Shown here in pieces: positions 1-64,000 of a stretch of 64,000 nucleotides of DNA (position 1 is its first letter; every line of letters starts with the position of its first letter). The stretch is from a virus (Duplodnaviria; Caudoviricetes): IMG/VR virus record IMGVR_UViG_3300042691_031247; one strand, 5' to 3'. The notes under the pieces were generated by a model that saw only the letters and a list, made by a program, of their open reading frames with translations, was not told the origin of the DNA and searched no databases. The position numbers and the translations under genes were made by a program.

Positions 1-523
1 TGGTGGTGTGCTCAACTATAAAGATATTCTTGACAGTTGGCGGAAAACTGCAGATCCACTGAACACGAGGAATGCCGGTGTCGTCTGTTATATGGTTGTG
101 GGCGCACAGCATCGTCCGCACCACAGGAAAACACATGATGAACCGGCGCTCTGTGTTTACTTCCATTTTGTGCAGGTTCTTGGCCACCGCGGCGCACAAC
201 CTGTTTTTACCGTCTTTCGGCAGTTTGAACAGATCAGCCATCGTCAATTCGTGGAGCCGCGGAATGCGCCGGCCGCACAATACGCCGGGAAAGCGGTGAA
301 ACTCAGAGTTAAACCAGCTAAAGTTCAGCTTGTCGTGGCCGGTCATGTCACGGCACTCGTTCGCCATCTTGCCCCAGCCAGATATCTTAATACCGCACTC
401 TTTGAAGACGCGCTTGATAATGCGCTCCTCAAAAGCGAGTTGGCGCTGAAACCGAATGGCCTCAGCGCCGTCACTGTCTTGATTGAACAGTTCGTTGAAG
501 AACTGGTCGCGCGGGTCGGACAT
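1..523 (-). CDS. hypothetical protein, truncated by window edge
   Basis: Own translation: open minus frame from ATG at 523 (MSDPRDQFFNELFNQDSDGAEAIRFQRQLAFEERIIKRVF...) runs off position 1; co-oriented and tightly packed with upstream genes. Confidence 0.75.
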   Translation of the reverse strand, partial: MSDPRDQFFNELFNQDSDGAEAIRFQRQLAFEERIIKRVFKECGIKISGWGKMANECRDMTGHDKLNFSWFNSEFHRFPGVLCGRRIPRLHELTMADLFKLPKDGKNRLCAAVAKNLHKMEVNTERRFIMCFPVVRTMLCAHNHITDDTGIPRVQWICSFPPTVKNIFIVEHTT

Positions 524-525
524 AG

Positions 526-735
526 TCAGGACGCCGTATTGTTATCAAAGTAACCGGCAATAGATGACGCCGGCGGCAGCGGCATCCACAGTAGCAACGC
601 TTGTTGGGTCGCCAGCTCGCCACCCGTCACCATGAACTGGTCGTGCGTGATGGGGTCAGCGGCGAGCACCTTTTCGTCGCGCCCGGGGAGCCTGTCGTTT
701 ACGTGAGTCCACCTTCCGAACTTTGGTTCCTTCAT
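526..735 (-). CDS. DUF551-like small phage protein
   Basis: W-x-x-V-x-DRLP...VL...WMPLP pattern (RWTHVNDRLP...LLWMPLPP). Confidence 0.7.
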   Translation of the reverse strand: MKEPKFGRWTHVNDRLPGRDEKVLAADPITHDQFMVTGGELATQQALLLWMPLPPASSIAGYFDNNTAS

Positions 736-907
736 GAAGCACCTTTTCTACGTCTTTGAGTAATCCTTCGGCGTTAATGATTTTGTCGCACGCCGATTCG
801 CCCGCTGGCACGCATTGATGCGTTTCCAGCACGTCTCGCACCACCCAAGCCAGCCAGTCTACTTCTTCTCGCGTAAACGAGATCGAGATGCTGACCGGCT
901 TGATCAT
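656..907 (-). CDS. hypothetical protein
   Basis: Likely start MIKPVSISISF at 907; overlaps neighbour by 80 nt. Confidence 0.45.
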   Translation of the reverse strand: MIKPVSISISFTREEVDWLAWVVRDVLETHQCVPAGESACDKIINAEGLLKDVEKVLHEGTKVRKVDSRKRQAPRARRKGARR

Positions 908-911
908 TTCT

Positions 912-1277
912 TTAGCTGTCTTCTTCTTCGTCTTCTTCGTCATATTTGTCCGCATTGTGTTCCTCGTCATACTCGTCAACGGCTTCCATAAATTCATTGA
1001 AGCTCATGCCCGGCGAGTTAACGCACTCCATAAATTGATAAATAAACCGGCTCTCTCCCGTCTCTTTGTCGACGCGCTCCGTTAGCCGGTAGTGCATCAT
1101 GTCGCCGGTTTCGTGGTCGTAACCGCTGATGATGGTATCGGCTTCGGGAATAGGCACGGGCAACTTAGATCCGTCTACAGGGCCGCCAAAACACTCGGCA
1201 ACCTGAAACAGTTCTTTTTGCATGCCCATAAGTTCGTGCTCAAAAGGCGTATCATCGTCGTCGTTGTCGTCGTCCAT
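912..1277 (-). CDS. GGPxDG-motif protein, paralog 3
   Basis: ECFGGPVDG...MHYRL...FIYQF; start reassigned to MDDDND at 1277. Confidence 0.7.
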   Translation of the reverse strand: MDDDNDDDDTPFEHELMGMQKELFQVAECFGGPVDGSKLPVPIPEADTIISGYDHETGDMMHYRLTERVDKETGESRFIYQFMECVNSPGMSFNEFMEAVDEYDEEHNADKYDEEDEEEDS

Positions 1278-1618
1278 TAGTCTCGATCCCAGTTGTACCA
1301 GTCCGGCTCCAGATCGGGGTCGTAATTGTTCGCAGGGCATCCGGGGTGGCCGATAATGATATTGTCTATTATGGTTTTGCTATCCGTCCCGGCGTAAGCG
1401 TAAAACGTTTTCTCGTCCTCAAGACAACCTTTTTCGGCGTTGTATTTTTTCGCAGTCAGCAGCACGTAATAGTGCGGTTTTCCGTCGGCATCTGGAAACG
1501 ATATCGTGGCGCTGCCGGACTGACTTACGGCGCCAGTGCTGCACCACGTCCCGTCTCTCGGCCCGCCGTACACTTCGCACCACAGATAATCAAGATGCGC
1601 GCGCGACTTGTCAGCCAT
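1277..1618 (-). CDS. GGPxDG-motif protein, paralog 2
   Basis: EVYGGPRDG...PHYYVL...FYAYAG. Confidence 0.75.
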   Translation of the reverse strand: MADKSRAHLDYLWCEVYGGPRDGTWCSTGAVSQSGSATISFPDADGKPHYYVLLTAKKYNAEKGCLEDEKTFYAYAGTDSKTIIDNIIIGHPGCPANNYDPDLEPDWYNWDRD

Positions 1619-1634
1619 ATACCCTCCGTAAGGT

Positions 1635-1976
1635 TTAAAACTCTTTGTCGGGAAACGTCAATTCAATCACCGGATTCGTGTCTCGAATCTCTCCGAGCGT
1701 TGCATCCTCTGCGTGCACACCGCGGTACGCGTAAAAATTCCACCACCGGTTAGCGCGCTTTGGGTCAGCCTGCTGCCACGCTAAGTACCAATGGCACACA
1801 TCGGCGCCATTCTCGTCTTTCACTTTTTGATAGAAAAAACCCGGTGATTCGTAATAAATATCGGGATACACATCCTCGATGTTGTCTGGCGCGAAAACGG
1901 GCAGATCGCGGCCGTCGAGCGGGCCGCCGACACAGGTCATGAGCGACCCGCAACGCATATCTTCAGCACGTATCAT
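1635..1976 (-). CDS. GGPxDG-motif protein, paralog 1
   Basis: TCVGGPLDG...CHWYL...FYAYRG. Confidence 0.75.
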   Translation of the reverse strand: MIRAEDMRCGSLMTCVGGPLDGRDLPVFAPDNIEDVYPDIYYESPGFFYQKVKDENGADVCHWYLAWQQADPKRANRWWNFYAYRGVHAEDATLGEIRDTNPVIELTFPDKEF

Positions 1977-3346
1977 CAGTCAACCTGTCCAAGGGGATCC
2001 AGATCCGCTCCGACAACTTCGCCGACCGTGCTTGACGCTGCCATAAGCTCAGGCACGTCGGTCATCTGATTATTCTTTAACTCTTCCATCACCTGCTCGC
2101 GATACTTACGCGCCGGGTCGCAGATGGTGTAGTCGTTCACGCCAAGTAAGCCGTGCAACATGCCGAGGACTTTAGGGTTGTCTTCAAGCATGATGGACGC
2201 CTCAACTTCAGACACGGCGTCTTGCTTGGAAATACCAAGCGCCTTAGAAAATACCAGCGGTGTTTCAGCGTTCTTGGTGCCGTGCTTGTATTCCAAATCG
2301 CAGACCTGCTTGAGCAAGCCCGGCAGCTTGGGGTCCATACCCGGAACCGGCTTACCGTCGCCCGACTGTAGCTCCATGAGCAACCGAATGGACGCAGTGT
2401 GCCAGTCCCAGAAATGGAACTGCTGGTTCTTGTAAGTCTCGTTGCCGTTCTTGTCGACGGCCGGGACGATCTCGTTGTACCAGAGCAGATTAACAACGAT
2501 CTTGCGCCCGGGAGCGCCGAGATTGTTCTTAGTCGCTGCAATACGAATCGATGCGCCCTCGTAGCGTGGCGGGATGTTCTTCTGCGACGCCTTCGACATG
2601 TCGAGGATCAACGTCGGGTAGTAATCCAGACTAGCGCCACCGGGAGCGTACTTCTTGGGCGGGCCAAATCCCATGGAGTTAATTTCCTCCTTGAGATGGT
2701 TCGTCGCAACAAGCGCAATCGGGTAATGCCGCAGAGTGGGCACCAGCGCCGTCCGCATGAAGTCAGACAGGTTGCGGGCGAGATACGGGTGGCCGGCCGC
2801 GGCGTGACCCTCGTCGGCTACCTTCTCGACGCGACGATCGACTTCGACAGCCGAGATGGAGTCGATGCCAATACAGATAGGAATAACTCTGTCCGGCGCG
2901 TTGGCTGCGTCGACCTGCTTGTGAATCGCCTGACAGAACTCCATGTAGTGCTTCTGCCACTCTTCCACGCTCGCCGCCGTCTTGATGCGGGTCCGAGCGA
3001 TGTACTGCTGGTTGTGGCTGAACAAGCCCGACATCATCGTCGGCGAGCCCTTGTTCTCAGTGTCGATCATGATGGCGCCGCCGCCATACATGTGAAACCA
3101 GCGCATGATCTCGATGAGCAACGCGGACTTACCCGCGCTGAACTCGCCGCGAAGCTGCGTAAAGCGCGACAGCGGGAAAATGTTCGCCTGCAGCAGATAA
3201 CGCGCTGCAAGCGTCGGAAGCGGCAAGCCGATCAGCGGATCTTGATCTTCCGCCGTCGCCTTGAGCACTTCCGTGATAACCGGATGCTCGCCATTGCGGG
3301 CGAACACATCAACCTCGTCGTGATCTTCTTTACGTTTCCTGCCCAT
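1976..3346 (-). CDS. recA: RecA/UvsX-like recombinase with C-terminal extension
   Basis: Walker A GEFSAGKS, IMIDTE, Walker B IGIDSISA, ATNHLKEEI, YAPGGASLDYY, ATKNNL; start reassigned to MGRKRK at 3346. Confidence 0.9.
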   Translation of the reverse strand: MGRKRKEDHDEVDVFARNGEHPVITEVLKATAEDQDPLIGLPLPTLAARYLLQANIFPLSRFTQLRGEFSAGKSALLIEIMRWFHMYGGGAIMIDTENKGSPTMMSGLFSHNQQYIARTRIKTAASVEEWQKHYMEFCQAIHKQVDAANAPDRVIPICIGIDSISAVEVDRRVEKVADEGHAAAGHPYLARNLSDFMRTALVPTLRHYPIALVATNHLKEEINSMGFGPPKKYAPGGASLDYYPTLILDMSKASQKNIPPRYEGASIRIAATKNNLGAPGRKIVVNLLWYNEIVPAVDKNGNETYKNQQFHFWDWHTASIRLLMELQSGDGKPVPGMDPKLPGLLKQVCDLEYKHGTKNAETPLVFSKALGISKQDAVSEVEASIMLEDNPKVLGMLHGLLGVNDYTICDPARKYREQVMEELKNNQMTDVPELMAASSTVGEVVGADLDPLGQVD

Positions 3347-3369
3347 AAATTCCCTTCTTGATATAAATA

Positions 3370-3420
3370 CCCCGACCCCGGCGCGCACGCACTGAGGAAA
3401 ACGTGACGCCGGGGTCGGAG
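3370..3420 (-). terminator. long GC-rich hairpin (terminator/attenuator or processing site) between putative ssb and recA
   Basis: 15-bp stem with two G-U pairs on the minus strand, plus an inner stem, followed by TATTTAT. Confidence 0.55.
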
Positions 3421-3428
3421 CGAAATAA

Positions 3429-4793
3429 TTACTTCTGCGATGCGCGAGCACGAGCCCGCGCCAGAATGTCCGCAGAGTCCCGCTTCGCGGGGCCAGCCTG
3501 CGCCATAGACGGCGGAGCTGGCGGCGCGGGCGGAGCCGAGGCAAAGATATCAGCAACGCTGGCATCTACCTCCGGCGAAACTTCAGCCTCCGGCTGCGGG
3601 TCCCACGGAGCCACGGGATCGGGCTGTGGCGCCGGGCGGCGGGCTGCCGCGCGAGGAGCTGGCGCCGGCGGGGCTTCCAGCTCTTCCACAGGCGTCTCTA
3701 CGCCCTGAAACGTCGACGTACCCTTCGGCAGCGCCCGGAGGTACTGCGGGAAGTCACGCCAAGCGAAATCGAGCGCTTCTCGCGGGAACACAGGAGCCAG
3801 CATTTCAGCCTGCTCCTCGTACGACGGCAATCGCAGGAAGTCTTCCCACGTGCCGGCTTCCGCAACGATGCGATCGGCATACGGCTCCAACGAAATCTCC
3901 TGACCGTTAAACGTGTCATGGAGAATGCCGAAGTGCGTGTAATCACTTCGCGAGTGCGGGTAACCAACGATGTACTGAGCGCCCTGCGGCCCGCGAGCGA
4001 ACTTGGGGCACTGGAACGTCGTGGGACCCTCGATGCCGGTTGCGATTAGATTGGCGGCGCCACTCTTGAACGCTTCCGGCAAAATCGTAAACAACTTCGC
4101 CGGACCAAGCGACAACATATCGTTGATTAAAAACTCGCCGGTGTTTTCGTCACGAACGTTTAACGCCGAGTGCAAAGCTTCAGCCGCGCTGGTCTTCAAC
4201 CCGATGATGCGCGCATTGCGCTTGTTATCATCTGAAAACGCGCCCAGCTGAATCTTGCCGTGTTCATCAACGTAAACGGCGGTTGCCGAAATAAACATTG
4301 TCTTTTCGGGCTTCTTGAGCGACCCGATGTGCGAGTTACGCACAAACTCCTTCGACAGCAGCTCAGCGAATAACCGACCCAGCGTCGGGTGCGGGTTGTC
4401 CTTAGAGCTGTCGTAGGCAACCTTGCGCAGAACGTGCAGCGGGCTTTCGTACAGGTTCACTTCGGGGTTACCGTCGTGAACGATGAAGCAGATGCCCGGG
4501 TTACCTACCCAGTGCGCGCAGGTCAGCAACCGGCTCCAGTCACCCATAGCGACGTTGTCATTCCCTTCGCGGAAGCTGGCAAACGTTTCACCGTTTTTGC
4601 CCTCCTCGTAGATGGGAAGCAGCCGCAGGCAGAGGCCGTTTCCAAGGAGTTCACCACCCGCCGCAATCAGAATGTTGTTCTGCTTGCCGTAGGCGTAACG
4701 ACTCTTGCTGTTAGAGCCGCCAGTACCGATGTTGTTGGCCTTACGGTACTCAGGATCAATCGCCGCAAAATTAGCCGCGTTATAGCGTGGCAT
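3429..4793 (-). CDS. putative single-stranded DNA-binding / recombination mediator protein
   Basis: Lies between polA and recA; LRLLP early motif and a low-complexity Pro/Ala/acidic tail like phage SSBs; no diagnostic motif. Confidence 0.4.
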   Translation of the reverse strand: MPRYNAANFAAIDPEYRKANNIGTGGSNSKSRYAYGKQNNILIAAGGELLGNGLCLRLLPIYEEGKNGETFASFREGNDNVAMGDWSRLLTCAHWVGNPGICFIVHDGNPEVNLYESPLHVLRKVAYDSSKDNPHPTLGRLFAELLSKEFVRNSHIGSLKKPEKTMFISATAVYVDEHGKIQLGAFSDDNKRNARIIGLKTSAAEALHSALNVRDENTGEFLINDMLSLGPAKLFTILPEAFKSGAANLIATGIEGPTTFQCPKFARGPQGAQYIVGYPHSRSDYTHFGILHDTFNGQEISLEPYADRIVAEAGTWEDFLRLPSYEEQAEMLAPVFPREALDFAWRDFPQYLRALPKGTSTFQGVETPVEELEAPPAPAPRAAARRPAPQPDPVAPWDPQPEAEVSPEVDASVADIFASAPPAPPAPPSMAQAGPAKRDSADILARARARASQK

Positions 4794-4871
4794 ACGAACC
4801 TTTCTATGTAAATTGAGGGCCCTATTGCCCTTTGTGGATGTCTGCAACTATAGCAGACAAAACCATTCTGT

Positions 4872-7800
4872 CTAGCCCTTCTCGTCACAAAACCAATCGA
4901 CTCCCAAACCCCTAGATTTCTCGGGTTTTAGGTTCTCTCCCCAGTGGAAAAACACGTCACGACTCATACCAAAGTGGTAAGGTTCGGCCACGTCGATTTT
5001 GGTGCCGTCGAGCCTGTGCGGCCAAAACGGAACACCGTCAATCATGCACGCCGGAATAACTTCTTTGTACAAACGCTCAGCGTGCTCTAGCGGCACAATT
5101 AACACAATCGCGTCGTGAATCTGCAGCGCGATTTTGTAATCAATATCCGAGTGTTCTTCGCGGTACTTGTAGAAGTTGTAAAGCGCGATAGACACGGCGT
5201 CAGCTACTCCACCTTGAATCGGGAAGTTCTGTGCCTGCCGCTCTTGCTCGCCACGTACGGCTCGGTCCTTCGTCGGCATGAACCGGCGAAACCGACCGTA
5301 CGGACCTACCAGCCACCCCGGATCTTGCGACCGCATACGGCATTCTGCAAGAAACGTCTTAGTACCGGGATAAGATTGGAAGTAGGCGTCGATCATCGCT
5401 TGGCACTGATCGGCTGTAACGTCGTGGCCTTCCTCTTTGCATTGACGCGCAAGAGCTTCTGAACCGCGGCCGTACGGAATACCGAAATTCACGTTCTTGG
5501 CTGCGACACGAAGACCCTTTACGCCAGCGTCCACCATACCTTGTTTTGTAGGCGTGACGCCGCTAAGCCGGAATGTCTTAACCGCCTGCTGGCTGTGGAT
5601 GTCGTAGTGGTCCGGGTGATCCTCTGGCAGAAGATTACGCCGGACGTGCTCAATCATATTTTTATCTTGACTCAACCACGCGAGGACCGCCAATTCCGCA
5701 CCAGTGAGGTCCGTTTCGATCCCGATGCAACCTTTGGGTACACGAAGGATTGAGCGGACGGGATGCTGGTATTTATCTTTTCCGAGGATACGCTTGTAGT
5801 CGTCTTCCCGCCGCGAACTAAGGTTTTGTAGCGGCGGACGACTGCTGCTTGCCCGACCTGTTTCCTTGGTCTGAAACATGTGAGTACGGACTTTACCGTC
5901 AGAGTGGACGCACCCAACAAGACCTTTTTCATACGTGTAATTACCGTTCTCATCGAGTTCGTATTCTCCGTCTTCTGTTTCAGCGGGTTTGCGCAAGACC
6001 GACTGCAGCACCTGACTAATGAATTTATAGTCACGGATTTTCGCTGCCGTCGAGTTCATGTGACCAAGAATGCCCAGACTCTCCTTGTCCGTACTGGGCG
6101 TGGCTGTCTCTGGGTTGATGCCGCGATACGACATTTCATTCCACAGCACAGGACGCTTACCGGTTGTCTTCACCGGGCGCAGGTCAAGCGTTTGCGCGTC
6201 TTCCGGGATTGGCGGTGAGTTCGTGTACCGGTCGGCAAAGTCGCGGCCGAAAAGCGCTATCGCCAATTGGGGCTGCGACTTTGGATTAAACGCCGGCCAC
6301 TGCAGCTCCTCGCGGATTTCAGCCAGCAGTCGTTCCTGCGTGTTCATAAACAACGTGGTCAGCTCATCCGCGCGATTGCGGTCGATTTCAAGGCCAGTCA
6401 TTTCCATCTCTAGAAACGCCAGCGATGAGTTGTGTGCTGTCCAGTACGGCAGCCAGCAGTCATGGCCTGTGCTGGACCGAGCGATGAGGCCGTCTTTGCC
6501 GTTGGTGCCGTAGAACCGCATCATGATTCGACGCGTGACGTCGACGTCATACGAGGCGTACGGGTGAAGAATATGCGCAGGGCACTCGCCGTAACCACCA
6601 ACCTCGCTCGCCTTCAATTTGTTATCAGAGCGGTACTTTTTCTTCCAGTGATCAAGTGGCTCCCAGTAAGTTGGCGCCGCTGTGAATCTCATGGAGCACT
6701 CGTCGAGACCGTACCGCGCGCACTCGTTAACGGCGTGGTACATGAGACTTGTATCCCAACCGCCGTGCGTGCGGTCGTCGGGATCTTCGGCGGGAGCGTA
6801 CTCCGGGCGTACATCCACGCCAAAATCAAAAAGCCATGGCAAGTCAGCACGGAAAAAGTGCCCACCCACACGGACGTTTCTTTCGGGCGTGCTTTTGAGC
6901 AGCCGCGTGAGCTGCCGGCGAGCTGCGTCCAGATTTGGCTGAAACGCTTCTGCGCCACCCTGATGCCGCAGAACAATCGTGCGCGCCCACTTGTCTTTAT
7001 TTGATATCTGAACCGTCCGCAGATACGCGCCTTCTTCCGTCGGATACTCGCCGTGCCACTCACAGTCGATCGCGATGATGTTGGCGTTCGGGTCAGGATC
7101 GCTAACCATTTCGTCCACAATTTCCGCCAACGCTGCTTCGGTGTACACGTCGGCATGATCAACGGCTTCCTCGTCTAAGATCTCATCGTGAATTAGGGCT
7201 TTAAATCGACGGATCTGTCCGACGAAATCTTCAGTCACTTCTGGCTTGCGCACCACAAATGCCGGGTGCATCACCGACAGCGCTTTCATCGTCCGGGGAT
7301 TGCCGTCTGTGTCTACGGACGAGACGTCGAGGATGCGGCCGGCGAGGCCGGTGATGGCGCCCGTCGTACGCATGACTGCTTTTGTCGCCTCGTTGCCGAG
7401 GCACAGAATAAACTCCGGCTGGACGATGCGAATTTCTTGCTCCAGCAGAATTGCGCAGTTTTTGATCCACGCGGCCGGGACAGCCGTAATTTCCATCGGC
7501 GGCGCAAACTTGCACGCAAACGTAACGTACCAGTCCTCGTACGCTTCGGGACTGATGCCGCACTCCTCAAAGATATCAGCCATCATGTTCATGGCTGGAC
7601 CGGCAGTCGCGTTCAAGCTCTCCATCTCGTAATAGCCGGGGAGCTTGCCGACGATCATCACCTTGGCTTTGCGCCACGGCCCGTACATCTCTACCGCCGC
7701 GCCCCGTTTCCCCCAGCGATGCCCGGGAAGAAACGGTACGGGAATAAGGTCTTTAGAGGACTTGTGCGAAATCGGCAGATGGAAGTCTGGCCGATACAGC

Positions 7801-8039
7801 GCGTTGCGGTAGAGATTCGTCAGGTGCGTACCTACAGGCACGGCCTTCTTTTTCTTGGCGCTCGCCTCGTCAATCTCGTCGCCCAACGCTACGGCGTGCG
7901 CGATAAAGTCTGGGCCGGCCGGCGGCATACCCGGTTCCGTAAGCGGAATGAACGGGTATGCCGCGGCCGTAAAATCTTCTGTGTTCGGGTCATACAGCGT
8001 CTGGGTTAGACGATGCGTGAGCGAAATACCCTGTGTCAT
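4872..8039 (-). CDS. polA: family A DNA polymerase with N-terminal uracil-DNA-glycosylase-like domain and 3'-5' exonuclease
   Basis: UDG-like GKLPG...CKFAPP...LCLGNEA...HPAF; Exo I DCE, Exo II RAD, Exo III YASYD; TGRASS; motif A DLTGAELAVLA; motif B RVAAKNVNFGIPYG; motif C IHDA. Confidence 0.95.
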   Translation of the reverse strand: MTQGISLTHRLTQTLYDPNTEDFTAAAYPFIPLTEPGMPPAGPDFIAHAVALGDEIDEASAKKKKAVPVGTHLTNLYRNALYRPDFHLPISHKSSKDLIPVPFLPGHRWGKRGAAVEMYGPWRKAKVMIVGKLPGYYEMESLNATAGPAMNMMADIFEECGISPEAYEDWYVTFACKFAPPMEITAVPAAWIKNCAILLEQEIRIVQPEFILCLGNEATKAVMRTTGAITGLAGRILDVSSVDTDGNPRTMKALSVMHPAFVVRKPEVTEDFVGQIRRFKALIHDEILDEEAVDHADVYTEAALAEIVDEMVSDPDPNANIIAIDCEWHGEYPTEEGAYLRTVQISNKDKWARTIVLRHQGGAEAFQPNLDAARRQLTRLLKSTPERNVRVGGHFFRADLPWLFDFGVDVRPEYAPAEDPDDRTHGGWDTSLMYHAVNECARYGLDECSMRFTAAPTYWEPLDHWKKKYRSDNKLKASEVGGYGECPAHILHPYASYDVDVTRRIMMRFYGTNGKDGLIARSSTGHDCWLPYWTAHNSSLAFLEMEMTGLEIDRNRADELTTLFMNTQERLLAEIREELQWPAFNPKSQPQLAIALFGRDFADRYTNSPPIPEDAQTLDLRPVKTTGKRPVLWNEMSYRGINPETATPSTDKESLGILGHMNSTAAKIRDYKFISQVLQSVLRKPAETEDGEYELDENGNYTYEKGLVGCVHSDGKVRTHMFQTKETGRASSSRPPLQNLSSRREDDYKRILGKDKYQHPVRSILRVPKGCIGIETDLTGAELAVLAWLSQDKNMIEHVRRNLLPEDHPDHYDIHSQQAVKTFRLSGVTPTKQGMVDAGVKGLRVAAKNVNFGIPYGRGSEALARQCKEEGHDVTADQCQAMIDAYFQSYPGTKTFLAECRMRSQDPGWLVGPYGRFRRFMPTKDRAVRGEQERQAQNFPIQGGVADAVSIALYNFYKYREEHSDIDYKIALQIHDAIVLIVPLEHAERLYKEVIPACMIDGVPFWPHRLDGTKIDVAEPYHFGMSRDVFFHWGENLKPEKSRGLGVDWFCDEKG

Positions 8040-8045
8040 AACGCC

Positions 8046-9116
8046 TCATAACAAAAACGAAAGATCAGCCGTCACGTCAACAGCGTCGGCGGCCGATGAC
8101 AACATCTCAAACAACTCCGGCCGCGAGTAATCAGCCGGGTCACGATCGTCCGGGAGAATAACCGGAACGACATTAACGTTTCTCTGGCAAAGAGCTGCGA
8201 CAACATGCTCAAGCTCGGTCTGCGCGTCGTGATCGAGGATGACGAACACGGGCTTGTTCGCCCATGTCGTCGCGATCGTGTTGCACTGCCACGCAGATAA
8301 CGTCTTACCAAAAATACAGACGCCTGCAACTCCAAGCCGCCACACGCTCGGTACGCCCTCGACCACTACGGCGGCTGGCTGTTCCGCCGCGTTATCGTAG
8401 TTGTAGAGCACCTGACTCTTGCGCATGCCGTTGTAGTACTTGACAGTGTTTCGGCCCTCTCCAACGACGCGGCCTTGCCAGCCAACTAACTGCCCATGAA
8501 AATGAACAGGAATATAAATACGCCCGTGCATAATCCGGTGTTTGTCCAGCCGCGGATTTACACACACGCCGATTTTGAACACATCGGCGAGTTCGCGGAT
8601 ATTCGTAAACCCGCGAGAAGCCAAGTACTCGACAGCCGGGTGATACTCCGGCAGCGAATCAATCGGCAGGATCTCTCCGGGCGGTTCAATCGTTTCGTGT
8701 ACCGTGTCGAGCGGTACTGACCTGATTGGCGTACGCGTCATGAATCGCCGGCCGGCGCCGAACACCATATCTTCAAACTGCTCCAGCCGGCCGGGCTTAT
8801 CAAGACAGTTTTCGTTGTAGCACACGACCAAATGCGTGTTTGCCCGACGACCATTGCGAATGTCTGATCCGTACCGATGATTCACCCACAGACGATTTCG
8901 CTGGTCACGACAAAACGGACAACACACGCAGTAATACTCACCCCAGCTGCCGCGATAAGTAGACTTGCCGCGGCGAAGGGGATCATCAAATTGTTCGACC
9001 TGCGCGGGCACACCTTCGTTTGCGATAGTTACATCGCCGAATTTGTGCGCGAGCAGGCCATACAGTACGGGATTCAGGGGATTTGAACTTGGCGTTTTTG
9101 AGACCGCCATTTTCAT
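8046..9116 (-). CDS. dnaG: DNA primase (Zn finger + TOPRIM)
   Basis: CCPFC...H..C zinc ribbon, IYIPVHFHGQLVGWQGR, VVVEG, LDHD, DPADY; SD AGGAG 5 nt before ATG at 9116. Confidence 0.88.
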   Translation of the reverse strand: MKMAVSKTPSSNPLNPVLYGLLAHKFGDVTIANEGVPAQVEQFDDPLRRGKSTYRGSWGEYYCVCCPFCRDQRNRLWVNHRYGSDIRNGRRANTHLVVCYNENCLDKPGRLEQFEDMVFGAGRRFMTRTPIRSVPLDTVHETIEPPGEILPIDSLPEYHPAVEYLASRGFTNIRELADVFKIGVCVNPRLDKHRIMHGRIYIPVHFHGQLVGWQGRVVGEGRNTVKYYNGMRKSQVLYNYDNAAEQPAAVVVEGVPSVWRLGVAGVCIFGKTLSAWQCNTIATTWANKPVFVILDHDAQTELEHVVAALCQRNVNVVPVILPDDRDPADYSRPELFEMLSSAADAVDVTADLSFLL

Positions 9117-9127
9117 ACTGACTCCTC

Positions 9128-18659: not shown

Positions 18660-18883
18660 GCCTCCGTAGAAACACAGCCATCAAGGTGAAACACCGCCTT
18701 AAAAGTATCAAAAGCTTTTTCAACACGCATGCGGGTCATTACAGAAACGCCGAGCAGCGCGTTTGCAATTTCGTCGATGTTGACGTCGTCTTTTTCCAGT
18801 ATGCGCTCTACCAGCAGGTCGAGATCGTCTGCTGTGTTGTAAATGTTTGTGATATCCGTCTCTAGTTGAAAACGATCAGCCAT
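18650..18883 (-). CDS. conserved small phage protein (MxDRFxLE type)
   Basis: SD AGGAG; MADRFQLE...DDLDLL...IANALLG pattern recalled from aquatic myovirus hypotheticals. Confidence 0.65.
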   Translation of the reverse strand: MADRFQLETDITNIYNTADDLDLLVERILEKDDVNIDEIANALLGVSVMTRMRVEKAFDTFKAVFHLDGCVSTEACE

Positions 18884-18935
18884 TTTTAGCTCCTAGTAAA
18901 AAAAACAATAAGTAGCTCAGCCGTCAGCCTCCGAT

Positions 18936-19011
18936 TAGCCGGGGTGAGATTTGAACTCACGGTCTCTAGCTTATGAGGCTAGCGAGGACGACCTAACTCC
19001 TCTACCCGGCG
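18936..19011 (-). tRNA. tRNA-Met(CAT)
   Basis: Cloverleaf; anticodon arm CTAGC-CTCATAA-GCTAG; T arm GTGAG-TTCAAAT-CTCAC; CCA not encoded. Confidence 0.92.
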
Positions 19012-19022
19012 ATAAATGTGTT

Positions 19023-20597
19023 TTAAACGTCGCCGCCAACAACGCCGCCAAACTGCGTAATAATAGCGTGTGCGTCATCAACCGAAATATCAAAAAACTC
19101 GTTGTTTTGCCGTTTATCGGCATACTCTCTGTGTAAACGTGTTTCGAGCGCTACGCAGTCGCCCGTAACGATATACCCAACTAGTTTTAATCCACCCGGC
19201 ACAAAAGTCTGACTTTCGCGTTGTCGCGCTTCTACAGCGCGCCGTGTGCGCCCAATTTTAATGTAACCGCGCGTCGGCTCCTGCAAAAAGTAGACGTGCT
19301 CGTCCGTTTTTACGGGCGCTGATTCGTTCAGCGTCTCCTCGCCTAAAAACCCGGTCGGCACACGCGACAGATGTTTCGGTACAACAACGGCGCCCGCGCG
19401 CAGAATAAGCTTTGGCTCTTTTCTGCCGACGCCGGTCCAGTACAGCGCCATGTGCGGATTTCTCCAATGCGGCGAGACAAGGCTTTGCGCGTTTAACTTC
19501 TTGCCAATAGAAAATCCGCGCCCCTGAATGTTTGCCGCTTTATCCTCCAGCCACTTCTTTGCCGCCTCGTCAGTTTCACGGTCGTAACGTTCCTGATGCT
19601 TTGCCAGCACAATCGGCGTGATCAGGTCGCTACCGCAGTGCAACATCGAGGCGAACGACGCGAGTTTGAAAACAAACTGATTGACCTCTAGTGATTGGTA
19701 CCCCATGTACAGCGGCAGCCGCTGCCCGCGGCAATCGTCTGCTGCGTGCTGATGTTTAATCGTCTCTTCAATTGTTTTCAAACGAACGACTGAGTTCTGT
19801 GACACAGGAAACATGTTCGGACCGCGCGTAAACTGATACGAATCGCCCGCAGCAAGCTGCAAATCATCGGGCGCCTGCATCGCCTGATATTTAGTGGCTT
19901 CTAGCTGAAACGCCACAATGCTTTCGTGATCGTTGCCGGCAGCAAAGCTCGGTTCGTATGGGCGGTCGTTTGATTCAGGAATGTCTTCGTACACACCGCC
20001 GAGCAAATAAACCTCGTGGTGATGATGCTCGCCCGGAAGCGGCTTGGTGTACTCGACAAGCGCGCTGCCAATTACGCCAGCAAAAACGTCGACGTTTTTG
20101 TTAGTAAAATATTGCGTGTTCTCCGGCACAACGTGCGGCTGCCCCACCGTAATCAGAACAGATTTGATTCCATACGGTTCGTGCCCCTCGGCAAATCGGA
20201 ACAGCATTGTGCGCTGCGGGAAGTTCAAAAACGCCGCAGACACGTCGAGCTTTGTATTACGAATCAGCTGCTCGACAATCGGGTAAACGTTATAGAACGG
20301 ACGCTCCGTGTTGTACCACTCGTACTCGGATAGAACGCTGATGTGCGTCCGAACAATATCGCCAACAACTTTGTCTGTCCACTCGCCGGGAACGACGTTG
20401 CGGTCAAAAGGTTGCGTCGCCATCTGCTGTAAAAATTCTACATTCGACTGCTTCTTAAGCGCCTGCAACGCGCGGTCAACCGCGTTTAAATAAGCGTCAC
20501 GCGATAAGCCAATTATTTCAGACTCGCCAGCTGCTAGTTGATGTTCAAAGTCAGTTATTGATCGTTGTTTTGCATTTACAAAATCGTGAAAACGCAT
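19023..20597 (-). CDS. large protein with C-terminal T5orf172/MUG113 (GIY-YIG-like) domain
   Basis: VYFLQ...YIKIGRT...ARQRE...LETRLH...NEFF at C-terminus; PHWRNPH...WTG.GR motif upstream. Confidence 0.75.
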   Translation of the reverse strand: MRFHDFVNAKQRSITDFEHQLAAGESEIIGLSRDAYLNAVDRALQALKKQSNVEFLQQMATQPFDRNVVPGEWTDKVVGDIVRTHISVLSEYEWYNTERPFYNVYPIVEQLIRNTKLDVSAAFLNFPQRTMLFRFAEGHEPYGIKSVLITVGQPHVVPENTQYFTNKNVDVFAGVIGSALVEYTKPLPGEHHHHEVYLLGGVYEDIPESNDRPYEPSFAAGNDHESIVAFQLEATKYQAMQAPDDLQLAAGDSYQFTRGPNMFPVSQNSVVRLKTIEETIKHQHAADDCRGQRLPLYMGYQSLEVNQFVFKLASFASMLHCGSDLITPIVLAKHQERYDRETDEAAKKWLEDKAANIQGRGFSIGKKLNAQSLVSPHWRNPHMALYWTGVGRKEPKLILRAGAVVVPKHLSRVPTGFLGEETLNESAPVKTDEHVYFLQEPTRGYIKIGRTRRAVEARQRESQTFVPGGLKLVGYIVTGDCVALETRLHREYADKRQNNEFFDISVDDAHAIITQFGGVVGGDV

Positions 20598-20633
20598 ACG
20601 TGCGTCCTTTGTGTTTGACTTACCAAACTACAG

Positions 20634-20704
20634 ATGCCCGACTAGGATTCGAACCTAGACAAAGGGAACCAAAATCCCTTGTGCTACCGTTACACCATCG
20701 GGCA
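20634..20704 (-). tRNA. tRNA-Gln(TTG)
   Basis: Cloverleaf; anticodon arm AGGGA-TTTTGGT-TCCCT; T1-A72 pair typical of tRNA-Gln; GGTTCGAATCC. Confidence 0.95.
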
Positions 20705-20875
20705 ACCGCGCGTTGATTCCATTCATTTACGCTCTTCTGACGCCCACCTCGGATACCGTCATGTTAAGCGTCGTCAGCTCGTGGTTATAACCCACTCACG
20801 GTTTGGGTGCCGGGCCGTCGATGATTGCAACGGCTTTGTGGCGGAAACGGGACGCCGGCTCGCCCTCCCGTGTAT

Positions 20876-21154
20876 TTATTCTTCTCCTGCCGCTACGTCG
20901 TTGAAGCTGACAAACTCGCCGCCATCGTCGTCAAACAGTACGCCCGGATCTCCGCCGTCTCCTGCCGCTTCCGCTGCGCGCTGAGCGTACTTTTTCAACA
21001 GTTTGTAGATTGCTGACCCGTGTTGATCGCCAAACTTGATGCACAGCAACGCCTCCACGGTCAGATACTCTTCATAGCCTTCTTCGACGTTGTCCTCTTC
21101 GTACGGGTTCTCGTCGTCGATAAACCCGCCGAAGTCAAAATTTTCGTTGTACAT
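20876..21154 (-). CDS. small acidic protein
   Basis: 92-aa D/E-rich ORF, co-oriented. Confidence 0.65.
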   Translation of the reverse strand: MYNENFDFGGFIDDENPYEEDNVEEGYEEYLTVEALLCIKFGDQHGSAIYKLLKKYAQRAAEAAGDGGDPGVLFDDDGGEFVSFNDVAAGEE

Positions 21155-21163
21155 GGTGTTGCC

Positions 21164-22324
21164 TTAATAAATAACGGTCAATGAAACAGCGCAATCGGTG
21201 AGCGGGAACAGGTACACACCGCGCGCAGAAAATTGCCTTGGGCGTTCCAGCCGCATAACAACGCGACCAGAGTGCAAAAGTGTCGCTACAACATAGGGCC
21301 CGGTTGACGAAACCGAAGCGTCGAGCGAGATAACATAATCTGTACCGGGAACAGGCACCTGCACAGACGCGCCGTGCGGCCCTGTAGCGCCAGTGATTCC
21401 CAGCCTAGCGGCTTCTTTGCCGCCGTCAATAACGCGCTCCAGCGACGCCACATCTTCACGCGGCACAAAAGCCCAATGTACGGGCTTTGTAAACTCACCA
21501 AGGTATCCGGGTCGCTCAATTTGCTTGCGCTGCTCTTCGCTGATGACTGCCGCGATCTCAAGATGCCGCGCGGCGATGTTTATGTACGCCAGCAGCGCCG
21601 GAGAAATAGCCGCGTAGTCTTCAGCCGTGTTGGTGCCGGTGATTGCCGGCGAGTTGCGCGGCCTGACCGGAAAGAACTCGCCTGTCTCCAAAAAGACAAA
21701 ATGTGTGTTGGTGCCGTTGTCGAACGAGATGCCACGATACGCCGGGCCTAGCTCGCCACTGGGCAGCTTGTCACGAAAGTTGACAAGGCTAGCCGACAAC
21801 GCAGATGCCATTGTGTCGGTGAACTGGGCCGGAGCGAACACCCGAGACAGCATGCGCTCGTTGTAAATCTCAGGCGCAACCGGGTGCACAATTAGCGGAT
21901 TTTTTGGAGACTCCGCGACCTCTGCGATTACGGCATCAAAGATATCTTGAGCCGGCACGTCCGCATCAGCCAGCCCGTTCTCGATCAGATCGGCGAACAG
22001 AACGAGCGCCGCGCTAACGATTGCCGGCGCTGTTTGCTCCGTGGCGCCGTATTGTTTTGCGACTGTGATACCGCGCGAAAGAGCCGCCTGAGTAATTGAA
22101 AAAGGTACTGCGCCCCAGTTGATGTTGCCCGAAACTTGAGCAAGCTGCCAAAGCGCTTTAAAGAACGCCGGATCTTTCTTCGGCGTGCAGGACTGGCGAA
22201 ACAATTCGAGCGTGCAGGCCAGTAGCCGCAACTGCCCAAGGTCGTCAGTTGTGCGAAATTTACTTAGAAACTCCCGAACATGAACTGATGGTTTTGGTGA
22301 TTTGTCCACTGAATACTCCGTCAC
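21164..22324 (-). CDS. hypothetical protein
   Basis: 386-aa ORF, no recognisable motif. Confidence 0.75.
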   Translation of the reverse strand: MTEYSVDKSPKPSVHVREFLSKFRTTDDLGQLRLLACTLELFRQSCTPKKDPAFFKALWQLAQVSGNINWGAVPFSITQAALSRGITVAKQYGATEQTAPAIVSAALVLFADLIENGLADADVPAQDIFDAVIAEVAESPKNPLIVHPVAPEIYNERMLSRVFAPAQFTDTMASALSASLVNFRDKLPSGELGPAYRGISFDNGTNTHFVFLETGEFFPVRPRNSPAITGTNTAEDYAAISPALLAYINIAARHLEIAAVISEEQRKQIERPGYLGEFTKPVHWAFVPREDVASLERVIDGGKEAARLGITGATGPHGASVQVPVPGTDYVISLDASVSSTGPYVVATLLHSGRVVMRLERPRQFSARGVYLFPLTDCAVSLTVIY

Positions 22325-23477
22325 AAGCGTTTAAAAGTGTCATCACGTTCGCTTTAAAAGTGCCTAAAATGTTGTGCGCTGTGCCGTTATGGCTATTCAC
22401 ATATGACGCAAAAGAAGGTTGAACGTGACTGTCGATAAGGACAGCGTGAAAAGTCGGGGCGCGCTCGCTGTCTGAAAGCGCGCACCGAGCCTGAAGAAAC
22501 AACTGCAGGCCGCGCATAGCGTCGCCGATAAACAACACTACGCCACATTGTGTCTGACATAGCTGACGTACCTGCTCCGCAAACACGAGAAAGTCTACGT
22601 ACGTCGCAGCACCAAACGCGGCGCCGATCTCTGCTCCCGGACCATCAGGATAGATGTGCCCGGCCATCTCGCCCAGCTCGACGTGCACGGTGGCGGGAAC
22701 ACCCAGCGTGTAAGCAGAGTGCAGCAAGCTGCGCTCCGTTGTCGCCCGCGGAGAATACGCCCAGCGCCCGACGGCCTCGCCGTAACCAAGACCCTGATTG
22801 GCGGCTAGCCGCGCAACGTAGTTCAAGTCGTGCGTCATGCCGCGCTCTGCCAAGCGTACATCGGCCACCAGCCCAGCGCCGGTGGTGGCAACAGCCGTGA
22901 CATACTTCTTGCGCAGCAGCTCAACTGCGGCGATACCCGCGCCAGAATGAATCGCCGGCGCCGAAATAAATAACATTACCGGCTGGTCTTCAACGCGAGC
23001 TGTGTGAATCAGGCTTGCGGCGTTGACGTGAACTTCTTTGATTAAACACAGCGCATCGGCAATCTCTGGCGGCATGGCGTCACACGGCGGTGTCGCCGCT
23101 CGAAGGGTATCGAAAACAGGGAACGCGCTGTTTAAGCGTTGGGGTAATACAAGCGCGCCGGGATGTTCAGTGGTCGGCGTGCGCAGCATAGGTCCGCTGC
23201 CCCACAAGAGCCAGTCAGCATTGACATGCGTGTGACTGAGGATCTGCGCCAGCAGTTGCGCAGACACCGCGTACTGCCGCTTGAATACTTTGCCAAGATG
23301 CGTTGATTCTAGTTCGATGGCGCGCGCAAACGCCGGCACATTGTTATTAAAAAGAGTCGCGCACAGATACTCCAACCTCTGCAGCCATGGCTGGTCCGCG
23401 TGCGCGATCTTGCGCCTGCGCAATTCGCGCCTCTGCCGCTGCCGATCGCTCAGGTGACTGCGTTTTGGTCTTGGCAT
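22260..23477 (-). CDS. Cro/CI-type HTH fused to deoxyhypusine-synthase-like domain
   Basis: FARAIEL...VNADWLLWGSGPM (phage repressor HTH); TTGAGLVAD, GLGYGEAVG, SAYTLGVPATVHVELG, ATYVDFLVFAE match bacterial DHS-like proteins. Confidence 0.65.
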   Translation of the reverse strand: MPRPKRSHLSDRQRQRRELRRRKIAHADQPWLQRLEYLCATLFNNNVPAFARAIELESTHLGKVFKRQYAVSAQLLAQILSHTHVNADWLLWGSGPMLRTPTTEHPGALVLPQRLNSAFPVFDTLRAATPPCDAMPPEIADALCLIKEVHVNAASLIHTARVEDQPVMLFISAPAIHSGAGIAAVELLRKKYVTAVATTGAGLVADVRLAERGMTHDLNYVARLAANQGLGYGEAVGRWAYSPRATTERSLLHSAYTLGVPATVHVELGEMAGHIYPDGPGAEIGAAFGAATYVDFLVFAEQVRQLCQTQCGVVLFIGDAMRGLQLFLQARCALSDSERAPTFHAVLIDSHVQPSFASYVNSHNGTAHNILGTFKANVMTLLNACDGVFSGQITKTISSCSGVSK

Positions 23478-24468
23478 CGTCGCCCTTTCGTTTCTGCGAG
23501 TCTACAAGTCCGCGACCTACAGCGCGCAGAATACCGGTTCCGGCCAGTAGTCGCATACCGTGTACGGCACGCAAATAAGCAGCGACAAGCTCATCGTAGC
23601 CGTCCAGCAGCGGCATTGGATATTTGTTGAACTCGCCGAACAGATAGAAAAACTCTGTATCAGGCTGCTCGTAACACTCGGCGACTTTGAGTGACTTGAT
23701 ATACGTTACACGGCTCCCGCGAACACGAACACACGGCAGCTTTGTTTTTGGGGCGTGTAAGAAAAACTGCCGGGCCTCGATCAGCCAGCCATTGTCCTGT
23801 GGAACAACAGCCAACCGCCACATCGAGCCCATCGTTTTACGCCCGAGCTGCTTTGTCTGCTTGTTGTATGCGTTGCGCTCGCGCTGCAGCTCGCCCCACA
23901 CTAAGCGCTCGTACTGCTTTACCACGTCCAGCCCACAGCCAACGCGCGGGTCCCATTCCGGCGCGGCGATAAATCGAGTGGCAACGCGGCAAGTGACAAT
24001 AAGCTTAGTGTCTTTATTGTGACGTCCCAGCGCCCGTAATTTGTTTTTAACGTCACGATACTGCGCCGTACTGATACGCGCGTAGCAAAACGGACAGATG
24101 TGTGCCCAGTTACACGGCCGCAACGCCACATCTTTTTTCCAACGAAAAAACATATACGTCGGACGGCAGAACAGACACCGCTGAAACGACAGCCGAAACT
24201 TTTTGAAATCAAAATCAGCGTCGTCAGGATGTGCCAGCCGCGCCACTGGCAACCACAGCGCGCGAATTGCTAACTCTTTCAGTTTGAGGGCCCAGCGCTG
24301 CCGCACCGTATTTGTCCGGCTGATTACGGCGTCGTGTGTCTTGGCGCTAGTCAAGCCCAGTACAAAGTGCTGCGCAAACACATGCGCCATACGGACGCTG
24401 ACGCGATTAACGCGCCACGTTTTTAATCGGTAGCGACGGACAAACTCCGCAAAGTCAATAAGCGCCAT
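23347..24468 (-). CDS. rolling-circle Rep (Rep_1-like) derivative lacking the HUH motif
   Basis: C...C..HICPFC zinc region, motif I-like LIVTC, motif III-like KYP, terminal A..G.RLL...G.L pattern; HUH position reads IEARQ. Confidence 0.5.
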   Translation of the reverse strand: MALIDFAEFVRRYRLKTWRVNRVSVRMAHVFAQHFVLGLTSAKTHDAVISRTNTVRQRWALKLKELAIRALWLPVARLAHPDDADFDFKKFRLSFQRCLFCRPTYMFFRWKKDVALRPCNWAHICPFCYARISTAQYRDVKNKLRALGRHNKDTKLIVTCRVATRFIAAPEWDPRVGCGLDVVKQYERLVWGELQRERNAYNKQTKQLGRKTMGSMWRLAVVPQDNGWLIEARQFFLHAPKTKLPCVRVRGSRVTYIKSLKVAECYEQPDTEFFYLFGEFNKYPMPLLDGYDELVAAYLRAVHGMRLLAGTGILRAVGRGLVDSQKRKGDDAKTKTQSPERSAAAEARIAQAQDRARGPAMAAEVGVSVRDSF

Positions 24469-24671
24469 TACAGCGTGTCTTTCACCGGTAGTGTGTCCAT
24501 ATCCAGAATAGCGTTGCGCAAATTAACATGTTGCGCAATTTCAGCGCGCTGAGTTCTGATCTCTGCGCGTAAAGACTCAATGTGCGCCGCGGCTTCTAAC
24601 GCCAGCTGCGCGCCGTCTGCGCGTGGTTGTTTAGCCGCCCACAACGTCAAACGTTTTACAATGTCGCTCAT
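24468..24671 (-). CDS. small phage protein
   Basis: MSDIVKRL...EAAAHIESLR pattern common in phage accessory ORFs. Confidence 0.65.
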   Translation of the reverse strand: MSDIVKRLTLWAAKQPRADGAQLALEAAAHIESLRAEIRTQRAEIAQHVNLRNAILDMDTLPVKDTL

Positions 24672-24922
24672 TTTGTCACCAGCGCGCCGCTAGAGTAGTC
24701 GCCGCCGGGCGTCACAGTCTTTGTGCTTAACACCTGTACCTTCGGCTTTGGCGGAATACGACCAAACCAAATACCGCAGCCGAACAAGCAGAGCCGCATG
24801 GCCGGCGCGGTAGATACGCCAATATGCAAAATACAGCCAGTACCCATCCATTCAAATCTAGCGCCCCATCGGCGCGTCGTATCAAAGTGCGTTGTTGTAA
24901 CAGTCCATGCGTTTGCAGTCAT
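24668..24922 (-). CDS. hypothetical protein
   Basis: Stop/start overlap with neighbours. Confidence 0.55.
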   Translation of the reverse strand: MTANAWTVTTTHFDTTRRWGARFEWMGTGCILHIGVSTAPAMRLCLFGCGIWFGRIPPKPKVQVLSTKTVTPGGDYSSGALVTK

Positions 24923-24923
24923 T

Positions 24924-25096
24924 GCTTATACTTTTTTACGTTTTCGTGAAGGTTTGACGGCTGCGTACATTTGATCGATCAGGTCGTGCACCATCGGGTC
25001 GCAGTCGACGCAGCGATACGGTACGCACCGCGTTTCTTTTAAGAACTTGCGCACAAGCGTTTTTAAACTTTTCAGCTCTTCTTTTGCGCTAATCAT
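24924..25096 (-). CDS. small basic protein below the ORF-track cutoff
   Basis: Own translation MISAKEELKSLKTLVRKFLKETRCVPYRCVDCDPMVHDLIDQMYAAVKPSRKRKKV fills the gap exactly. Confidence 0.55.
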
Positions 25097-25509
25097 TCGT
25101 GTTTTTCCCGCAAGCTGTCTAGCGTTTTGGCTAAGTTCATAAGGTTTTCAACAGCCTCCGCGTTAGACAGATCGCTTGCGTGCATGCGAAGACTAATCGC
25201 GCCGTGCCTGATAGCGCGCAACTCCTCGTAGGTGAGCGTAAACGCTCGCGGCCCGGGCACGAGCATGGCGCCGCGGTTCCGGTCTTTCTCGATTACGGCT
25301 GCTAATACGGCGCGCTGCTCGTCGGTCAGTTCAAGTTTTACTTCGGTCGAGCAGTCGACTGTCACGTTGCCGTTGCACACAGACAACGTGGCGTCTTGAT
25401 CTGCGAGCCGGCGGATGGCTTGCTTGAGTTGTTTAATCTCGGCTCGCTGATCCTGAATAATCTGGTCGGCCTGCTCCCAAGACATAATCGCCGTATTTGG
25501 ATCAAGCAT
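25093..25509 (-). CDS. hypothetical protein
   Basis: 138-aa ORF, coiled-coil N-terminus. Confidence 0.65.
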   Translation of the reverse strand: MLDPNTAIMSWEQADQIIQDQRAEIKQLKQAIRRLADQDATLSVCNGNVTVDCSTEVKLELTDEQRAVLAAVIEKDRNRGAMLVPGPRAFTLTYEELRAIRHGAISLRMHASDLSNAEAVENLMNLAKTLDSLREKHE

Positions 25510-25598
25510 TGTTCACCTGTCGTATCCGCGAAAGTAAAAATAGATAAATGCGATTGCAATTGCGGCGCCGCAGATCTCTGACACCCAGTTACACACAA

Positions 25599-25928
25599 TC
25601 ATGACGCCTCCTTCACGAAGATACCCTCGGGCGTCAACGTACCTTTGCGGTCTTTGATCTGCTCGTACGCCATCGCGAGGCAGTAGTCCATCGTGATGCC
25701 GTGTAGCTCGCAATACAAAATGAGTGTCACAAGCACGTCGCCCACGCCGTCTACAATTGCCGTGTCGTCGCGCTTGAGCGTGGCGTCAGCTAGCTCCCCT
25801 AGCTCCGACATTGTTTTCATCAGCTGCGCCGTGGGGTTGCTGTTGGGAATAATCTGGCGCGCTAGGGCCCACTGAACCACGAGGTTCTGTAATGTCTCGA
25901 ACGTCTGATCCTTTTGCTCCTGCATCAT
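25599..25928 (-). CDS. mazG: MazG-like nucleotide pyrophosphohydrolase
   Basis: KTMSELGELA...DGVGDVLVTL...AYEQIKDRKG...GIFVKE. Confidence 0.88.
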   Translation of the reverse strand: MMQEQKDQTFETLQNLVVQWALARQIIPNSNPTAQLMKTMSELGELADATLKRDDTAIVDGVGDVLVTLILYCELHGITMDYCLAMAYEQIKDRKGTLTPEGIFVKEAS

Positions 25929-26163
25929 TACGGTGTCCTTTCTGTCGGTCGTATTCTTCCATATCGTTCAACAATTGTTCTTCGTGTATCGAGAACAGCT
26001 CAAGCGCGTACGCCCGCAGCTTCTTCTTAATCTCTTCGCGCTCTGGGCGCAGCATATTAAGCAAGGCGAGAACAGTCCGCATTTCTTGCGGAGTCAGCTC
26101 GCCCATCGCCAACCGTATGGCCTGCCTGTCGCCGGCCCAGATAGCTTCAAGGTTGATTGGCAT
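25786..26163 (-). CDS. hypothetical protein
   Basis: Co-oriented ORF; 3' end overlaps mazG by about 140 nt. Confidence 0.5.
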   Translation of the reverse strand: MPINLEAIWAGDRQAIRLAMGELTPQEMRTVLALLNMLRPEREEIKKKLRAYALELFSIHEEQLLNDMEEYDRQKGHRNDAGAKGSDVRDITEPRGSVGPSAPDYSQQQPHGAADENNVGARGAS

Positions 26164-26308
26164 GACTCACCACGTTGGCGTCCACGTTGTCGTCCACGGA
26201 CCAGACGGCCAACCCGGCGTGTCTTGCTTTTGCGGGTGCGGATATGGATATGACAGCGGCAAACGCGTAACCGCAAGCTCGACGGCAGTCAGCCGCTGCT
26301 GCAGTGTT

Positions 26309-26842
26309 TCAATCTGCGCTCTCAGCTGCGCTATCTCCGCCGCTAGTTGAAGCATCGGCGACGGCTTGCGGATTTTCTTCTTTGTTTTCTTGGCTTTCTT
26401 CGCCACTGATCTGCTCCTGCATCTTGTCAATTCGAGCACGCACTAACTCTATGGCTTGCTCGACACTTTCAACTTCAATAAACGGGAGCTTGGCCTGTAG
26501 GTGCTCCCACTTGGTCGGACCTACGCCGGCCACGTTAATTTCTCCGGGCTCTTGGCTGCCGAACTCGTCCAGCAGCGCTACGGCGGTTGCAATCTCACGC
26601 GACGGGAATACCAGAATCCTGTTATCAACGTCGGAGAAAAACTTCACGCCGGTTCGATCACAAATGACATAGCGCACGGCTGACTCGCCGGTGTCGATGT
26701 AGCTCATCGCCTTAGCCGGCGCAGAATAACTCACGCGATTTTGCGGTGCGTCAGGGCTGTGGCACGCTTTAAACTTTTTGCCGCTGTTACAGGGACACCG
26801 GTCGTTACGTTTGATAATGCTATCTTTGCGAATCGTGCTCAC
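26309..26842 (-). CDS. SEC-C motif (zinc-binding) protein
   Basis: IKRNDRCPCNSGKKFKACH. Confidence 0.8.
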   Translation of the reverse strand: MSTIRKDSIIKRNDRCPCNSGKKFKACHSPDAPQNRVSYSAPAKAMSYIDTGESAVRYVICDRTGVKFFSDVDNRILVFPSREIATAVALLDEFGSQEPGEINVAGVGPTKWEHLQAKLPFIEVESVEQAIELVRARIDKMQEQISGEESQENKEENPQAVADASTSGGDSAAESAD

Positions 26843-27128
26843 GAAAAACCTCCGTGTCGCCGTTGAGCTGGATTAACCTCCGGCCAGCCGGACCGGGTTG
26901 GGCCATTGTCTCTTTTTCTCTGGACTGTGCAATACGTAGCCAGTTCAACCGAAACTCTTCAATCGTGACCCCTTCCCGCGGCAGCAGTAGGTCGAGCGAC
27001 ATGCGCGTTTGGCGGGCGCTGACGTCGTAATTCATTGCAACGCCAATAACCTGAGCATTAAACAACAGCGCAATACCTTCCTGCAGCTGTTCTAGCGGGT
27101 CGGGGTTCGATTCAAACGGCGCCCTCAT
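26820..27128 (-). CDS. hypothetical protein
   Basis: Start reassigned to MRAPFES; overlaps neighbours. Confidence 0.55.
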   Translation of the reverse strand: MRAPFESNPDPLEQLQEGIALLFNAQVIGVAMNYDVSARQTRMSLDLLLPREGVTIEEFRLNWLRIAQSREKETMAQPGPAGRRLIQLNGDTEVFREHDSQR

Positions 27129-27364
27129 GGTTCGACCGTCACCTGCGCCGTTGTCATGAGCAAGCCGGCACGCATGGTCGAGACGCCGTGAATGGTGATG
27201 CGGTCGCCCACAACAATCGTCTCGCGGCACTGGACGCTGAGCCGATCAGGCGCGGTCGGGTCAGGGTAGATCAGCTTGGGCGTGCCCTCAGCAAGTACCG
27301 TCGGCAGGCTTGGCGGCGTCGGGGGCTGCTTGCGAGGAATCGTCACTACGCCGGGTGTTGTCAT
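27125..27364 (-). CDS. hypothetical protein
   Basis: Start MTTPGVV; 4-nt overlap with downstream gene. Confidence 0.5.
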   Translation of the reverse strand: MTTPGVVTIPRKQPPTPPSLPTVLAEGTPKLIYPDPTAPDRLSVQCRETIVVGDRITIHGVSTMRAGLLMTTAQVTVEP

Positions 27365-27803
27365 GGTCGAGACCTCGGTTGAAGAAGACATGGAAACACA
27401 GCTTACCGGGATTGCCCCGCAGGCTGACGTTCGGCGGAAACGGAGAGTCGCTAGGCGTCGGCTCGTTCGAAAACTGATGAATCGCGTGAAACGTGTTGGA
27501 GTCGTTGGACATGCTTTGCTCGCTTTGACGGCAGGATTATGTTGTCATAATCCGAGATTTGCCGTTTGTAGGGGGGTAAAATGGGTCAAAAATTGCCCGT
27601 AACCTATTGGCGTTATTGGGTTTGCAACAACGCGTTCAAGCATTTTTTGTCCGAATTACGCGGACCTAGAGTAAGTCCTTCGGACTTACAAGGCCGGCAT
27701 TTTTTCAGGAATGCCGGCAACTTTGGATGTCTACCGCATGATCGGGGGGTTGTTCAATTAACGTTGGGCAAATTGGGTAATTTGCGGACAACGTTTGGAT
27801 AGC

Positions 27804-27856
27804 AAAAAAAGAGATTGCATAGGGGCGGGTGTTTGCCCGCCCCTATGCGTAATCTC
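27804..27856 (-). terminator. Rho-independent terminator
   Basis: Minus strand GAGATT-AC-GCATAGGGGCGGG-CAAACA-CCCGCCCCTATGC-AATCTC followed by T7, just after stop at 27864. Confidence 0.85.
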
Positions 27857-27863
27857 GTTTCAG

Positions 27864-29237
27864 CTAGCGGGTGAAACCTTTTGGCTTTCGTTTTCCGCGT
27901 AGCTTATTTAGCCGGTTAGTAAGCTGCGCAATAAGCTTTGCACGTTCTTTTTCGTCCGTTATTTCTGGTGCTTCGTAAAGCAACCTACGGAGATCTGGCG
28001 GGCAGTCTGGCCACGTTCCGGTTTTTGCCATGGGTCGCGGCACGCTCTGCTTATACACCTCTAAAATTGCTGCTGCGTAGGACAGGTATCGGATGTTCTC
28101 GCCGCGGCCTACGTCTTTGGCCGGAACGTCAAGGATTACGCAGATACGCTCCTTGGACATTGTCGCTTCCTGCTCATTGACCCGGGTATGGAAATCAGGC
28201 CGGCTCATGACGTGCACAAGTCCTACGTTGTGCAGATAGCCGGGAATGATTTTCAGGCTTGCCAGCGCAGTTAAGCCGCCAAAAAAGTTGGGCTTGAGCG
28301 ACGCTTTGTTCCCGTAAATACCAACGCAGTCTGGGTTAGATACCAGCTCTAGCGCTCTGCGCACAGCTTTTTCGGTGCCAAATGGTAGCTGATTATTTGC
28401 GCCGTCAATTAAACGGCGCAGGATGTCTCCGTTATGAAAGTATTCCCAGCCACGCTTGCCCTTTGGCGCCGCGGCGTTGAAGCCGTACTCGGCTGCAACT
28501 TCCACGGCATAAATGGCCGCCTCGTTTTCAGCTACCACTACGTTGCGCCAGCTGTCGCGCTTCGCCATTGGCCTGACGCCTTCGTCGTTTTGGTTGCCAA
28601 AAGACGTTGCCAGATCCGCGAGCGTTTCGGACACCGACACCGTAACTGGAATCTTGATAGGTTCTTTGCCTGTGCGCAAATCTGCCGGCCGGCGAGCGTA
28701 CGCACGCTCCAGACAGATCGTGCGCGAATGCCAGCCGTTGGTGACATAAAAGTGCACGTCAACAAGCTTGCCTGCGTCGTCATATACCGGCATCACGCTG
28801 ACGCGCGGCGGATTGGCGCTAGCTTCGTCGTACGTCTGTAAGATGTGGCCGATGTGGCCAAGATCTACGGCGCGCTCGCGACCGACTTCGCCGGGCGGAA
28901 ACTCAAGCATCGTCCACGGAATCGGCATTGACACATATCCCGTGTCAACTACGTCCTTGGGCGTGTTTCTGAGCAATCCTAAGACTTCGCGCAACACCGC
29001 GAGCCGCGCCTTTGCCGGTGCCCGAAGATTATTGGGCACGTTTTCGAGCACGTCTCGATACAGCGCTTTAAATACGCCGCTTGTACCCTTTTTGTTGTTG
29101 CGCCACGCTAGCGGCTTTTCGTGCTGCTTTTTTACGGCCTTCTTTGCCGCGTCGCCGAGCTTGACTTTTCGTGCAGCTCGTGACTTTTTGTTGTCGTCGC
29201 CGGGGTTGCCCGCGGCTGCGTTTGTCTTTTTTGCCAT
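27864..29237 (-). CDS. ParB/Srx-fold (DUF6551-like) protein with Lys-rich N-terminus
   Basis: RERAVDLGHIGHI...PRVSV...YVTNGWHS...IPVTV...F..QN...RPMAKRD pattern. Confidence 0.55.
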   Translation of the reverse strand: MAKKTNAAAGNPGDDNKKSRAARKVKLGDAAKKAVKKQHEKPLAWRNNKKGTSGVFKALYRDVLENVPNNLRAPAKARLAVLREVLGLLRNTPKDVVDTGYVSMPIPWTMLEFPPGEVGRERAVDLGHIGHILQTYDEASANPPRVSVMPVYDDAGKLVDVHFYVTNGWHSRTICLERAYARRPADLRTGKEPIKIPVTVSVSETLADLATSFGNQNDEGVRPMAKRDSWRNVVVAENEAAIYAVEVAAEYGFNAAAPKGKRGWEYFHNGDILRRLIDGANNQLPFGTEKAVRRALELVSNPDCVGIYGNKASLKPNFFGGLTALASLKIIPGYLHNVGLVHVMSRPDFHTRVNEQEATMSKERICVILDVPAKDVGRGENIRYLSYAAAILEVYKQSVPRPMAKTGTWPDCPPDLRRLLYEAPEITDEKERAKLIAQLTNRLNKLRGKRKPKGFTR

Positions 29238-29252
29238 GTTATCTCCTTGTAA

Positions 29253-29594
29253 TTAGGTTGCAGCTACTTCCGGTTTGCTGTTGCTGGGTTCTGGTTCTGC
29301 CGGCACTTCCGCTTCCGGCAGCGTGTCGTACAAGCCCATCTCCACGTCGAGAATCATGGGATTGGGCACGTCCGGGCCGCCATAAATCAAGCAGCGGACG
29401 TGCGGATCAGCGGGCTTACCGGCGATGTGCTCATGCAGCATCGAGAACGTGATGATATAAAACCGTTCTTCCGGCAGTCGGTCGATGAGGTCCTGCGGTA
29501 GCGAGCGATTGTATTTCATCACGTCGCGCGAGATGTGATTAATCCGGTTAAGAAATTCTTTGTTCAGATACTTGTACTTTTTGGTGTCAGTCAT
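29253..29594 (-). CDS. hypothetical protein
   Basis: 113-aa ORF, tight packing. Confidence 0.65.
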   Translation of the reverse strand: MTDTKKYKYLNKEFLNRINHISRDVMKYNRSLPQDLIDRLPEERFYIITFSMLHEHIAGKPADPHVRCLIYGGPDVPNPMILDVEMGLYDTLPEAEVPAEPEPSNSKPEVAAT

Positions 29595-29599
29595 TGCTG

Positions 29600-29854
29600 T
29601 TAGCGTTTACGCTCCTGCTGCGCGTTGTGAAATTTGATGATGGCGTCAGCGGCTTGCTTAGATTCGCTGTCGCTGTAGCCTTCTAGCTTGAAACGCTCTG
29701 TGACGTACCGATGCTCGAATGACGACTGATTAGGCGTAGACGGCGCTGTTCTCTGCGTCGTATTGCTTGACCCAATAAATGACGCGATAATCACAATGAT
29801 TAATCCGACAATAAAAATGGGACCCAAGCCGTTGCTGCTGTTGTTTTGATTCAT
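29600..29854 (-). CDS. small membrane-anchored protein
   Basis: N-terminal hydrophobic helix PIFIVGLIIVIIASFIG. Confidence 0.65.
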   Translation of the reverse strand: MNQNNSSNGLGPIFIVGLIIVIIASFIGSSNTTQRTAPSTPNQSSFEHRYVTERFKLEGYSDSESKQAADAIIKFHNAQQERKR

Positions 29855-30195
29855 GCGTTTGCCTTTCTGTGCGCTTTGTCTAGCGCGTCAATTGCCTTTG
29901 TTAGCTCGGGCATCCGTTCATCCTCTTCAAACATTCCGTCGCCTTTTGTGTTGGCTTCGTACACGGTCTCGTCGCCGCAGTCTGGGTAGTCAGCGCGAAA
30001 GTAGCCGTGACGCAAACGTAGGTACCCGGCGTGTTCGCCTTCGCTATCAAACACGTCGTACTGCTCGGGGCACGCCACAGAGGTTTGCTTAAGCGTGTAA
30101 CCGCCGATGCAAAGATCGGGCTCGTCCCAGTTGGGGTCATTCTGCGCCATTTGGGGGCTCCATGCCGCTAGTGATGATGTTGGGAAATTGCTCAC
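29851..30195 (-). CDS. conserved phage protein (CPEQYD family)
   Basis: ACPEQYDVF...GYLRLRHG.F motif. Confidence 0.7.
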   Translation of the reverse strand: MSNFPTSSLAAWSPQMAQNDPNWDEPDLCIGGYTLKQTSVACPEQYDVFDSEGEHAGYLRLRHGYFRADYPDCGDETVYEANTKGDGMFEEDERMPELTKAIDALDKAHRKANA

Positions 30196-30400
30196 GAAAT
30201 TGCTTTTTGGTCCAGAAGATATCTTTATGCCCTTCGGCGGCCAGTTCCATTTCGCACTCCATAGGGTAGTGCCGAAGGACGCTCAATGCCCGCTGGCGAA
30301 TTGCTTTCGGGACCTTTGGTGTTTTTTTTGGATCTAATAGGTCGCGCATAAACTCGCGGGCGTATTGTACGGCTCTAAAGCGCTCGTCGGGCATTGTCAT
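30137..30400 (-). CDS. conserved phage protein (MTxPDER, BPSL0761-like)
   Basis: MTMPDERFRAV...PKVPKAIRQRA...LRHYP; start reassigned to 30400. Confidence 0.7.
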   Translation of the reverse strand: MTMPDERFRAVQYAREFMRDLLDPKKTPKVPKAIRQRALSVLRHYPMECEMELAAEGHKDIFWTKKQFREQFPNIITSGMEPPNGAE

Positions 30401-30402
30401 TT

Positions 30403-30606
30403 TTAATCTCCTGTTTCGTCGTCGTCTTCTTCTTCGCCGTCTCGGTAGTAGCCCTCGCGTGCGTCGACCAACTCCATAACGCACACCGAATGCTCTACGA
30501 TATTTTGGTCGTCAATCCAATCTTGCGCTTGCGCGTCATCGGCAAACGGGCCGTGAATTGAATATCCCATATCAGGATTACCAATTACGGCAACATATTG
30601 CGTCAT
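30403..30606 (-). CDS. small acidic protein
   Basis: HGPFADDAQAQDW; 4-nt overlap upstream. Confidence 0.6.
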   Translation of the reverse strand: MTQYVAVIGNPDMGYSIHGPFADDAQAQDWIDDQNIVEHSVCVMELVDAREGYYRDGEEEDDDETGD

Positions 30607-31052
30607 TCGCTCTCCTTTGGCTCGTTTTCAAGTTCATCGCCGCTGCTCTTTTTTATCGGCGTGTATCCGTTCTTTTCAGCCTCAGCCGGCGACAGCGTGC
30701 GCAGCCAGTATCCAGTCGAGCACAGCTGCCCGCGTTCGCCTGTGACTTCGCAAATTTTGTACGACATAGCTTCTGCCATGCTGCACACGCCAGACGTGAA
30801 CTCGTCTCCGCCGTAACTGTACAAACGCAACCCGCCAAACTTTTCTTTGATTTGGCTGAAACGAAAAGGAGGGCATTCTGGTCTGTATTTAATGTGATTC
30901 TGAATCACACTGCACGCGGTATAGATCAAATCAAACCAACCGTCGGAGCACTCACAGCCGAAACAGATCAGGGTTTCTGTTGGCGGTTTGTCGTGATCTT
31001 TGAACAGATCCGGGAACTCCGCGATAAGCCGCTGTTCAAGTTCGTCTCTCAT
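30603..31052 (-). CDS. conserved phage protein (QIKEKFGGLR family)
   Basis: ECSDGWFDLI...QIKEKFGGLRLY...CEVTG. Confidence 0.75.
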   Translation of the reverse strand: MRDELEQRLIAEFPDLFKDHDKPPTETLICFGCECSDGWFDLIYTACSVIQNHIKYRPECPPFRFSQIKEKFGGLRLYSYGGDEFTSGVCSMAEAMSYKICEVTGERGQLCSTGYWLRTLSPAEAEKNGYTPIKKSSGDELENEPKESE

Positions 31053-33201
31053 TTTTTCCGTCCTTGGGTTTACGTTTCTTTACCGGTTTTTCTACCGTTC
31101 GTTCAAATTTTCGCAGCAGGTCAGTTACGGCGTCTTGTACGTCAAACGTTTTGCCCAGCTCGTCAAATGCAGATGGTTCGGGTAGGTACGGGTCTTCTTT
31201 GCCTTCTTTAAGCGCGGCGTTGTACTCCCGGATTAGTTCAATTTTGCGCGAGCCGAGCGCAGTGTTAACAACCCGGAGGGCTTCGTAGACCAGCTGTGCT
31301 TCTTGCGCGGTGAGTTTCATGTTACTCCGCCATTGCTACAACGCGGCGTCGGTTTTTCTTTTCGGTCAACGTTGCCGGTTCAACGTGTTTGAGTTGTGAC
31401 CCCGGAATCAGCGCGGCCATGTGGTGCAGAAACGTCTGTTCAAACTCGTCTTTAGTCAGGTCAGAGTAGGTGCCCATGCTACCTTTGTGGTACACCATCT
31501 CGCCGCGGTAGAGCAGCTTGCCTTCCTTGGTCATTCTGCATTTCCACGAGCACAAACAACCAGACCGCCGATTCCACACCTCAAGCCCGACTATGACGTC
31601 TTCTTTTCTGACGTATTTGCCGCACTTACCGACCGGGATTTCTAGCTCTTCGAGATCCTGATCGTAGTGCGGGACAATGATATCTTTGGCGCTGTCCCAA
31701 ACCGCTGGGATACATGTGTCCATAAAAGCCGCGTGCTGCCGGGCGAGCTGGTCGTCTTTCTTTTTTTCTTTAGCTATCAGCTCGTCGCAAATTTTTCTTT
31801 GCTGAGCCACGATCAAGCCTAAAAGCTCATGGTTTTGTTGTTCCACTTTTGTCCTCAATGACATCCCAGCCAATGTGCCCGAATACTCTTTTGGTGGCGC
31901 GAAAATCGTCACCATTGTCTAGCCCGGGCACTATCAGCACGAGGGTTTTGTTTTTCTTATCAATGCGAAACGTGGTGCCAGATCTGGGTATTCCCCACAC
32001 AGCGTCTTGCGCCGTGACCGCCACGAGATTACGGCACCAGTTCAGTACGGCTTCAGACGGATGATCCAGCTCAAAATTGTCATTGAGCGCTACCATCGGG
32101 TTTCGTTTCTCCGGCGGTCAAGGGTTCAGTTTTAAAGTAGTTGTTAGCAGCCGCGGCTCGAATATAGTCTCCAACCAAAAGGTCGTGACCAACCTCAATA
32201 AAAGCAAATTTGCGCAGCGTATCTTCCATGTACTCAGCGTCTATAACGAGCGTGTCGGGCCACGACGCGGCTTCTTCGGCGTATAGCTGGTCTGCGCCGT
32301 TGGCTTTGTAAAACTTTATTACTTCGTTACGGTAGACCTCTTCTGCCGCGGGCCCGCGTAAAATTTTGGCTTCAACAGCTGCCTCTGCGCTATTGTCGTC
32401 CTCGTCGTGCACTGCGGCGAGCCGGAGCGTGCAAAGGCAGCTCGAAAGCTGCGCTATGATCGTTGACACCATTTCGTCGTCTTGGTTTTCGCAGAAGCTG
32501 CTCGCAAACGCGCGCATCAGCAGTTCTTCGATAATTTCCGCTGTTACGGGTTCTTTGTTTGCAACTAGATAATGCAGCCGTAAATCTTCTTTGCTCATAC
32601 AGAACTCGCTTCTGGTTTGGGGTCAAGGCGTTTGTGCAGCTCATCGCGCCATACGTACGCCTGCGAACCGCGCCCAAACTTTGTCGGGCAATTGATATCA
32701 AAATCTCGGATCATGCTAGATAGTGCGTCCAGCCCGTAGATACCGCGCATCTGGTTGACTGGCTTACCGTCAGGGCCGGAGATGGTGTATTTTGGATTGC
32801 TGAAGTCACTCTCATAAATCGTGGTGCAGCGCTCGACCATTTCTTGCGGCACGCCGACATCCAAAAACGCCTGCGGGTCAAATATTGTGTGGCCGTCGCA
32901 TATGTCTGCGGCGGCGAGCACAATGTGCGCAGGAATATCGGTCCATTTGATTGTGTGGGCTTCAGTCATCTGTTTGCTCCTCGCATACGCTGTCGTAGTT
33001 TTGCTCGTCGTCGCTGCTGAGTCCTTCGTATTCGGTAATGCAGCCGCCACACACGAGCCGATTGACCCATCGATGCGCGTCGTCTATGTCGATCTCTTCA
33101 CCGCAAGCAGCGCACGGAATAATCGTTTCTTCTAGGTAGGCTAGCAAGTTTTCTTCGTCCTGCAACGCCGCGTCTTCGATCGTGTCGTGGATAGAGTGCA
33201 T
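31036..33201 (-). other. run of six small hypothetical minus-strand genes (31036-31320, 31322-ca.31858, 31827-32096, 32080-32598, 32595-32969, 32962-33201)
   Basis: Head-to-tail ORFs with short overlaps; no recognisable motifs except CxxC...CxxC in the last. Confidence 0.6.
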
Positions 33202-33215
33202 GGTTGTTCCCCTAG

Positions 33216-33250
33216 TGCCCGGGCGGTAGTTTTTGGCTACCGCCCGGGCA
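33216..33250. promoter_or_regulatory. perfect 14-bp inverted repeat in intergenic gap
   Basis: TGCCCGGGCGGTAG-TTTTTGG-CTACCGCCCGGGCA; no U-tract on the coding strand. Confidence 0.6.
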
Positions 33251-33268
33251 GTGGCTTCGGTTTAGATA

Positions 33269-33892
33269 TCAGTCCCACACGCGGATGACGGTGTTGTCCC
33301 GTGCAACCGTACGCTGGTATGTGATCCTATATGTGCCCGGCGGCAACAGCCAGTCGCCGTGTTCCGGGTGCGCGATCGTGTTAGCCTTGGTCAGCCTGAG
33401 AATCGGGCCAGCGAACGCAAGCATCGTGGTGGCGTCCTGCGCCGTCAACCGGTTTGTCGGCGCGGCCGGGTTGGCGCGACGTTCGGCCCACTCGGCTTCC
33501 TGCAGCCTCGGCCGCCAGTTTGGCTCAGCCGTGGAGATCCCGCGCATTTCGGCGAGTTGTGCAAACATCTCGCGGGAGCCAGCCTCAACCGGGCTGTAAA
33601 CAGTGACGCCGTCTCCGTGAGCCAGACAGTGTCGGCTACCCTTGGTGTTACCCTCGGCAAGCTGAAGCGGAAATACCGGGTGCAGCGTACGCGTGTAGAG
33701 CAGCGGCGTTTCCGAAATGTCATCAATCTTCTGAATGTAAATATCGCCCTGTCGAACAGCATCGCCGACGCTAGCCGCTTCGGGAAACTGCTGCGGGGCG
33801 TCGTTCTTAATCTGCTCAACAGCCGCGGCGGCAGCACGAAGCCGCACCACCGTGGCATGCGAAACCGGGGCGTCAATAACAGCGGTACTCAT
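33269..33892 (-). CDS. RQGD-motif protein, usual partner of DUF6745
   Basis: VRQGDIYI...LAEG.T.GSRH...HPEHG...LPPGTYRI.YQR; start reassigned to MSTAVID. Confidence 0.75.
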   Translation of the reverse strand: MSTAVIDAPVSHATVVRLRAAAAAVEQIKNDAPQQFPEAASVGDAVRQGDIYIQKIDDISETPLLYTRTLHPVFPLQLAEGNTKGSRHCLAHGDGVTVYSPVEAGSREMFAQLAEMRGISTAEPNWRPRLQEAEWAERRANPAAPTNRLTAQDATTMLAFAGPILRLTKANTIAHPEHGDWLLPPGTYRITYQRTVARDNTVIRVWD

Positions 33893-33912
33893 GAAAAACT
33901 CCTTTGGTTGAT

Positions 33913-35376
33913 TTACGATGCGCCAATAACCCGAACCCGATTGGCAGCGTACGAAACACTCGAAGTGGTTCCGGCGTCTGCCATCCAACCCTGCGCTTCA
34001 ACGCAGGTGCTAATATCTCGCGGCACGCTGATGAAATACCGCCGCCCAGTAGAACGGCAGAACAACACCATCCGGTTTTGACCGGTTCTGTTTTCTTGTC
34101 CGCGCGGCGGACCAACCAGCATCTCGGTCGTGTTATCAATATCGTTAACACGGCTATCAAGAACTGGGCAGTCTGCCTCTGCAATAAAGCGATCCCAGCC
34201 GAAACGCTCGATGGCCAGCCGGCGTGTTTCCTCGTTACGAATGCGCATGATGTGCGCCGTCGACAGTTGCTCCGGTTTTGCGACAATCATCCGGCCGCCT
34301 TCGTTCATGAAGTGCCCGTCGTTGAACCATAGCTTTACGCCGTCGGCCCACTGTACTGCCGGTCCGGTCGTGCTGTGCAAATTGTCCGACTCGTTCAGCG
34401 TGATGCGCGGACGATCGGCAAGGATGATGCACGACGACTGGAACGCGGCAAACGCCGTGCAGTGGTGGAACACTTCGTGCTCCCACGTAGTCGCTGGGTC
34501 ATCGATCTTTAGGATCTTGCACAGAATTTCGGCGTCAAGCGCCTGCGGCACGCTGCCCAGAAACACGTTGTCGTCAGAAATTGAATTAGTCGGGTTGGTT
34601 AATTCGTTTATGGACATGGCGCGATTCAGCTCGCCAATTGACCCCGCGGTCGAGCTGCTGTCAAAAATAATCTTGCCGCTAATTTCAGACAGCTTCTTTT
34701 CCGTCTTTAATACTTCGTTGTTGCGCATTGTTCCGTCCCAACTACGAAAACGCTCTGTGATAGCTTCTAGGCCGACGGTGTCGTTGAGCATAGATCGAAA
34801 AAGATTGACTGTGGTGGTCAAGTTGTTTGTCTTGTACATGACAACATCTTCTACGCCTTCGCCGCGGCTTCGCCACCAGCGACGACTTAACCCAAACGAA
34901 GTCGCTATGAGGTTTTCACTTGTCATGTACTCTTCGCGAATTGCCCGCAACCACGTTCGGGTAAACTCGTTGTTTTGCATGTTGCTCCACCAACGCCGGC
35001 GATCGCTATTCCAGCCGAGCAACGAGTCTTTACGCAGCGGGATAACAAACGCGCTGTCGATTTCAAGCTCGCGACACAGCTCTTTTGCGTATGTCTTTGT
35101 CATCCGTCCGCGCACTACCGCCATCGAAATCATGAACGTCACCGGCGACGAGGCGACGTGAAAAGTTACAGGGCTTTTCTTGTGGCGGTCCGAGCGAAAA
35201 GAACCCAAACCACCGGCATAACCGGCGCGAAGTATTTCCGCAGCTTTAGCGTGGCTGGGTTGGCCGTTGTGAATAGTTTCAAGCCAGCGATTGATCGTGT
35301 TTTCAACAATGGTTCGAGTTGCTTTGGAGATCTTAGATTTCATGTTAGGTAGTGGTTGCCATGATGGGGTCAACAA
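33913..35376 (-). CDS. DUF6745-domain protein
   Basis: LHSTTGPAVQWADG..LWF..G, I.NEE.RRLAIERFGWDRF, C.STGRRYF..VP..I.TC.EA..W. Confidence 0.75.
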   Translation of the reverse strand: MLTPSWQPLPNMKSKISKATRTIVENTINRWLETIHNGQPSHAKAAEILRAGYAGGLGSFRSDRHKKSPVTFHVASSPVTFMISMAVVRGRMTKTYAKELCRELEIDSAFVIPLRKDSLLGWNSDRRRWWSNMQNNEFTRTWLRAIREEYMTSENLIATSFGLSRRWWRSRGEGVEDVVMYKTNNLTTTVNLFRSMLNDTVGLEAITERFRSWDGTMRNNEVLKTEKKLSEISGKIIFDSSSTAGSIGELNRAMSINELTNPTNSISDDNVFLGSVPQALDAEILCKILKIDDPATTWEHEVFHHCTAFAAFQSSCIILADRPRITLNESDNLHSTTGPAVQWADGVKLWFNDGHFMNEGGRMIVAKPEQLSTAHIMRIRNEETRRLAIERFGWDRFIAEADCPVLDSRVNDIDNTTEMLVGPPRGQENRTGQNRMVLFCRSTGRRYFISVPRDISTCVEAQGWMADAGTTSSVSYAANRVRVIGAS

Positions 35377-35800
35377 ACCCGCAGTTCAGCGTGCTGTCTG
35401 TCAGCACAATTTCAAGTGTTTCAAAGTGATCGCAGTTCTGTACCCAGCTGCGCGGAATATTAATTACTTCGGCAAAGTCATCGCCGCCGACTAATTCTCG
35501 GCTATTGTCGTACCATTCGTCGTCGGTATTTGGGTTGCAGTGTTCGGCGTAAACAACGTGTGAGCCGCTATCGGCGCCGTCGATGTCTCGCGGAATACCG
35601 TTGCTCATGAGGTATACGCCGCGATCGTGTACAAATACCAATCCGGGGCCCACGGGCGTTCGCGTTTCCGGCGGTTCTAACCCAAGCTCGTGAAACTGCT
35701 CGTTCGTCATGTTCTCGTGCCCCATGTCAAACTCTGTTGCTGCGTACGCGTGCTCAAGACAGCGCTTCACTTCTGCAGCTTTAAACCTTAGCGTGCTCAT
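35345..35800 (-). CDS. DUF3085-domain protein
   Basis: LVFVHDRGVYLMSNG...YAEHCNP...GGDDFAE. Confidence 0.8.
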   Translation of the reverse strand: MSTLRFKAAEVKRCLEHAYAATEFDMGHENMTNEQFHELGLEPPETRTPVGPGLVFVHDRGVYLMSNGIPRDIDGADSGSHVVYAEHCNPNTDDEWYDNSRELVGGDDFAEVINIPRSWVQNCDHFETLEIVLTDSTLNCGFVDPIMATTT

Positions 35801-35999
35801 GCTTTAACTCCAGTACCACAAATCCGACAGGGTTACAGTTAGTTAGTTTTTGGGCGTCAATTTCAGCTTCAGCTTTATTGTCGTACACCTTGCCGGGTTC
35901 AACTCCGGCGTCAGCGCACGTCGGCCCGCGATAGGCCCATGGCGCGGTAGGGTTATCAAACGCTCGCGACGACTTCATGATGATGTACTTTGTTGTCAT
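35781..35999 (-). CDS. hypothetical protein
   Basis: Co-oriented, overlapping neighbours. Confidence 0.55.
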   Translation of the reverse strand: MTTKYIIMKSSRAFDNPTAPWAYRGPTCADAGVEPGKVYDNKAEAEIDAQKLTNCNPVGFVVLELKHEHAKV

Positions 36000-36354
36000 T
36001 ATTTAGCTCCTTCTCTAGATTTTTACCTCTTCCAAACATCCACGAGTCGCCGTCTTCTGGTTGAATGCGGCGCAGCCAGTCGGCAACACTGGGGATGCGG
36101 CCAAGGTCTTCGTTGACGTGCTGCTCGCCGATATACCGTACCGGCACGACGCGCCCGTCAGAATTTGTGATTACCTTTCCGAAGATTCGTTCTGATAAGA
36201 AAATCCCTTCGGAGTGGTGCCGCAGCGCGCGATGGCGAAAGTCGGCCATGTGCGCTTTTGATCCATCAAACCATTCGTGGATCGCGAGATAGTCGTCTAC
36301 CTCGCCTCCCCACTTGCGCACTGACGACAGCGCGTGATGGTACGGATGTGCCAT
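35956..36354 (-). CDS. DUF6915-family protein
   Basis: MAHPYHHALSS..KWGG...Y..IH.WFD.SK...D.RHRALRHH.EGIF...EQHV.ED. Confidence 0.8.
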   Translation of the reverse strand: MAHPYHHALSSVRKWGGEVDDYLAIHEWFDGSKAHMADFRHRALRHHSEGIFLSERIFGKVITNSDGRVVPVRYIGEQHVNEDLGRIPSVADWLRRIQPEDGDSWMFGRGKNLEKELNNDNKVHHHEVVASV

Positions 36355-36707
36355 TATTTTTTCGTTGCCTTTTCGATGGCAGCGATCGCGTGGTCAATAA
36401 CGAGTGTCGTATCGTTTTCTGACTCGTCATCTGGGTACAACCGCTCGTATAGCGAGATTAGTTCGTCTTTGGTGTTACGCAACGCTTCCAGTAGCTCTGG
36501 CGCTGCCGCAATTAACCGCGTGTTCGCTGCGTCTTCGTCGGTGACCCTATGGCGACCGAGCGGTTCAAACCCGTTTGGTTCGGTTGGGAAAAAGGTACAG
36601 GTGCTAAACGCAACAATACGCTGCGCGCTTGGCGAATCAATTGCGTGAGCTTCCCAATCTTCTAAATCTACATCGTTTTTTATTACCCACGGGCCGGGTG
36701 TGTGCAT
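36354..36707 (-). CDS. conserved phage protein (HTPGPW...ANARLIAAAP family)
   Basis: MHTPGPW...ANTRLIAAAPELLEAL. Confidence 0.8.
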   Translation of the reverse strand: MHTPGPWVIKNDVDLEDWEAHAIDSPSAQRIVAFSTCTFFPTEPNGFEPLGRHRVTDEDAANTRLIAAAPELLEALRNTKDELISLYERLYPDDESENDTTLVIDHAIAAIEKATKK

Positions 36708-36709
36708 TG

Positions 36710-37209
36710 CTAATCTCCTGTGTACAAGTCAAGCACAGAGGTCAGATCGCTGTGCGTAGCTGACCAGTCCATTTTGTCTTCGGCTATTTCAGAAGAACGT
36801 TCCCAGTCGGCGTCGTCGGGTCTGCCGAACATGTCAGCGCTCCACCAAGCCAGAATGACGCTTTTGACGCCGTTCTTTTTCGCTCGTCTTAGATTGTCAA
36901 TCGCCTCGTCAATAGTCATGCTAGCGGTTTCACTGTTGGTTCGGTTGCGCCTTCTGCAAACTCTATGTCTGCTTCGCCGCGCATCACTTGTTTAATGATG
37001 TTGACGTCGTTGAGCACCCGTTCAATCCACGGCTGCATGTGCAAGATAAGCGGATCGTCAGCCGGCCGCTTTGCCTTATACATCAGCATCATCGACATAC
37101 CCACGACCACCATTTCAAGCGGCGGACAATCAGCGGCCCAGTCGGCGGTATACGTGATTGGCGCCATCACCTCTTTAACGTCTTCTTCTGTCCATTTGCC
37201 CGCGGTCAT
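36710..37209 (-). other. two small hypothetical genes (36710-36919, 36916-37209)
   Basis: Head-to-tail ORFs with 4-nt overlap. Confidence 0.6.
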
Positions 37210-37213
37210 TTAG

Positions 37214-37798
37214 TCACCACTCGTTTTGCGTCGTGGTTGTTTCCATGATGCGCTCGTTGTGCTGGTGCTTGATCTTGCCTTTGAGCGTATCGATTTCAAT
37301 TTCGCCAAAACTACCTTCGTTAATCTCCCAGCCGCCCGGAAGAAGATCCCAAAGCGTATCATAAAACTCCGCAAGCTTTTCGAGCGAAATAATGGGCTTG
37401 GCGTCAGTGCCGGTCGGCGTTGCGTACTGCCGCTTGAACTCTTCGAAATACACTCTGCGGCCGTTTGTCGACGATTCCATGGCTTCGCTGTCGTGCTGCG
37501 CTACGGGGTCGCAGAACCAAAAACAGAGTTCTTGAAAGTCCCCGGAATCGCCGCTGCCGTCATACGAGGCAATTACCCGTGTAACGCCAAGCGCATTAAA
37601 CAGCGGGCAGATTTCTTTAAGCGTTTCAATTGGCGTTTTGACTTTAGTTTTTGCCATGTTAATAAGACGCGTATACCGTACAGGGTTTACCGGTTTTCTT
37701 TTCTTTCTCTTCAGCAAGCGTGACAAAATTTTGAAATGACTCGACCACGCGGTCCGCAAGGTCAGACTGTTCGCCGTATAGTCGCGCTTGCCGTTCAC
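37214..37798 (-). CDS. DUF6878-family protein (true start probably internal, MAKTKV)
   Basis: GV..VIASYDGSGDSG...LPGGWEINEGSFG.I.ID. Confidence 0.75.
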   Translation of the reverse strand: MNGKRDYTANSLTLRTAWSSHFKILSRLLKRKKRKPVNPVRYTRLINMAKTKVKTPIETLKEICPLFNALGVTRVIASYDGSGDSGDFQELCFWFCDPVAQHDSEAMESSTNGRRVYFEEFKRQYATPTGTDAKPIISLEKLAEFYDTLWDLLPGGWEINEGSFGEIEIDTLKGKIKHQHNERIMETTTTQNEW

Positions 37799-38162
37799 GT
37801 ACAGCCTCTTCGACCGTCATTGGTCTTGTTGTGTCGCTTCTGATGTTTCCGCCTTCTGCAACCTTGGCGCCAGTTGATTGCACCATATCCAAAAACATTG
37901 CAGCGAGCTTGTGCCCGTCGCCGGTCATTGCTGGTTCTGTGACACGCGTTAGCCGTTCGCGCATAACAGCGGCAGGAATCTGCGCCCGGCAATCGTCAGC
38001 CTCGAACGCTTCGCGCACAAGGATTCGCGTGGCATACGGGCCGCCGTGGTACGCTTCGCGCAGATAACCGACGTGACCGGACGTGGTAGAAAAACCAGTG
38101 GCTTGCGCCGACTTTTCTTCTTCTTCCATCCCGTCCCATTCCAGATAGATATCAATACCCAT
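37659..38162 (-). CDS. hypothetical protein
   Basis: MGIDIYL...GYLREAYHG pattern. Confidence 0.65.
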   Translation of the reverse strand: MGIDIYLEWDGMEEEEKSAQATGFSTTSGHVGYLREAYHGGPYATRILVREAFEADDCRAQIPAAVMRERLTRVTEPAMTGDGHKLAAMFLDMVQSTGAKVAEGGNIRSDTTRPMTVEEAVRERQARLYGEQSDLADRVVESFQNFVTLAEEKEKKTGKPCTVYASY

Positions 38163-38389
38163 TACTTGCTCCTCTTCTTTTTGCAGTTGAGCGCCGCGGT
38201 CATGTCAGCTTTGGATGCGTCGCTGATATCGAGCGAGCAGCCGCTGTCTTTGTGTGTCAGCACTATTTTTTTATCGAGTTTTCTGACGTCAGCAAGCACC
38301 GCAGCCGTTTCAGCGGCCGCCTCGTCTACAGCCTCGATGACGTATGTTTCTGCGCGGGTGCGAGAAACGCGAACATGGAAATAAGGCAT
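38162..38389 (-). CDS. hypothetical protein
   Basis: SD GAGGA; 1-nt overlap with downstream gene. Confidence 0.6.
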   Translation of the reverse strand: MPYFHVRVSRTRAETYVIEAVDEAAAETAAVLADVRKLDKKIVLTHKDSGCSLDISDASKADMTAALNCKKKRSK

Positions 38390-38409
38390 TGTGTCCTCTG
38401 TAAATAAAG

Positions 38410-38445
38410 AGAGGGCGCCGGGAGAACTAGCCCCCGGCGCCCTCT
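38410..38445 (-). terminator. Rho-independent terminator
   Basis: 13-bp stem AGAGGGCGCCGGG/CCCGGCGCCCTCT followed by CTTTATTT on the minus strand. Confidence 0.7.
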
Positions 38446-38477
38446 ACGACTATCTGTTGTTAGTTACTGCCGGCAGT

Positions 38478-38810
38478 TCACTGGCAGCAGCAGCCGCGCG
38501 GGCCGCGGCAGCTACGCGTGCGGATTACGCGGGCCGGCGCTGTCACAACGCGCACCGGAACCTCTACGACGGCGCGGGTTACCGTGCGGGTCTTCTCGAT
38601 CGTCCGACCGAACAGACCATTGCGGCACGAGCTGCGGCACGAGCTTTCCGTGCAGCAGGTGCCGTTGGCGCACGCCGGTGCGGCCTCGGCAGCTACCGCC
38701 GGAGCGGCAGCAGCGGGCTGCACGAGCACGCTCTGCGGTTCGCCGGCATCGCCAGCAAACGCCACGGACGAAACAAACGCAAGGACCACAGCTGCAAAAC
38801 AAGACTTCAT
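38478..38810 (-). CDS. secreted Cys-rich small protein
   Basis: Signal peptide MKSCFAAVVLAFVSSVAFA; CANGTCC...C...C...C...CCC; SD AAGGAG; own terminator. Confidence 0.75.
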   Translation of the reverse strand: MKSCFAAVVLAFVSSVAFAGDAGEPQSVLVQPAAAAPAVAAEAAPACANGTCCTESSCRSSCRNGLFGRTIEKTRTVTRAVVEVPVRVVTAPARVIRTRSCRGPRGCCCQ

Positions 38811-38954
38811 GTCAATCTCCTTGAACTACCGAACAAATACTACCGCACGCGCGGCAATAACCTGCTCAGCGATACTCTTTGTATAGCGGAGCAGGATTTT
38901 GTTGCAACCCCAAAATCAAAAACAGATTCTGGGGAATTTTGTCAAAATGCGTAA

Positions 38955-39221
38955 TTATTCACGCACTACGTGAACGTTGTACCAGCGCATTTTATCGTTG
39001 AGCCACTTGGCCTCGGCGGCGAGTGCGTCTGCGCGCGACTCAAAGTTACGCAGAGACGGCCCGCCAACTGGCGATAAATCAGCAATCCACTCTCCCGGAA
39101 TTGTCGGGTCAGGCTCAACATGACTGGCACGTTTGATATCAAGCTCTCCCAGCGCTTTTAGGTTGATCTCTTCGCCATAGAGACATTGCGCTGAGCCGTT
39201 GGGGCGAATGTATAGCTGCAT
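38955..39221 (-). CDS. conserved small protein of the AAA/DUF1257 module
   Basis: I.P.G..QCLY.E.I.L..LG...I.RASHVEPD..G.W.ADLSPVGGP.L..F..R..AL.AE..WL. Confidence 0.7.
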   Translation of the reverse strand: MQLYIRPNGSAQCLYGEEINLKALGELDIKRASHVEPDPTIPGEWIADLSPVGGPSLRNFESRADALAAEAKWLNDKMRWYNVHVVRE

Positions 39222-39225
39222 TGTG

Positions 39226-40227
39226 TTACATCGACATCAGACGTCGAGAGGGTATTAGCTCGTTCATGTTAACCGCTCGCGGCAACTGCGCCACGGCTGC
39301 AGGCGTATACAGGTTTTGTCGTCGCCGCTCAGACCTTGACACGTTGTACGCATTAAATTGCGTAACGTTGTCAATGATTGCTCCCGCAAACAACGCGTCT
39401 TCATGCACGTCTTCGCGAGCGTAGGTTTGCGACGGGCCATCATACGTAGGGCGAAAAATGATATGACCGCCGGCTGCAACAGCATGGCCGCGAAACGCTA
39501 ACAGGGCATTGATTTGTTCGACGTTTGCAATGATGGCGTAGTCGACAACTTTTAGACGTGACCGTTCAAACGTCGGGTCGTTCTGCTCACGCGAGTAGAT
39601 CGACACTTGCATCAGTTTGCTGCCCACGACCTGCGCTTTCCCGGCAATAGTGACAAAGCCGCGAAGCACAGAACTGCTGATTTGCGCTTCGCCGCCGACG
39701 TACGCCTGACCTTCGAGCGACGTTTGAATTGCAATCGCTTTTCCCGAAATACCGCAGTGACCGCGTAACGTGCAACTGATAACGCGGGCGCTGTCTCTGA
39801 TAAACGCGTTTTCGTACGCAGTTGTCGAGCCAGAAACAACACCGCCGTATACACGGGCTTCGTTTGAGAACTGGCAGTCGTCCATTACTCGGGCCCGGCC
39901 GCTGACGCTCGCAAACTGGTTCAGTTTTACGTTTCCGCTGACGTGCGCGTATCCGCAGATCTGGGCCCGATTATGCACGCGTACGTTGCCCTCAACACGG
40001 GCGTTGTGATACACCTGCGCTAGCTTGTAAACAAAAACCGAATCGGCAACTTTTGCGGTATCTGCTACCCAGCCCTCGCCGTTAACGTGTCGATGTGCAA
40101 ACACGCGGCCGTTACCGTCTTTGAAATCATGCTTTGATGCCCGCTTCTTTTTTGGTTTGACCGCGGTCATCACCGCTGCCGCCGCATCCAGCACGGCGAC
40201 AGCGCTGTCTTTTTGTTCCTCCATCAC
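39226..40227 (-). CDS. left-handed beta-helix (hexapeptide-repeat) protein
   Basis: GWVADTAKV...AQVYHNARVEGNVRVHNRAQICGYAHVSGN hexad repeats. Confidence 0.75.
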   Translation of the reverse strand: MMEEQKDSAVAVLDAAAAVMTAVKPKKKRASKHDFKDGNGRVFAHRHVNGEGWVADTAKVADSVFVYKLAQVYHNARVEGNVRVHNRAQICGYAHVSGNVKLNQFASVSGRARVMDDCQFSNEARVYGGVVSGSTTAYENAFIRDSARVISCTLRGHCGISGKAIAIQTSLEGQAYVGGEAQISSSVLRGFVTIAGKAQVVGSKLMQVSIYSREQNDPTFERSRLKVVDYAIIANVEQINALLAFRGHAVAAGGHIIFRPTYDGPSQTYAREDVHEDALFAGAIIDNVTQFNAYNVSRSERRRQNLYTPAAVAQLPRAVNMNELIPSRRLMSM

Positions 40228-41171
40228 GACTCCATCGGAAGGACACGCCGTCTGGGCGCGTTTGTGATCAGACTGTCGAGCGCGGTTTTAACCTCGCCCA
40301 TCTGCTGCGTCAGGTTTTGCCGTAGGTTGTTGTTTTTACGCAAATCCTTGACGTCGATACCGGACACAAGCTCGTTGGCTTGCCTAATGAGTCTTTCTAG
40401 TTGCGCATTCGAACGCACGTTCATGTCCTGAAAATTCTCGTAAAACTCTTTGAAGTTCTCGATAGCCGAAACCTTGAACGTCTTTTTGGTTCCGTCTGGC
40501 TCGTCGGTCAGCCGCTCGATGAGATGCGAGATCATGTCTTGCAGCTGCTCGGCAAACGCGTTCTCGGCCATGACTACAGCCGTCTCAAACCGTTGTTGGA
40601 CGCGTTGCTGTTCCTGTTGATACAGTTCGGGATTAAACGTCATTAGGTAGTTTGGCGGCTCAACGGGCGGGTACTCCCAGCGAAGATCAAATACACCATC
40701 TAGTGACGCCGGGTAGTCCGCAGGGTTGTATAGATCACCCAGCTTTTCGCGGGCGGCGGTTTTTAACGTTTCGTATTCTAGTTGCAGGTTGGCGGCCGCG
40801 GCGACCAGCTGTTCTTTGTACTCGCGCATCCGATCTTCAAACGCGCCGATGTCCGCCTGTTTGATTAGTCGCACGCCGTCCTGCGGATATGGCAACGTGA
40901 CGGCTCTCCAGTACGCCGCCGCCTGACTCTTGAGCGTGGTTAGCACGCGATATGTCGTGTTCTTTGTATCGATAAGGCGCTTGGACGCTGTGACCAGATC
41001 GGTGGCGGCATGAAACGTATCAGCGGCTTGCTTGGTCTGCGCATCAGATAGCTTGCGCTGCGTCCCTAACCACGAGAACGACAGCTTGACGGCGCCCATC
41101 GTCTGGCGCAAGTCGCTAGCTGTCTGCTCCACTGTCGTGTTTTCTTCGATCGTTGTGTCGGTTGTGGACAT
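40224..41171 (-). CDS. DUF3150-like protein
   Basis: AVKLSFSWLG..RKL...ASKRLID...TLPYP.DG.RLI...Y..L...ARE.LG.LY...DYP. Confidence 0.6.
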   Translation of the reverse strand: MSTTDTTIEENTTVEQTASDLRQTMGAVKLSFSWLGTQRKLSDAQTKQAADTFHAATDLVTASKRLIDTKNTTYRVLTTLKSQAAAYWRAVTLPYPQDGVRLIKQADIGAFEDRMREYKEQLVAAAANLQLEYETLKTAAREKLGDLYNPADYPASLDGVFDLRWEYPPVEPPNYLMTFNPELYQQEQQRVQQRFETAVVMAENAFAEQLQDMISHLIERLTDEPDGTKKTFKVSAIENFKEFYENFQDMNVRSNAQLERLIRQANELVSGIDVKDLRKNNNLRQNLTQQMGEVKTALDSLITNAPRRRVLPMES

Positions 41172-41771
41172 TCAGTCTCCTTCTTCGTCTGTGTCGAGTT
41201 CTTCTTCAATTGTTTGCTCCACCCACTCGTCGATTGCAAACGCTTGTACAAGTCTCTTTGGTAATTTTTCTAGTTCGGCCAGATTGTCGGGTACGCTAAA
41301 CTCTTGAATGTCGCCGTTGCGGTAAATTCCGCAAAAACCTACGCCCGGCTCAAAGCAATAGGCTGTGATATCAAAACCCTCAACAATGCGCAGGTGGTCA
41401 AAGAACTGAATTGGCGGTGACCAAGCTGAATCGAAAACGAGTGTGATGTGTTTGGATTTTGGCGGCACGCGCTTTGGCGTTTGATCCGTTTCGCGCCCGA
41501 CGTCCCATTTCGTTCCCCAATGACCGACCTGCCAGTCGTACCAGTTTTTCGCCCCGTACAACTCAATGTTTTGCCGCTCTTGCGTCTCTAACGCGAGTTG
41601 CGCGTCAGACCCGGTAGGGCCCGCACAACCAGCTATAGTCGCTTTTAACTCGGCGGGGCACGGCAGAAATGTGCCCATAAGACAACCACTGTTCCATGCG
41701 CGCACTAACTTGTGCAACTGCTGCGGGTCGGTGTGTTTAAACGTAACTTTGTTGGCGCACCAGTTAGGCAT
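41172..41771 (-). CDS. DUF1281/YubB ferredoxin-like domain protein
   Basis: MPNWCAN...WYDW...WGTKWDV...FDSAWSPP...EPG.GFCG; start reassigned to 41771. Confidence 0.8.
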   Translation of the reverse strand: MPNWCANKVTFKHTDPQQLHKLVRAWNSGCLMGTFLPCPAELKATIAGCAGPTGSDAQLALETQERQNIELYGAKNWYDWQVGHWGTKWDVGRETDQTPKRVPPKSKHITLVFDSAWSPPIQFFDHLRIVEGFDITAYCFEPGVGFCGIYRNGDIQEFSVPDNLAELEKLPKRLVQAFAIDEWVEQTIEEELDTDEEGD

Positions 41772-41835
41772 GTGTTCGCGCTGCAAGCCGCAGCTGCGGG
41801 GCTGTAACACCCCGCAGCCGCAGTCTTGCTAGCAC

Positions 41836-43320
41836 TTAGCCCTTTGCGGGCGCAGCGACACGACGCGGCCGCTGCGTGGTAACGGCAGGCTTACCAACAC
41901 GCGTGTAAATACCGCGGTTGTCAGCCGACAGGCAACGACCTTCCGCCCAGCCGCGCAGACGCTCGATCTGCTCCGCCGACGTCACGGAGATCGGTACCAC
42001 GTTCTGCGCCGCTTCAACAAGCGGGATATCAAGCAGCGCCGCGAGACGGCAGCACGACTTGATCTCGGCGCCCGTCCAGTTGGCGTCGTCCGGCTTTTCC
42101 TGCGACTCATCTACGCCGAAGTGCTTCAGGTAGATATCCCAGATCGCCGCGCGCTGGTCAGCGCCGGGCAGATCCACGAAGAAGATACCGTCGAAGCGCT
42201 CGGCGCGGGCAAACGGCGCCGGCAGCTGGCTGGCGTCGTTGCAGGTACCGATGAAGAACACATCGGACGTGTGATCGTTGAGCCACGTCAGCAGCGTGCC
42301 GAACAGGCGCGCTGAGACACCGGAATCGGTCTGACCAGAGCTTCCGACGCCGGCAAGACCCTTCTCGATCTCGTCGACGAACAGAACGCACGGGGCCATG
42401 GCGTCGACCTGCTTGAGCGCACGCCGCATGTTACCCTCGGACTCGCCCACGAACTTACCCATGAGCGAACCGAAATCCAGCATTACGGTCGGCCGGCCGA
42501 CCTCGTTGCCAAGTGCTTTAGCAAACTGCGACTTGCCGCAGCCCGGAGGCGACAGCAGTAGCACGCCCTTGGGGCGCTTTTCTACGTTAGTCTCGCCCTG
42601 ACGCCGCATGGCGCGCAGGCAGAAACTCTTCAGGTTTTCGAGACCGCCAAGGTTCTCGAAGTTCGCGTCGCCGCGATACAGGGTCATCGTCCCACTCTTT
42701 TCGAGCGTCTGGGCCTTGATACCCCAGATCGTGTCCGGCGACAGCTTGTTGTTGCGCACCAGTGACAGCGCGAATGCGTTCTCAGCTTCCTGCCGGGTCA
42801 GGCCGCGAGAGGCGTCGACGACAGCAGCTACGTCCTGTTCAGTCGGCTTGGCAAACGGCGAGCCATCCGGGAACAGCTCGTTGCATACCGTGGTCAGCTG
42901 CGGAAGATCCGGCAGCTCGTGATGCACTACCGTGAACAGCTTCTCAACCTCGGGCTGAAGCTGCAGCACCGGCGCCACGATAATGATATGTTTACCTTCG
43001 CCCTTACCCTGCACCACACGGTTAGCCAGAGCCTGCAGAACCTCGGGATTACCAAGGAAGCGGTGGAAATTCTTCAAGACAAGCAACATCGGCTGCTTGG
43101 TTTGCGGCTGATCTAGAAACCGCAGCGCCTGAAGCGGACCGGGAGCCGGAGCAGAACCCGAATACAGTTGGCGGTCGATGTCCCACACATCAAAACCCCA
43201 TTCCTTCTCTTCAGTTACGCGACGGATCGACGCAATCGCGTCATCGCACTCCTGTGATTCAATCCAGATGCCGGAGAAGCCGGCGCAAACCAGCTCCTTG
43301 ATTTCTTTTTCGAGCGACAC
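41836..43320 (-). CDS. Ycf46-like AAA+ ATPase
   Basis: GGLENLK, PKGVLLLSPPGCGKS, LFVDEIEK, TCND, RAERFD, WTGAEI; degenerate N-terminal AAA half. Confidence 0.9.
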   Translation of the reverse strand: MSLEKEIKELVCAGFSGIWIESQECDDAIASIRRVTEEKEWGFDVWDIDRQLYSGSAPAPGPLQALRFLDQPQTKQPMLLVLKNFHRFLGNPEVLQALANRVVQGKGEGKHIIIVAPVLQLQPEVEKLFTVVHHELPDLPQLTTVCNELFPDGSPFAKPTEQDVAAVVDASRGLTRQEAENAFALSLVRNNKLSPDTIWGIKAQTLEKSGTMTLYRGDANFENLGGLENLKSFCLRAMRRQGETNVEKRPKGVLLLSPPGCGKSQFAKALGNEVGRPTVMLDFGSLMGKFVGESEGNMRRALKQVDAMAPCVLFVDEIEKGLAGVGSSGQTDSGVSARLFGTLLTWLNDHTSDVFFIGTCNDASQLPAPFARAERFDGIFFVDLPGADQRAAIWDIYLKHFGVDESQEKPDDANWTGAEIKSCCRLAALLDIPLVEAAQNVVPISVTSAEQIERLRGWAEGRCLSADNRGIYTRVGKPAVTTQRPRRVAAPAKG

Positions 43321-43362
43321 TTGTGACCTTTGTAATTTGTTTTGTGAGAGAACCGGCTATTG

Positions 43363-43554
43363 TCAGTTGCTTTCAGCGATCTGCTCGTCATTGCTGGCGG
43401 TGTAAAACTCGCCCGTCAGCTGCTCATCAACCTTTGCGCCCAGCGCCTGCTCCAGCGCGCGGGTCGCGTCCTGACACGAACTACCGGTAAAGCCGCTCGT
43501 CTCGATCTTGGTGCCGCCCTTGGGGTCGACAATGATTTCGATGGTCTTTGACAT
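43363..43554 (-). CDS. DUF2997-family protein
   Basis: IEIIVDPKG...IET.GFTG.SC..AT..LE.ALG......T.EFY. Confidence 0.85.
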   Translation of the reverse strand: MSKTIEIIVDPKGGTKIETSGFTGSSCQDATRALEQALGAKVDEQLTGEFYTASNDEQIAESN

Positions 43555-43556
43555 GT

Positions 43557-43922
43557 TTAGAAACCTCCCGTCAGGCTGAGTTTGACCGAACCGTCCGGCA
43601 GCATTTCCTCGAACACCGAGTAGCCGCCCTTCTGCGCTTCATAAATCGCCTTTTCCACCGCGTACGCCTGCAGGAAATGATCCAGCTCTTCCTGCTTACC
43701 CCACGCGCCGTTGTAGTTGTCGTAGTTCGCCGCGCCGGTTTCAGTATTAAACACGGCCGGGAACTGCCAGCCGGGAAGCTTCACGGCGAGACCGTCCGCC
43801 GACTGACCGGCAAACAGCACATGGTGCCCGGCCTTCGGGGCCTCAAGCCCGAGACGCTTGCAAGCCGCCTCAACGGCTGCCGCGTCCTTCACTTCCGTCT
43901 TGATCTGAACGATATGAGACAT
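43557..43922 (-). CDS. DUF1257 (Ycf35-like) protein
   Basis: MSHIVQIKTEVKD..A...AC..LG...Q.YAVEK...EA...GY. Confidence 0.85.
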   Translation of the reverse strand: MSHIVQIKTEVKDAAAVEAACKRLGLEAPKAGHHVLFAGQSADGLAVKLPGWQFPAVFNTETGAANYDNYNGAWGKQEELDHFLQAYAVEKAIYEAQKGGYSVFEEMLPDGSVKLSLTGGF

Positions 43923-43923
43923 G

Positions 43924-44591
43924 TTAGCCTCTTAGATCCTTTTCTTTTAAGTGTTGTTGAAGTGCGCACACGATCGTGCTTTCAAATACTTCGGGCGTGA
44001 TATAATCGTTGCCCTTGAAATAATTTAATACCGCAACTGCAGTGTTACGGTCATACATCGTGTCAAATACGCGCGGGCCGCGCTGCGTGTCTACGCGATA
44101 CTCAGTTATGTCATGTAATGTGACAATTTCTGGTATAGCGATCACGTCGCCGTATTTTTGACGCAGTGCGTCTAGCGCATCTAGCGCCGACAAAATTCGC
44201 TCACGATCTTTGTTAAATTGATCTGTGGTGTATGGCGTCATCGATACGCCACAACCTCGGCGCGCGTCTCTACCCATACGTGCGCGCCGCAAGAAAGCGG
44301 CGCGTCTGGCGAATAGACAACGCGTGAGTCGCCGCGAACGTCTACGTTTTTTGCCGCGTACGTTTTGCTGCGCCACTTGATTGTCAGCGGCGGCACGCGC
44401 AAGTTTTGTTTTTTATTGTCGCGAATTATGTGCTGGTTAACGTGAATACGTTTAAGCGTACCAGCCGGCATTGTCATTTCATCGGCGTCGCCCGGGAAAC
44501 GCAGTGGAATACGGGGCTCAAGTAGGCAGACGTCGTCTGTCGCCATTGGGTAAAGATATTTATCTGCGTCGGTGCGGTCGTCCGTGACCAC
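43924..44591 (-). other. two small hypothetical genes (43924-44241, 44238-44591)
   Basis: Second carries IHVNQH.I..N......P.LT.K...VVYSP..PLSCGA.VW.ET, a recurrent phage motif. Confidence 0.65.
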
Positions 44592-44613
44592 AACCGGACG
44601 CGGATAAAACAGC

Positions 44614-45492
44614 TTACGACGCGACTACCGAGCGCAGCTTCTTGTGCTCGGCCAGAATATCGCCGGCCATGTCGTAGCAGCCGTCACAGGCAGCCAGAAA
44701 CGCCGTCGCAGCCTTAAGCTGATCCATCGGCAGCGTCGTCGAGCCAGTCGGAGCCTTGGCTACAGGGCGCTTCGGCGCGATCTTGGCCGGCTCTTCTTTC
44801 CTCTTGTGGCGGGCCGCGTCGCGGCTGCGTTCGTCACCGGCGCCTACGGTAGCGCCGCGCTTTGCCGGCGCCGCGCCGGCCTTCTTCAACAGCTGGCTCA
44901 CCTGAGCCGGGCTGACCGTTACACGCTTCTTGGCGAGCGCCGACACGATATCGACACCGCGGAGCGAATCGCCAGATTCTTGCCGACGCTCGATCTCCTC
45001 GCGGATGTGATCGGCGCCGCTCTTCTTATCGGCCATATTCTTCACCTTCCCTTTTCGGGTCTTGGTCGCCTTGGGCGCCTCGACCGTGTCATCGTCTTCG
45101 TCGGCTTCCACAGTGGAGTCGACAGCTTCGTCCGAAACCTCGTCGCCCGCTTCGGGTTCGTACTCGGTTTCATCGTCGTCTTCATCGTCATCAGCCGCGA
45201 CTTCTTCGTCGGTCAGCTTGGCGGCCGTCTCGCGGACGTCTTCGCTACCTTCGTCTTCGTAGTCGGCGTCTGCCGCCGCATACGCTTCCTCGTCGTCGGC
45301 TGCGTCTTCTTCAAGCTCGGCGTCGACATCCGCGTCGATGTCTTCGTCATCGTAATCTTCTGGTGTCGCGAACCGCATCCGTGTGGTTCCTTTCTCTTTC
45401 TTTTCTTTCTCTGCAGGAGCCTTGCTGGTTGCGCCCGGCAGGGGTTTGCCCCACAGATTTGCCGGACTCACAAATTCTTCAGCTTTGGCCAT
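44614..45492 (-). CDS. acidic low-complexity protein with basic C-terminal HTH-like domain
   Basis: D/E-rich residues ca. 45-145, then KSGADHIREE...IVSALAKK..TVSPAQVSQLLKK; SD AGGAG. Confidence 0.75.
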   Translation of the reverse strand: MAKAEEFVSPANLWGKPLPGATSKAPAEKEKKEKGTTRMRFATPEDYDDEDIDADVDAELEEDAADDEEAYAAADADYEDEGSEDVRETAAKLTDEEVAADDDEDDDETEYEPEAGDEVSDEAVDSTVEADEDDDTVEAPKATKTRKGKVKNMADKKSGADHIREEIERRQESGDSLRGVDIVSALAKKRVTVSPAQVSQLLKKAGAAPAKRGATVGAGDERSRDAARHKRKEEPAKIAPKRPVAKAPTGSTTLPMDQLKAATAFLAACDGCYDMAGDILAEHKKLRSVVAS

Positions 45493-45600
45493 AGCGTCCT
45501 CTCCTAAAGCGCCGCCGGCCGAAACATTTCGGCCTCGTTGTGCGGCTAAATGAAAAATACACCGCCGGATACAAAAATCAACTATTGTAGAAAACAGCCG

Positions 45601-45963
45601 TTATTTGCTGCTTCTGTAGTTGTCCGGCACGTTGCCGTCTTCGGTGCGGAGCATACCGGCGTTTAGCTCGGGCCACTTCTCCAGCGAGTGGATAGCACCA
45701 ATGACATTCCACGCAGCGTGGGCCAAATGATCCTCGCTGCGATCGCCGTTCAGGAAATTGTAGATGTGCGCAATGGCATGATTCAGCAGATCCGCAACCG
45801 GCATACCGTTTTCCCAGTTGTACGGGCCAAACTTTTCAGCCCCTTCGTGGTAAGTCTGAGCAAGCGCGCGCAGACCAATCGGCGAAATTAGATCGTAGCG
45901 TACTGCGTCGCAATCGGCGCTGCGTACGGCGCCAGTGACATACTCGTGGCGTTCGTTGCTCAT
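45601..45963 (-). CDS. DUF5664 / dATP-dGTP diphosphohydrolase domain protein
   Basis: RYDLISP.GL..LA....EGAEK.G..NW..GM.....NHA..H.......EDHLAHAAWN. Confidence 0.85.
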   Translation of the reverse strand: MSNERHEYVTGAVRSADCDAVRYDLISPIGLRALAQTYHEGAEKFGPYNWENGMPVADLLNHAIAHIYNFLNGDRSEDHLAHAAWNVIGAIHSLEKWPELNAGMLRTEDGNVPDNYRSSK

Positions 45964-46647
45964 CAGAGATAACCTTCTTGTCGGAAAGCAAAGTAGAGCC
46001 GCGGCTCGTCGTTGAACGCAACCGTGCCTCGAACGCCGTCAGACTTTCGAATCACGTGCACGTACGGCGGTTCAAAGTGAGACACCTCAAACGTGTCCAA
46101 CAATTGTTCGCTGTTCCAGACGTCTTCGCCGCACTGCTCTCGCAGCACAGCGCGTATTTCGTCTAGTCCGCGGCGGTCGAGCTGTTCTTTGATAACATTG
46201 CGCAACATCACATGCCCGATATCGAGCGGTATCTGCGTTGCGAGTTCTTTAGCTTTGGGTGATGTCGGCATTTGGTTGTGCAAGCTTGTCCAGTTCGTCT
46301 TTCTGTTGTTTGAGTTGCTCTGCGACGTGCGCCGCATACTGGTCAAGCATCCGAAGCTGGCCGACAAGATCTTTGTGGACGTCGACACTAAACAACGAGA
46401 GTCGGCGCAGCAGCATGAGTAGACTCGCCGTGAACGGCGGCTCTTTGCTGCGCAAACTCAGTAGGCCGGGCGGCGCGTTCTCTGGTTGAGATGTCCACAG
46501 CGGTACAAGCGCGAGCCCGTGCAACTCTGGCACGGCGGCCATCACTTCGTTGCAGAACTCTTCGCCGCGCCGCATGAACTCGACGTCAAACGGTAGGCGG
46601 TCAGATTGAATTTCAGATTGCTGCTCAGGTTGCTGCGGCGTATCCAT
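45963..46647 (-). other. two hypothetical genes (45963-ca.46275, 46249-46647)
   Basis: First has W...L...FEV..F.PPYV.V.RKSDG..G...F...PR.YF pattern. Confidence 0.6.
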
Positions 46648-46660
46648 TAAACATCCTTTG

Positions 46661-47008
46661 TTATTGCGCGTAGCGCGATTCCTTTGGGAGCACGCCGTCG
46701 ATTACGTTACCGAGGCGTGTAGCTGCGAGGCTGTAGATCACTACCCGAACGGCAGTCTCGACCATACCGCCGATTCCGGTTCCTGCCAAGAGCAGCAAAA
46801 ATAAGTACAATGGCGCGTGATATGACTTGCAAAACGGGCAATTGATCAGCTCTAGGAGCTTCCCTTTTGCCGTGTTGTACGGGGTCACGTCCTGCAGCGC
46901 CTGCGCGTAAGCCCGCGCCGTTTCGAACAAAGAGCCTTTATGCCACACCTCGATGATTGCGCCGGCCGCGAGGGTGACAGCCAAAAAGTCTAGAGCCGTG
47001 ATTGTCAT
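46661..47008 (-). CDS. DUF1360-like membrane protein
   Basis: Hydrophobic helices flanking GKLLELINCPFCKSYH; LAATRL. Confidence 0.55.
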   Translation of the reverse strand: MTITALDFLAVTLAAGAIIEVWHKGSLFETARAYAQALQDVTPYNTAKGKLLELINCPFCKSYHAPLYLFLLLLAGTGIGGMVETAVRVVIYSLAATRLGNVIDGVLPKESRYAQ

Positions 47009-47412
47009 CGGCGTTTTCGTTTGGGTTGATTTGCAGTGTAGCCGTTCATAAAACAGGCGCCACTATAAATCGCTCCGGCCGCCATAAGCAAGCCCGCAAA
47101 ACCGACTTGCGACATCGCGCAAACGCCGGCAAAAAGCATGAGGGCGGCGTAACCGGAAAAAGTTGCGTTCGGATCTGATTGCGACATTTACGGAGCCTGA
47201 CTGTCGCCGTGCGGCCACACCTGTGTTCGAGTTGTGTCCGGCGCGGCAGGGTTAAATTGATAGTAGGGTAGCGGCAACGGCGCCTCAAGTTTAAGATGGT
47301 TTACGGCGTTATCGGGTAGGTAGACCTGCGGACCCGGTCCGCGGCGTGTGCCTTCTGTGTAAATCTGTTTGCGTTCTTGATACAGCTTTGCAGAGCGTCC
47401 GACGTTAGCCAT
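47005..47412 (-). other. two small genes (47005-47187 membrane peptide; 47188-47412)
   Basis: Head-to-tail; SD GGAGG before 47412. Confidence 0.6.
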
Positions 47413-47624
47413 ATAACCTCCAATAAGTACGCGTCCGGGTCACCGTTTAGTATACCCGGCCGCGCATTGATTACTTGCGAGTCGTTTCTTTGGCGGCTGC
47501 CGCTGCAACTTGACACATGTAACCAAGTACATTTGCCAGCCCAGCAAGACCGTATATGAAAACATGTCCCGTGTATTTGAGACTGTCTTCAACCCATTGA
47601 AACTCTGACTCACTACTGCCGTTA

Positions 47625-49550
47625 TTGTGGTTCATGGATAAACCTGATCAAACAATTACTGAAGCGATTGACATGCCGTCCGCCGGCGTGCAATCACTTC
47701 TACAAGAATTAATCTCAATTGATGTGACGGATGTACATTCTGTTCACGCGCGAGCTGGTGTGTTGCAACAGCTCGCCGGCAGACATGCGTTTCCGTCGCT
47801 CGAACCTATTTTGCCGTTGGTTCTGAATCTTAATGGACGCCCGTACAGCATTCAGAATCATATGCCTTTTTCCCCACTTTTCCGGCTACTGACACCGAAA
47901 AATCAAGTGTGGTGCACGGGCCGTCAGGTATCAAAATCGACCAGCCTAGCAGCGCACGGAGTTGTAGTTGCCAACTCTCTCCCGTTTTTCAAAACGTTAT
48001 TCATCACACCGTTGTACGAACAGATACGCCGGTTTTCGAATAACTATGTGCGTCCGTTTATCGATCAGTCTCCTGTGAAGTCGCAATGGAGCGGCACGAC
48101 GACCGAGAATTCAGTTCTGCAAAGATCGTTTAAGAACAACTCAATGATGTTGTTCAGCTTTGCGCTTTTAGATTCGGATCGTATACGTGGTGTTTCTGCA
48201 GACCGCGTGTGTATCGACGAAGTTCAGGACATGGATCCTGATCACGTGCCGATCATTCAAGAAACGATGTCTTACTCCAAATGGGGAACTAGTTATTACA
48301 CAGGAACTCCGAAGACGCTAGATAACTTAATTTACGGATTGTATAAACGATCATCACAGGCCGAATGGTTTATACCGTGTCATTCCTGCAAGCACTGGAG
48401 CATCCCTTCGCTTGAGTATGACTTGGACAAAATGATCGGCCCGTACAGCCCGCATATCAGCGAGAATTATCCGGGCACCGTCTGCGCTAAATGTCAGAAA
48501 CCGATCAGCCCAAGGCATGGTCGGTGGGTGCATAGATATCCCGAACGCCGCTGGCAATTTGCCGGGTACCACGTACCACAGATGATACTGCCGCTTCATT
48601 TCTCCGACCCTGAAAAGTGGTCAACTCTATTGTTGAAGAGAGAAGGGTTTGGGAACATGACCCAAGCCCAGTTCTACAACGAAGTAATGGGAGAAAGCGT
48701 TGATACCGGTCAGAAGCTCATCAGCGAAACTGATTTGAAGGCTGCGTGCGTGCTAGACTGGGAAAACAAGAAAGAACCAGACCCTAAGTGCTTTGCAAAT
48801 CTCTCGAACTACAAACATCGCATCCTTGCGGTCGACTGGGGCGGCGGCGGAGAAGCAGGTATTAGTTTCACCGTGCTTGCTGTGCTGGGGTTCCGCCCGG
48901 ATGGGACCATCGACACGCTTTGGGCCAAGCGCCTGCTTATTGGCGGCGATCATTTGGCCGAAGCTGTTGAATGTATGCGCTGGTCTAACTTGTTTAATTG
49001 CGATTTTGTCGCTCACGATTACACGGGCGCCGGCACGGTCCGCGAAACGGTCATGGTGCAGGCAGGGTTTAATCTAGAGCGCGTCTTGGCGATGCGGCTT
49101 GTTCGTTCCGCATCGCAAGATTTGATGGTGTTCAAACCACCGACAGAGATCAATCATCGAGCACACTATAGCCTCGACAAAACGCGGTCGTTGCTGTACA
49201 CGTGTCAGGCGATCAAGCTGAAGCAAGTCCGTTTCTTCCAGTACGACTGGTCGTCACAGGATTCGCCGGGCTTGGTGTCGGACTTTCTTGCGTTGGTAGA
49301 AAGTAAAGCCGAGTCTAGACTAGGCGGCGATATTTATACCATTACAAGGAACACGTTGTTGACTGACGACTTCGCGCAAGCTGTTAACCTAGGCTGCGCC
49401 GCTCTTTGGCACGTGAATAACGCGTGGCCTAATTTCGCGGAGATCGCTGGCGTAGCGCGGTTAAGCGAGCGTGTTGTCAAAGCCGAGACGCCGATGGATG
49501 ACGACTGGGCGGATGACTCCATCGGGCGAAGCTACTTTGGCGGTTACTAG
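47625..49550 (+). CDS. terL: terminase large subunit, lambda GpA-like
   Basis: GRQVSKST Walker A, RGVSAD..CIDEVQD Walker B, GTP coupling motif, CxxC...CxxC, NEVMGE, AVDWG and DDFAQA nuclease acids; start may be 47673. Confidence 0.88.
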   Translation: MWFMDKPDQTITEAIDMPSAGVQSLLQELISIDVTDVHSVHARAGVLQQLAGRHAFPSLEPILPLVLNLNGRPYSIQNHMPFSPLFRLLTPKNQVWCTGRQVSKSTSLAAHGVVVANSLPFFKTLFITPLYEQIRRFSNNYVRPFIDQSPVKSQWSGTTTENSVLQRSFKNNSMMLFSFALLDSDRIRGVSADRVCIDEVQDMDPDHVPIIQETMSYSKWGTSYYTGTPKTLDNLIYGLYKRSSQAEWFIPCHSCKHWSIPSLEYDLDKMIGPYSPHISENYPGTVCAKCQKPISPRHGRWVHRYPERRWQFAGYHVPQMILPLHFSDPEKWSTLLLKREGFGNMTQAQFYNEVMGESVDTGQKLISETDLKAACVLDWENKKEPDPKCFANLSNYKHRILAVDWGGGGEAGISFTVLAVLGFRPDGTIDTLWAKRLLIGGDHLAEAVECMRWSNLFNCDFVAHDYTGAGTVRETVMVQAGFNLERVLAMRLVRSASQDLMVFKPPTEINHRAHYSLDKTRSLLYTCQAIKLKQVRFFQYDWSSQDSPGLVSDFLALVESKAESRLGGDIYTITRNTLLTDDFAQAVNLGCAALWHVNNAWPNFAEIAGVARLSERVVKAETPMDDDWADDSIGRSYFGGY

Positions 49551-51168
49551 AAAAGCCGCCAGCAATAGTCTTCGATAAATTTTTGCATCGGGCGGTGATC
49601 GCGAATCTTAGAGTTTTCGATAACGTCGATTACTTCGCGAGCCGCGTCAGCTAACGCCGCAGCAGCCTCCGTGCAATCCATAGACGAATCGTACAACTCC
49701 CAACCGGCGCCTGATCGCGGGATCGACGGCTCTTTGCCGTCAAACGCGTCAGCAATCAACCGCTGAAATACGCCGTCTGGTTCCGTGTCGAGCGCGCCAA
49801 ACTTGCGATACTTCGTTTGCATGTGCTCAAACCTACGAACCGCTTCGCGAAGTTTCTCCACCGTCAGCGTCATTGGAGTCGTTAATAGAGTTGACAAGCT
49901 CCATTCCCTTTTCGGTTATTGAGAAATTGAAATCGTTTTTATCGCAGTCGTATTCTGCGTCTAGAAAACCGCGCTGCACGCCAACACGCATAATGTTCGA
50001 TATGACGCGCGCACCGAGCGCACGAAACAGTCGAAGCATTTTTGTCTTGTACTCTTCGAACGAGTTGGCGCCGATGCCATACGCGCCGTCAGCCTGCACG
50101 TCAGACAGTTCACGAACAATTTGTTCGACCTCCCAGACCTCCAAAAACTGTCGCTGATATTCGAGCGAGCATTCACTTTCAGTCGGTTCTTCGTCCTGCA
50201 GCTTGGCGATAAAACCGGCGAACATCACTAGTACGTGATCGCGGAGATCTTCAATCGACCCGCAAATACGCCGAGCGGGCTGTTCTTCGTTTTCGTCTTC
50301 GTAGTCTTCGAACATAACTACCTCAAGCCGTCTCTGCGGCAAGACGAGCCGTGGCGAGCGCGGCGTCGTAATTGCCACGCGCAATCATACGCGCGTGAGC
50401 GGCGTCACGGCACTGCCCCAGATAATCGGAGTAGTCGCTGTCGGTGTTGACGAGCGCTTCCGCCGAACTGAAGCTGTGCGGCTTGTTGGTCAGCGGGTTG
50501 TCGCCGCTTTTCATGATCCGCTCGACCGCAGCCATCTTGACAGAGATGCGGTTGTCTTCCAGCTCTGCCTCGCTGCGCACAGCGTCGGCAAGAACGGCGG
50601 CGGCGTGGGTAATGTTATCAGCAAAATTCTTGGCCATGATCACTCCTCAATTTTTTGCCAACCATCTATGGCGCGGCGAACAGTCAATATGTCGTCAAGC
50701 GCCCGGTCTAGCATGTGTACAGCCGATTCGAGATCGTCAGCGTCGGCTAATTCAAAGATAATAAACGCAAACAAGGTATCGCCGCATTCTCGAATACTCT
50801 GTTTGCCCACACGATTGATGTAATCGTGAAATGTTTCGTCGTTATTTGGCGGATCGACTGCGAGTAGGTCTGATCCCGGATATGAATCGTAAATTGCTTT
50901 CGGAACCAGTTGGCTATTCGTCATTTCTCCAGTTTTGTTTTTCTTGGCGCGTTGGCTGCCGTTTGGGATATTTCTCGGGATGACAAACCTGACAACGTGC
51001 GCGCGTGCAACCACAACTGCGCAACGTTTTACGATACCGCCCGGCTTCGCTCGCGGTTTGCGCCGCGTTTTCAACCCAACTACCAAACTCCAGCCACCCG
51101 GCATTAATTTGTCGGTGCTGCTTTACTCGGCGTTCGATGATGTGCTTTTCGCTGTGGTAACGTTTCAT
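49547..51168 (-). other. five small hypothetical genes (49547-49897, 49833-50315, 50323-50643, 50640-50924, 50914-51168)
   Basis: Head-to-tail minus ORFs; last has a C.C....C..C motif. Confidence 0.6.
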
Positions 51169-51170
51169 TG

Positions 51171-51623
51171 TTATCTGCCGTCTGTTTCACAGTAGATGAC
51201 GATTTTGCAGCCGCACTGCTCTGCTAGTTTGACAACGTCGGGCGCGTACACCGCCACGATTTGGTCGCGTTTGACCGCGCCAGCGGTGATCAGGGACTGC
51301 AACCCAAGTTTAGCTATGCCGCGACGTCTATACGCAGGGTCGACGAAACACTCGACGGTTTGTGCGGTAACAGGCCGGCCCTTGAATTTTTCCGGCCACG
51401 GGCGCGAACCGACCCAGCCGGCTAGCGTCTCGTCTACCCACACCAGCGCTATGGCCATTTCTGGATACGGCTGCTCGTGGTTGACGTGCAGATAACGCTT
51501 GCTGAGTTCTTTTTGAATTGAACTGTCGCTGCCGGAATCAGGCCACGACAACCGCGTCAGGATGGCCGTCACATCGACCAGTCCGAGCTGGTTGATGTCT
51601 TTGATTTTGATATTAATATTCAT
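51171..51623 (-). CDS. GNAT-family acetyltransferase
   Basis: Motif A VECFVDPAYRRRGIAK.GL. Confidence 0.8.
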   Translation of the reverse strand: MNINIKIKDINQLGLVDVTAILTRLSWPDSGSDSSIQKELSKRYLHVNHEQPYPEMAIALVWVDETLAGWVGSRPWPEKFKGRPVTAQTVECFVDPAYRRRGIAKLGLQSLITAGAVKRDQIVAVYAPDVVKLAEQCGCKIVIYCETDGR

Positions 51624-51658
51624 AGCTGGTCCTCCGTGACCAACTATGAAGTATACAA

Positions 51659-51731
51659 AGCCGGCGGTCGGATTCGAACCGACGACAGGCAGTTTACAAA
51701 ACTGCTACTCTACCAACTGAGTTACGCCGGC
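51659..51731 (-). tRNA. tRNA-Thr(TGT)
   Basis: Cloverleaf; GCAGT-TTTGTAA-ACTGC anticodon arm; GGTTCGAATCC; CCA not encoded. Confidence 0.95.
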
Positions 51732-51736
51732 AAGCG

Positions 51737-52204
51737 TTAAACAGGTTCAGTGATTAAACCAGTTGGCCAGTAGTATGGCATGTCGATCGGCTCCTGCCAA
51801 CCAAACCGTGAGTAGTAGCGGAAATCTTTGCGGAGAAGATTGCTGCGATGACTGGCGTGAAATTGCTCGTCGCCAACCCACGGAGGATACACGTTGCGCT
51901 CAATGGTGTTGCGCAACGTGGTATAGCTGCCCATGAACTGCGGGCAGAGCGTGTCATTAAACCCGCGGCGTATCCACTCGCGGCACACGACTATGGCGTA
52001 TACAGTTAGCGCTGTTTCATATCCCGCCCACATACGGACGGCAGGGTGATTGCGCCAGCTACTTGTTCCGGGCTCGTGTTGGCCAACCGGAACGCCAAGG
52101 CAGAGTAAGATCTGCTTACATTCAACCCTTTGTTTGCCTAACCTTTTGTTATCAAGGCAGGCAGCCGAGTGTTTGAATCTCGGCAGGGGCAAGAATGTTT
52201 GCAT
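51737..52204 (-). CDS. pyrimidine-dimer DNA glycosylase superfamily protein (MSMEG_6728-like)
   Basis: MQTFLP...SA..LD.KRLGKQRVE..QIL...HPAVRMWAGY...HASHRSNLLRKD..YY. Confidence 0.85.
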   Translation of the reverse strand: MQTFLPLPRFKHSAACLDNKRLGKQRVECKQILLCLGVPVGQHEPGTSSWRNHPAVRMWAGYETALTVYAIVVCREWIRRGFNDTLCPQFMGSYTTLRNTIERNVYPPWVGDEQFHASHRSNLLRKDFRYYSRFGWQEPIDMPYYWPTGLITEPV

Positions 52205-52208
52205 TTAA

Positions 52209-52493
52209 TCAGTCGTCAAACTCGTCGTCAAAGTCTTCTTCGTATGCGGGGTCTTCATCCTCTTCGTCCTTGTATTCTTCGTCCCAGTCTTCATCTTCTT
52301 CGTCGACCCACTCCTCTTCGTCATCGTCTTCGTCGTCGTCATCGTCGTCGGTAAATACGTAGTTCGGCTTGGGTAACTGAATGTCACTGTCATCGTCTTC
52401 GTCGTCTTCGTCGTCATCGACAAACTGCCACTCCTCTTCGATGAAATCATCGTCGAGGCCGTCGTCATGACGGGCTGTGTTTTCGTTCGGCAT
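52209..52493 (-). CDS. hyper-acidic small protein
   Basis: 94 aa from MPNENT, more than half D/E, interspersed with W/F/Y. Confidence 0.7.
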   Translation of the reverse strand: MPNENTARHDDGLDDDFIEEEWQFVDDDEDDEDDDSDIQLPKPNYVFTDDDDDDEDDDEEEWVDEEDEDWDEEYKDEEDEDPAYEEDFDDEFDD

Positions 52494-52528
52494 GTCGCGA
52501 AACAACGGAGATTCAAAGTAGCGCATAG

Positions 52529-55162
52529 TTATCCAGTTTCCCGGGCAAGGTCCGCAGCAGGTAACAAATACTGATCGCACCAGTTGCTATCGACAAGAAT
52601 GCCCGGTAGGTTGCGCACAGCTTCCTCTCCACCGAAAACTCCGCGACGCGTCAATAGTTTAACAAGCCAAAGCCAGTTTGGGGGTAGTGCTTTTTTATCT
52701 GCAAAATAGCGGTTGACCGCCCGCTGGTTTAACCACCAGTGCGCCTTCTTACGCACGATGTAATTATTTGGCTGCCCGACTTTTCTGGGCCGGGGTAAAA
52801 CTGCCAGCGCGCCTGTCTGTACGGCTGTCGTTAATTCCGTAAAAAACGCTATATCGGCTTCGTTTTGCGTAATTAAATGCGCACGGGCATAGTCCAGTTG
52901 AAAAGCCGCGCCGTATGTTTCTTGCAGCCACGTGTGCATGTCCGCCAGAACGGCCGCCGTCGTGGACTGGTCGGTCAGGCTGATCCGCATCCGCTGACGC
53001 AGCGCGCGCTGGATATACGCCGGTAAGATATATGTCAGCGGCGTAAAATCTGTGTTTGTGTTGGCGCTGCCGCTAATTACCTGCCAGTCGTACATGGGCG
53101 CCACGTTCGCTGCCGTGGCGGCTAAGCGCATGAGTATGGGGCGGTTGTGGCACCGCGGGATCGTCAGGCTTAAGCTCGACGCATCAAACACGCTGGCGAC
53201 TGTTGTTGGCCACGCCAATGAGTCGGTTCGTGCAGACACCGCCGCGCCGGCATTGCCGCGGTTCAAGATATCAATACGCAGATGCTGGCACCCGAGCGTC
53301 GCCGCAATTTTTTGTACTATTTCAAAGTCGTCGCCGGCAAACCCTGTAGCCGTCGGATCTCGCCGAAAGACAGGGGCAATAAGATCGGCAATGACGGCCG
53401 CGACAACTGTCCACGTGAACGCGTTCTCCGGGCTTGGCGTCAGGAACTGCCGTATAGCTGGCGGCGCGACGGCGACCGGTTCAGGAAATATGGCGTGTTT
53501 ATTTTTTTCGCTCGGCTGGTTCGGCGCGGATGGTGTACCGTCAGCAGCCAGTTCGTAGTTTGCAAAGCGAAACACGCTGGCTCGATCATCCCAACCCAGC
53601 CTGTTTGATATGCACACCAGTTCTGGTTTGCTGAGGCTGATCGCAATCAGATGGCTGCGCCCGTTCCACCGGCTGTCGTAGAGCATCACTTTTTTGTGTG
53701 CTGCGACAAGGCCCGCGGCGTAAGCCAGTAGACCGACACGTTCTATTTTGAACGCGCTGTCTGCAAAACTGATTTCTTCGCCGCGGAGATGGATGGTGCC
53801 TATGTATGTTTTTTCGCCGTCATCGGCTTGGGTGATTTTATTGATAACAATGTTTGCGTCACATATAGGCTGATTTGTCACGCTCCACCAACCGTCGGAT
53901 CGCGGCACGACGGTGCGCTGCCACGGAAGGACTATGGCCGGGGTGATGTTTTTCGACGTTTTAACATGCGTCAGTACGCGGTCTGAAAAGCCGGGAGAAA
54001 AGTTCTTGTCAATCTTAGTCAGGAACGGCACCAGCTTGTCTGGCGGAATAGTGAGCCGCGTCGCAAACGAGTGCGCCGCGATTTCGTTCATTTGCTCCAT
54101 CGCGTTACCCAAGCGGCTCTGCCACGTCTCCGCGTTCTTTCGGATTGAGACGAGCCGGCTCATTGCGTCTGTCGCGAACCGGTTTTTCAGTCGTTGGTTC
54201 TGCGCAACGATCGCCACGTAGCCGCGTGCGTTAGCGGCGCGGCTGATTAGCTCTGGCGAGACGACGTGACTTTGAAAGATCCGCGGCACGGGTGTAAACG
54301 CACACCAGCTCCCGCCCCAGCTATTTGCTTCGACGCCGGTGTAACTCGCCATCACAGGCAATAACGACAACCCGTGGCGCAGCATTTCACATTGCATGCT
54401 TAGCGCCCACATCGGATCATCAACTACAAACTGCGTGCTTTTGAGCGTTTCTGTGGCGGGCAAAAGCGCGGCACGCAGCAAAAAGTAACCGGCTTCCGGG
54501 CGGTCGCGCCGGTACTGGTTCAAAGCGATAAAGTTTTGCTTGGCCGTAAACTGCTCATCGTACTGCACGACCAGAAAGCCTGTGATGCGCCCGGGGAGGT
54601 CGTAGTACGGGAACACAAGGCTCGCGCCGTTTTCGCGCACCGGGGTGATCGGCGGGCGGCGCACGAATTTCTGCAGCGCGTCTATTTGTTCCTTGTACGC
54701 GACACCGACTAACCCAGCGGCGTTAATCTCTGGATATACACCAAGCTCTCGGAGGCGGCAGGCGATGACGTCGTCGTGGTGCCCCCAAATCTGCGCCTCA
54801 GCGGCAAACCAGAACTGCTCGAATTTTTCGAAGCGTTCGATCGTGCGGGCGTATTCGGCAACGGCATTATCTTTTTCGGCCGGGTTTATGGCGTTTAATT
54901 CGATAAAACGGGCAATCGCCACGTCCGGGCTTGTATTCCATAACGCCGCGCTAAACGTTATGATATCTCCATGGGCAGAGCACGAGTTACAGTGCAGCCA
55001 AATACCGTTAGTGCTTGCGTCGTCGAACAGGTGTAGCGTATTTTTTTGACATAGCGGACAACTAACGACGGCCGGGAAAACCAACTGGTCCGGTGCAATG
55101 CCCAACGCCGACAGGGCAATCGCGTGGTGTTGGCGGCCAATTAAACAGGTAGGAAATCCCAT
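52529..55162 (-). CDS. degenerate primase-helicase-like protein (CHC2-type Zn finger, TOPRIM-like, DUF927-like)
   Basis: CPLC...CNSC..HGDII; LVFPYYDLPG.I.GF; FVVDD at the TOPRIM EG position; no intact DxD or Walker A. Confidence 0.5.
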   Translation of the reverse strand: MGFPTCLIGRQHHAIALSALGIAPDQLVFPAVVSCPLCQKNTLHLFDDASTNGIWLHCNSCSAHGDIITFSAALWNTSPDVAIARFIELNAINPAEKDNAVAEYARTIERFEKFEQFWFAAEAQIWGHHDDVIACRLRELGVYPEINAAGLVGVAYKEQIDALQKFVRRPPITPVRENGASLVFPYYDLPGRITGFLVVQYDEQFTAKQNFIALNQYRRDRPEAGYFLLRAALLPATETLKSTQFVVDDPMWALSMQCEMLRHGLSLLPVMASYTGVEANSWGGSWCAFTPVPRIFQSHVVSPELISRAANARGYVAIVAQNQRLKNRFATDAMSRLVSIRKNAETWQSRLGNAMEQMNEIAAHSFATRLTIPPDKLVPFLTKIDKNFSPGFSDRVLTHVKTSKNITPAIVLPWQRTVVPRSDGWWSVTNQPICDANIVINKITQADDGEKTYIGTIHLRGEEISFADSAFKIERVGLLAYAAGLVAAHKKVMLYDSRWNGRSHLIAISLSKPELVCISNRLGWDDRASVFRFANYELAADGTPSAPNQPSEKNKHAIFPEPVAVAPPAIRQFLTPSPENAFTWTVVAAVIADLIAPVFRRDPTATGFAGDDFEIVQKIAATLGCQHLRIDILNRGNAGAAVSARTDSLAWPTTVASVFDASSLSLTIPRCHNRPILMRLAATAANVAPMYDWQVISGSANTNTDFTPLTYILPAYIQRALRQRMRISLTDQSTTAAVLADMHTWLQETYGAAFQLDYARAHLITQNEADIAFFTELTTAVQTGALAVLPRPRKVGQPNNYIVRKKAHWWLNQRAVNRYFADKKALPPNWLWLVKLLTRRGVFGGEEAVRNLPGILVDSNWCDQYLLPAADLARETG

Positions 55163-56339
55163 GACAAATATCCCGCTCGATCAGGCGCATGACGTCAGTG
55201 GCCGCGAGACCCACAGGCTGACTACCCTGTACCCGCAACCTGACTTTGTAAAAAATGCCGCGCACGAAAAACTAAGCGGTGCCGCGGATTTACCACGCCA
55301 TTTATACGCTGATCAGCGCCATAAACTTTATCCGTGCCATACTGCCCCTGCAACATGGATGTCGGCGCTTTTCTTTGCTGACAAGCAAGCGCAGTTCGAC
55401 GCCAAGGAGGCCGAGGCTATTCAATCTAGGATACACCAAGCCGCCGAGTATTTTGGTATTCGCGGGGCTGTGGCGGAACTAGAAGAGAAGATTGCGGCCA
55501 GCTCGGCGCAGGATATTAACAGCCTGCCGGACTCGGAGTTCGCCATCGTGTGGGTCAGCGACGTAGGCGGTAAAGAGCGCCACTGGCCGCTGCGGAACGC
55601 CGAAGAAGTCAAGTTCGCTGCGGCGCATTTCAAGACATTCCGCGACAACTTTGTGTTCGACGACCGGCACGTGATCGCCACCAAGATCCTTGAAAAGGCC
55701 GCGCAATACGGCGCCGACGTTTCGGGCGCCGAGGGCTCGCTAGAGCTGGCGGCGGGTCTGGGTGCGTGCGCCGCCAAGGTCGCGAGCGACATGATCAAAG
55801 ACCGCGTAGGGCTCACCCGCCGGCAGCATTCGCAGCTGGCAGGCGAGTTGTCCAAGTTAGCCGAGGTTATCGACCAGAACCCTGAAAGGGCTCGTGCGGT
55901 CGAAATGCGGTTAAAGTTGGCAAGCGCGGTCGATAATTTCGATAGAAGCACCAACCTCTATCGCATGTACGACGCCGGCGGCCTACCGCGGCCGGAAGAA
56001 GTCCTGTTCGCCATTACTGAAAAGGTGGCGCGCGACTTTTTAGATAGCAATGTCGAAACCACCACTGGCAACGTCTACGCCCTCACTGATTTAGAGAAAC
56101 TAGCGGTTGAAGACGTACGCGAGTGGCTTGGCGACGACTTCGCAGACGCGGTAAGTGCCGGCGGCGTATACATGGATCGCGACAAGCTGGCGGCGATTGT
56201 GCCCACGCTTGACCGCGGCATGGCTACTATGCTGGACCGGCTCATGCAGGACAAGTCTGCTGCGCCGGTTGTGAAGTCAGCGTCAGCGGACAATCTGCTT
56301 TCGCTCGACCGGCTTCGCGAGCTTGCGCAGCACGGTTAA
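55161..56339 (+). CDS. hypothetical, possibly head/virion-associated protein
   Basis: Start MTNIPLD with AGGTAGGA upstream; two YPC/WPL.N..EV..AA..F repeat-like segments. Confidence 0.65.
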   Translation: MTNIPLDQAHDVSGRETHRLTTLYPQPDFVKNAAHEKLSGAADLPRHLYADQRHKLYPCHTAPATWMSALFFADKQAQFDAKEAEAIQSRIHQAAEYFGIRGAVAELEEKIAASSAQDINSLPDSEFAIVWVSDVGGKERHWPLRNAEEVKFAAAHFKTFRDNFVFDDRHVIATKILEKAAQYGADVSGAEGSLELAAGLGACAAKVASDMIKDRVGLTRRQHSQLAGELSKLAEVIDQNPERARAVEMRLKLASAVDNFDRSTNLYRMYDAGGLPRPEEVLFAITEKVARDFLDSNVETTTGNVYALTDLEKLAVEDVREWLGDDFADAVSAGGVYMDRDKLAAIVPTLDRGMATMLDRLMQDKSAAPVVKSASADNLLSLDRLRELAQHG

Positions 56340-57410
56340 AGGGTTTTCGCCGCGTAGCGCAACACCGTAATTCGCTAATTGTTCTCGAACTTCGAAGAGC
56401 GTGGCGGCCCCGAAATTTTTATACTCTAGCAGATCAGCTGCGCGCATATTCGTTAGTTCGGCGACCGTTAGTATTCCCATCTTTGTCGTCACCTTCCTTG
56501 CGCGAACAGAGAGATTTAGTTCTGTGATCGATATGTCTGTGCTAAGATGCAGCCCGATTAGCGCAAGTTTTGTAACAATTTCGTCCACTGCAGAGTGGCT
56601 GCACTTTACGATATCGTACAAGTCACGGCGATCACGCGACACAAGCTCGCGCAGCGTAGAAATACCGGCAGCGTCAAGGAGTTGACTTGTTCGCTGTGAA
56701 AACCCTAGACGCGAAACTAGCTCGCCTAAAAGCTGGTCGTCTTCCATACCGAGCGCGAGCCCATGCGCGTTTAACAACTCTTCAATCTCAGCCAAACTTG
56801 TTTCCCCAAACCCTTTGGACGCGACCAGTTCTTCTTTCGTCATGCGGGACAAGTCGGCGAGAGTTTCGACGCCCATTTTTTTCAGCTCGTTACGACAGCG
56901 CACGGAAATTTCGACGTCGGCTATCGGGACGTGCGCGGCGGTCAGCAGCGCGTTCACCTGTGGCGGCGTTTTTGGTGCGCACAATACATACAAGATTTCA
57001 TCTAACACCGTTTCGCCGGAGTTTCGCGCAGTCAGCAAATCTTTGCGGCTGAGGCGTCCGAGGTCGCCGAGCGTAGCGATATTGTTATTTTCAAGAACGC
57101 TTCGCGTGCGTAAAGAAAATCGCGCTACGTCTAACCGTATAGCGTCTAGCAGCGTTGTCTCCATTTCTGGCGTTGTAATCGGTTTTACACGAATGTACTC
57201 GGGTATCGTTGTGTAAAGCGAGAGTACCGACCACAGACAATCAAGCTGCGTTTTTAGCGTTACGGCTGTTTGTGCGTGCGTCGGGTCTTCCGCGCTTGCG
57301 TAAACACCTTTTTTGACCGCAATTATCGCGAGTTCTGTTTTTGTTCGTATCAATCCGCACAGCCTATCGACGACCCAATCGAGCGTTTCGTTTACGGTTG
57401 TTTTTGTCAT
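56283..57410 (-). CDS. protein with four tandem RNA polymerase alpha-CTD domains
   Basis: Four copies of (L/I)..L.(L/F)S.R....L....I.T..DL......L....FG..(S/T)L.E(I/V); last copy LNLSVRARK...KNFG..TL.EVREQL. Confidence 0.88.
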   Translation of the reverse strand: MTKTTVNETLDWVVDRLCGLIRTKTELAIIAVKKGVYASAEDPTHAQTAVTLKTQLDCLWSVLSLYTTIPEYIRVKPITTPEMETTLLDAIRLDVARFSLRTRSVLENNNIATLGDLGRLSRKDLLTARNSGETVLDEILYVLCAPKTPPQVNALLTAAHVPIADVEISVRCRNELKKMGVETLADLSRMTKEELVASKGFGETSLAEIEELLNAHGLALGMEDDQLLGELVSRLGFSQRTSQLLDAAGISTLRELVSRDRRDLYDIVKCSHSAVDEIVTKLALIGLHLSTDISITELNLSVRARKVTTKMGILTVAELTNMRAADLLEYKNFGAATLFEVREQLANYGVALRGENPLTVLRKLAKPVERKQIVR

Positions 57411-57425
57411 TGCGCTACCGTATTG

Positions 57426-58153
57426 TTATTTTTGTTTAACAGCTTTTTTTCGCTTGAACGCCTTCGCGAGCTTGCGAGGAGCTGGGGCTTTCTTTTTCTT
57501 CTTGCGCGGAGCCGGGCCAAACAACGACTTAATATGTCGGAGTACGGTCGCTTCGTTTGTACGTTTGTAGTTCACGTCGTCCCACGCTTGATCGGCGTGT
57601 TCGATTCCACGCCGCGCCGCCTCGACGTCGTGGATAAGGCTGTAGTCCGGGTTGTACCATTTGAACGCCCGCCCCTTGCCCTTGTTCCACTTAAAGTCTG
57701 CCACCGATATTTCATAGACGGTGTGCGTCATTGTATTGATAATTATTTGCGCTTGGCATTTAAACTCTTTGTTCGGCAGCCGGATTGTAGCCTCAAGTAT
57801 CTGCGCGTTGTCGCCGTAACAAGACCAGCAGTACTTTTCGCTGTCGCTTATTAAAAACCGGCAGGCGTTTAAAAAGCGATTAACACGCAGAGCACCGCAG
57901 TGATCAAATGTCATTTTGATATCAACTCCTTTAATGCGTGAAACAGCCGGCGCACCGACGGCATGAGCTGCCGCTTTCTTAGCGGTTCAGCACCCGGCTC
58001 AACGTTCTGAGAAGATAAGCCGCCAGTGTGTTCTTCTAGTTCACTGCGGCAGTAGTCGAGGTAGAGCTGCCAGTTGTCGTAGGCGTCTCTGTCTTCGGCT
58101 CGTTCGTATGGGATGTAGGGGGGTTCGTCAGGGACTCTGTCGTTCCAGCCCAT
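57426..58153 (-). other. two hypothetical genes (57426-57914, 57911-58153)
   Basis: Head-to-tail with 4-nt overlap. Confidence 0.6.
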
Positions 58154-58326
58154 TGTTTGGTGTCCTTCTTTTTGCTCCCGTCAATTAATTCGCCACGCAC
58201 GATTGATGTCGTTTGCGGCGCCGTTAGTCCAATCTTGACGCGATCGCCTGTGATTCCCAAAACCTTCACGACGATCCCATCGCCAATTACGACTTCCTGT
58301 TCTTTCTTCCTTGAGAGTACAAGCAT
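58036..58326 (-). CDS. csrA: carbon storage regulator CsrA/RsmA
   Basis: MLVLSRK..Q..VIGD.I.V.VL.I.G.RVKIG..AP....I.R.EL. Confidence 0.9.
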   Translation of the reverse strand: MLVLSRKKEQEVVIGDGIVVKVLGITGDRVKIGLTAPQTTSIVRGELIDGSKKKDTKQWAGTTESLTNPPTSHTNEPKTETPTTTGSSTSTTAAVN

Positions 58327-58336
58327 TGTGTCACCA

Positions 58337-59008
58337 TCATGATGTGGCTGAACCTTGTAACATTTTTACGACATACTCCGTGTTGCCGTTTTTAAGGTCC
58401 AGTGCGGCCATTTGTTTAATAAGTAAATCTGTCTTTAATCGAATTGACTGGTTGATATCTTCTGTCTTTCCGGCTTCCAAGTCGTAGACCGCGTTAAACA
58501 TCGCCGGGTCATCAGAGAAGTCTGTAATGTTGGGGCTGACCCGCGCGGCTCGGAGCGCGATGCGCAGGATGTCGGGGGCGTTGATGATCCCCTCGCTATC
58601 CAGCACGGCGCCAACGTAGCCGCGCACTTCGTCCGTAAACGGTTCTTTGTCGTCGTCTTCTGGCGGGCTGATGAGCAGGGCTTCGGTAATACCCCACGCG
58701 ACCTCTTCGGCGTCCGCGGGGTCCCACATATCGGGGCGGTATGTGTCGCCGCCCAGCACGTTGCAGAACGTCACGAAGTCAGGCAGGCTTTTGAAAAACT
58801 TGTCGGTCGTGAGGATCTGAATCGCGACTAGCAGCTTGTCGAGCGCCAGTTGGGGTAGCTCGACGTCGAACTCCTCTTCGATTTCGAGGGTGATCGTCGC
58901 CGGATCCCAGTCCAGCGCTTCAATGCCAAACTTATCCAGAAACAGGGTCAGTAGGACGCTCGCAAACGTCTCCCTGCTTTTCCAAGCTTCCTGCGCTATT
59001 GTCGACAT
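58337..59008 (-). CDS. hypothetical protein
   Basis: Start reassigned to MSTIAQ; strong coding-like composition. Confidence 0.7.
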   Translation of the reverse strand: MSTIAQEAWKSRETFASVLLTLFLDKFGIEALDWDPATITLEIEEEFDVELPQLALDKLLVAIQILTTDKFFKSLPDFVTFCNVLGGDTYRPDMWDPADAEEVAWGITEALLISPPEDDDKEPFTDEVRGYVGAVLDSEGIINAPDILRIALRAARVSPNITDFSDDPAMFNAVYDLEAGKTEDINQSIRLKTDLLIKQMAALDLKNGNTEYVVKMLQGSATS

Positions 59009-59438
59009 TGAGGCCATTCCTGCTCTTGATGATCTGCACGCCCCGGCGGTACAGCTCGCATAGATTATACGCGATCGTCTCCAGTGGCGGCCTAGGTAGC
59101 TGGGCAAGAGGCTCGCCCGCGTCGAGCGACACCCAGCCGGGAGCCCCGGTCCACGTGGCGTACCGCCCGTCGGCAAAAGCGAGTGTCTGACCGCAGCCGC
59201 TTGTAATTGCGTCGGCGTCAAGCTCAAGCTCTTCTTGCGTTCGCCGCATCATTTCGCTGACCAGCAAGCGCTGCTCGCTGGATAGGAACTGGAGATTTTC
59301 TAGCATGTCGGCGAGCAGCAGATAGAACACCGCCTCTTTGTCCACGTAGTCGCTGCCGGCGGCAAATCCGCGCTGTAAAACCGCGGTGAATACGCTGCGA
59401 ATTTGCAACTTGCTAAGTTTTATGACGCGCATTACCAT
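58932..59438 (-). CDS. hypothetical protein
   Basis: Start reassigned to MVMRVIK; divergent from plus-strand gene at 59476. Confidence 0.55.
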   Translation of the reverse strand: MVMRVIKLSKLQIRSVFTAVLQRGFAAGSDYVDKEAVFYLLLADMLENLQFLSSEQRLLVSEMMRRTQEELELDADAITSGCGQTLAFADGRYATWTGAPGWVSLDAGEPLAQLPRPPLETIAYNLCELYRRGVQIIKSRNGLNVDNSAGSLEKQGDVCERPTDPVSG

Positions 59439-59475
59439 ATCAAGCGTCAGGTCTGTTTCTTCCATGGAGGTATTT

Positions 59476-59754
59476 ATGTCCGTTTCCATCATTGACAACC
59501 TTTCTAATATCACTCAGGGCCGCGCCGAGATCATCGTGAGCGCTGATGGTATCGAGGAACTGCTGGCTGCCGCAACCTCGAACATGGTGCTGCAGAAGGC
59601 TGCGGAAGCTGGGTTGCATCGTCCGGGCGTGTCGAACGCCAGCGGCCCGTACCCGGTTGACGCCGACGGCAAAACAGACGACGAGCTGATGATGGGCAAG
59701 CGCGGCCCCGTCGTCGGTTATCGCCGAGATTTTGTTATCTTGGCGTCGCTTTGA
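59476..59754 (+). CDS. hypothetical protein on the minority strand
   Basis: Strong SD GGAGGT 5 nt before ATG 59476; convergent stop abuts next gene. Confidence 0.75.
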   Translation: MSVSIIDNLSNITQGRAEIIVSADGIEELLAAATSNMVLQKAAEAGLHRPGVSNASGPYPVDADGKTDDELMMGKRGPVVGYRRDFVILASL

Positions 59755-60560
59755 TCAGGCGTCGTCTGGTCGGCTGACAATAAGCATATTCGTGGGCTTT
59801 CCGTAATCAAATGAGATAACGGCAAAGCACACGGGCGTCCTGCAGTCGATATCGAGCTTCTTCGTCGCGGCGTATCCGACGCGGAAGCTCGTTGTCTTTG
59901 CCGCTTTGATCGCGGCTGCTTTTGTCTTGAATAAACCGACCGGCACGTCGTCCATCGTGTGGCGCCAGACGACAAGGTGACCGGTTAGGCCCGGCACGAC
60001 CTCTGTGCCTTTTGGTTTGCGCAGCAGTTTATTCGCACCCGAGGCGCGCGGAGCGCGCCTCTTCTTTTGCGTTTTTGTTTTCATTCCTCTACTCCAAACT
60101 TGTCGATATGCGCCAGTCTGGCGCAGTAGAACTCAGCCACAAGCCCGGCTACGTTGCCGAACCGTTTGACCATATCTGGAACTACCTGCTCGTTAAACAC
60201 GCGCAGGATAACTTTCCGAAACTTGGCGATGGCTTCTTTTGTGTAACCCTCTTCTCTCGCTTTTTCGGCGGCTTTGCGAATGTCTGCATTGCCGTCAAAC
60301 TGCAGTTGAAGATAAGCCGGGTTTACAAACTCAATGATGTGACCATAGACCTGCCGAACCTCGTAGGTGCACGGCACGTCAAATACACCGGGGCCGGGCC
60401 AGCGTTCACCGTTGACCGCGTCTTTTGACAGATACCGCAGCTTTCCCAGCGTCCAACCGAATGCCGCTGCATCATCATTCGGTTCAGCCATGACGAAGGC
60501 TGGTTTTGGCGCTGGCGGTTGTTTGTCAAGTTTTGTTGCAGATTTACTTTTACGCGCCAT
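59755..60560 (-). other. two hypothetical genes with basic N-termini (59755-60084, 60081-60560)
   Basis: Head-to-tail with 4-nt overlap. Confidence 0.65.
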
Positions 60561-60598
60561 GATTCACAATAGCTAAGGAAAATTGGGACAGTTTTAAA

Positions 60599-60671
60599 TT
60601 CTGACCGTGTAGCCGGGAGTCACATCAGCCGTCATAAGACGATTAGATGTGTCCCGACTACACAGTCAGAA
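60599..60671 (-). ncRNA. long intergenic RNA stem-loop, unknown function
   Basis: About 30-bp stem; two positions are G-U on the minus strand but A-C on the plus strand. Confidence 0.5.
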
Positions 60672-60682
60672 CACGCCGAAGA

Positions 60683-61057
60683 TCAATCTCCGGCGGTGCA
60701 AGCAAGGTACGCATGGTAGCGCGCTAATTCCTCAATGTTAGGATCAACCTCTCTAAAGATTGGCTCATCATCCATAGTAGCCAGCTCACCACGAAAGAGC
60801 GCGGTCGTATACTCGTGATACATCCGAGCCATATCACCGCGCAGTTTCTTCTTGGTGAATTTAAGCACGCGCTCCTTCAAAAAGGCGGCGCGTTCCCAGA
60901 AGTTCGGAATCACATCAAGCTGGTCCCGAAACTTCTCTGCAGTTCTCTCGAAAAGCTTATGCGCCTTATCAGGTACAATCTGAAATTGAGGCGCGGTCTT
61001 TTTGCATCGAGCGGTAACTGCAAGGCGGATCTGCTCCGCCGGGTCCGAAAGAAGCAT
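60683..61057 (-). CDS. hypothetical protein
   Basis: 124-aa ORF, SD GGAG. Confidence 0.65.
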   Translation of the reverse strand: MLLSDPAEQIRLAVTARCKKTAPQFQIVPDKAHKLFERTAEKFRDQLDVIPNFWERAAFLKERVLKFTKKKLRGDMARMYHEYTTALFRGELATMDDEPIFREVDPNIEELARYHAYLACTAGD

Positions 61058-61237
61058 GCGTTAACTCCGTTGTAACGCGGTAGAAAAGAGCTGCTGATAC
61101 TGCACAGCAGCAACATTAAATATGCCGCGATTTTGGCAGAAATTTAGCTGCCGTTCGGCGTTCGCGAATTGCGAAAGTGCCTGTTATTACAGGACTTACG
61201 GCGCGGTATAGCGTGTTCTGGAAAATGGAAAATGCAA

Positions 61238-61317
61238 CCGCCGCCCCGCGCTGCCTAAGAGCGTGAAGCCCGTGGGTTACGTGGCACGTAACCCGTCAGC
61301 AGACCGCAGGGCGGCGG
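61238..61317 (-). ncRNA. structured intergenic RNA element (multi-stem junction)
   Basis: 13-bp closing stem with G-U, 5-bp second stem, 9-bp perfect hairpin GGGTTACGT/ACGTAACCC. Confidence 0.45.
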
Positions 61318-61347
61318 AAGATCGCAGCCTACGCGTGGCAGGTGCGG

Positions 61348-61650
61348 CTAGAAGGTCAGCTGCACAACTTGGCCGCCGGAGTTCACGTAGATCACGCGAA
61401 CCGTTTTGGCGTCCAGCAGCGACTTGAGCTGTGTCTTTTTTTCACTGCTCATGCCGGCAAGACAAGATTTAATTTGCGCCATGGCGTTGCGACGCTTTTC
61501 TTGTTTCTTTTGCGCGCACGCACTGCACCCGCCGCCCGAAGACTTGAGCACGTCCCGCTTGTTGTAAAAACAGGGGATGGACTCGGCGTACGCCGGGTCG
61601 TTCAGTAATGATATTATTGTGCTGTCTTCTAGCACTACCATGTCGCGCAT
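61348..61650 (-). CDS. small Cys-containing protein
   Basis: SD GAGG before MRDMVV; GGGCSAC. Confidence 0.65.
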   Translation of the reverse strand: MRDMVVLEDSTIISLLNDPAYAESIPCFYNKRDVLKSSGGGCSACAQKKQEKRRNAMAQIKSCLAGMSSEKKTQLKSLLDAKTVRVIYVNSGGQVVQLTF

Positions 61651-61657
61651 ATAGACC

Positions 61658-62188
61658 TCACGGAGGCGGAGCTTGCACGGGCGGACTACCGATCCACATC
61701 TCGCCGCCCGGAAGCAGGTCGTCCGAGATGTCGAGCGTGTCTTTGAGACGCTGCACGTCTTCAACGACGTCTTCGATAAAAGCTTTGACTTCGGCCCGGG
61801 AGCGCAGCAGGACGTCGACATAGTTCAGACGAAACCACGCCGGCCGGTAATTCGGAATCGGGTCATCTTCTGGATACTCTTCTAAATCAGTCGGCGAGCA
61901 TACGTGATCAAATGCGCCCACTCGTTCGTTTGCGCCGGGCTTTAGCGGCAACATTTGGTACGCAAAGATCTTGGTTGGCATTTGCGTCGCGTTGCTGGCC
62001 GTGATGCGCACCCGAATACCGTCAGTGGTCTCAAAGTTGTACCGGCTGACTTGCCACGTAAGTTTGACGTTACGGGCGCTACCAGAGGGTGGCGGCGGGT
62101 CAACGTCGGGCAAATAGAAGTTTAAGCCCAGCGTATCCGGCAGCTCGATGATCCCTTCGTTTGGTCCGGGTGAGCAGCAGTCTGTCAT
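61658..62188 (-). CDS. hypothetical protein, probable virion region
   Basis: 176-aa beta-rich ORF among Ig/collagen genes. Confidence 0.6.
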   Translation of the reverse strand: MTDCCSPGPNEGIIELPDTLGLNFYLPDVDPPPPSGSARNVKLTWQVSRYNFETTDGIRVRITASNATQMPTKIFAYQMLPLKPGANERVGAFDHVCSPTDLEEYPEDDPIPNYRPAWFRLNYVDVLLRSRAEVKAFIEDVVEDVQRLKDTLDISDDLLPGGEMWIGSPPVQAPPP

Positions 62189-62189
62189 G

Positions 62190-62468
62190 TTATTCTTGCT
62201 CCGGTAATACGCGGCCTGTGATGTTGACGGGGCCGGGTGTAGTCGAGCGCACGTAAGCCAGCGCTAAACCGTCGTTATCCGTCGGGCCGGGTTGTGTAAT
62301 TTCTACGGTTTCTACGTCGGCCATAATCTCGACCTGTCGTCCGGCAACGGGCCGATCGCAGGCGTCGCGGAGCCGAATTTTGACGACCGCTGCTTTTGAG
62401 CCGTCCGCGAGAACCTGCGGCTTGGACCCGTACAGCAGTTTTGAATGTTCAGGGCTGACGTAACTCAT
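62190..62468 (-). CDS. Big_1/invasin-type Ig-like domain protein
   Basis: LADG...A.V...LRDA...PVAG..V.......TDNDGLA...V.ST.PG...IT. Confidence 0.75.
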   Translation of the reverse strand: MSYVSPEHSKLLYGSKPQVLADGSKAAVVKIRLRDACDRPVAGRQVEIMADVETVEITQPGPTDNDGLALAYVRSTTPGPVNITGRVLPEQE

Positions 62469-62833
62469 GGATACGCGTATCTCTGCGGCGTGTCACCATT
62501 CGGCGGTGCGTAATATATTGTAACCCCGGTCGTCTCAATATTCGGCGTCTTGGCGACAAACTGAATAAACTGGCGCATTACATCGCCGTCACTCTCTTTT
62601 GACGCGTTTAAACTATCAACAAACGCCTGCACGCACGGCGACAGCACATTGTTATCAGCCCGGCACCGGCACCCACGCTCTTTGGCCGATTTTTCATAGG
62701 CGTCGTGGCAGGCGTTAAACTGCTCTTTCAGTGGCAGCATTCCGGGGACGGCGTTAAAAAAGTCATCCTGCCGGCCAAACTGCATTATGTTATCTCGGCT
62801 GATCGAGATCATGCGCGTAATGCGCTGCGTCAT
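62465..62833 (-). CDS. small Cys-containing protein
   Basis: RGCRCR; similar layout to 61348-61650. Confidence 0.6.
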   Translation of the reverse strand: MTQRITRMISISRDNIMQFGRQDDFFNAVPGMLPLKEQFNACHDAYEKSAKERGCRCRADNNVLSPCVQAFVDSLNASKESDGDVMRQFIQFVAKTPNIETTGVTIYYAPPNGDTPQRYAYP

Positions 62834-62886
62834 AGCAATACCCTCACGAGTTACGGTCGAATTCTAATCGGCGTAACGAGATTGCG

Positions 62887-63789
62887 CTACGATTGCGCAG
62901 CCGCTTTTACCGCGGCACGTAATGTTGCGTTTGTTTGCAGCTCAGAGAGAAGCTGTGCGAGCGTTAATTCACCCTGCGGCCCGGTTGGTCCGGTAGCGCC
63001 CATGTTGCCGCACGGCCCTGTGGCGCCCGCCACGCCGACGCCTGTAGCGCCTGTGGCGCCGCGGGCGCCTGACGGACCTGTTACTCCGCGCGGCCCTGTG
63101 GCGCCCTGTGGTCCTGTAGCGCCCGTATCGCCTCTGGCGCCACGGGCACCAGCCGGCCCCGTTTGCCCGGCCGGCCCCTGAGCGCCTTGCGACCCGGCCG
63201 AGCCTTGCGGTCCGGCTGGGCCGGGAGGTCCGCCTAAGCCTTGCGGCCCCTGCACGCCTTGTGCTCCGCGATCACCTTTTGGTCCGGTCGCGCCGCGGGG
63301 TCCGGTAGGACCTGTAATCCCCGTAGCCCCTGTAGAGCCCCTAGCGCCGTTTGTGCCGTTTATACCGGAGGGACCTGTGGGTCCGGTGGCCCCGCGCAAA
63401 CCAGTGGGTCCTGTGGGCCCTGTGGGCCCCGTAGGGCCTGTAGGACCCGACGCGCCAGTAGGGCCTGTGGTTCCGGTTGCGCCTCGTGCGCCGGTTACAC
63501 CTGTCGGCCCGGTTATCCCTGTGGCCCCGCGCGGGCCGGTCGCGCCTGCGCGGCCAACTGGGCCTGTAGAGCCTGTGGCGCCTTTATCCCCTTTGTCTCC
63601 TTTAGCTCCCTGCGGACCGGCAGGGCCGCGGGCACCGGCAGGCCCTTGTGGTCCAACCGGCCCGGGGTTTCCTTGTGGTCCGGCGGGTCCGGGCGGACAG
63701 ACACCGCAGCCGCCGCCACCCTGCGCCATCGTAGCGCCGTCATACGGGACGAATTCGATGTTGTCGTCGGTGTTTTCTGTGTCTGTCAT
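62887..63789 (-). CDS. collagen-like (Gly-X-Y) fibre protein
   Basis: About 80 continuous GXY triplets, GPT/GAT rich. Confidence 0.92.
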
Positions 63790-63791
63790 GT

Positions 63792-64000
63792 TTAACTATC
63801 TAAAATGGCGCGAATGGTGTTGCGCAAATTTGTGTTGTTATTCAACTGCGCAATTAATTCGTTGAGGAATGCGCCAGATTTTACAATTTCAGCCACGTTG
63901 ATTGTTATGCTGCCGTCAATGGTTGAGGTCGTGGCGGTAATTGTCCCGCTTCCGACGGCGGCGGGCGTAAACGTAATTATACCGCCAGCGGGTATAACTC
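63792..64000 (-). CDS. C-terminal part of an Ig-like (Big_2-type) virion protein, truncated by window edge
   Basis: Own translation ...[31 protein letters not shown]...[25 protein letters not shown]. Confidence 0.7.

Follow-up and report, generated by a model that had tools for sequence, protein, structure and literature searches.

The window analysed here, a stretch of 64,000 nucleotides, is part of the genome of an uncultured freshwater (lake) phage of about 198 kb, and a megablast search with 20 kb against GenBank phages returned no match. A preliminary description had proposed that five of its genes keep an enzyme fold while having lost key catalytic residues, that this reflects a genome-wide pattern, and that the genes are full-length and uninterrupted and therefore maintained as binding or scaffold proteins rather than decaying. 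All five reading frames are indeed present and uninterrupted at the coordinates below. Four of them, all but PolA, are without a match in Pfam and PHROGs. They are given here with their domains and with the canonical primase and helicase of the same window, used as a control.

[quoted passage not shown]
7239..7685, minus strand: UDG-like domain within PolA, residues 119-267 (aligned with structures of UdgX and family-4 UDG)
8046..10837, minus strand: canonical DnaG-type primase and DnaB-type helicase, motifs intact, control (Pfam DNAG_N, DnaB_C)
13554..14495, minus strand: conserved protein of 313 aa, encoded between the genes for the SF2 helicase and SbcC (homologue alignment)
22260..23477, minus strand: Cro/CI-type HTH joined to a DHS-like / LOR-SDH-like domain (PDB profile matches)
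23347..24468, minus strand: Rep_1-like rolling-circle initiator look-alike (VIA, Atlas, BFVD, motif comparison)
52529..55162, minus strand: primase-helicase look-alike, 877 aa (AF2 model, Foldseek, VIA, column statistics)
54893-55162, minus strand: Zn ribbon of the look-alike, residues 1-90
53957-54838, minus strand: DnaG RNA-polymerase-domain fold of the look-alike, residues 109-402
52541-53938, minus strand: Cch/SaPI-Rep helicase fold of the look-alike, residues 409-874

All five genes are under purifying selection, with pairwise dN/dS (NG86) against 3-5 relatives (4-6 sequences per gene, the window included) ranging from 0.035 to 0.124, values that are approximate since dS, at 0.9-1.5, is near saturation. 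The 13554 gene has the lowest value (0.035), followed by PolA (0.038), the primase-helicase look-alike (0.083), the Rep-like protein (0.091) and the HTH-DHS protein (0.124), and the questioned domains by themselves give 0.03-0.13 (NG86). Neighbouring bona fide genes are comparable (DnaG 0.055, orf3429 0.063). The comparison across related phages thus detects no relaxed selection, and the view that these genes are selected and not decaying is borne out. The control enzymes carry their expected motifs: in DnaG the TOPRIM residue E258, D300-x-D302 and the D-P-x-D cluster are all present, as is the Walker A motif GPYGGGKT at 239 in DnaB.

PolA is well recognized by profiles (Pfam DNA_pol_A 6e-47, UDG 7e-15, exonuclease 4e-5; phrog_17 9e-98) and carries the Exo I motif D-C-E at 325-327, motif A (T-D-L-T-G-A-E-L, 776-783) and motif B (844-852), while its polymerase motif C reads H-D-A. 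Its nearest GenBank matches, at about 24% identity, are polymerases of SPO1-like and Vibrio phages, not of N4. The UDG-like domain belongs to PF03167 by fold, scoring 55.7 bits against a cut-off of 24.3 (E 7e-15), and its PDB matches are UdgX and type-4 UDG (E about 2e-6). Catalytic residues, here and in the other genes, were mapped by sequence alignment and secondary-structure register, a procedure in which a shifted catalytic residue is possible. On this mapping, UDG motif A, G-E-x-P-G (GEQPG), has become G-K132-L-P-G, with Lys132 at the position of the catalytic Glu, the uracil-contacting Asn of T-N is replaced in T-F174, and motif B, HPS, reads H258-P-A and keeps its His. The K132/F174/H258 state is the same in 5/5 PolA orthologues, and the domain has a dN/dS of 0.064. 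Furthermore, the N-terminal CxxC is missing from the window PolA and is present in five of the six other phage UDG-PolAs aligned. The alignments thus confirm the proposed loss of the canonical catalytic set. Without the motif-A Glu, the uracil-reading Asn and, apparently, half of the Fe-S cysteines, the domain most likely supports the replicative polymerase structurally or by holding DNA, as has been proposed for N4-like PolAs.

The Rep-like protein was likewise expected to be an inactivated enzyme, and for it the expectation holds in part. Its AF2 model (pLDDT 73) finds the SIRV1 ORF119 Rep (2x3g) as best VIA match (Z 6.2), its nearest ESM Atlas clusters are all Rep_1, REP_ORF2-G2P or Zn_Tnp_IS91 (TM 0.47-0.56 over 221-244 residues), and BFVD returns four unnamed viral proteins at E <= 4e-4, followed by microvirus replication initiators at E 0.07-0.08; with Z at 6.2 and TM about 0.5, these fold matches are moderate. 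Foldseek against the PDB gave no significant match, the protein lies below the sequence thresholds of Pfam and of the PDB sequence-profile search, and hhalign of the family with pC194 and pUB110 aligned just a 20-column C-terminal motif (E 0.049). Landmarks of the protein are a Zn knuckle (C119, C125, C128), motif I (156-162), the HUH slot (230-241) and Tyr283. There are 27 homologues, and in the comparison of 21 family members, down to 37% identity, none has H-x-H at the HUH slot. Tyr283, which aligns with the K-Y of pC194 and pUB110, is invariant, as are Arg233, Glu231 and the Zn knuckle; Glu279, the equivalent of pC194 E210, is not conserved. The Rep fold and the absence of H-x-H are therefore as first described, but with its tyrosine kept the protein is only half disarmed. 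It would be a Rep_1-like initiator that lost the HUH metal site and retained the Zn knuckle and the invariant Tyr, acting either as a non-nicking DNA binder or as a nickase with unorthodox chemistry.

For the HTH-DHS protein the HTH is clear (PDB profile matches to 4ich and the 434 repressor), but disarming is not demonstrable, the DHS-like matches being weak and the pocket strongly conserved. Translation probably begins close to residue 35 (about 23375); the called homologue has 371 aa. DHS-like folds make up six of the eight PDB profile matches of the C-terminal domain, each weak (E 0.003-0.29) and aligned over some 65 residues, namely the AgrE C-domain (0.003), Sll1336 (0.014), 3c2q (0.057) and DHS (0.2-0.29). 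There are 56 homologues, and D206, E234, H274 and D295 plus five Gly are invariant in the family. A conserved Lys, which the catalytic site of deoxyhypusine synthase would call for, is lacking, as Lys occupies no column in over 19 of 34 sequences, and tblastn against GenBank phages found no match. On these weakly supporting matches, the protein is probably a ligand-sensing regulator, in which the HTH is joined to a DHS-like and probably ligand-binding sensor domain.

The claim is not supported for the 13554 protein, which had been read as an IS110 transposase with altered RuvC and Ser sites. Its family is strongly conserved, with 326 homologues, a mean column identity of 70% and ten acidic residues that never vary, and neither Pfam and PHROG with the protein, nor the PF02371 HMM in four relatives, nor a sequence-profile search of the PDB with the family gave a match. 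Transposase_20 occurs in just 13-37% of the members of its language-model neighbours (Atlas). Against seven real IS110 transposases, hhalign returned E-values of 0.089 and 0.086 at a probability below 1%, the alignment being colinear, and the comparison was no better with further IMG/VR homologues of as little as 49% identity. In this non-significant alignment, the IS110 Ser slot (after G-L-x-P and before Gly) is H/Y/N/S among orthologues, with a conserved Ser207 two residues on. Since the IS110 fold is not established, loss of its catalytic sites cannot be judged; a relation to IS110 transposases is possible but unproven, and the protein may be described as a highly conserved member of the recombination module.

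The primase-helicase look-alike bears out the preliminary description: it combines two confirmed folds with family-wide absence of the catalytic motifs. The AF2 model (pLDDT 87) matches 8tch (7e-10), 5dgk (6e-9) and 2au3 (4e-7) in Foldseek. In VIA, residues 1-402 match 2au3 at Z 14.7 and the E. coli core at Z 14.4, and the helicase part matches 8tch at Z 14.6 (402 aligned) and 5dgk at Z 13.6. Sequence-based searches are nearly silent: the PDB sequence-profile search with the family and tblastn against GenBank phages found nothing, and Pfam on 30 family members gave weak Zn_ribbon_DnaG matches only. The family is nevertheless large, with at least 777 clusters at 50% identity. Cys35, 38, 58 and 61 are conserved in every family representative that has the N-terminus. 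At the TOPRIM Glu slot (248), by comparison, residues vary (D in 36, T in 20, N in 17 and P in 15 of 139 representatives), the DxD slot (297-299) reads W/G/P, and not one of the 139 has Glu and DxD together, although Asp249, adjoining the Glu position, is conserved in 115. The helicase part shows no conserved Lys or acid at 600-662, where Walker A and B were sought; GK[ST] is found in the P-loop slot of 0/139 representatives, and this slot differs even between orthologues of 81-85% identity. One relative (L004) has a frameshift in the gene, which could be an assembly error or a real loss. Next to the look-alike lies a gene for a four-fold alpha-CTD protein that lacks a polymerase core.

By fold, the protein is a complete DnaG primase (Zn ribbon and RNA-polymerase domain) fused to a Cch/SaPI-Rep-type helicase, and all but one of the TOPRIM metal-binding acids and the whole P-loop have disappeared throughout this very large family. 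Its role is probably non-catalytic, to bind DNA or to organise the replisome alongside the intact DnaG and DnaB of the phage. Tentatively, and with less confidence than we would need to favour it, this may be an undescribed family in which a whole primase-helicase was turned non-catalytic while its template-reading Zn ribbon was kept; it would then recognise origins or forks and organise or load the separate DnaG/DnaB replisome of the phage, or else serve as a decoy directed at replication factors of the host or of satellites.

Several explanations other than ancient loss within separate families have to be considered. That the fold assignments are artefacts of pattern-matching by eye, with nothing disarmed at all, would agree with the lack of a Pfam match in four of the five genes, with the failure of the IS110 link in statistical tests and with a DHS link built on individually weak matches. 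It is highly improbable, however, as the UDG is significant in Pfam and the PDB, the Rep_1-like fold emerges from three structure libraries (VIA, Atlas and BFVD) and structure search confirms the primase-helicase fold at Z 14-15; for UDG-PolA, the Rep-like protein and the look-alike an artefact is refuted. We also regard it as rather unlikely that some of the proteins are still enzymes. The Rep-like protein would then nick via Tyr283, with Arg233 and Glu231 replacing the HUH-bound metal, in keeping with the invariance of these residues and of the Zn knuckle; yet no HUH-family enzyme is known to us to function when both the His pair and any equivalent metal site are missing, and Glu279 is not conserved. 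Similarly, the DHS-like domain might be an enzyme of its own kind, given invariant D206, E234, H274 and D295, against which stands the absence of a conserved Lys, and the 13554 protein an active nuclease or recombinase, as its ten invariant acidic residues, its Ser207 and the lowest dN/dS of the set would allow. None of this applies to the look-alike, in which both sites are erased.

Finally, the phage lineage might systematically turn enzymes into binding or scaffold proteins, as an adaptive strategy shared across the genome. Three to four cases within one 64-kb window, all under purifying selection, and the alpha-CTD protein without polymerase core adjoining the look-alike would speak for such a strategy, but it is improbable: the losses are far older than this genome and lie in separate families with different distributions, the canonical enzymes of the window are intact, one of the five folds is unproven (13554) and one protein is sensor-like rather than a dead enzyme (HTH-DHS). 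Moreover, N4-like phages, which are not among the closest PolA matches, also have an inactive UDG-PolA (PMC10201439). The genome-wide pattern of the preliminary description is thus not supported, each loss being old and common to a whole family or clade, in a window with intact canonical replication enzymes. Losses shared by whole families or clades, together with these enzymes, point to five independent histories and not to a trend of this phage genome, a statement based on the age of each loss rather than on a comparison of rates across phages. We therefore consider it probable that the window holds five unrelated proteins, three of them with real folds that lack the canonical catalytic set through ancient, family-wide losses, and that no disarming trend is specific to the genome. 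The folds (those of the 13554 and 22260 genes excepted), the motif states and the selection are established, and the functions of all five proteins are what we infer from them. Binding or scaffold roles are plausible overall, but they are questionable for the Rep-like protein, which keeps its Tyr, for the HTH-DHS protein with its conserved pocket and for the 13554 protein with its ten invariant acidic residues.

Pseudoenzymes are well known in cells and, to our knowledge, little catalogued in phages. An inactive UDG-PolA has already been published, and the dead primase-helicase family is the most novel element of the window: doubly inactivated, large, conserved and unannotated (no Pfam, PHROG or GenBank phage match). 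Insight into its function might bring to light a new accessory step in how large phages replicate, and the Rep_1-like protein, with Tyr and without HUH, offers a natural test of whether HUH chemistry is replaceable. For annotation, the fold-based labels "primase", "helicase", "Rep" and "UDG" would mislead on the function of these genes.

Known systems resemble these proteins to different degrees. In N4-like PolA (cluster 17 of Czernecki et al. 2023; PMC10201439), the UDG is inactive, with a suggested role in processivity or structure. The window PolA likewise has a UDG domain that is probably inactive, but is longer (1055 aa, with an additional 118-aa N-terminus) and keeps the motif-B His. The active UDG-PolAs of SP15-like and SPO1-like phages, which excise dU with E53 and H178 as catalytic residues, have the same UDG-exo-pol architecture; they keep Glu and His, the Glu of the SPO1-like Q-E-N-P being the catalytic residue so that these domains count as intact (PMC13697223), whereas the window PolA has Lys132 for Glu and Phe174 for Asn. 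With the Rep_1 initiators (pC194 RepA, pUB110 Rep; PF01446) the Rep-like protein has a colinear Zn knuckle C-x(4-5)-C-P-x-C, motif I, Tyr motif (K/R-Y-P) and C-terminal R-L-x-x-G-x-G in common, but it lacks H-x-H, is hydrophobic at the equivalent of pC194 E142 and is encoded in a tailed dsDNA phage of ~198 kb. The HTH-DHS protein shares with deoxyhypusine synthase and the LOR/SDH-like C-domain of AgrE/ArgZ (6lrh, 3c2q, 8put) a nucleotide-binding core segment that closes with a conserved Asp (T-T-G-A-G-x-x-A-D against T-T-G-G-x-x-x-H-D); it differs in its fusion to a Cro/CI HTH, in having no conserved Lys and in a similarity confined to ~65 residues. Metazoan TWINKLE, a primase-helicase of the T7 gp4 kind, has an active helicase, while its primase domain is inactive and its Zn finger lost; its structures 7t8b and 7t8c match the look-alike at Z 10.4-10.5 (VIA). 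Both fuse a DnaG/T7-type primase fold without primase catalytic residues to a helicase fold, a ring helicase in TWINKLE, but in the phage protein the Cys4 Zn ribbon is still there, TOPRIM acids and P-loop are both missing, and the helicase part is of Cch/SaPI-Rep rather than RecA/DnaB type. Residues 409-874 superpose on the SaPIbov1 Rep and SCCmec Cch helicases (8tch, 5dgk; DUF927 type) over 320-402 residues at Z 13.6-14.6, and whereas those helicases are active, origin-binding and ATP-driven, the phage look-alike retains their fold with neither a conserved Walker A nor a conserved Walker B.

The window, whose genes lie mostly on the minus strand, derives from an uncultured freshwater tailed phage, and no close relative was found for it among GenBank phages. 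Several IMG/VR relatives of 144-205 kb share 70-99% protein identity with it for the five genes proposed to keep enzyme folds without catalytic residues. Codon-aligned orthologues from IMG/VR relatives were compared pairwise by the Nei-Gojobori method, and the resulting ratios are approximate, since dS lies at 0.9-1.5 in the orthologue pairs.

Pairwise dN/dS (approximate) of the five genes and of three neighbours
4872-8039, minus strand, UDG-PolA (PolA): 0.038
13554-14495, minus strand, 13554 gene: 0.035
22260-23477, minus strand, HTH-DHS: 0.124
23347-24468, minus strand, Rep-like: 0.091
52529-55162, minus strand, primase-helicase look-alike: 0.083
DnaG, neighbour: 0.055
orf3429, neighbour: 0.063
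orf21164, neighbour: 0.104

None of the five genes is drifting. Their values (0.035-0.124, against 0.055-0.104 in the neighbours) bear out the absence of decay assumed in the preliminary description, which had viewed the five as disarmed enzymes selected as binding or scaffold proteins. By domain, the ratio is 0.064 in the UDG-like part of PolA versus 0.026-0.029 in the exo and pol parts, and 0.048 in the TOPRIM-like and 0.125 in the helicase-like part of the look-alike. In one relative (L004, IMGVR_UViG_3300022752_000023, positions 3001-5630), the look-alike orthologue is split by a frameshift into frames of 320 and 573 aa, which may be a fault of the assembly or a genuine loss of the gene.

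The look-alike matched nothing in Pfam, PHROG or PDB sequence searches, and an exhaustive HMMER search gathered 777 mostly full-length cluster representatives (E <= 1e-3). AlphaFold2, given 30 diverse members, produced a model of pLDDT 87 in which residues 1-402 superpose on the Zn-binding and RNA-polymerase domains of Aquifex DnaG (Z 14.7, 357 aligned) and residues 109-397 on the core of E. coli DnaG (Z 14.4). For residues 409-874, the structures that superpose are the Rep helicase of SaPIbov1 (Z 14.6, 402 aligned) and SCCmec Cch (Z 13.6). Conserved across 139 representatives are all four Zn cysteines and a P-F-x-D-L-P-G-R motif; the position following TOPRIM strand 1 varies (D36, T20, N17, P15), with conservation only at the adjacent Asp249 (115/139). 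The DxD slot holds W, G or P, a third acidic cluster is absent, GK[ST] occupies the P-loop slot in 0/139, and neither a conserved Lys nor a Walker B acid follows it; the P-loop slot differs even between orthologues that are 81-85% identical. The true primase of the phage (8046-9131) has E258, D300-x-D302 and the D-P-x-D cluster, and the Walker A of its DnaB is normal. As the TOPRIM Glu/DxD and the P-loop are missing family-wide from DnaG and Cch/SaPI-Rep folds that are present, the gene is indeed disarmed: it encodes a primase-helicase inactivated in both halves, an ancient state fixed within a large family. Since the Zn ribbon and the N-terminal RPD subdomain are retained, the protein may recognise template or DNA, and its Cch/SaPI-Rep-like half hints at ring or origin-binding behaviour. 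A literature search found no published description of such a family.

For the Rep-like protein, the loss is half shown. None of its 27 homologues carries Pfam domains, and Foldseek found no significant PDB match for its AF2 model (pLDDT 73). An exhaustive VIA search placed on top the SIRV1 ORF119 protein (Z 6.2, 110/116 residues), an HUH-superfamily Rep. ESM-Atlas shape searches returned only Rep_1, REP_ORF2-G2P and Zn_Tnp_IS91 clusters (TM 0.47-0.56 over 221-244 residues), and BFVD gave four significant unnamed viral matches (E <= 4e-4), the only named relatives being microvirus replication initiators lower in the list (E 0.07-0.08). The Zn knuckle (C119, C125-P-x-C128), motif I (156-162), the G-S hairpin and a C-terminal R-L-x-x-G-x-G align with pC194 RepA and pUB110 Rep, as does the Tyr motif (G-E-F-N-K-Y283-P versus E-x-A-K-Y). 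The His pair of the HUH strand (230-241) is absent from all 21 family members compared and the equivalent of pC194 E142 is hydrophobic, but Tyr283 never varies, unlike Glu279; the metal site is thus lost and the nucleophile kept.

This gene overlaps HTH-DHS by 130 nt (23347-23477), with relaxed constraint in both frames (dN/dS about 0.9 in the Rep-like tail and 0.37 in the first 34 HTH codons). The called HTH-DHS homologue begins near residue 35; its true start probably lies near 23375, and the Rep-like tail is probably poorly constrained or disordered. Behind a Cro/CI-type HTH, one region of the C-domain profile matches the AgrE/ArgZ C-domain (E 0.003), Sll1336 (0.014), 3c2q (0.057) and, more weakly, two archaeal DHS (0.2-0.29), a group comprising 6/8 PDB matches, which makes a DHS-like fold reasonable but weak. 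A deoxyhypusine synthase is ruled out because no Lys is conserved in the family alignment. Preservation of a ligand pocket is indicated by a T-T-G-A-G-x-x-A-D segment and by nine residues that never vary (D206, E234, H274, D295 and five Gly), and the protein is most economically read as a ligand-sensing regulator.

The 13554 gene, described earlier as IS110-like, belongs to an extremely conserved family (326 homologues), and its language-model neighbours carry Transposase_20 in a minority of their members. Against seven authentic IS110 transposases from plasmids, hhalign recovered the local match that would be expected, I-P-x-x-x-G...G-L-T-P, and the two aligned colinearly over the full length when stringency was low. 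The E-values were only 0.089/0.086 and the probability <1%, so the gene is at most a possible relative of IS110 transposases. The gene lies in a replication and recombination module (2-18 kb) with RecA-like, UDG-PolA, DnaG-type primase, DnaB-type helicase, SF2 helicase, SbcC and SbcD genes. Other features are:

13055-13552, minus strand, 165-aa ORF closely flanked by the SF2 helicase and 13554 genes
19023-20597, minus strand, 524-aa protein whose C-terminal domain is T5orf172/MUG113, bordering the recombination module
51171-51623, minus strand, GNAT acetyltransferase, downstream of the look-alike beside the glycosylase homologue
51737-52204, minus strand, pyrimidine-dimer DNA glycosylase homologue (Pfam Pyr_excise, E 3e-19), immediately downstream of the look-alike
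56283-57410, minus strand, 375-aa protein carrying RNA polymerase alpha C-terminal domains in a tandem array of four (Pfam RNA_pol_A_CTD, E 1e-46 over 4 stretches), directly upstream of the look-alike on the same strand
62887-63789, minus strand, 300-aa protein containing triple-helix repeats of the collagen type (Pfam Collagen, E 6e-36)

Of the five genes, three are real cases, while for the HTH-DHS gene a sensor domain is the better description. A genome-wide pattern of disarming is not supported: each loss is common to its whole family or clade, the families differ in spread, and the housekeeping enzymes of the window are intact. Judged by the age and spread of the losses rather than by loss rates, this speaks for five separate events of ancient date rather than for a strategy at the level of the genome.

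PolA combines a UDG domain (Pfam, E 7e-15) with exo and pol domains. Aligned to UdgX and family-4 UDG structures, its motif A reads G-K132-L-P-G in place of G-E-Q-P-G, the T-N position T-F174, and motif B H258-P-A in place of H-P-S. The UDG domain is thus disarmed as proposed, with Glu and Asn replaced and H258 kept, and these sites are identical in 5/5 orthologues. Absent, too, is the N-terminal CxxC, an Fe-S cluster motif found in 5/6 other aligned UDG-PolAs. The polymerase looks active from its exo I and motifs A and B, despite a motif C (residues 973-977; window 5109-5123) of Q-I-H-D-A rather than the usual H-D-E, with Ala in place of the second carboxylate. Active UDG-PolAs use E53 and H178 (Missoury et al., 2026; PMC13697223). 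N4-like UDG-PolAs, for which a processivity role has been proposed, have lost UDG catalytic residues (Czernecki et al., 2023; PMC10201439), as has the window PolA, whose loss is therefore real but of a known kind.
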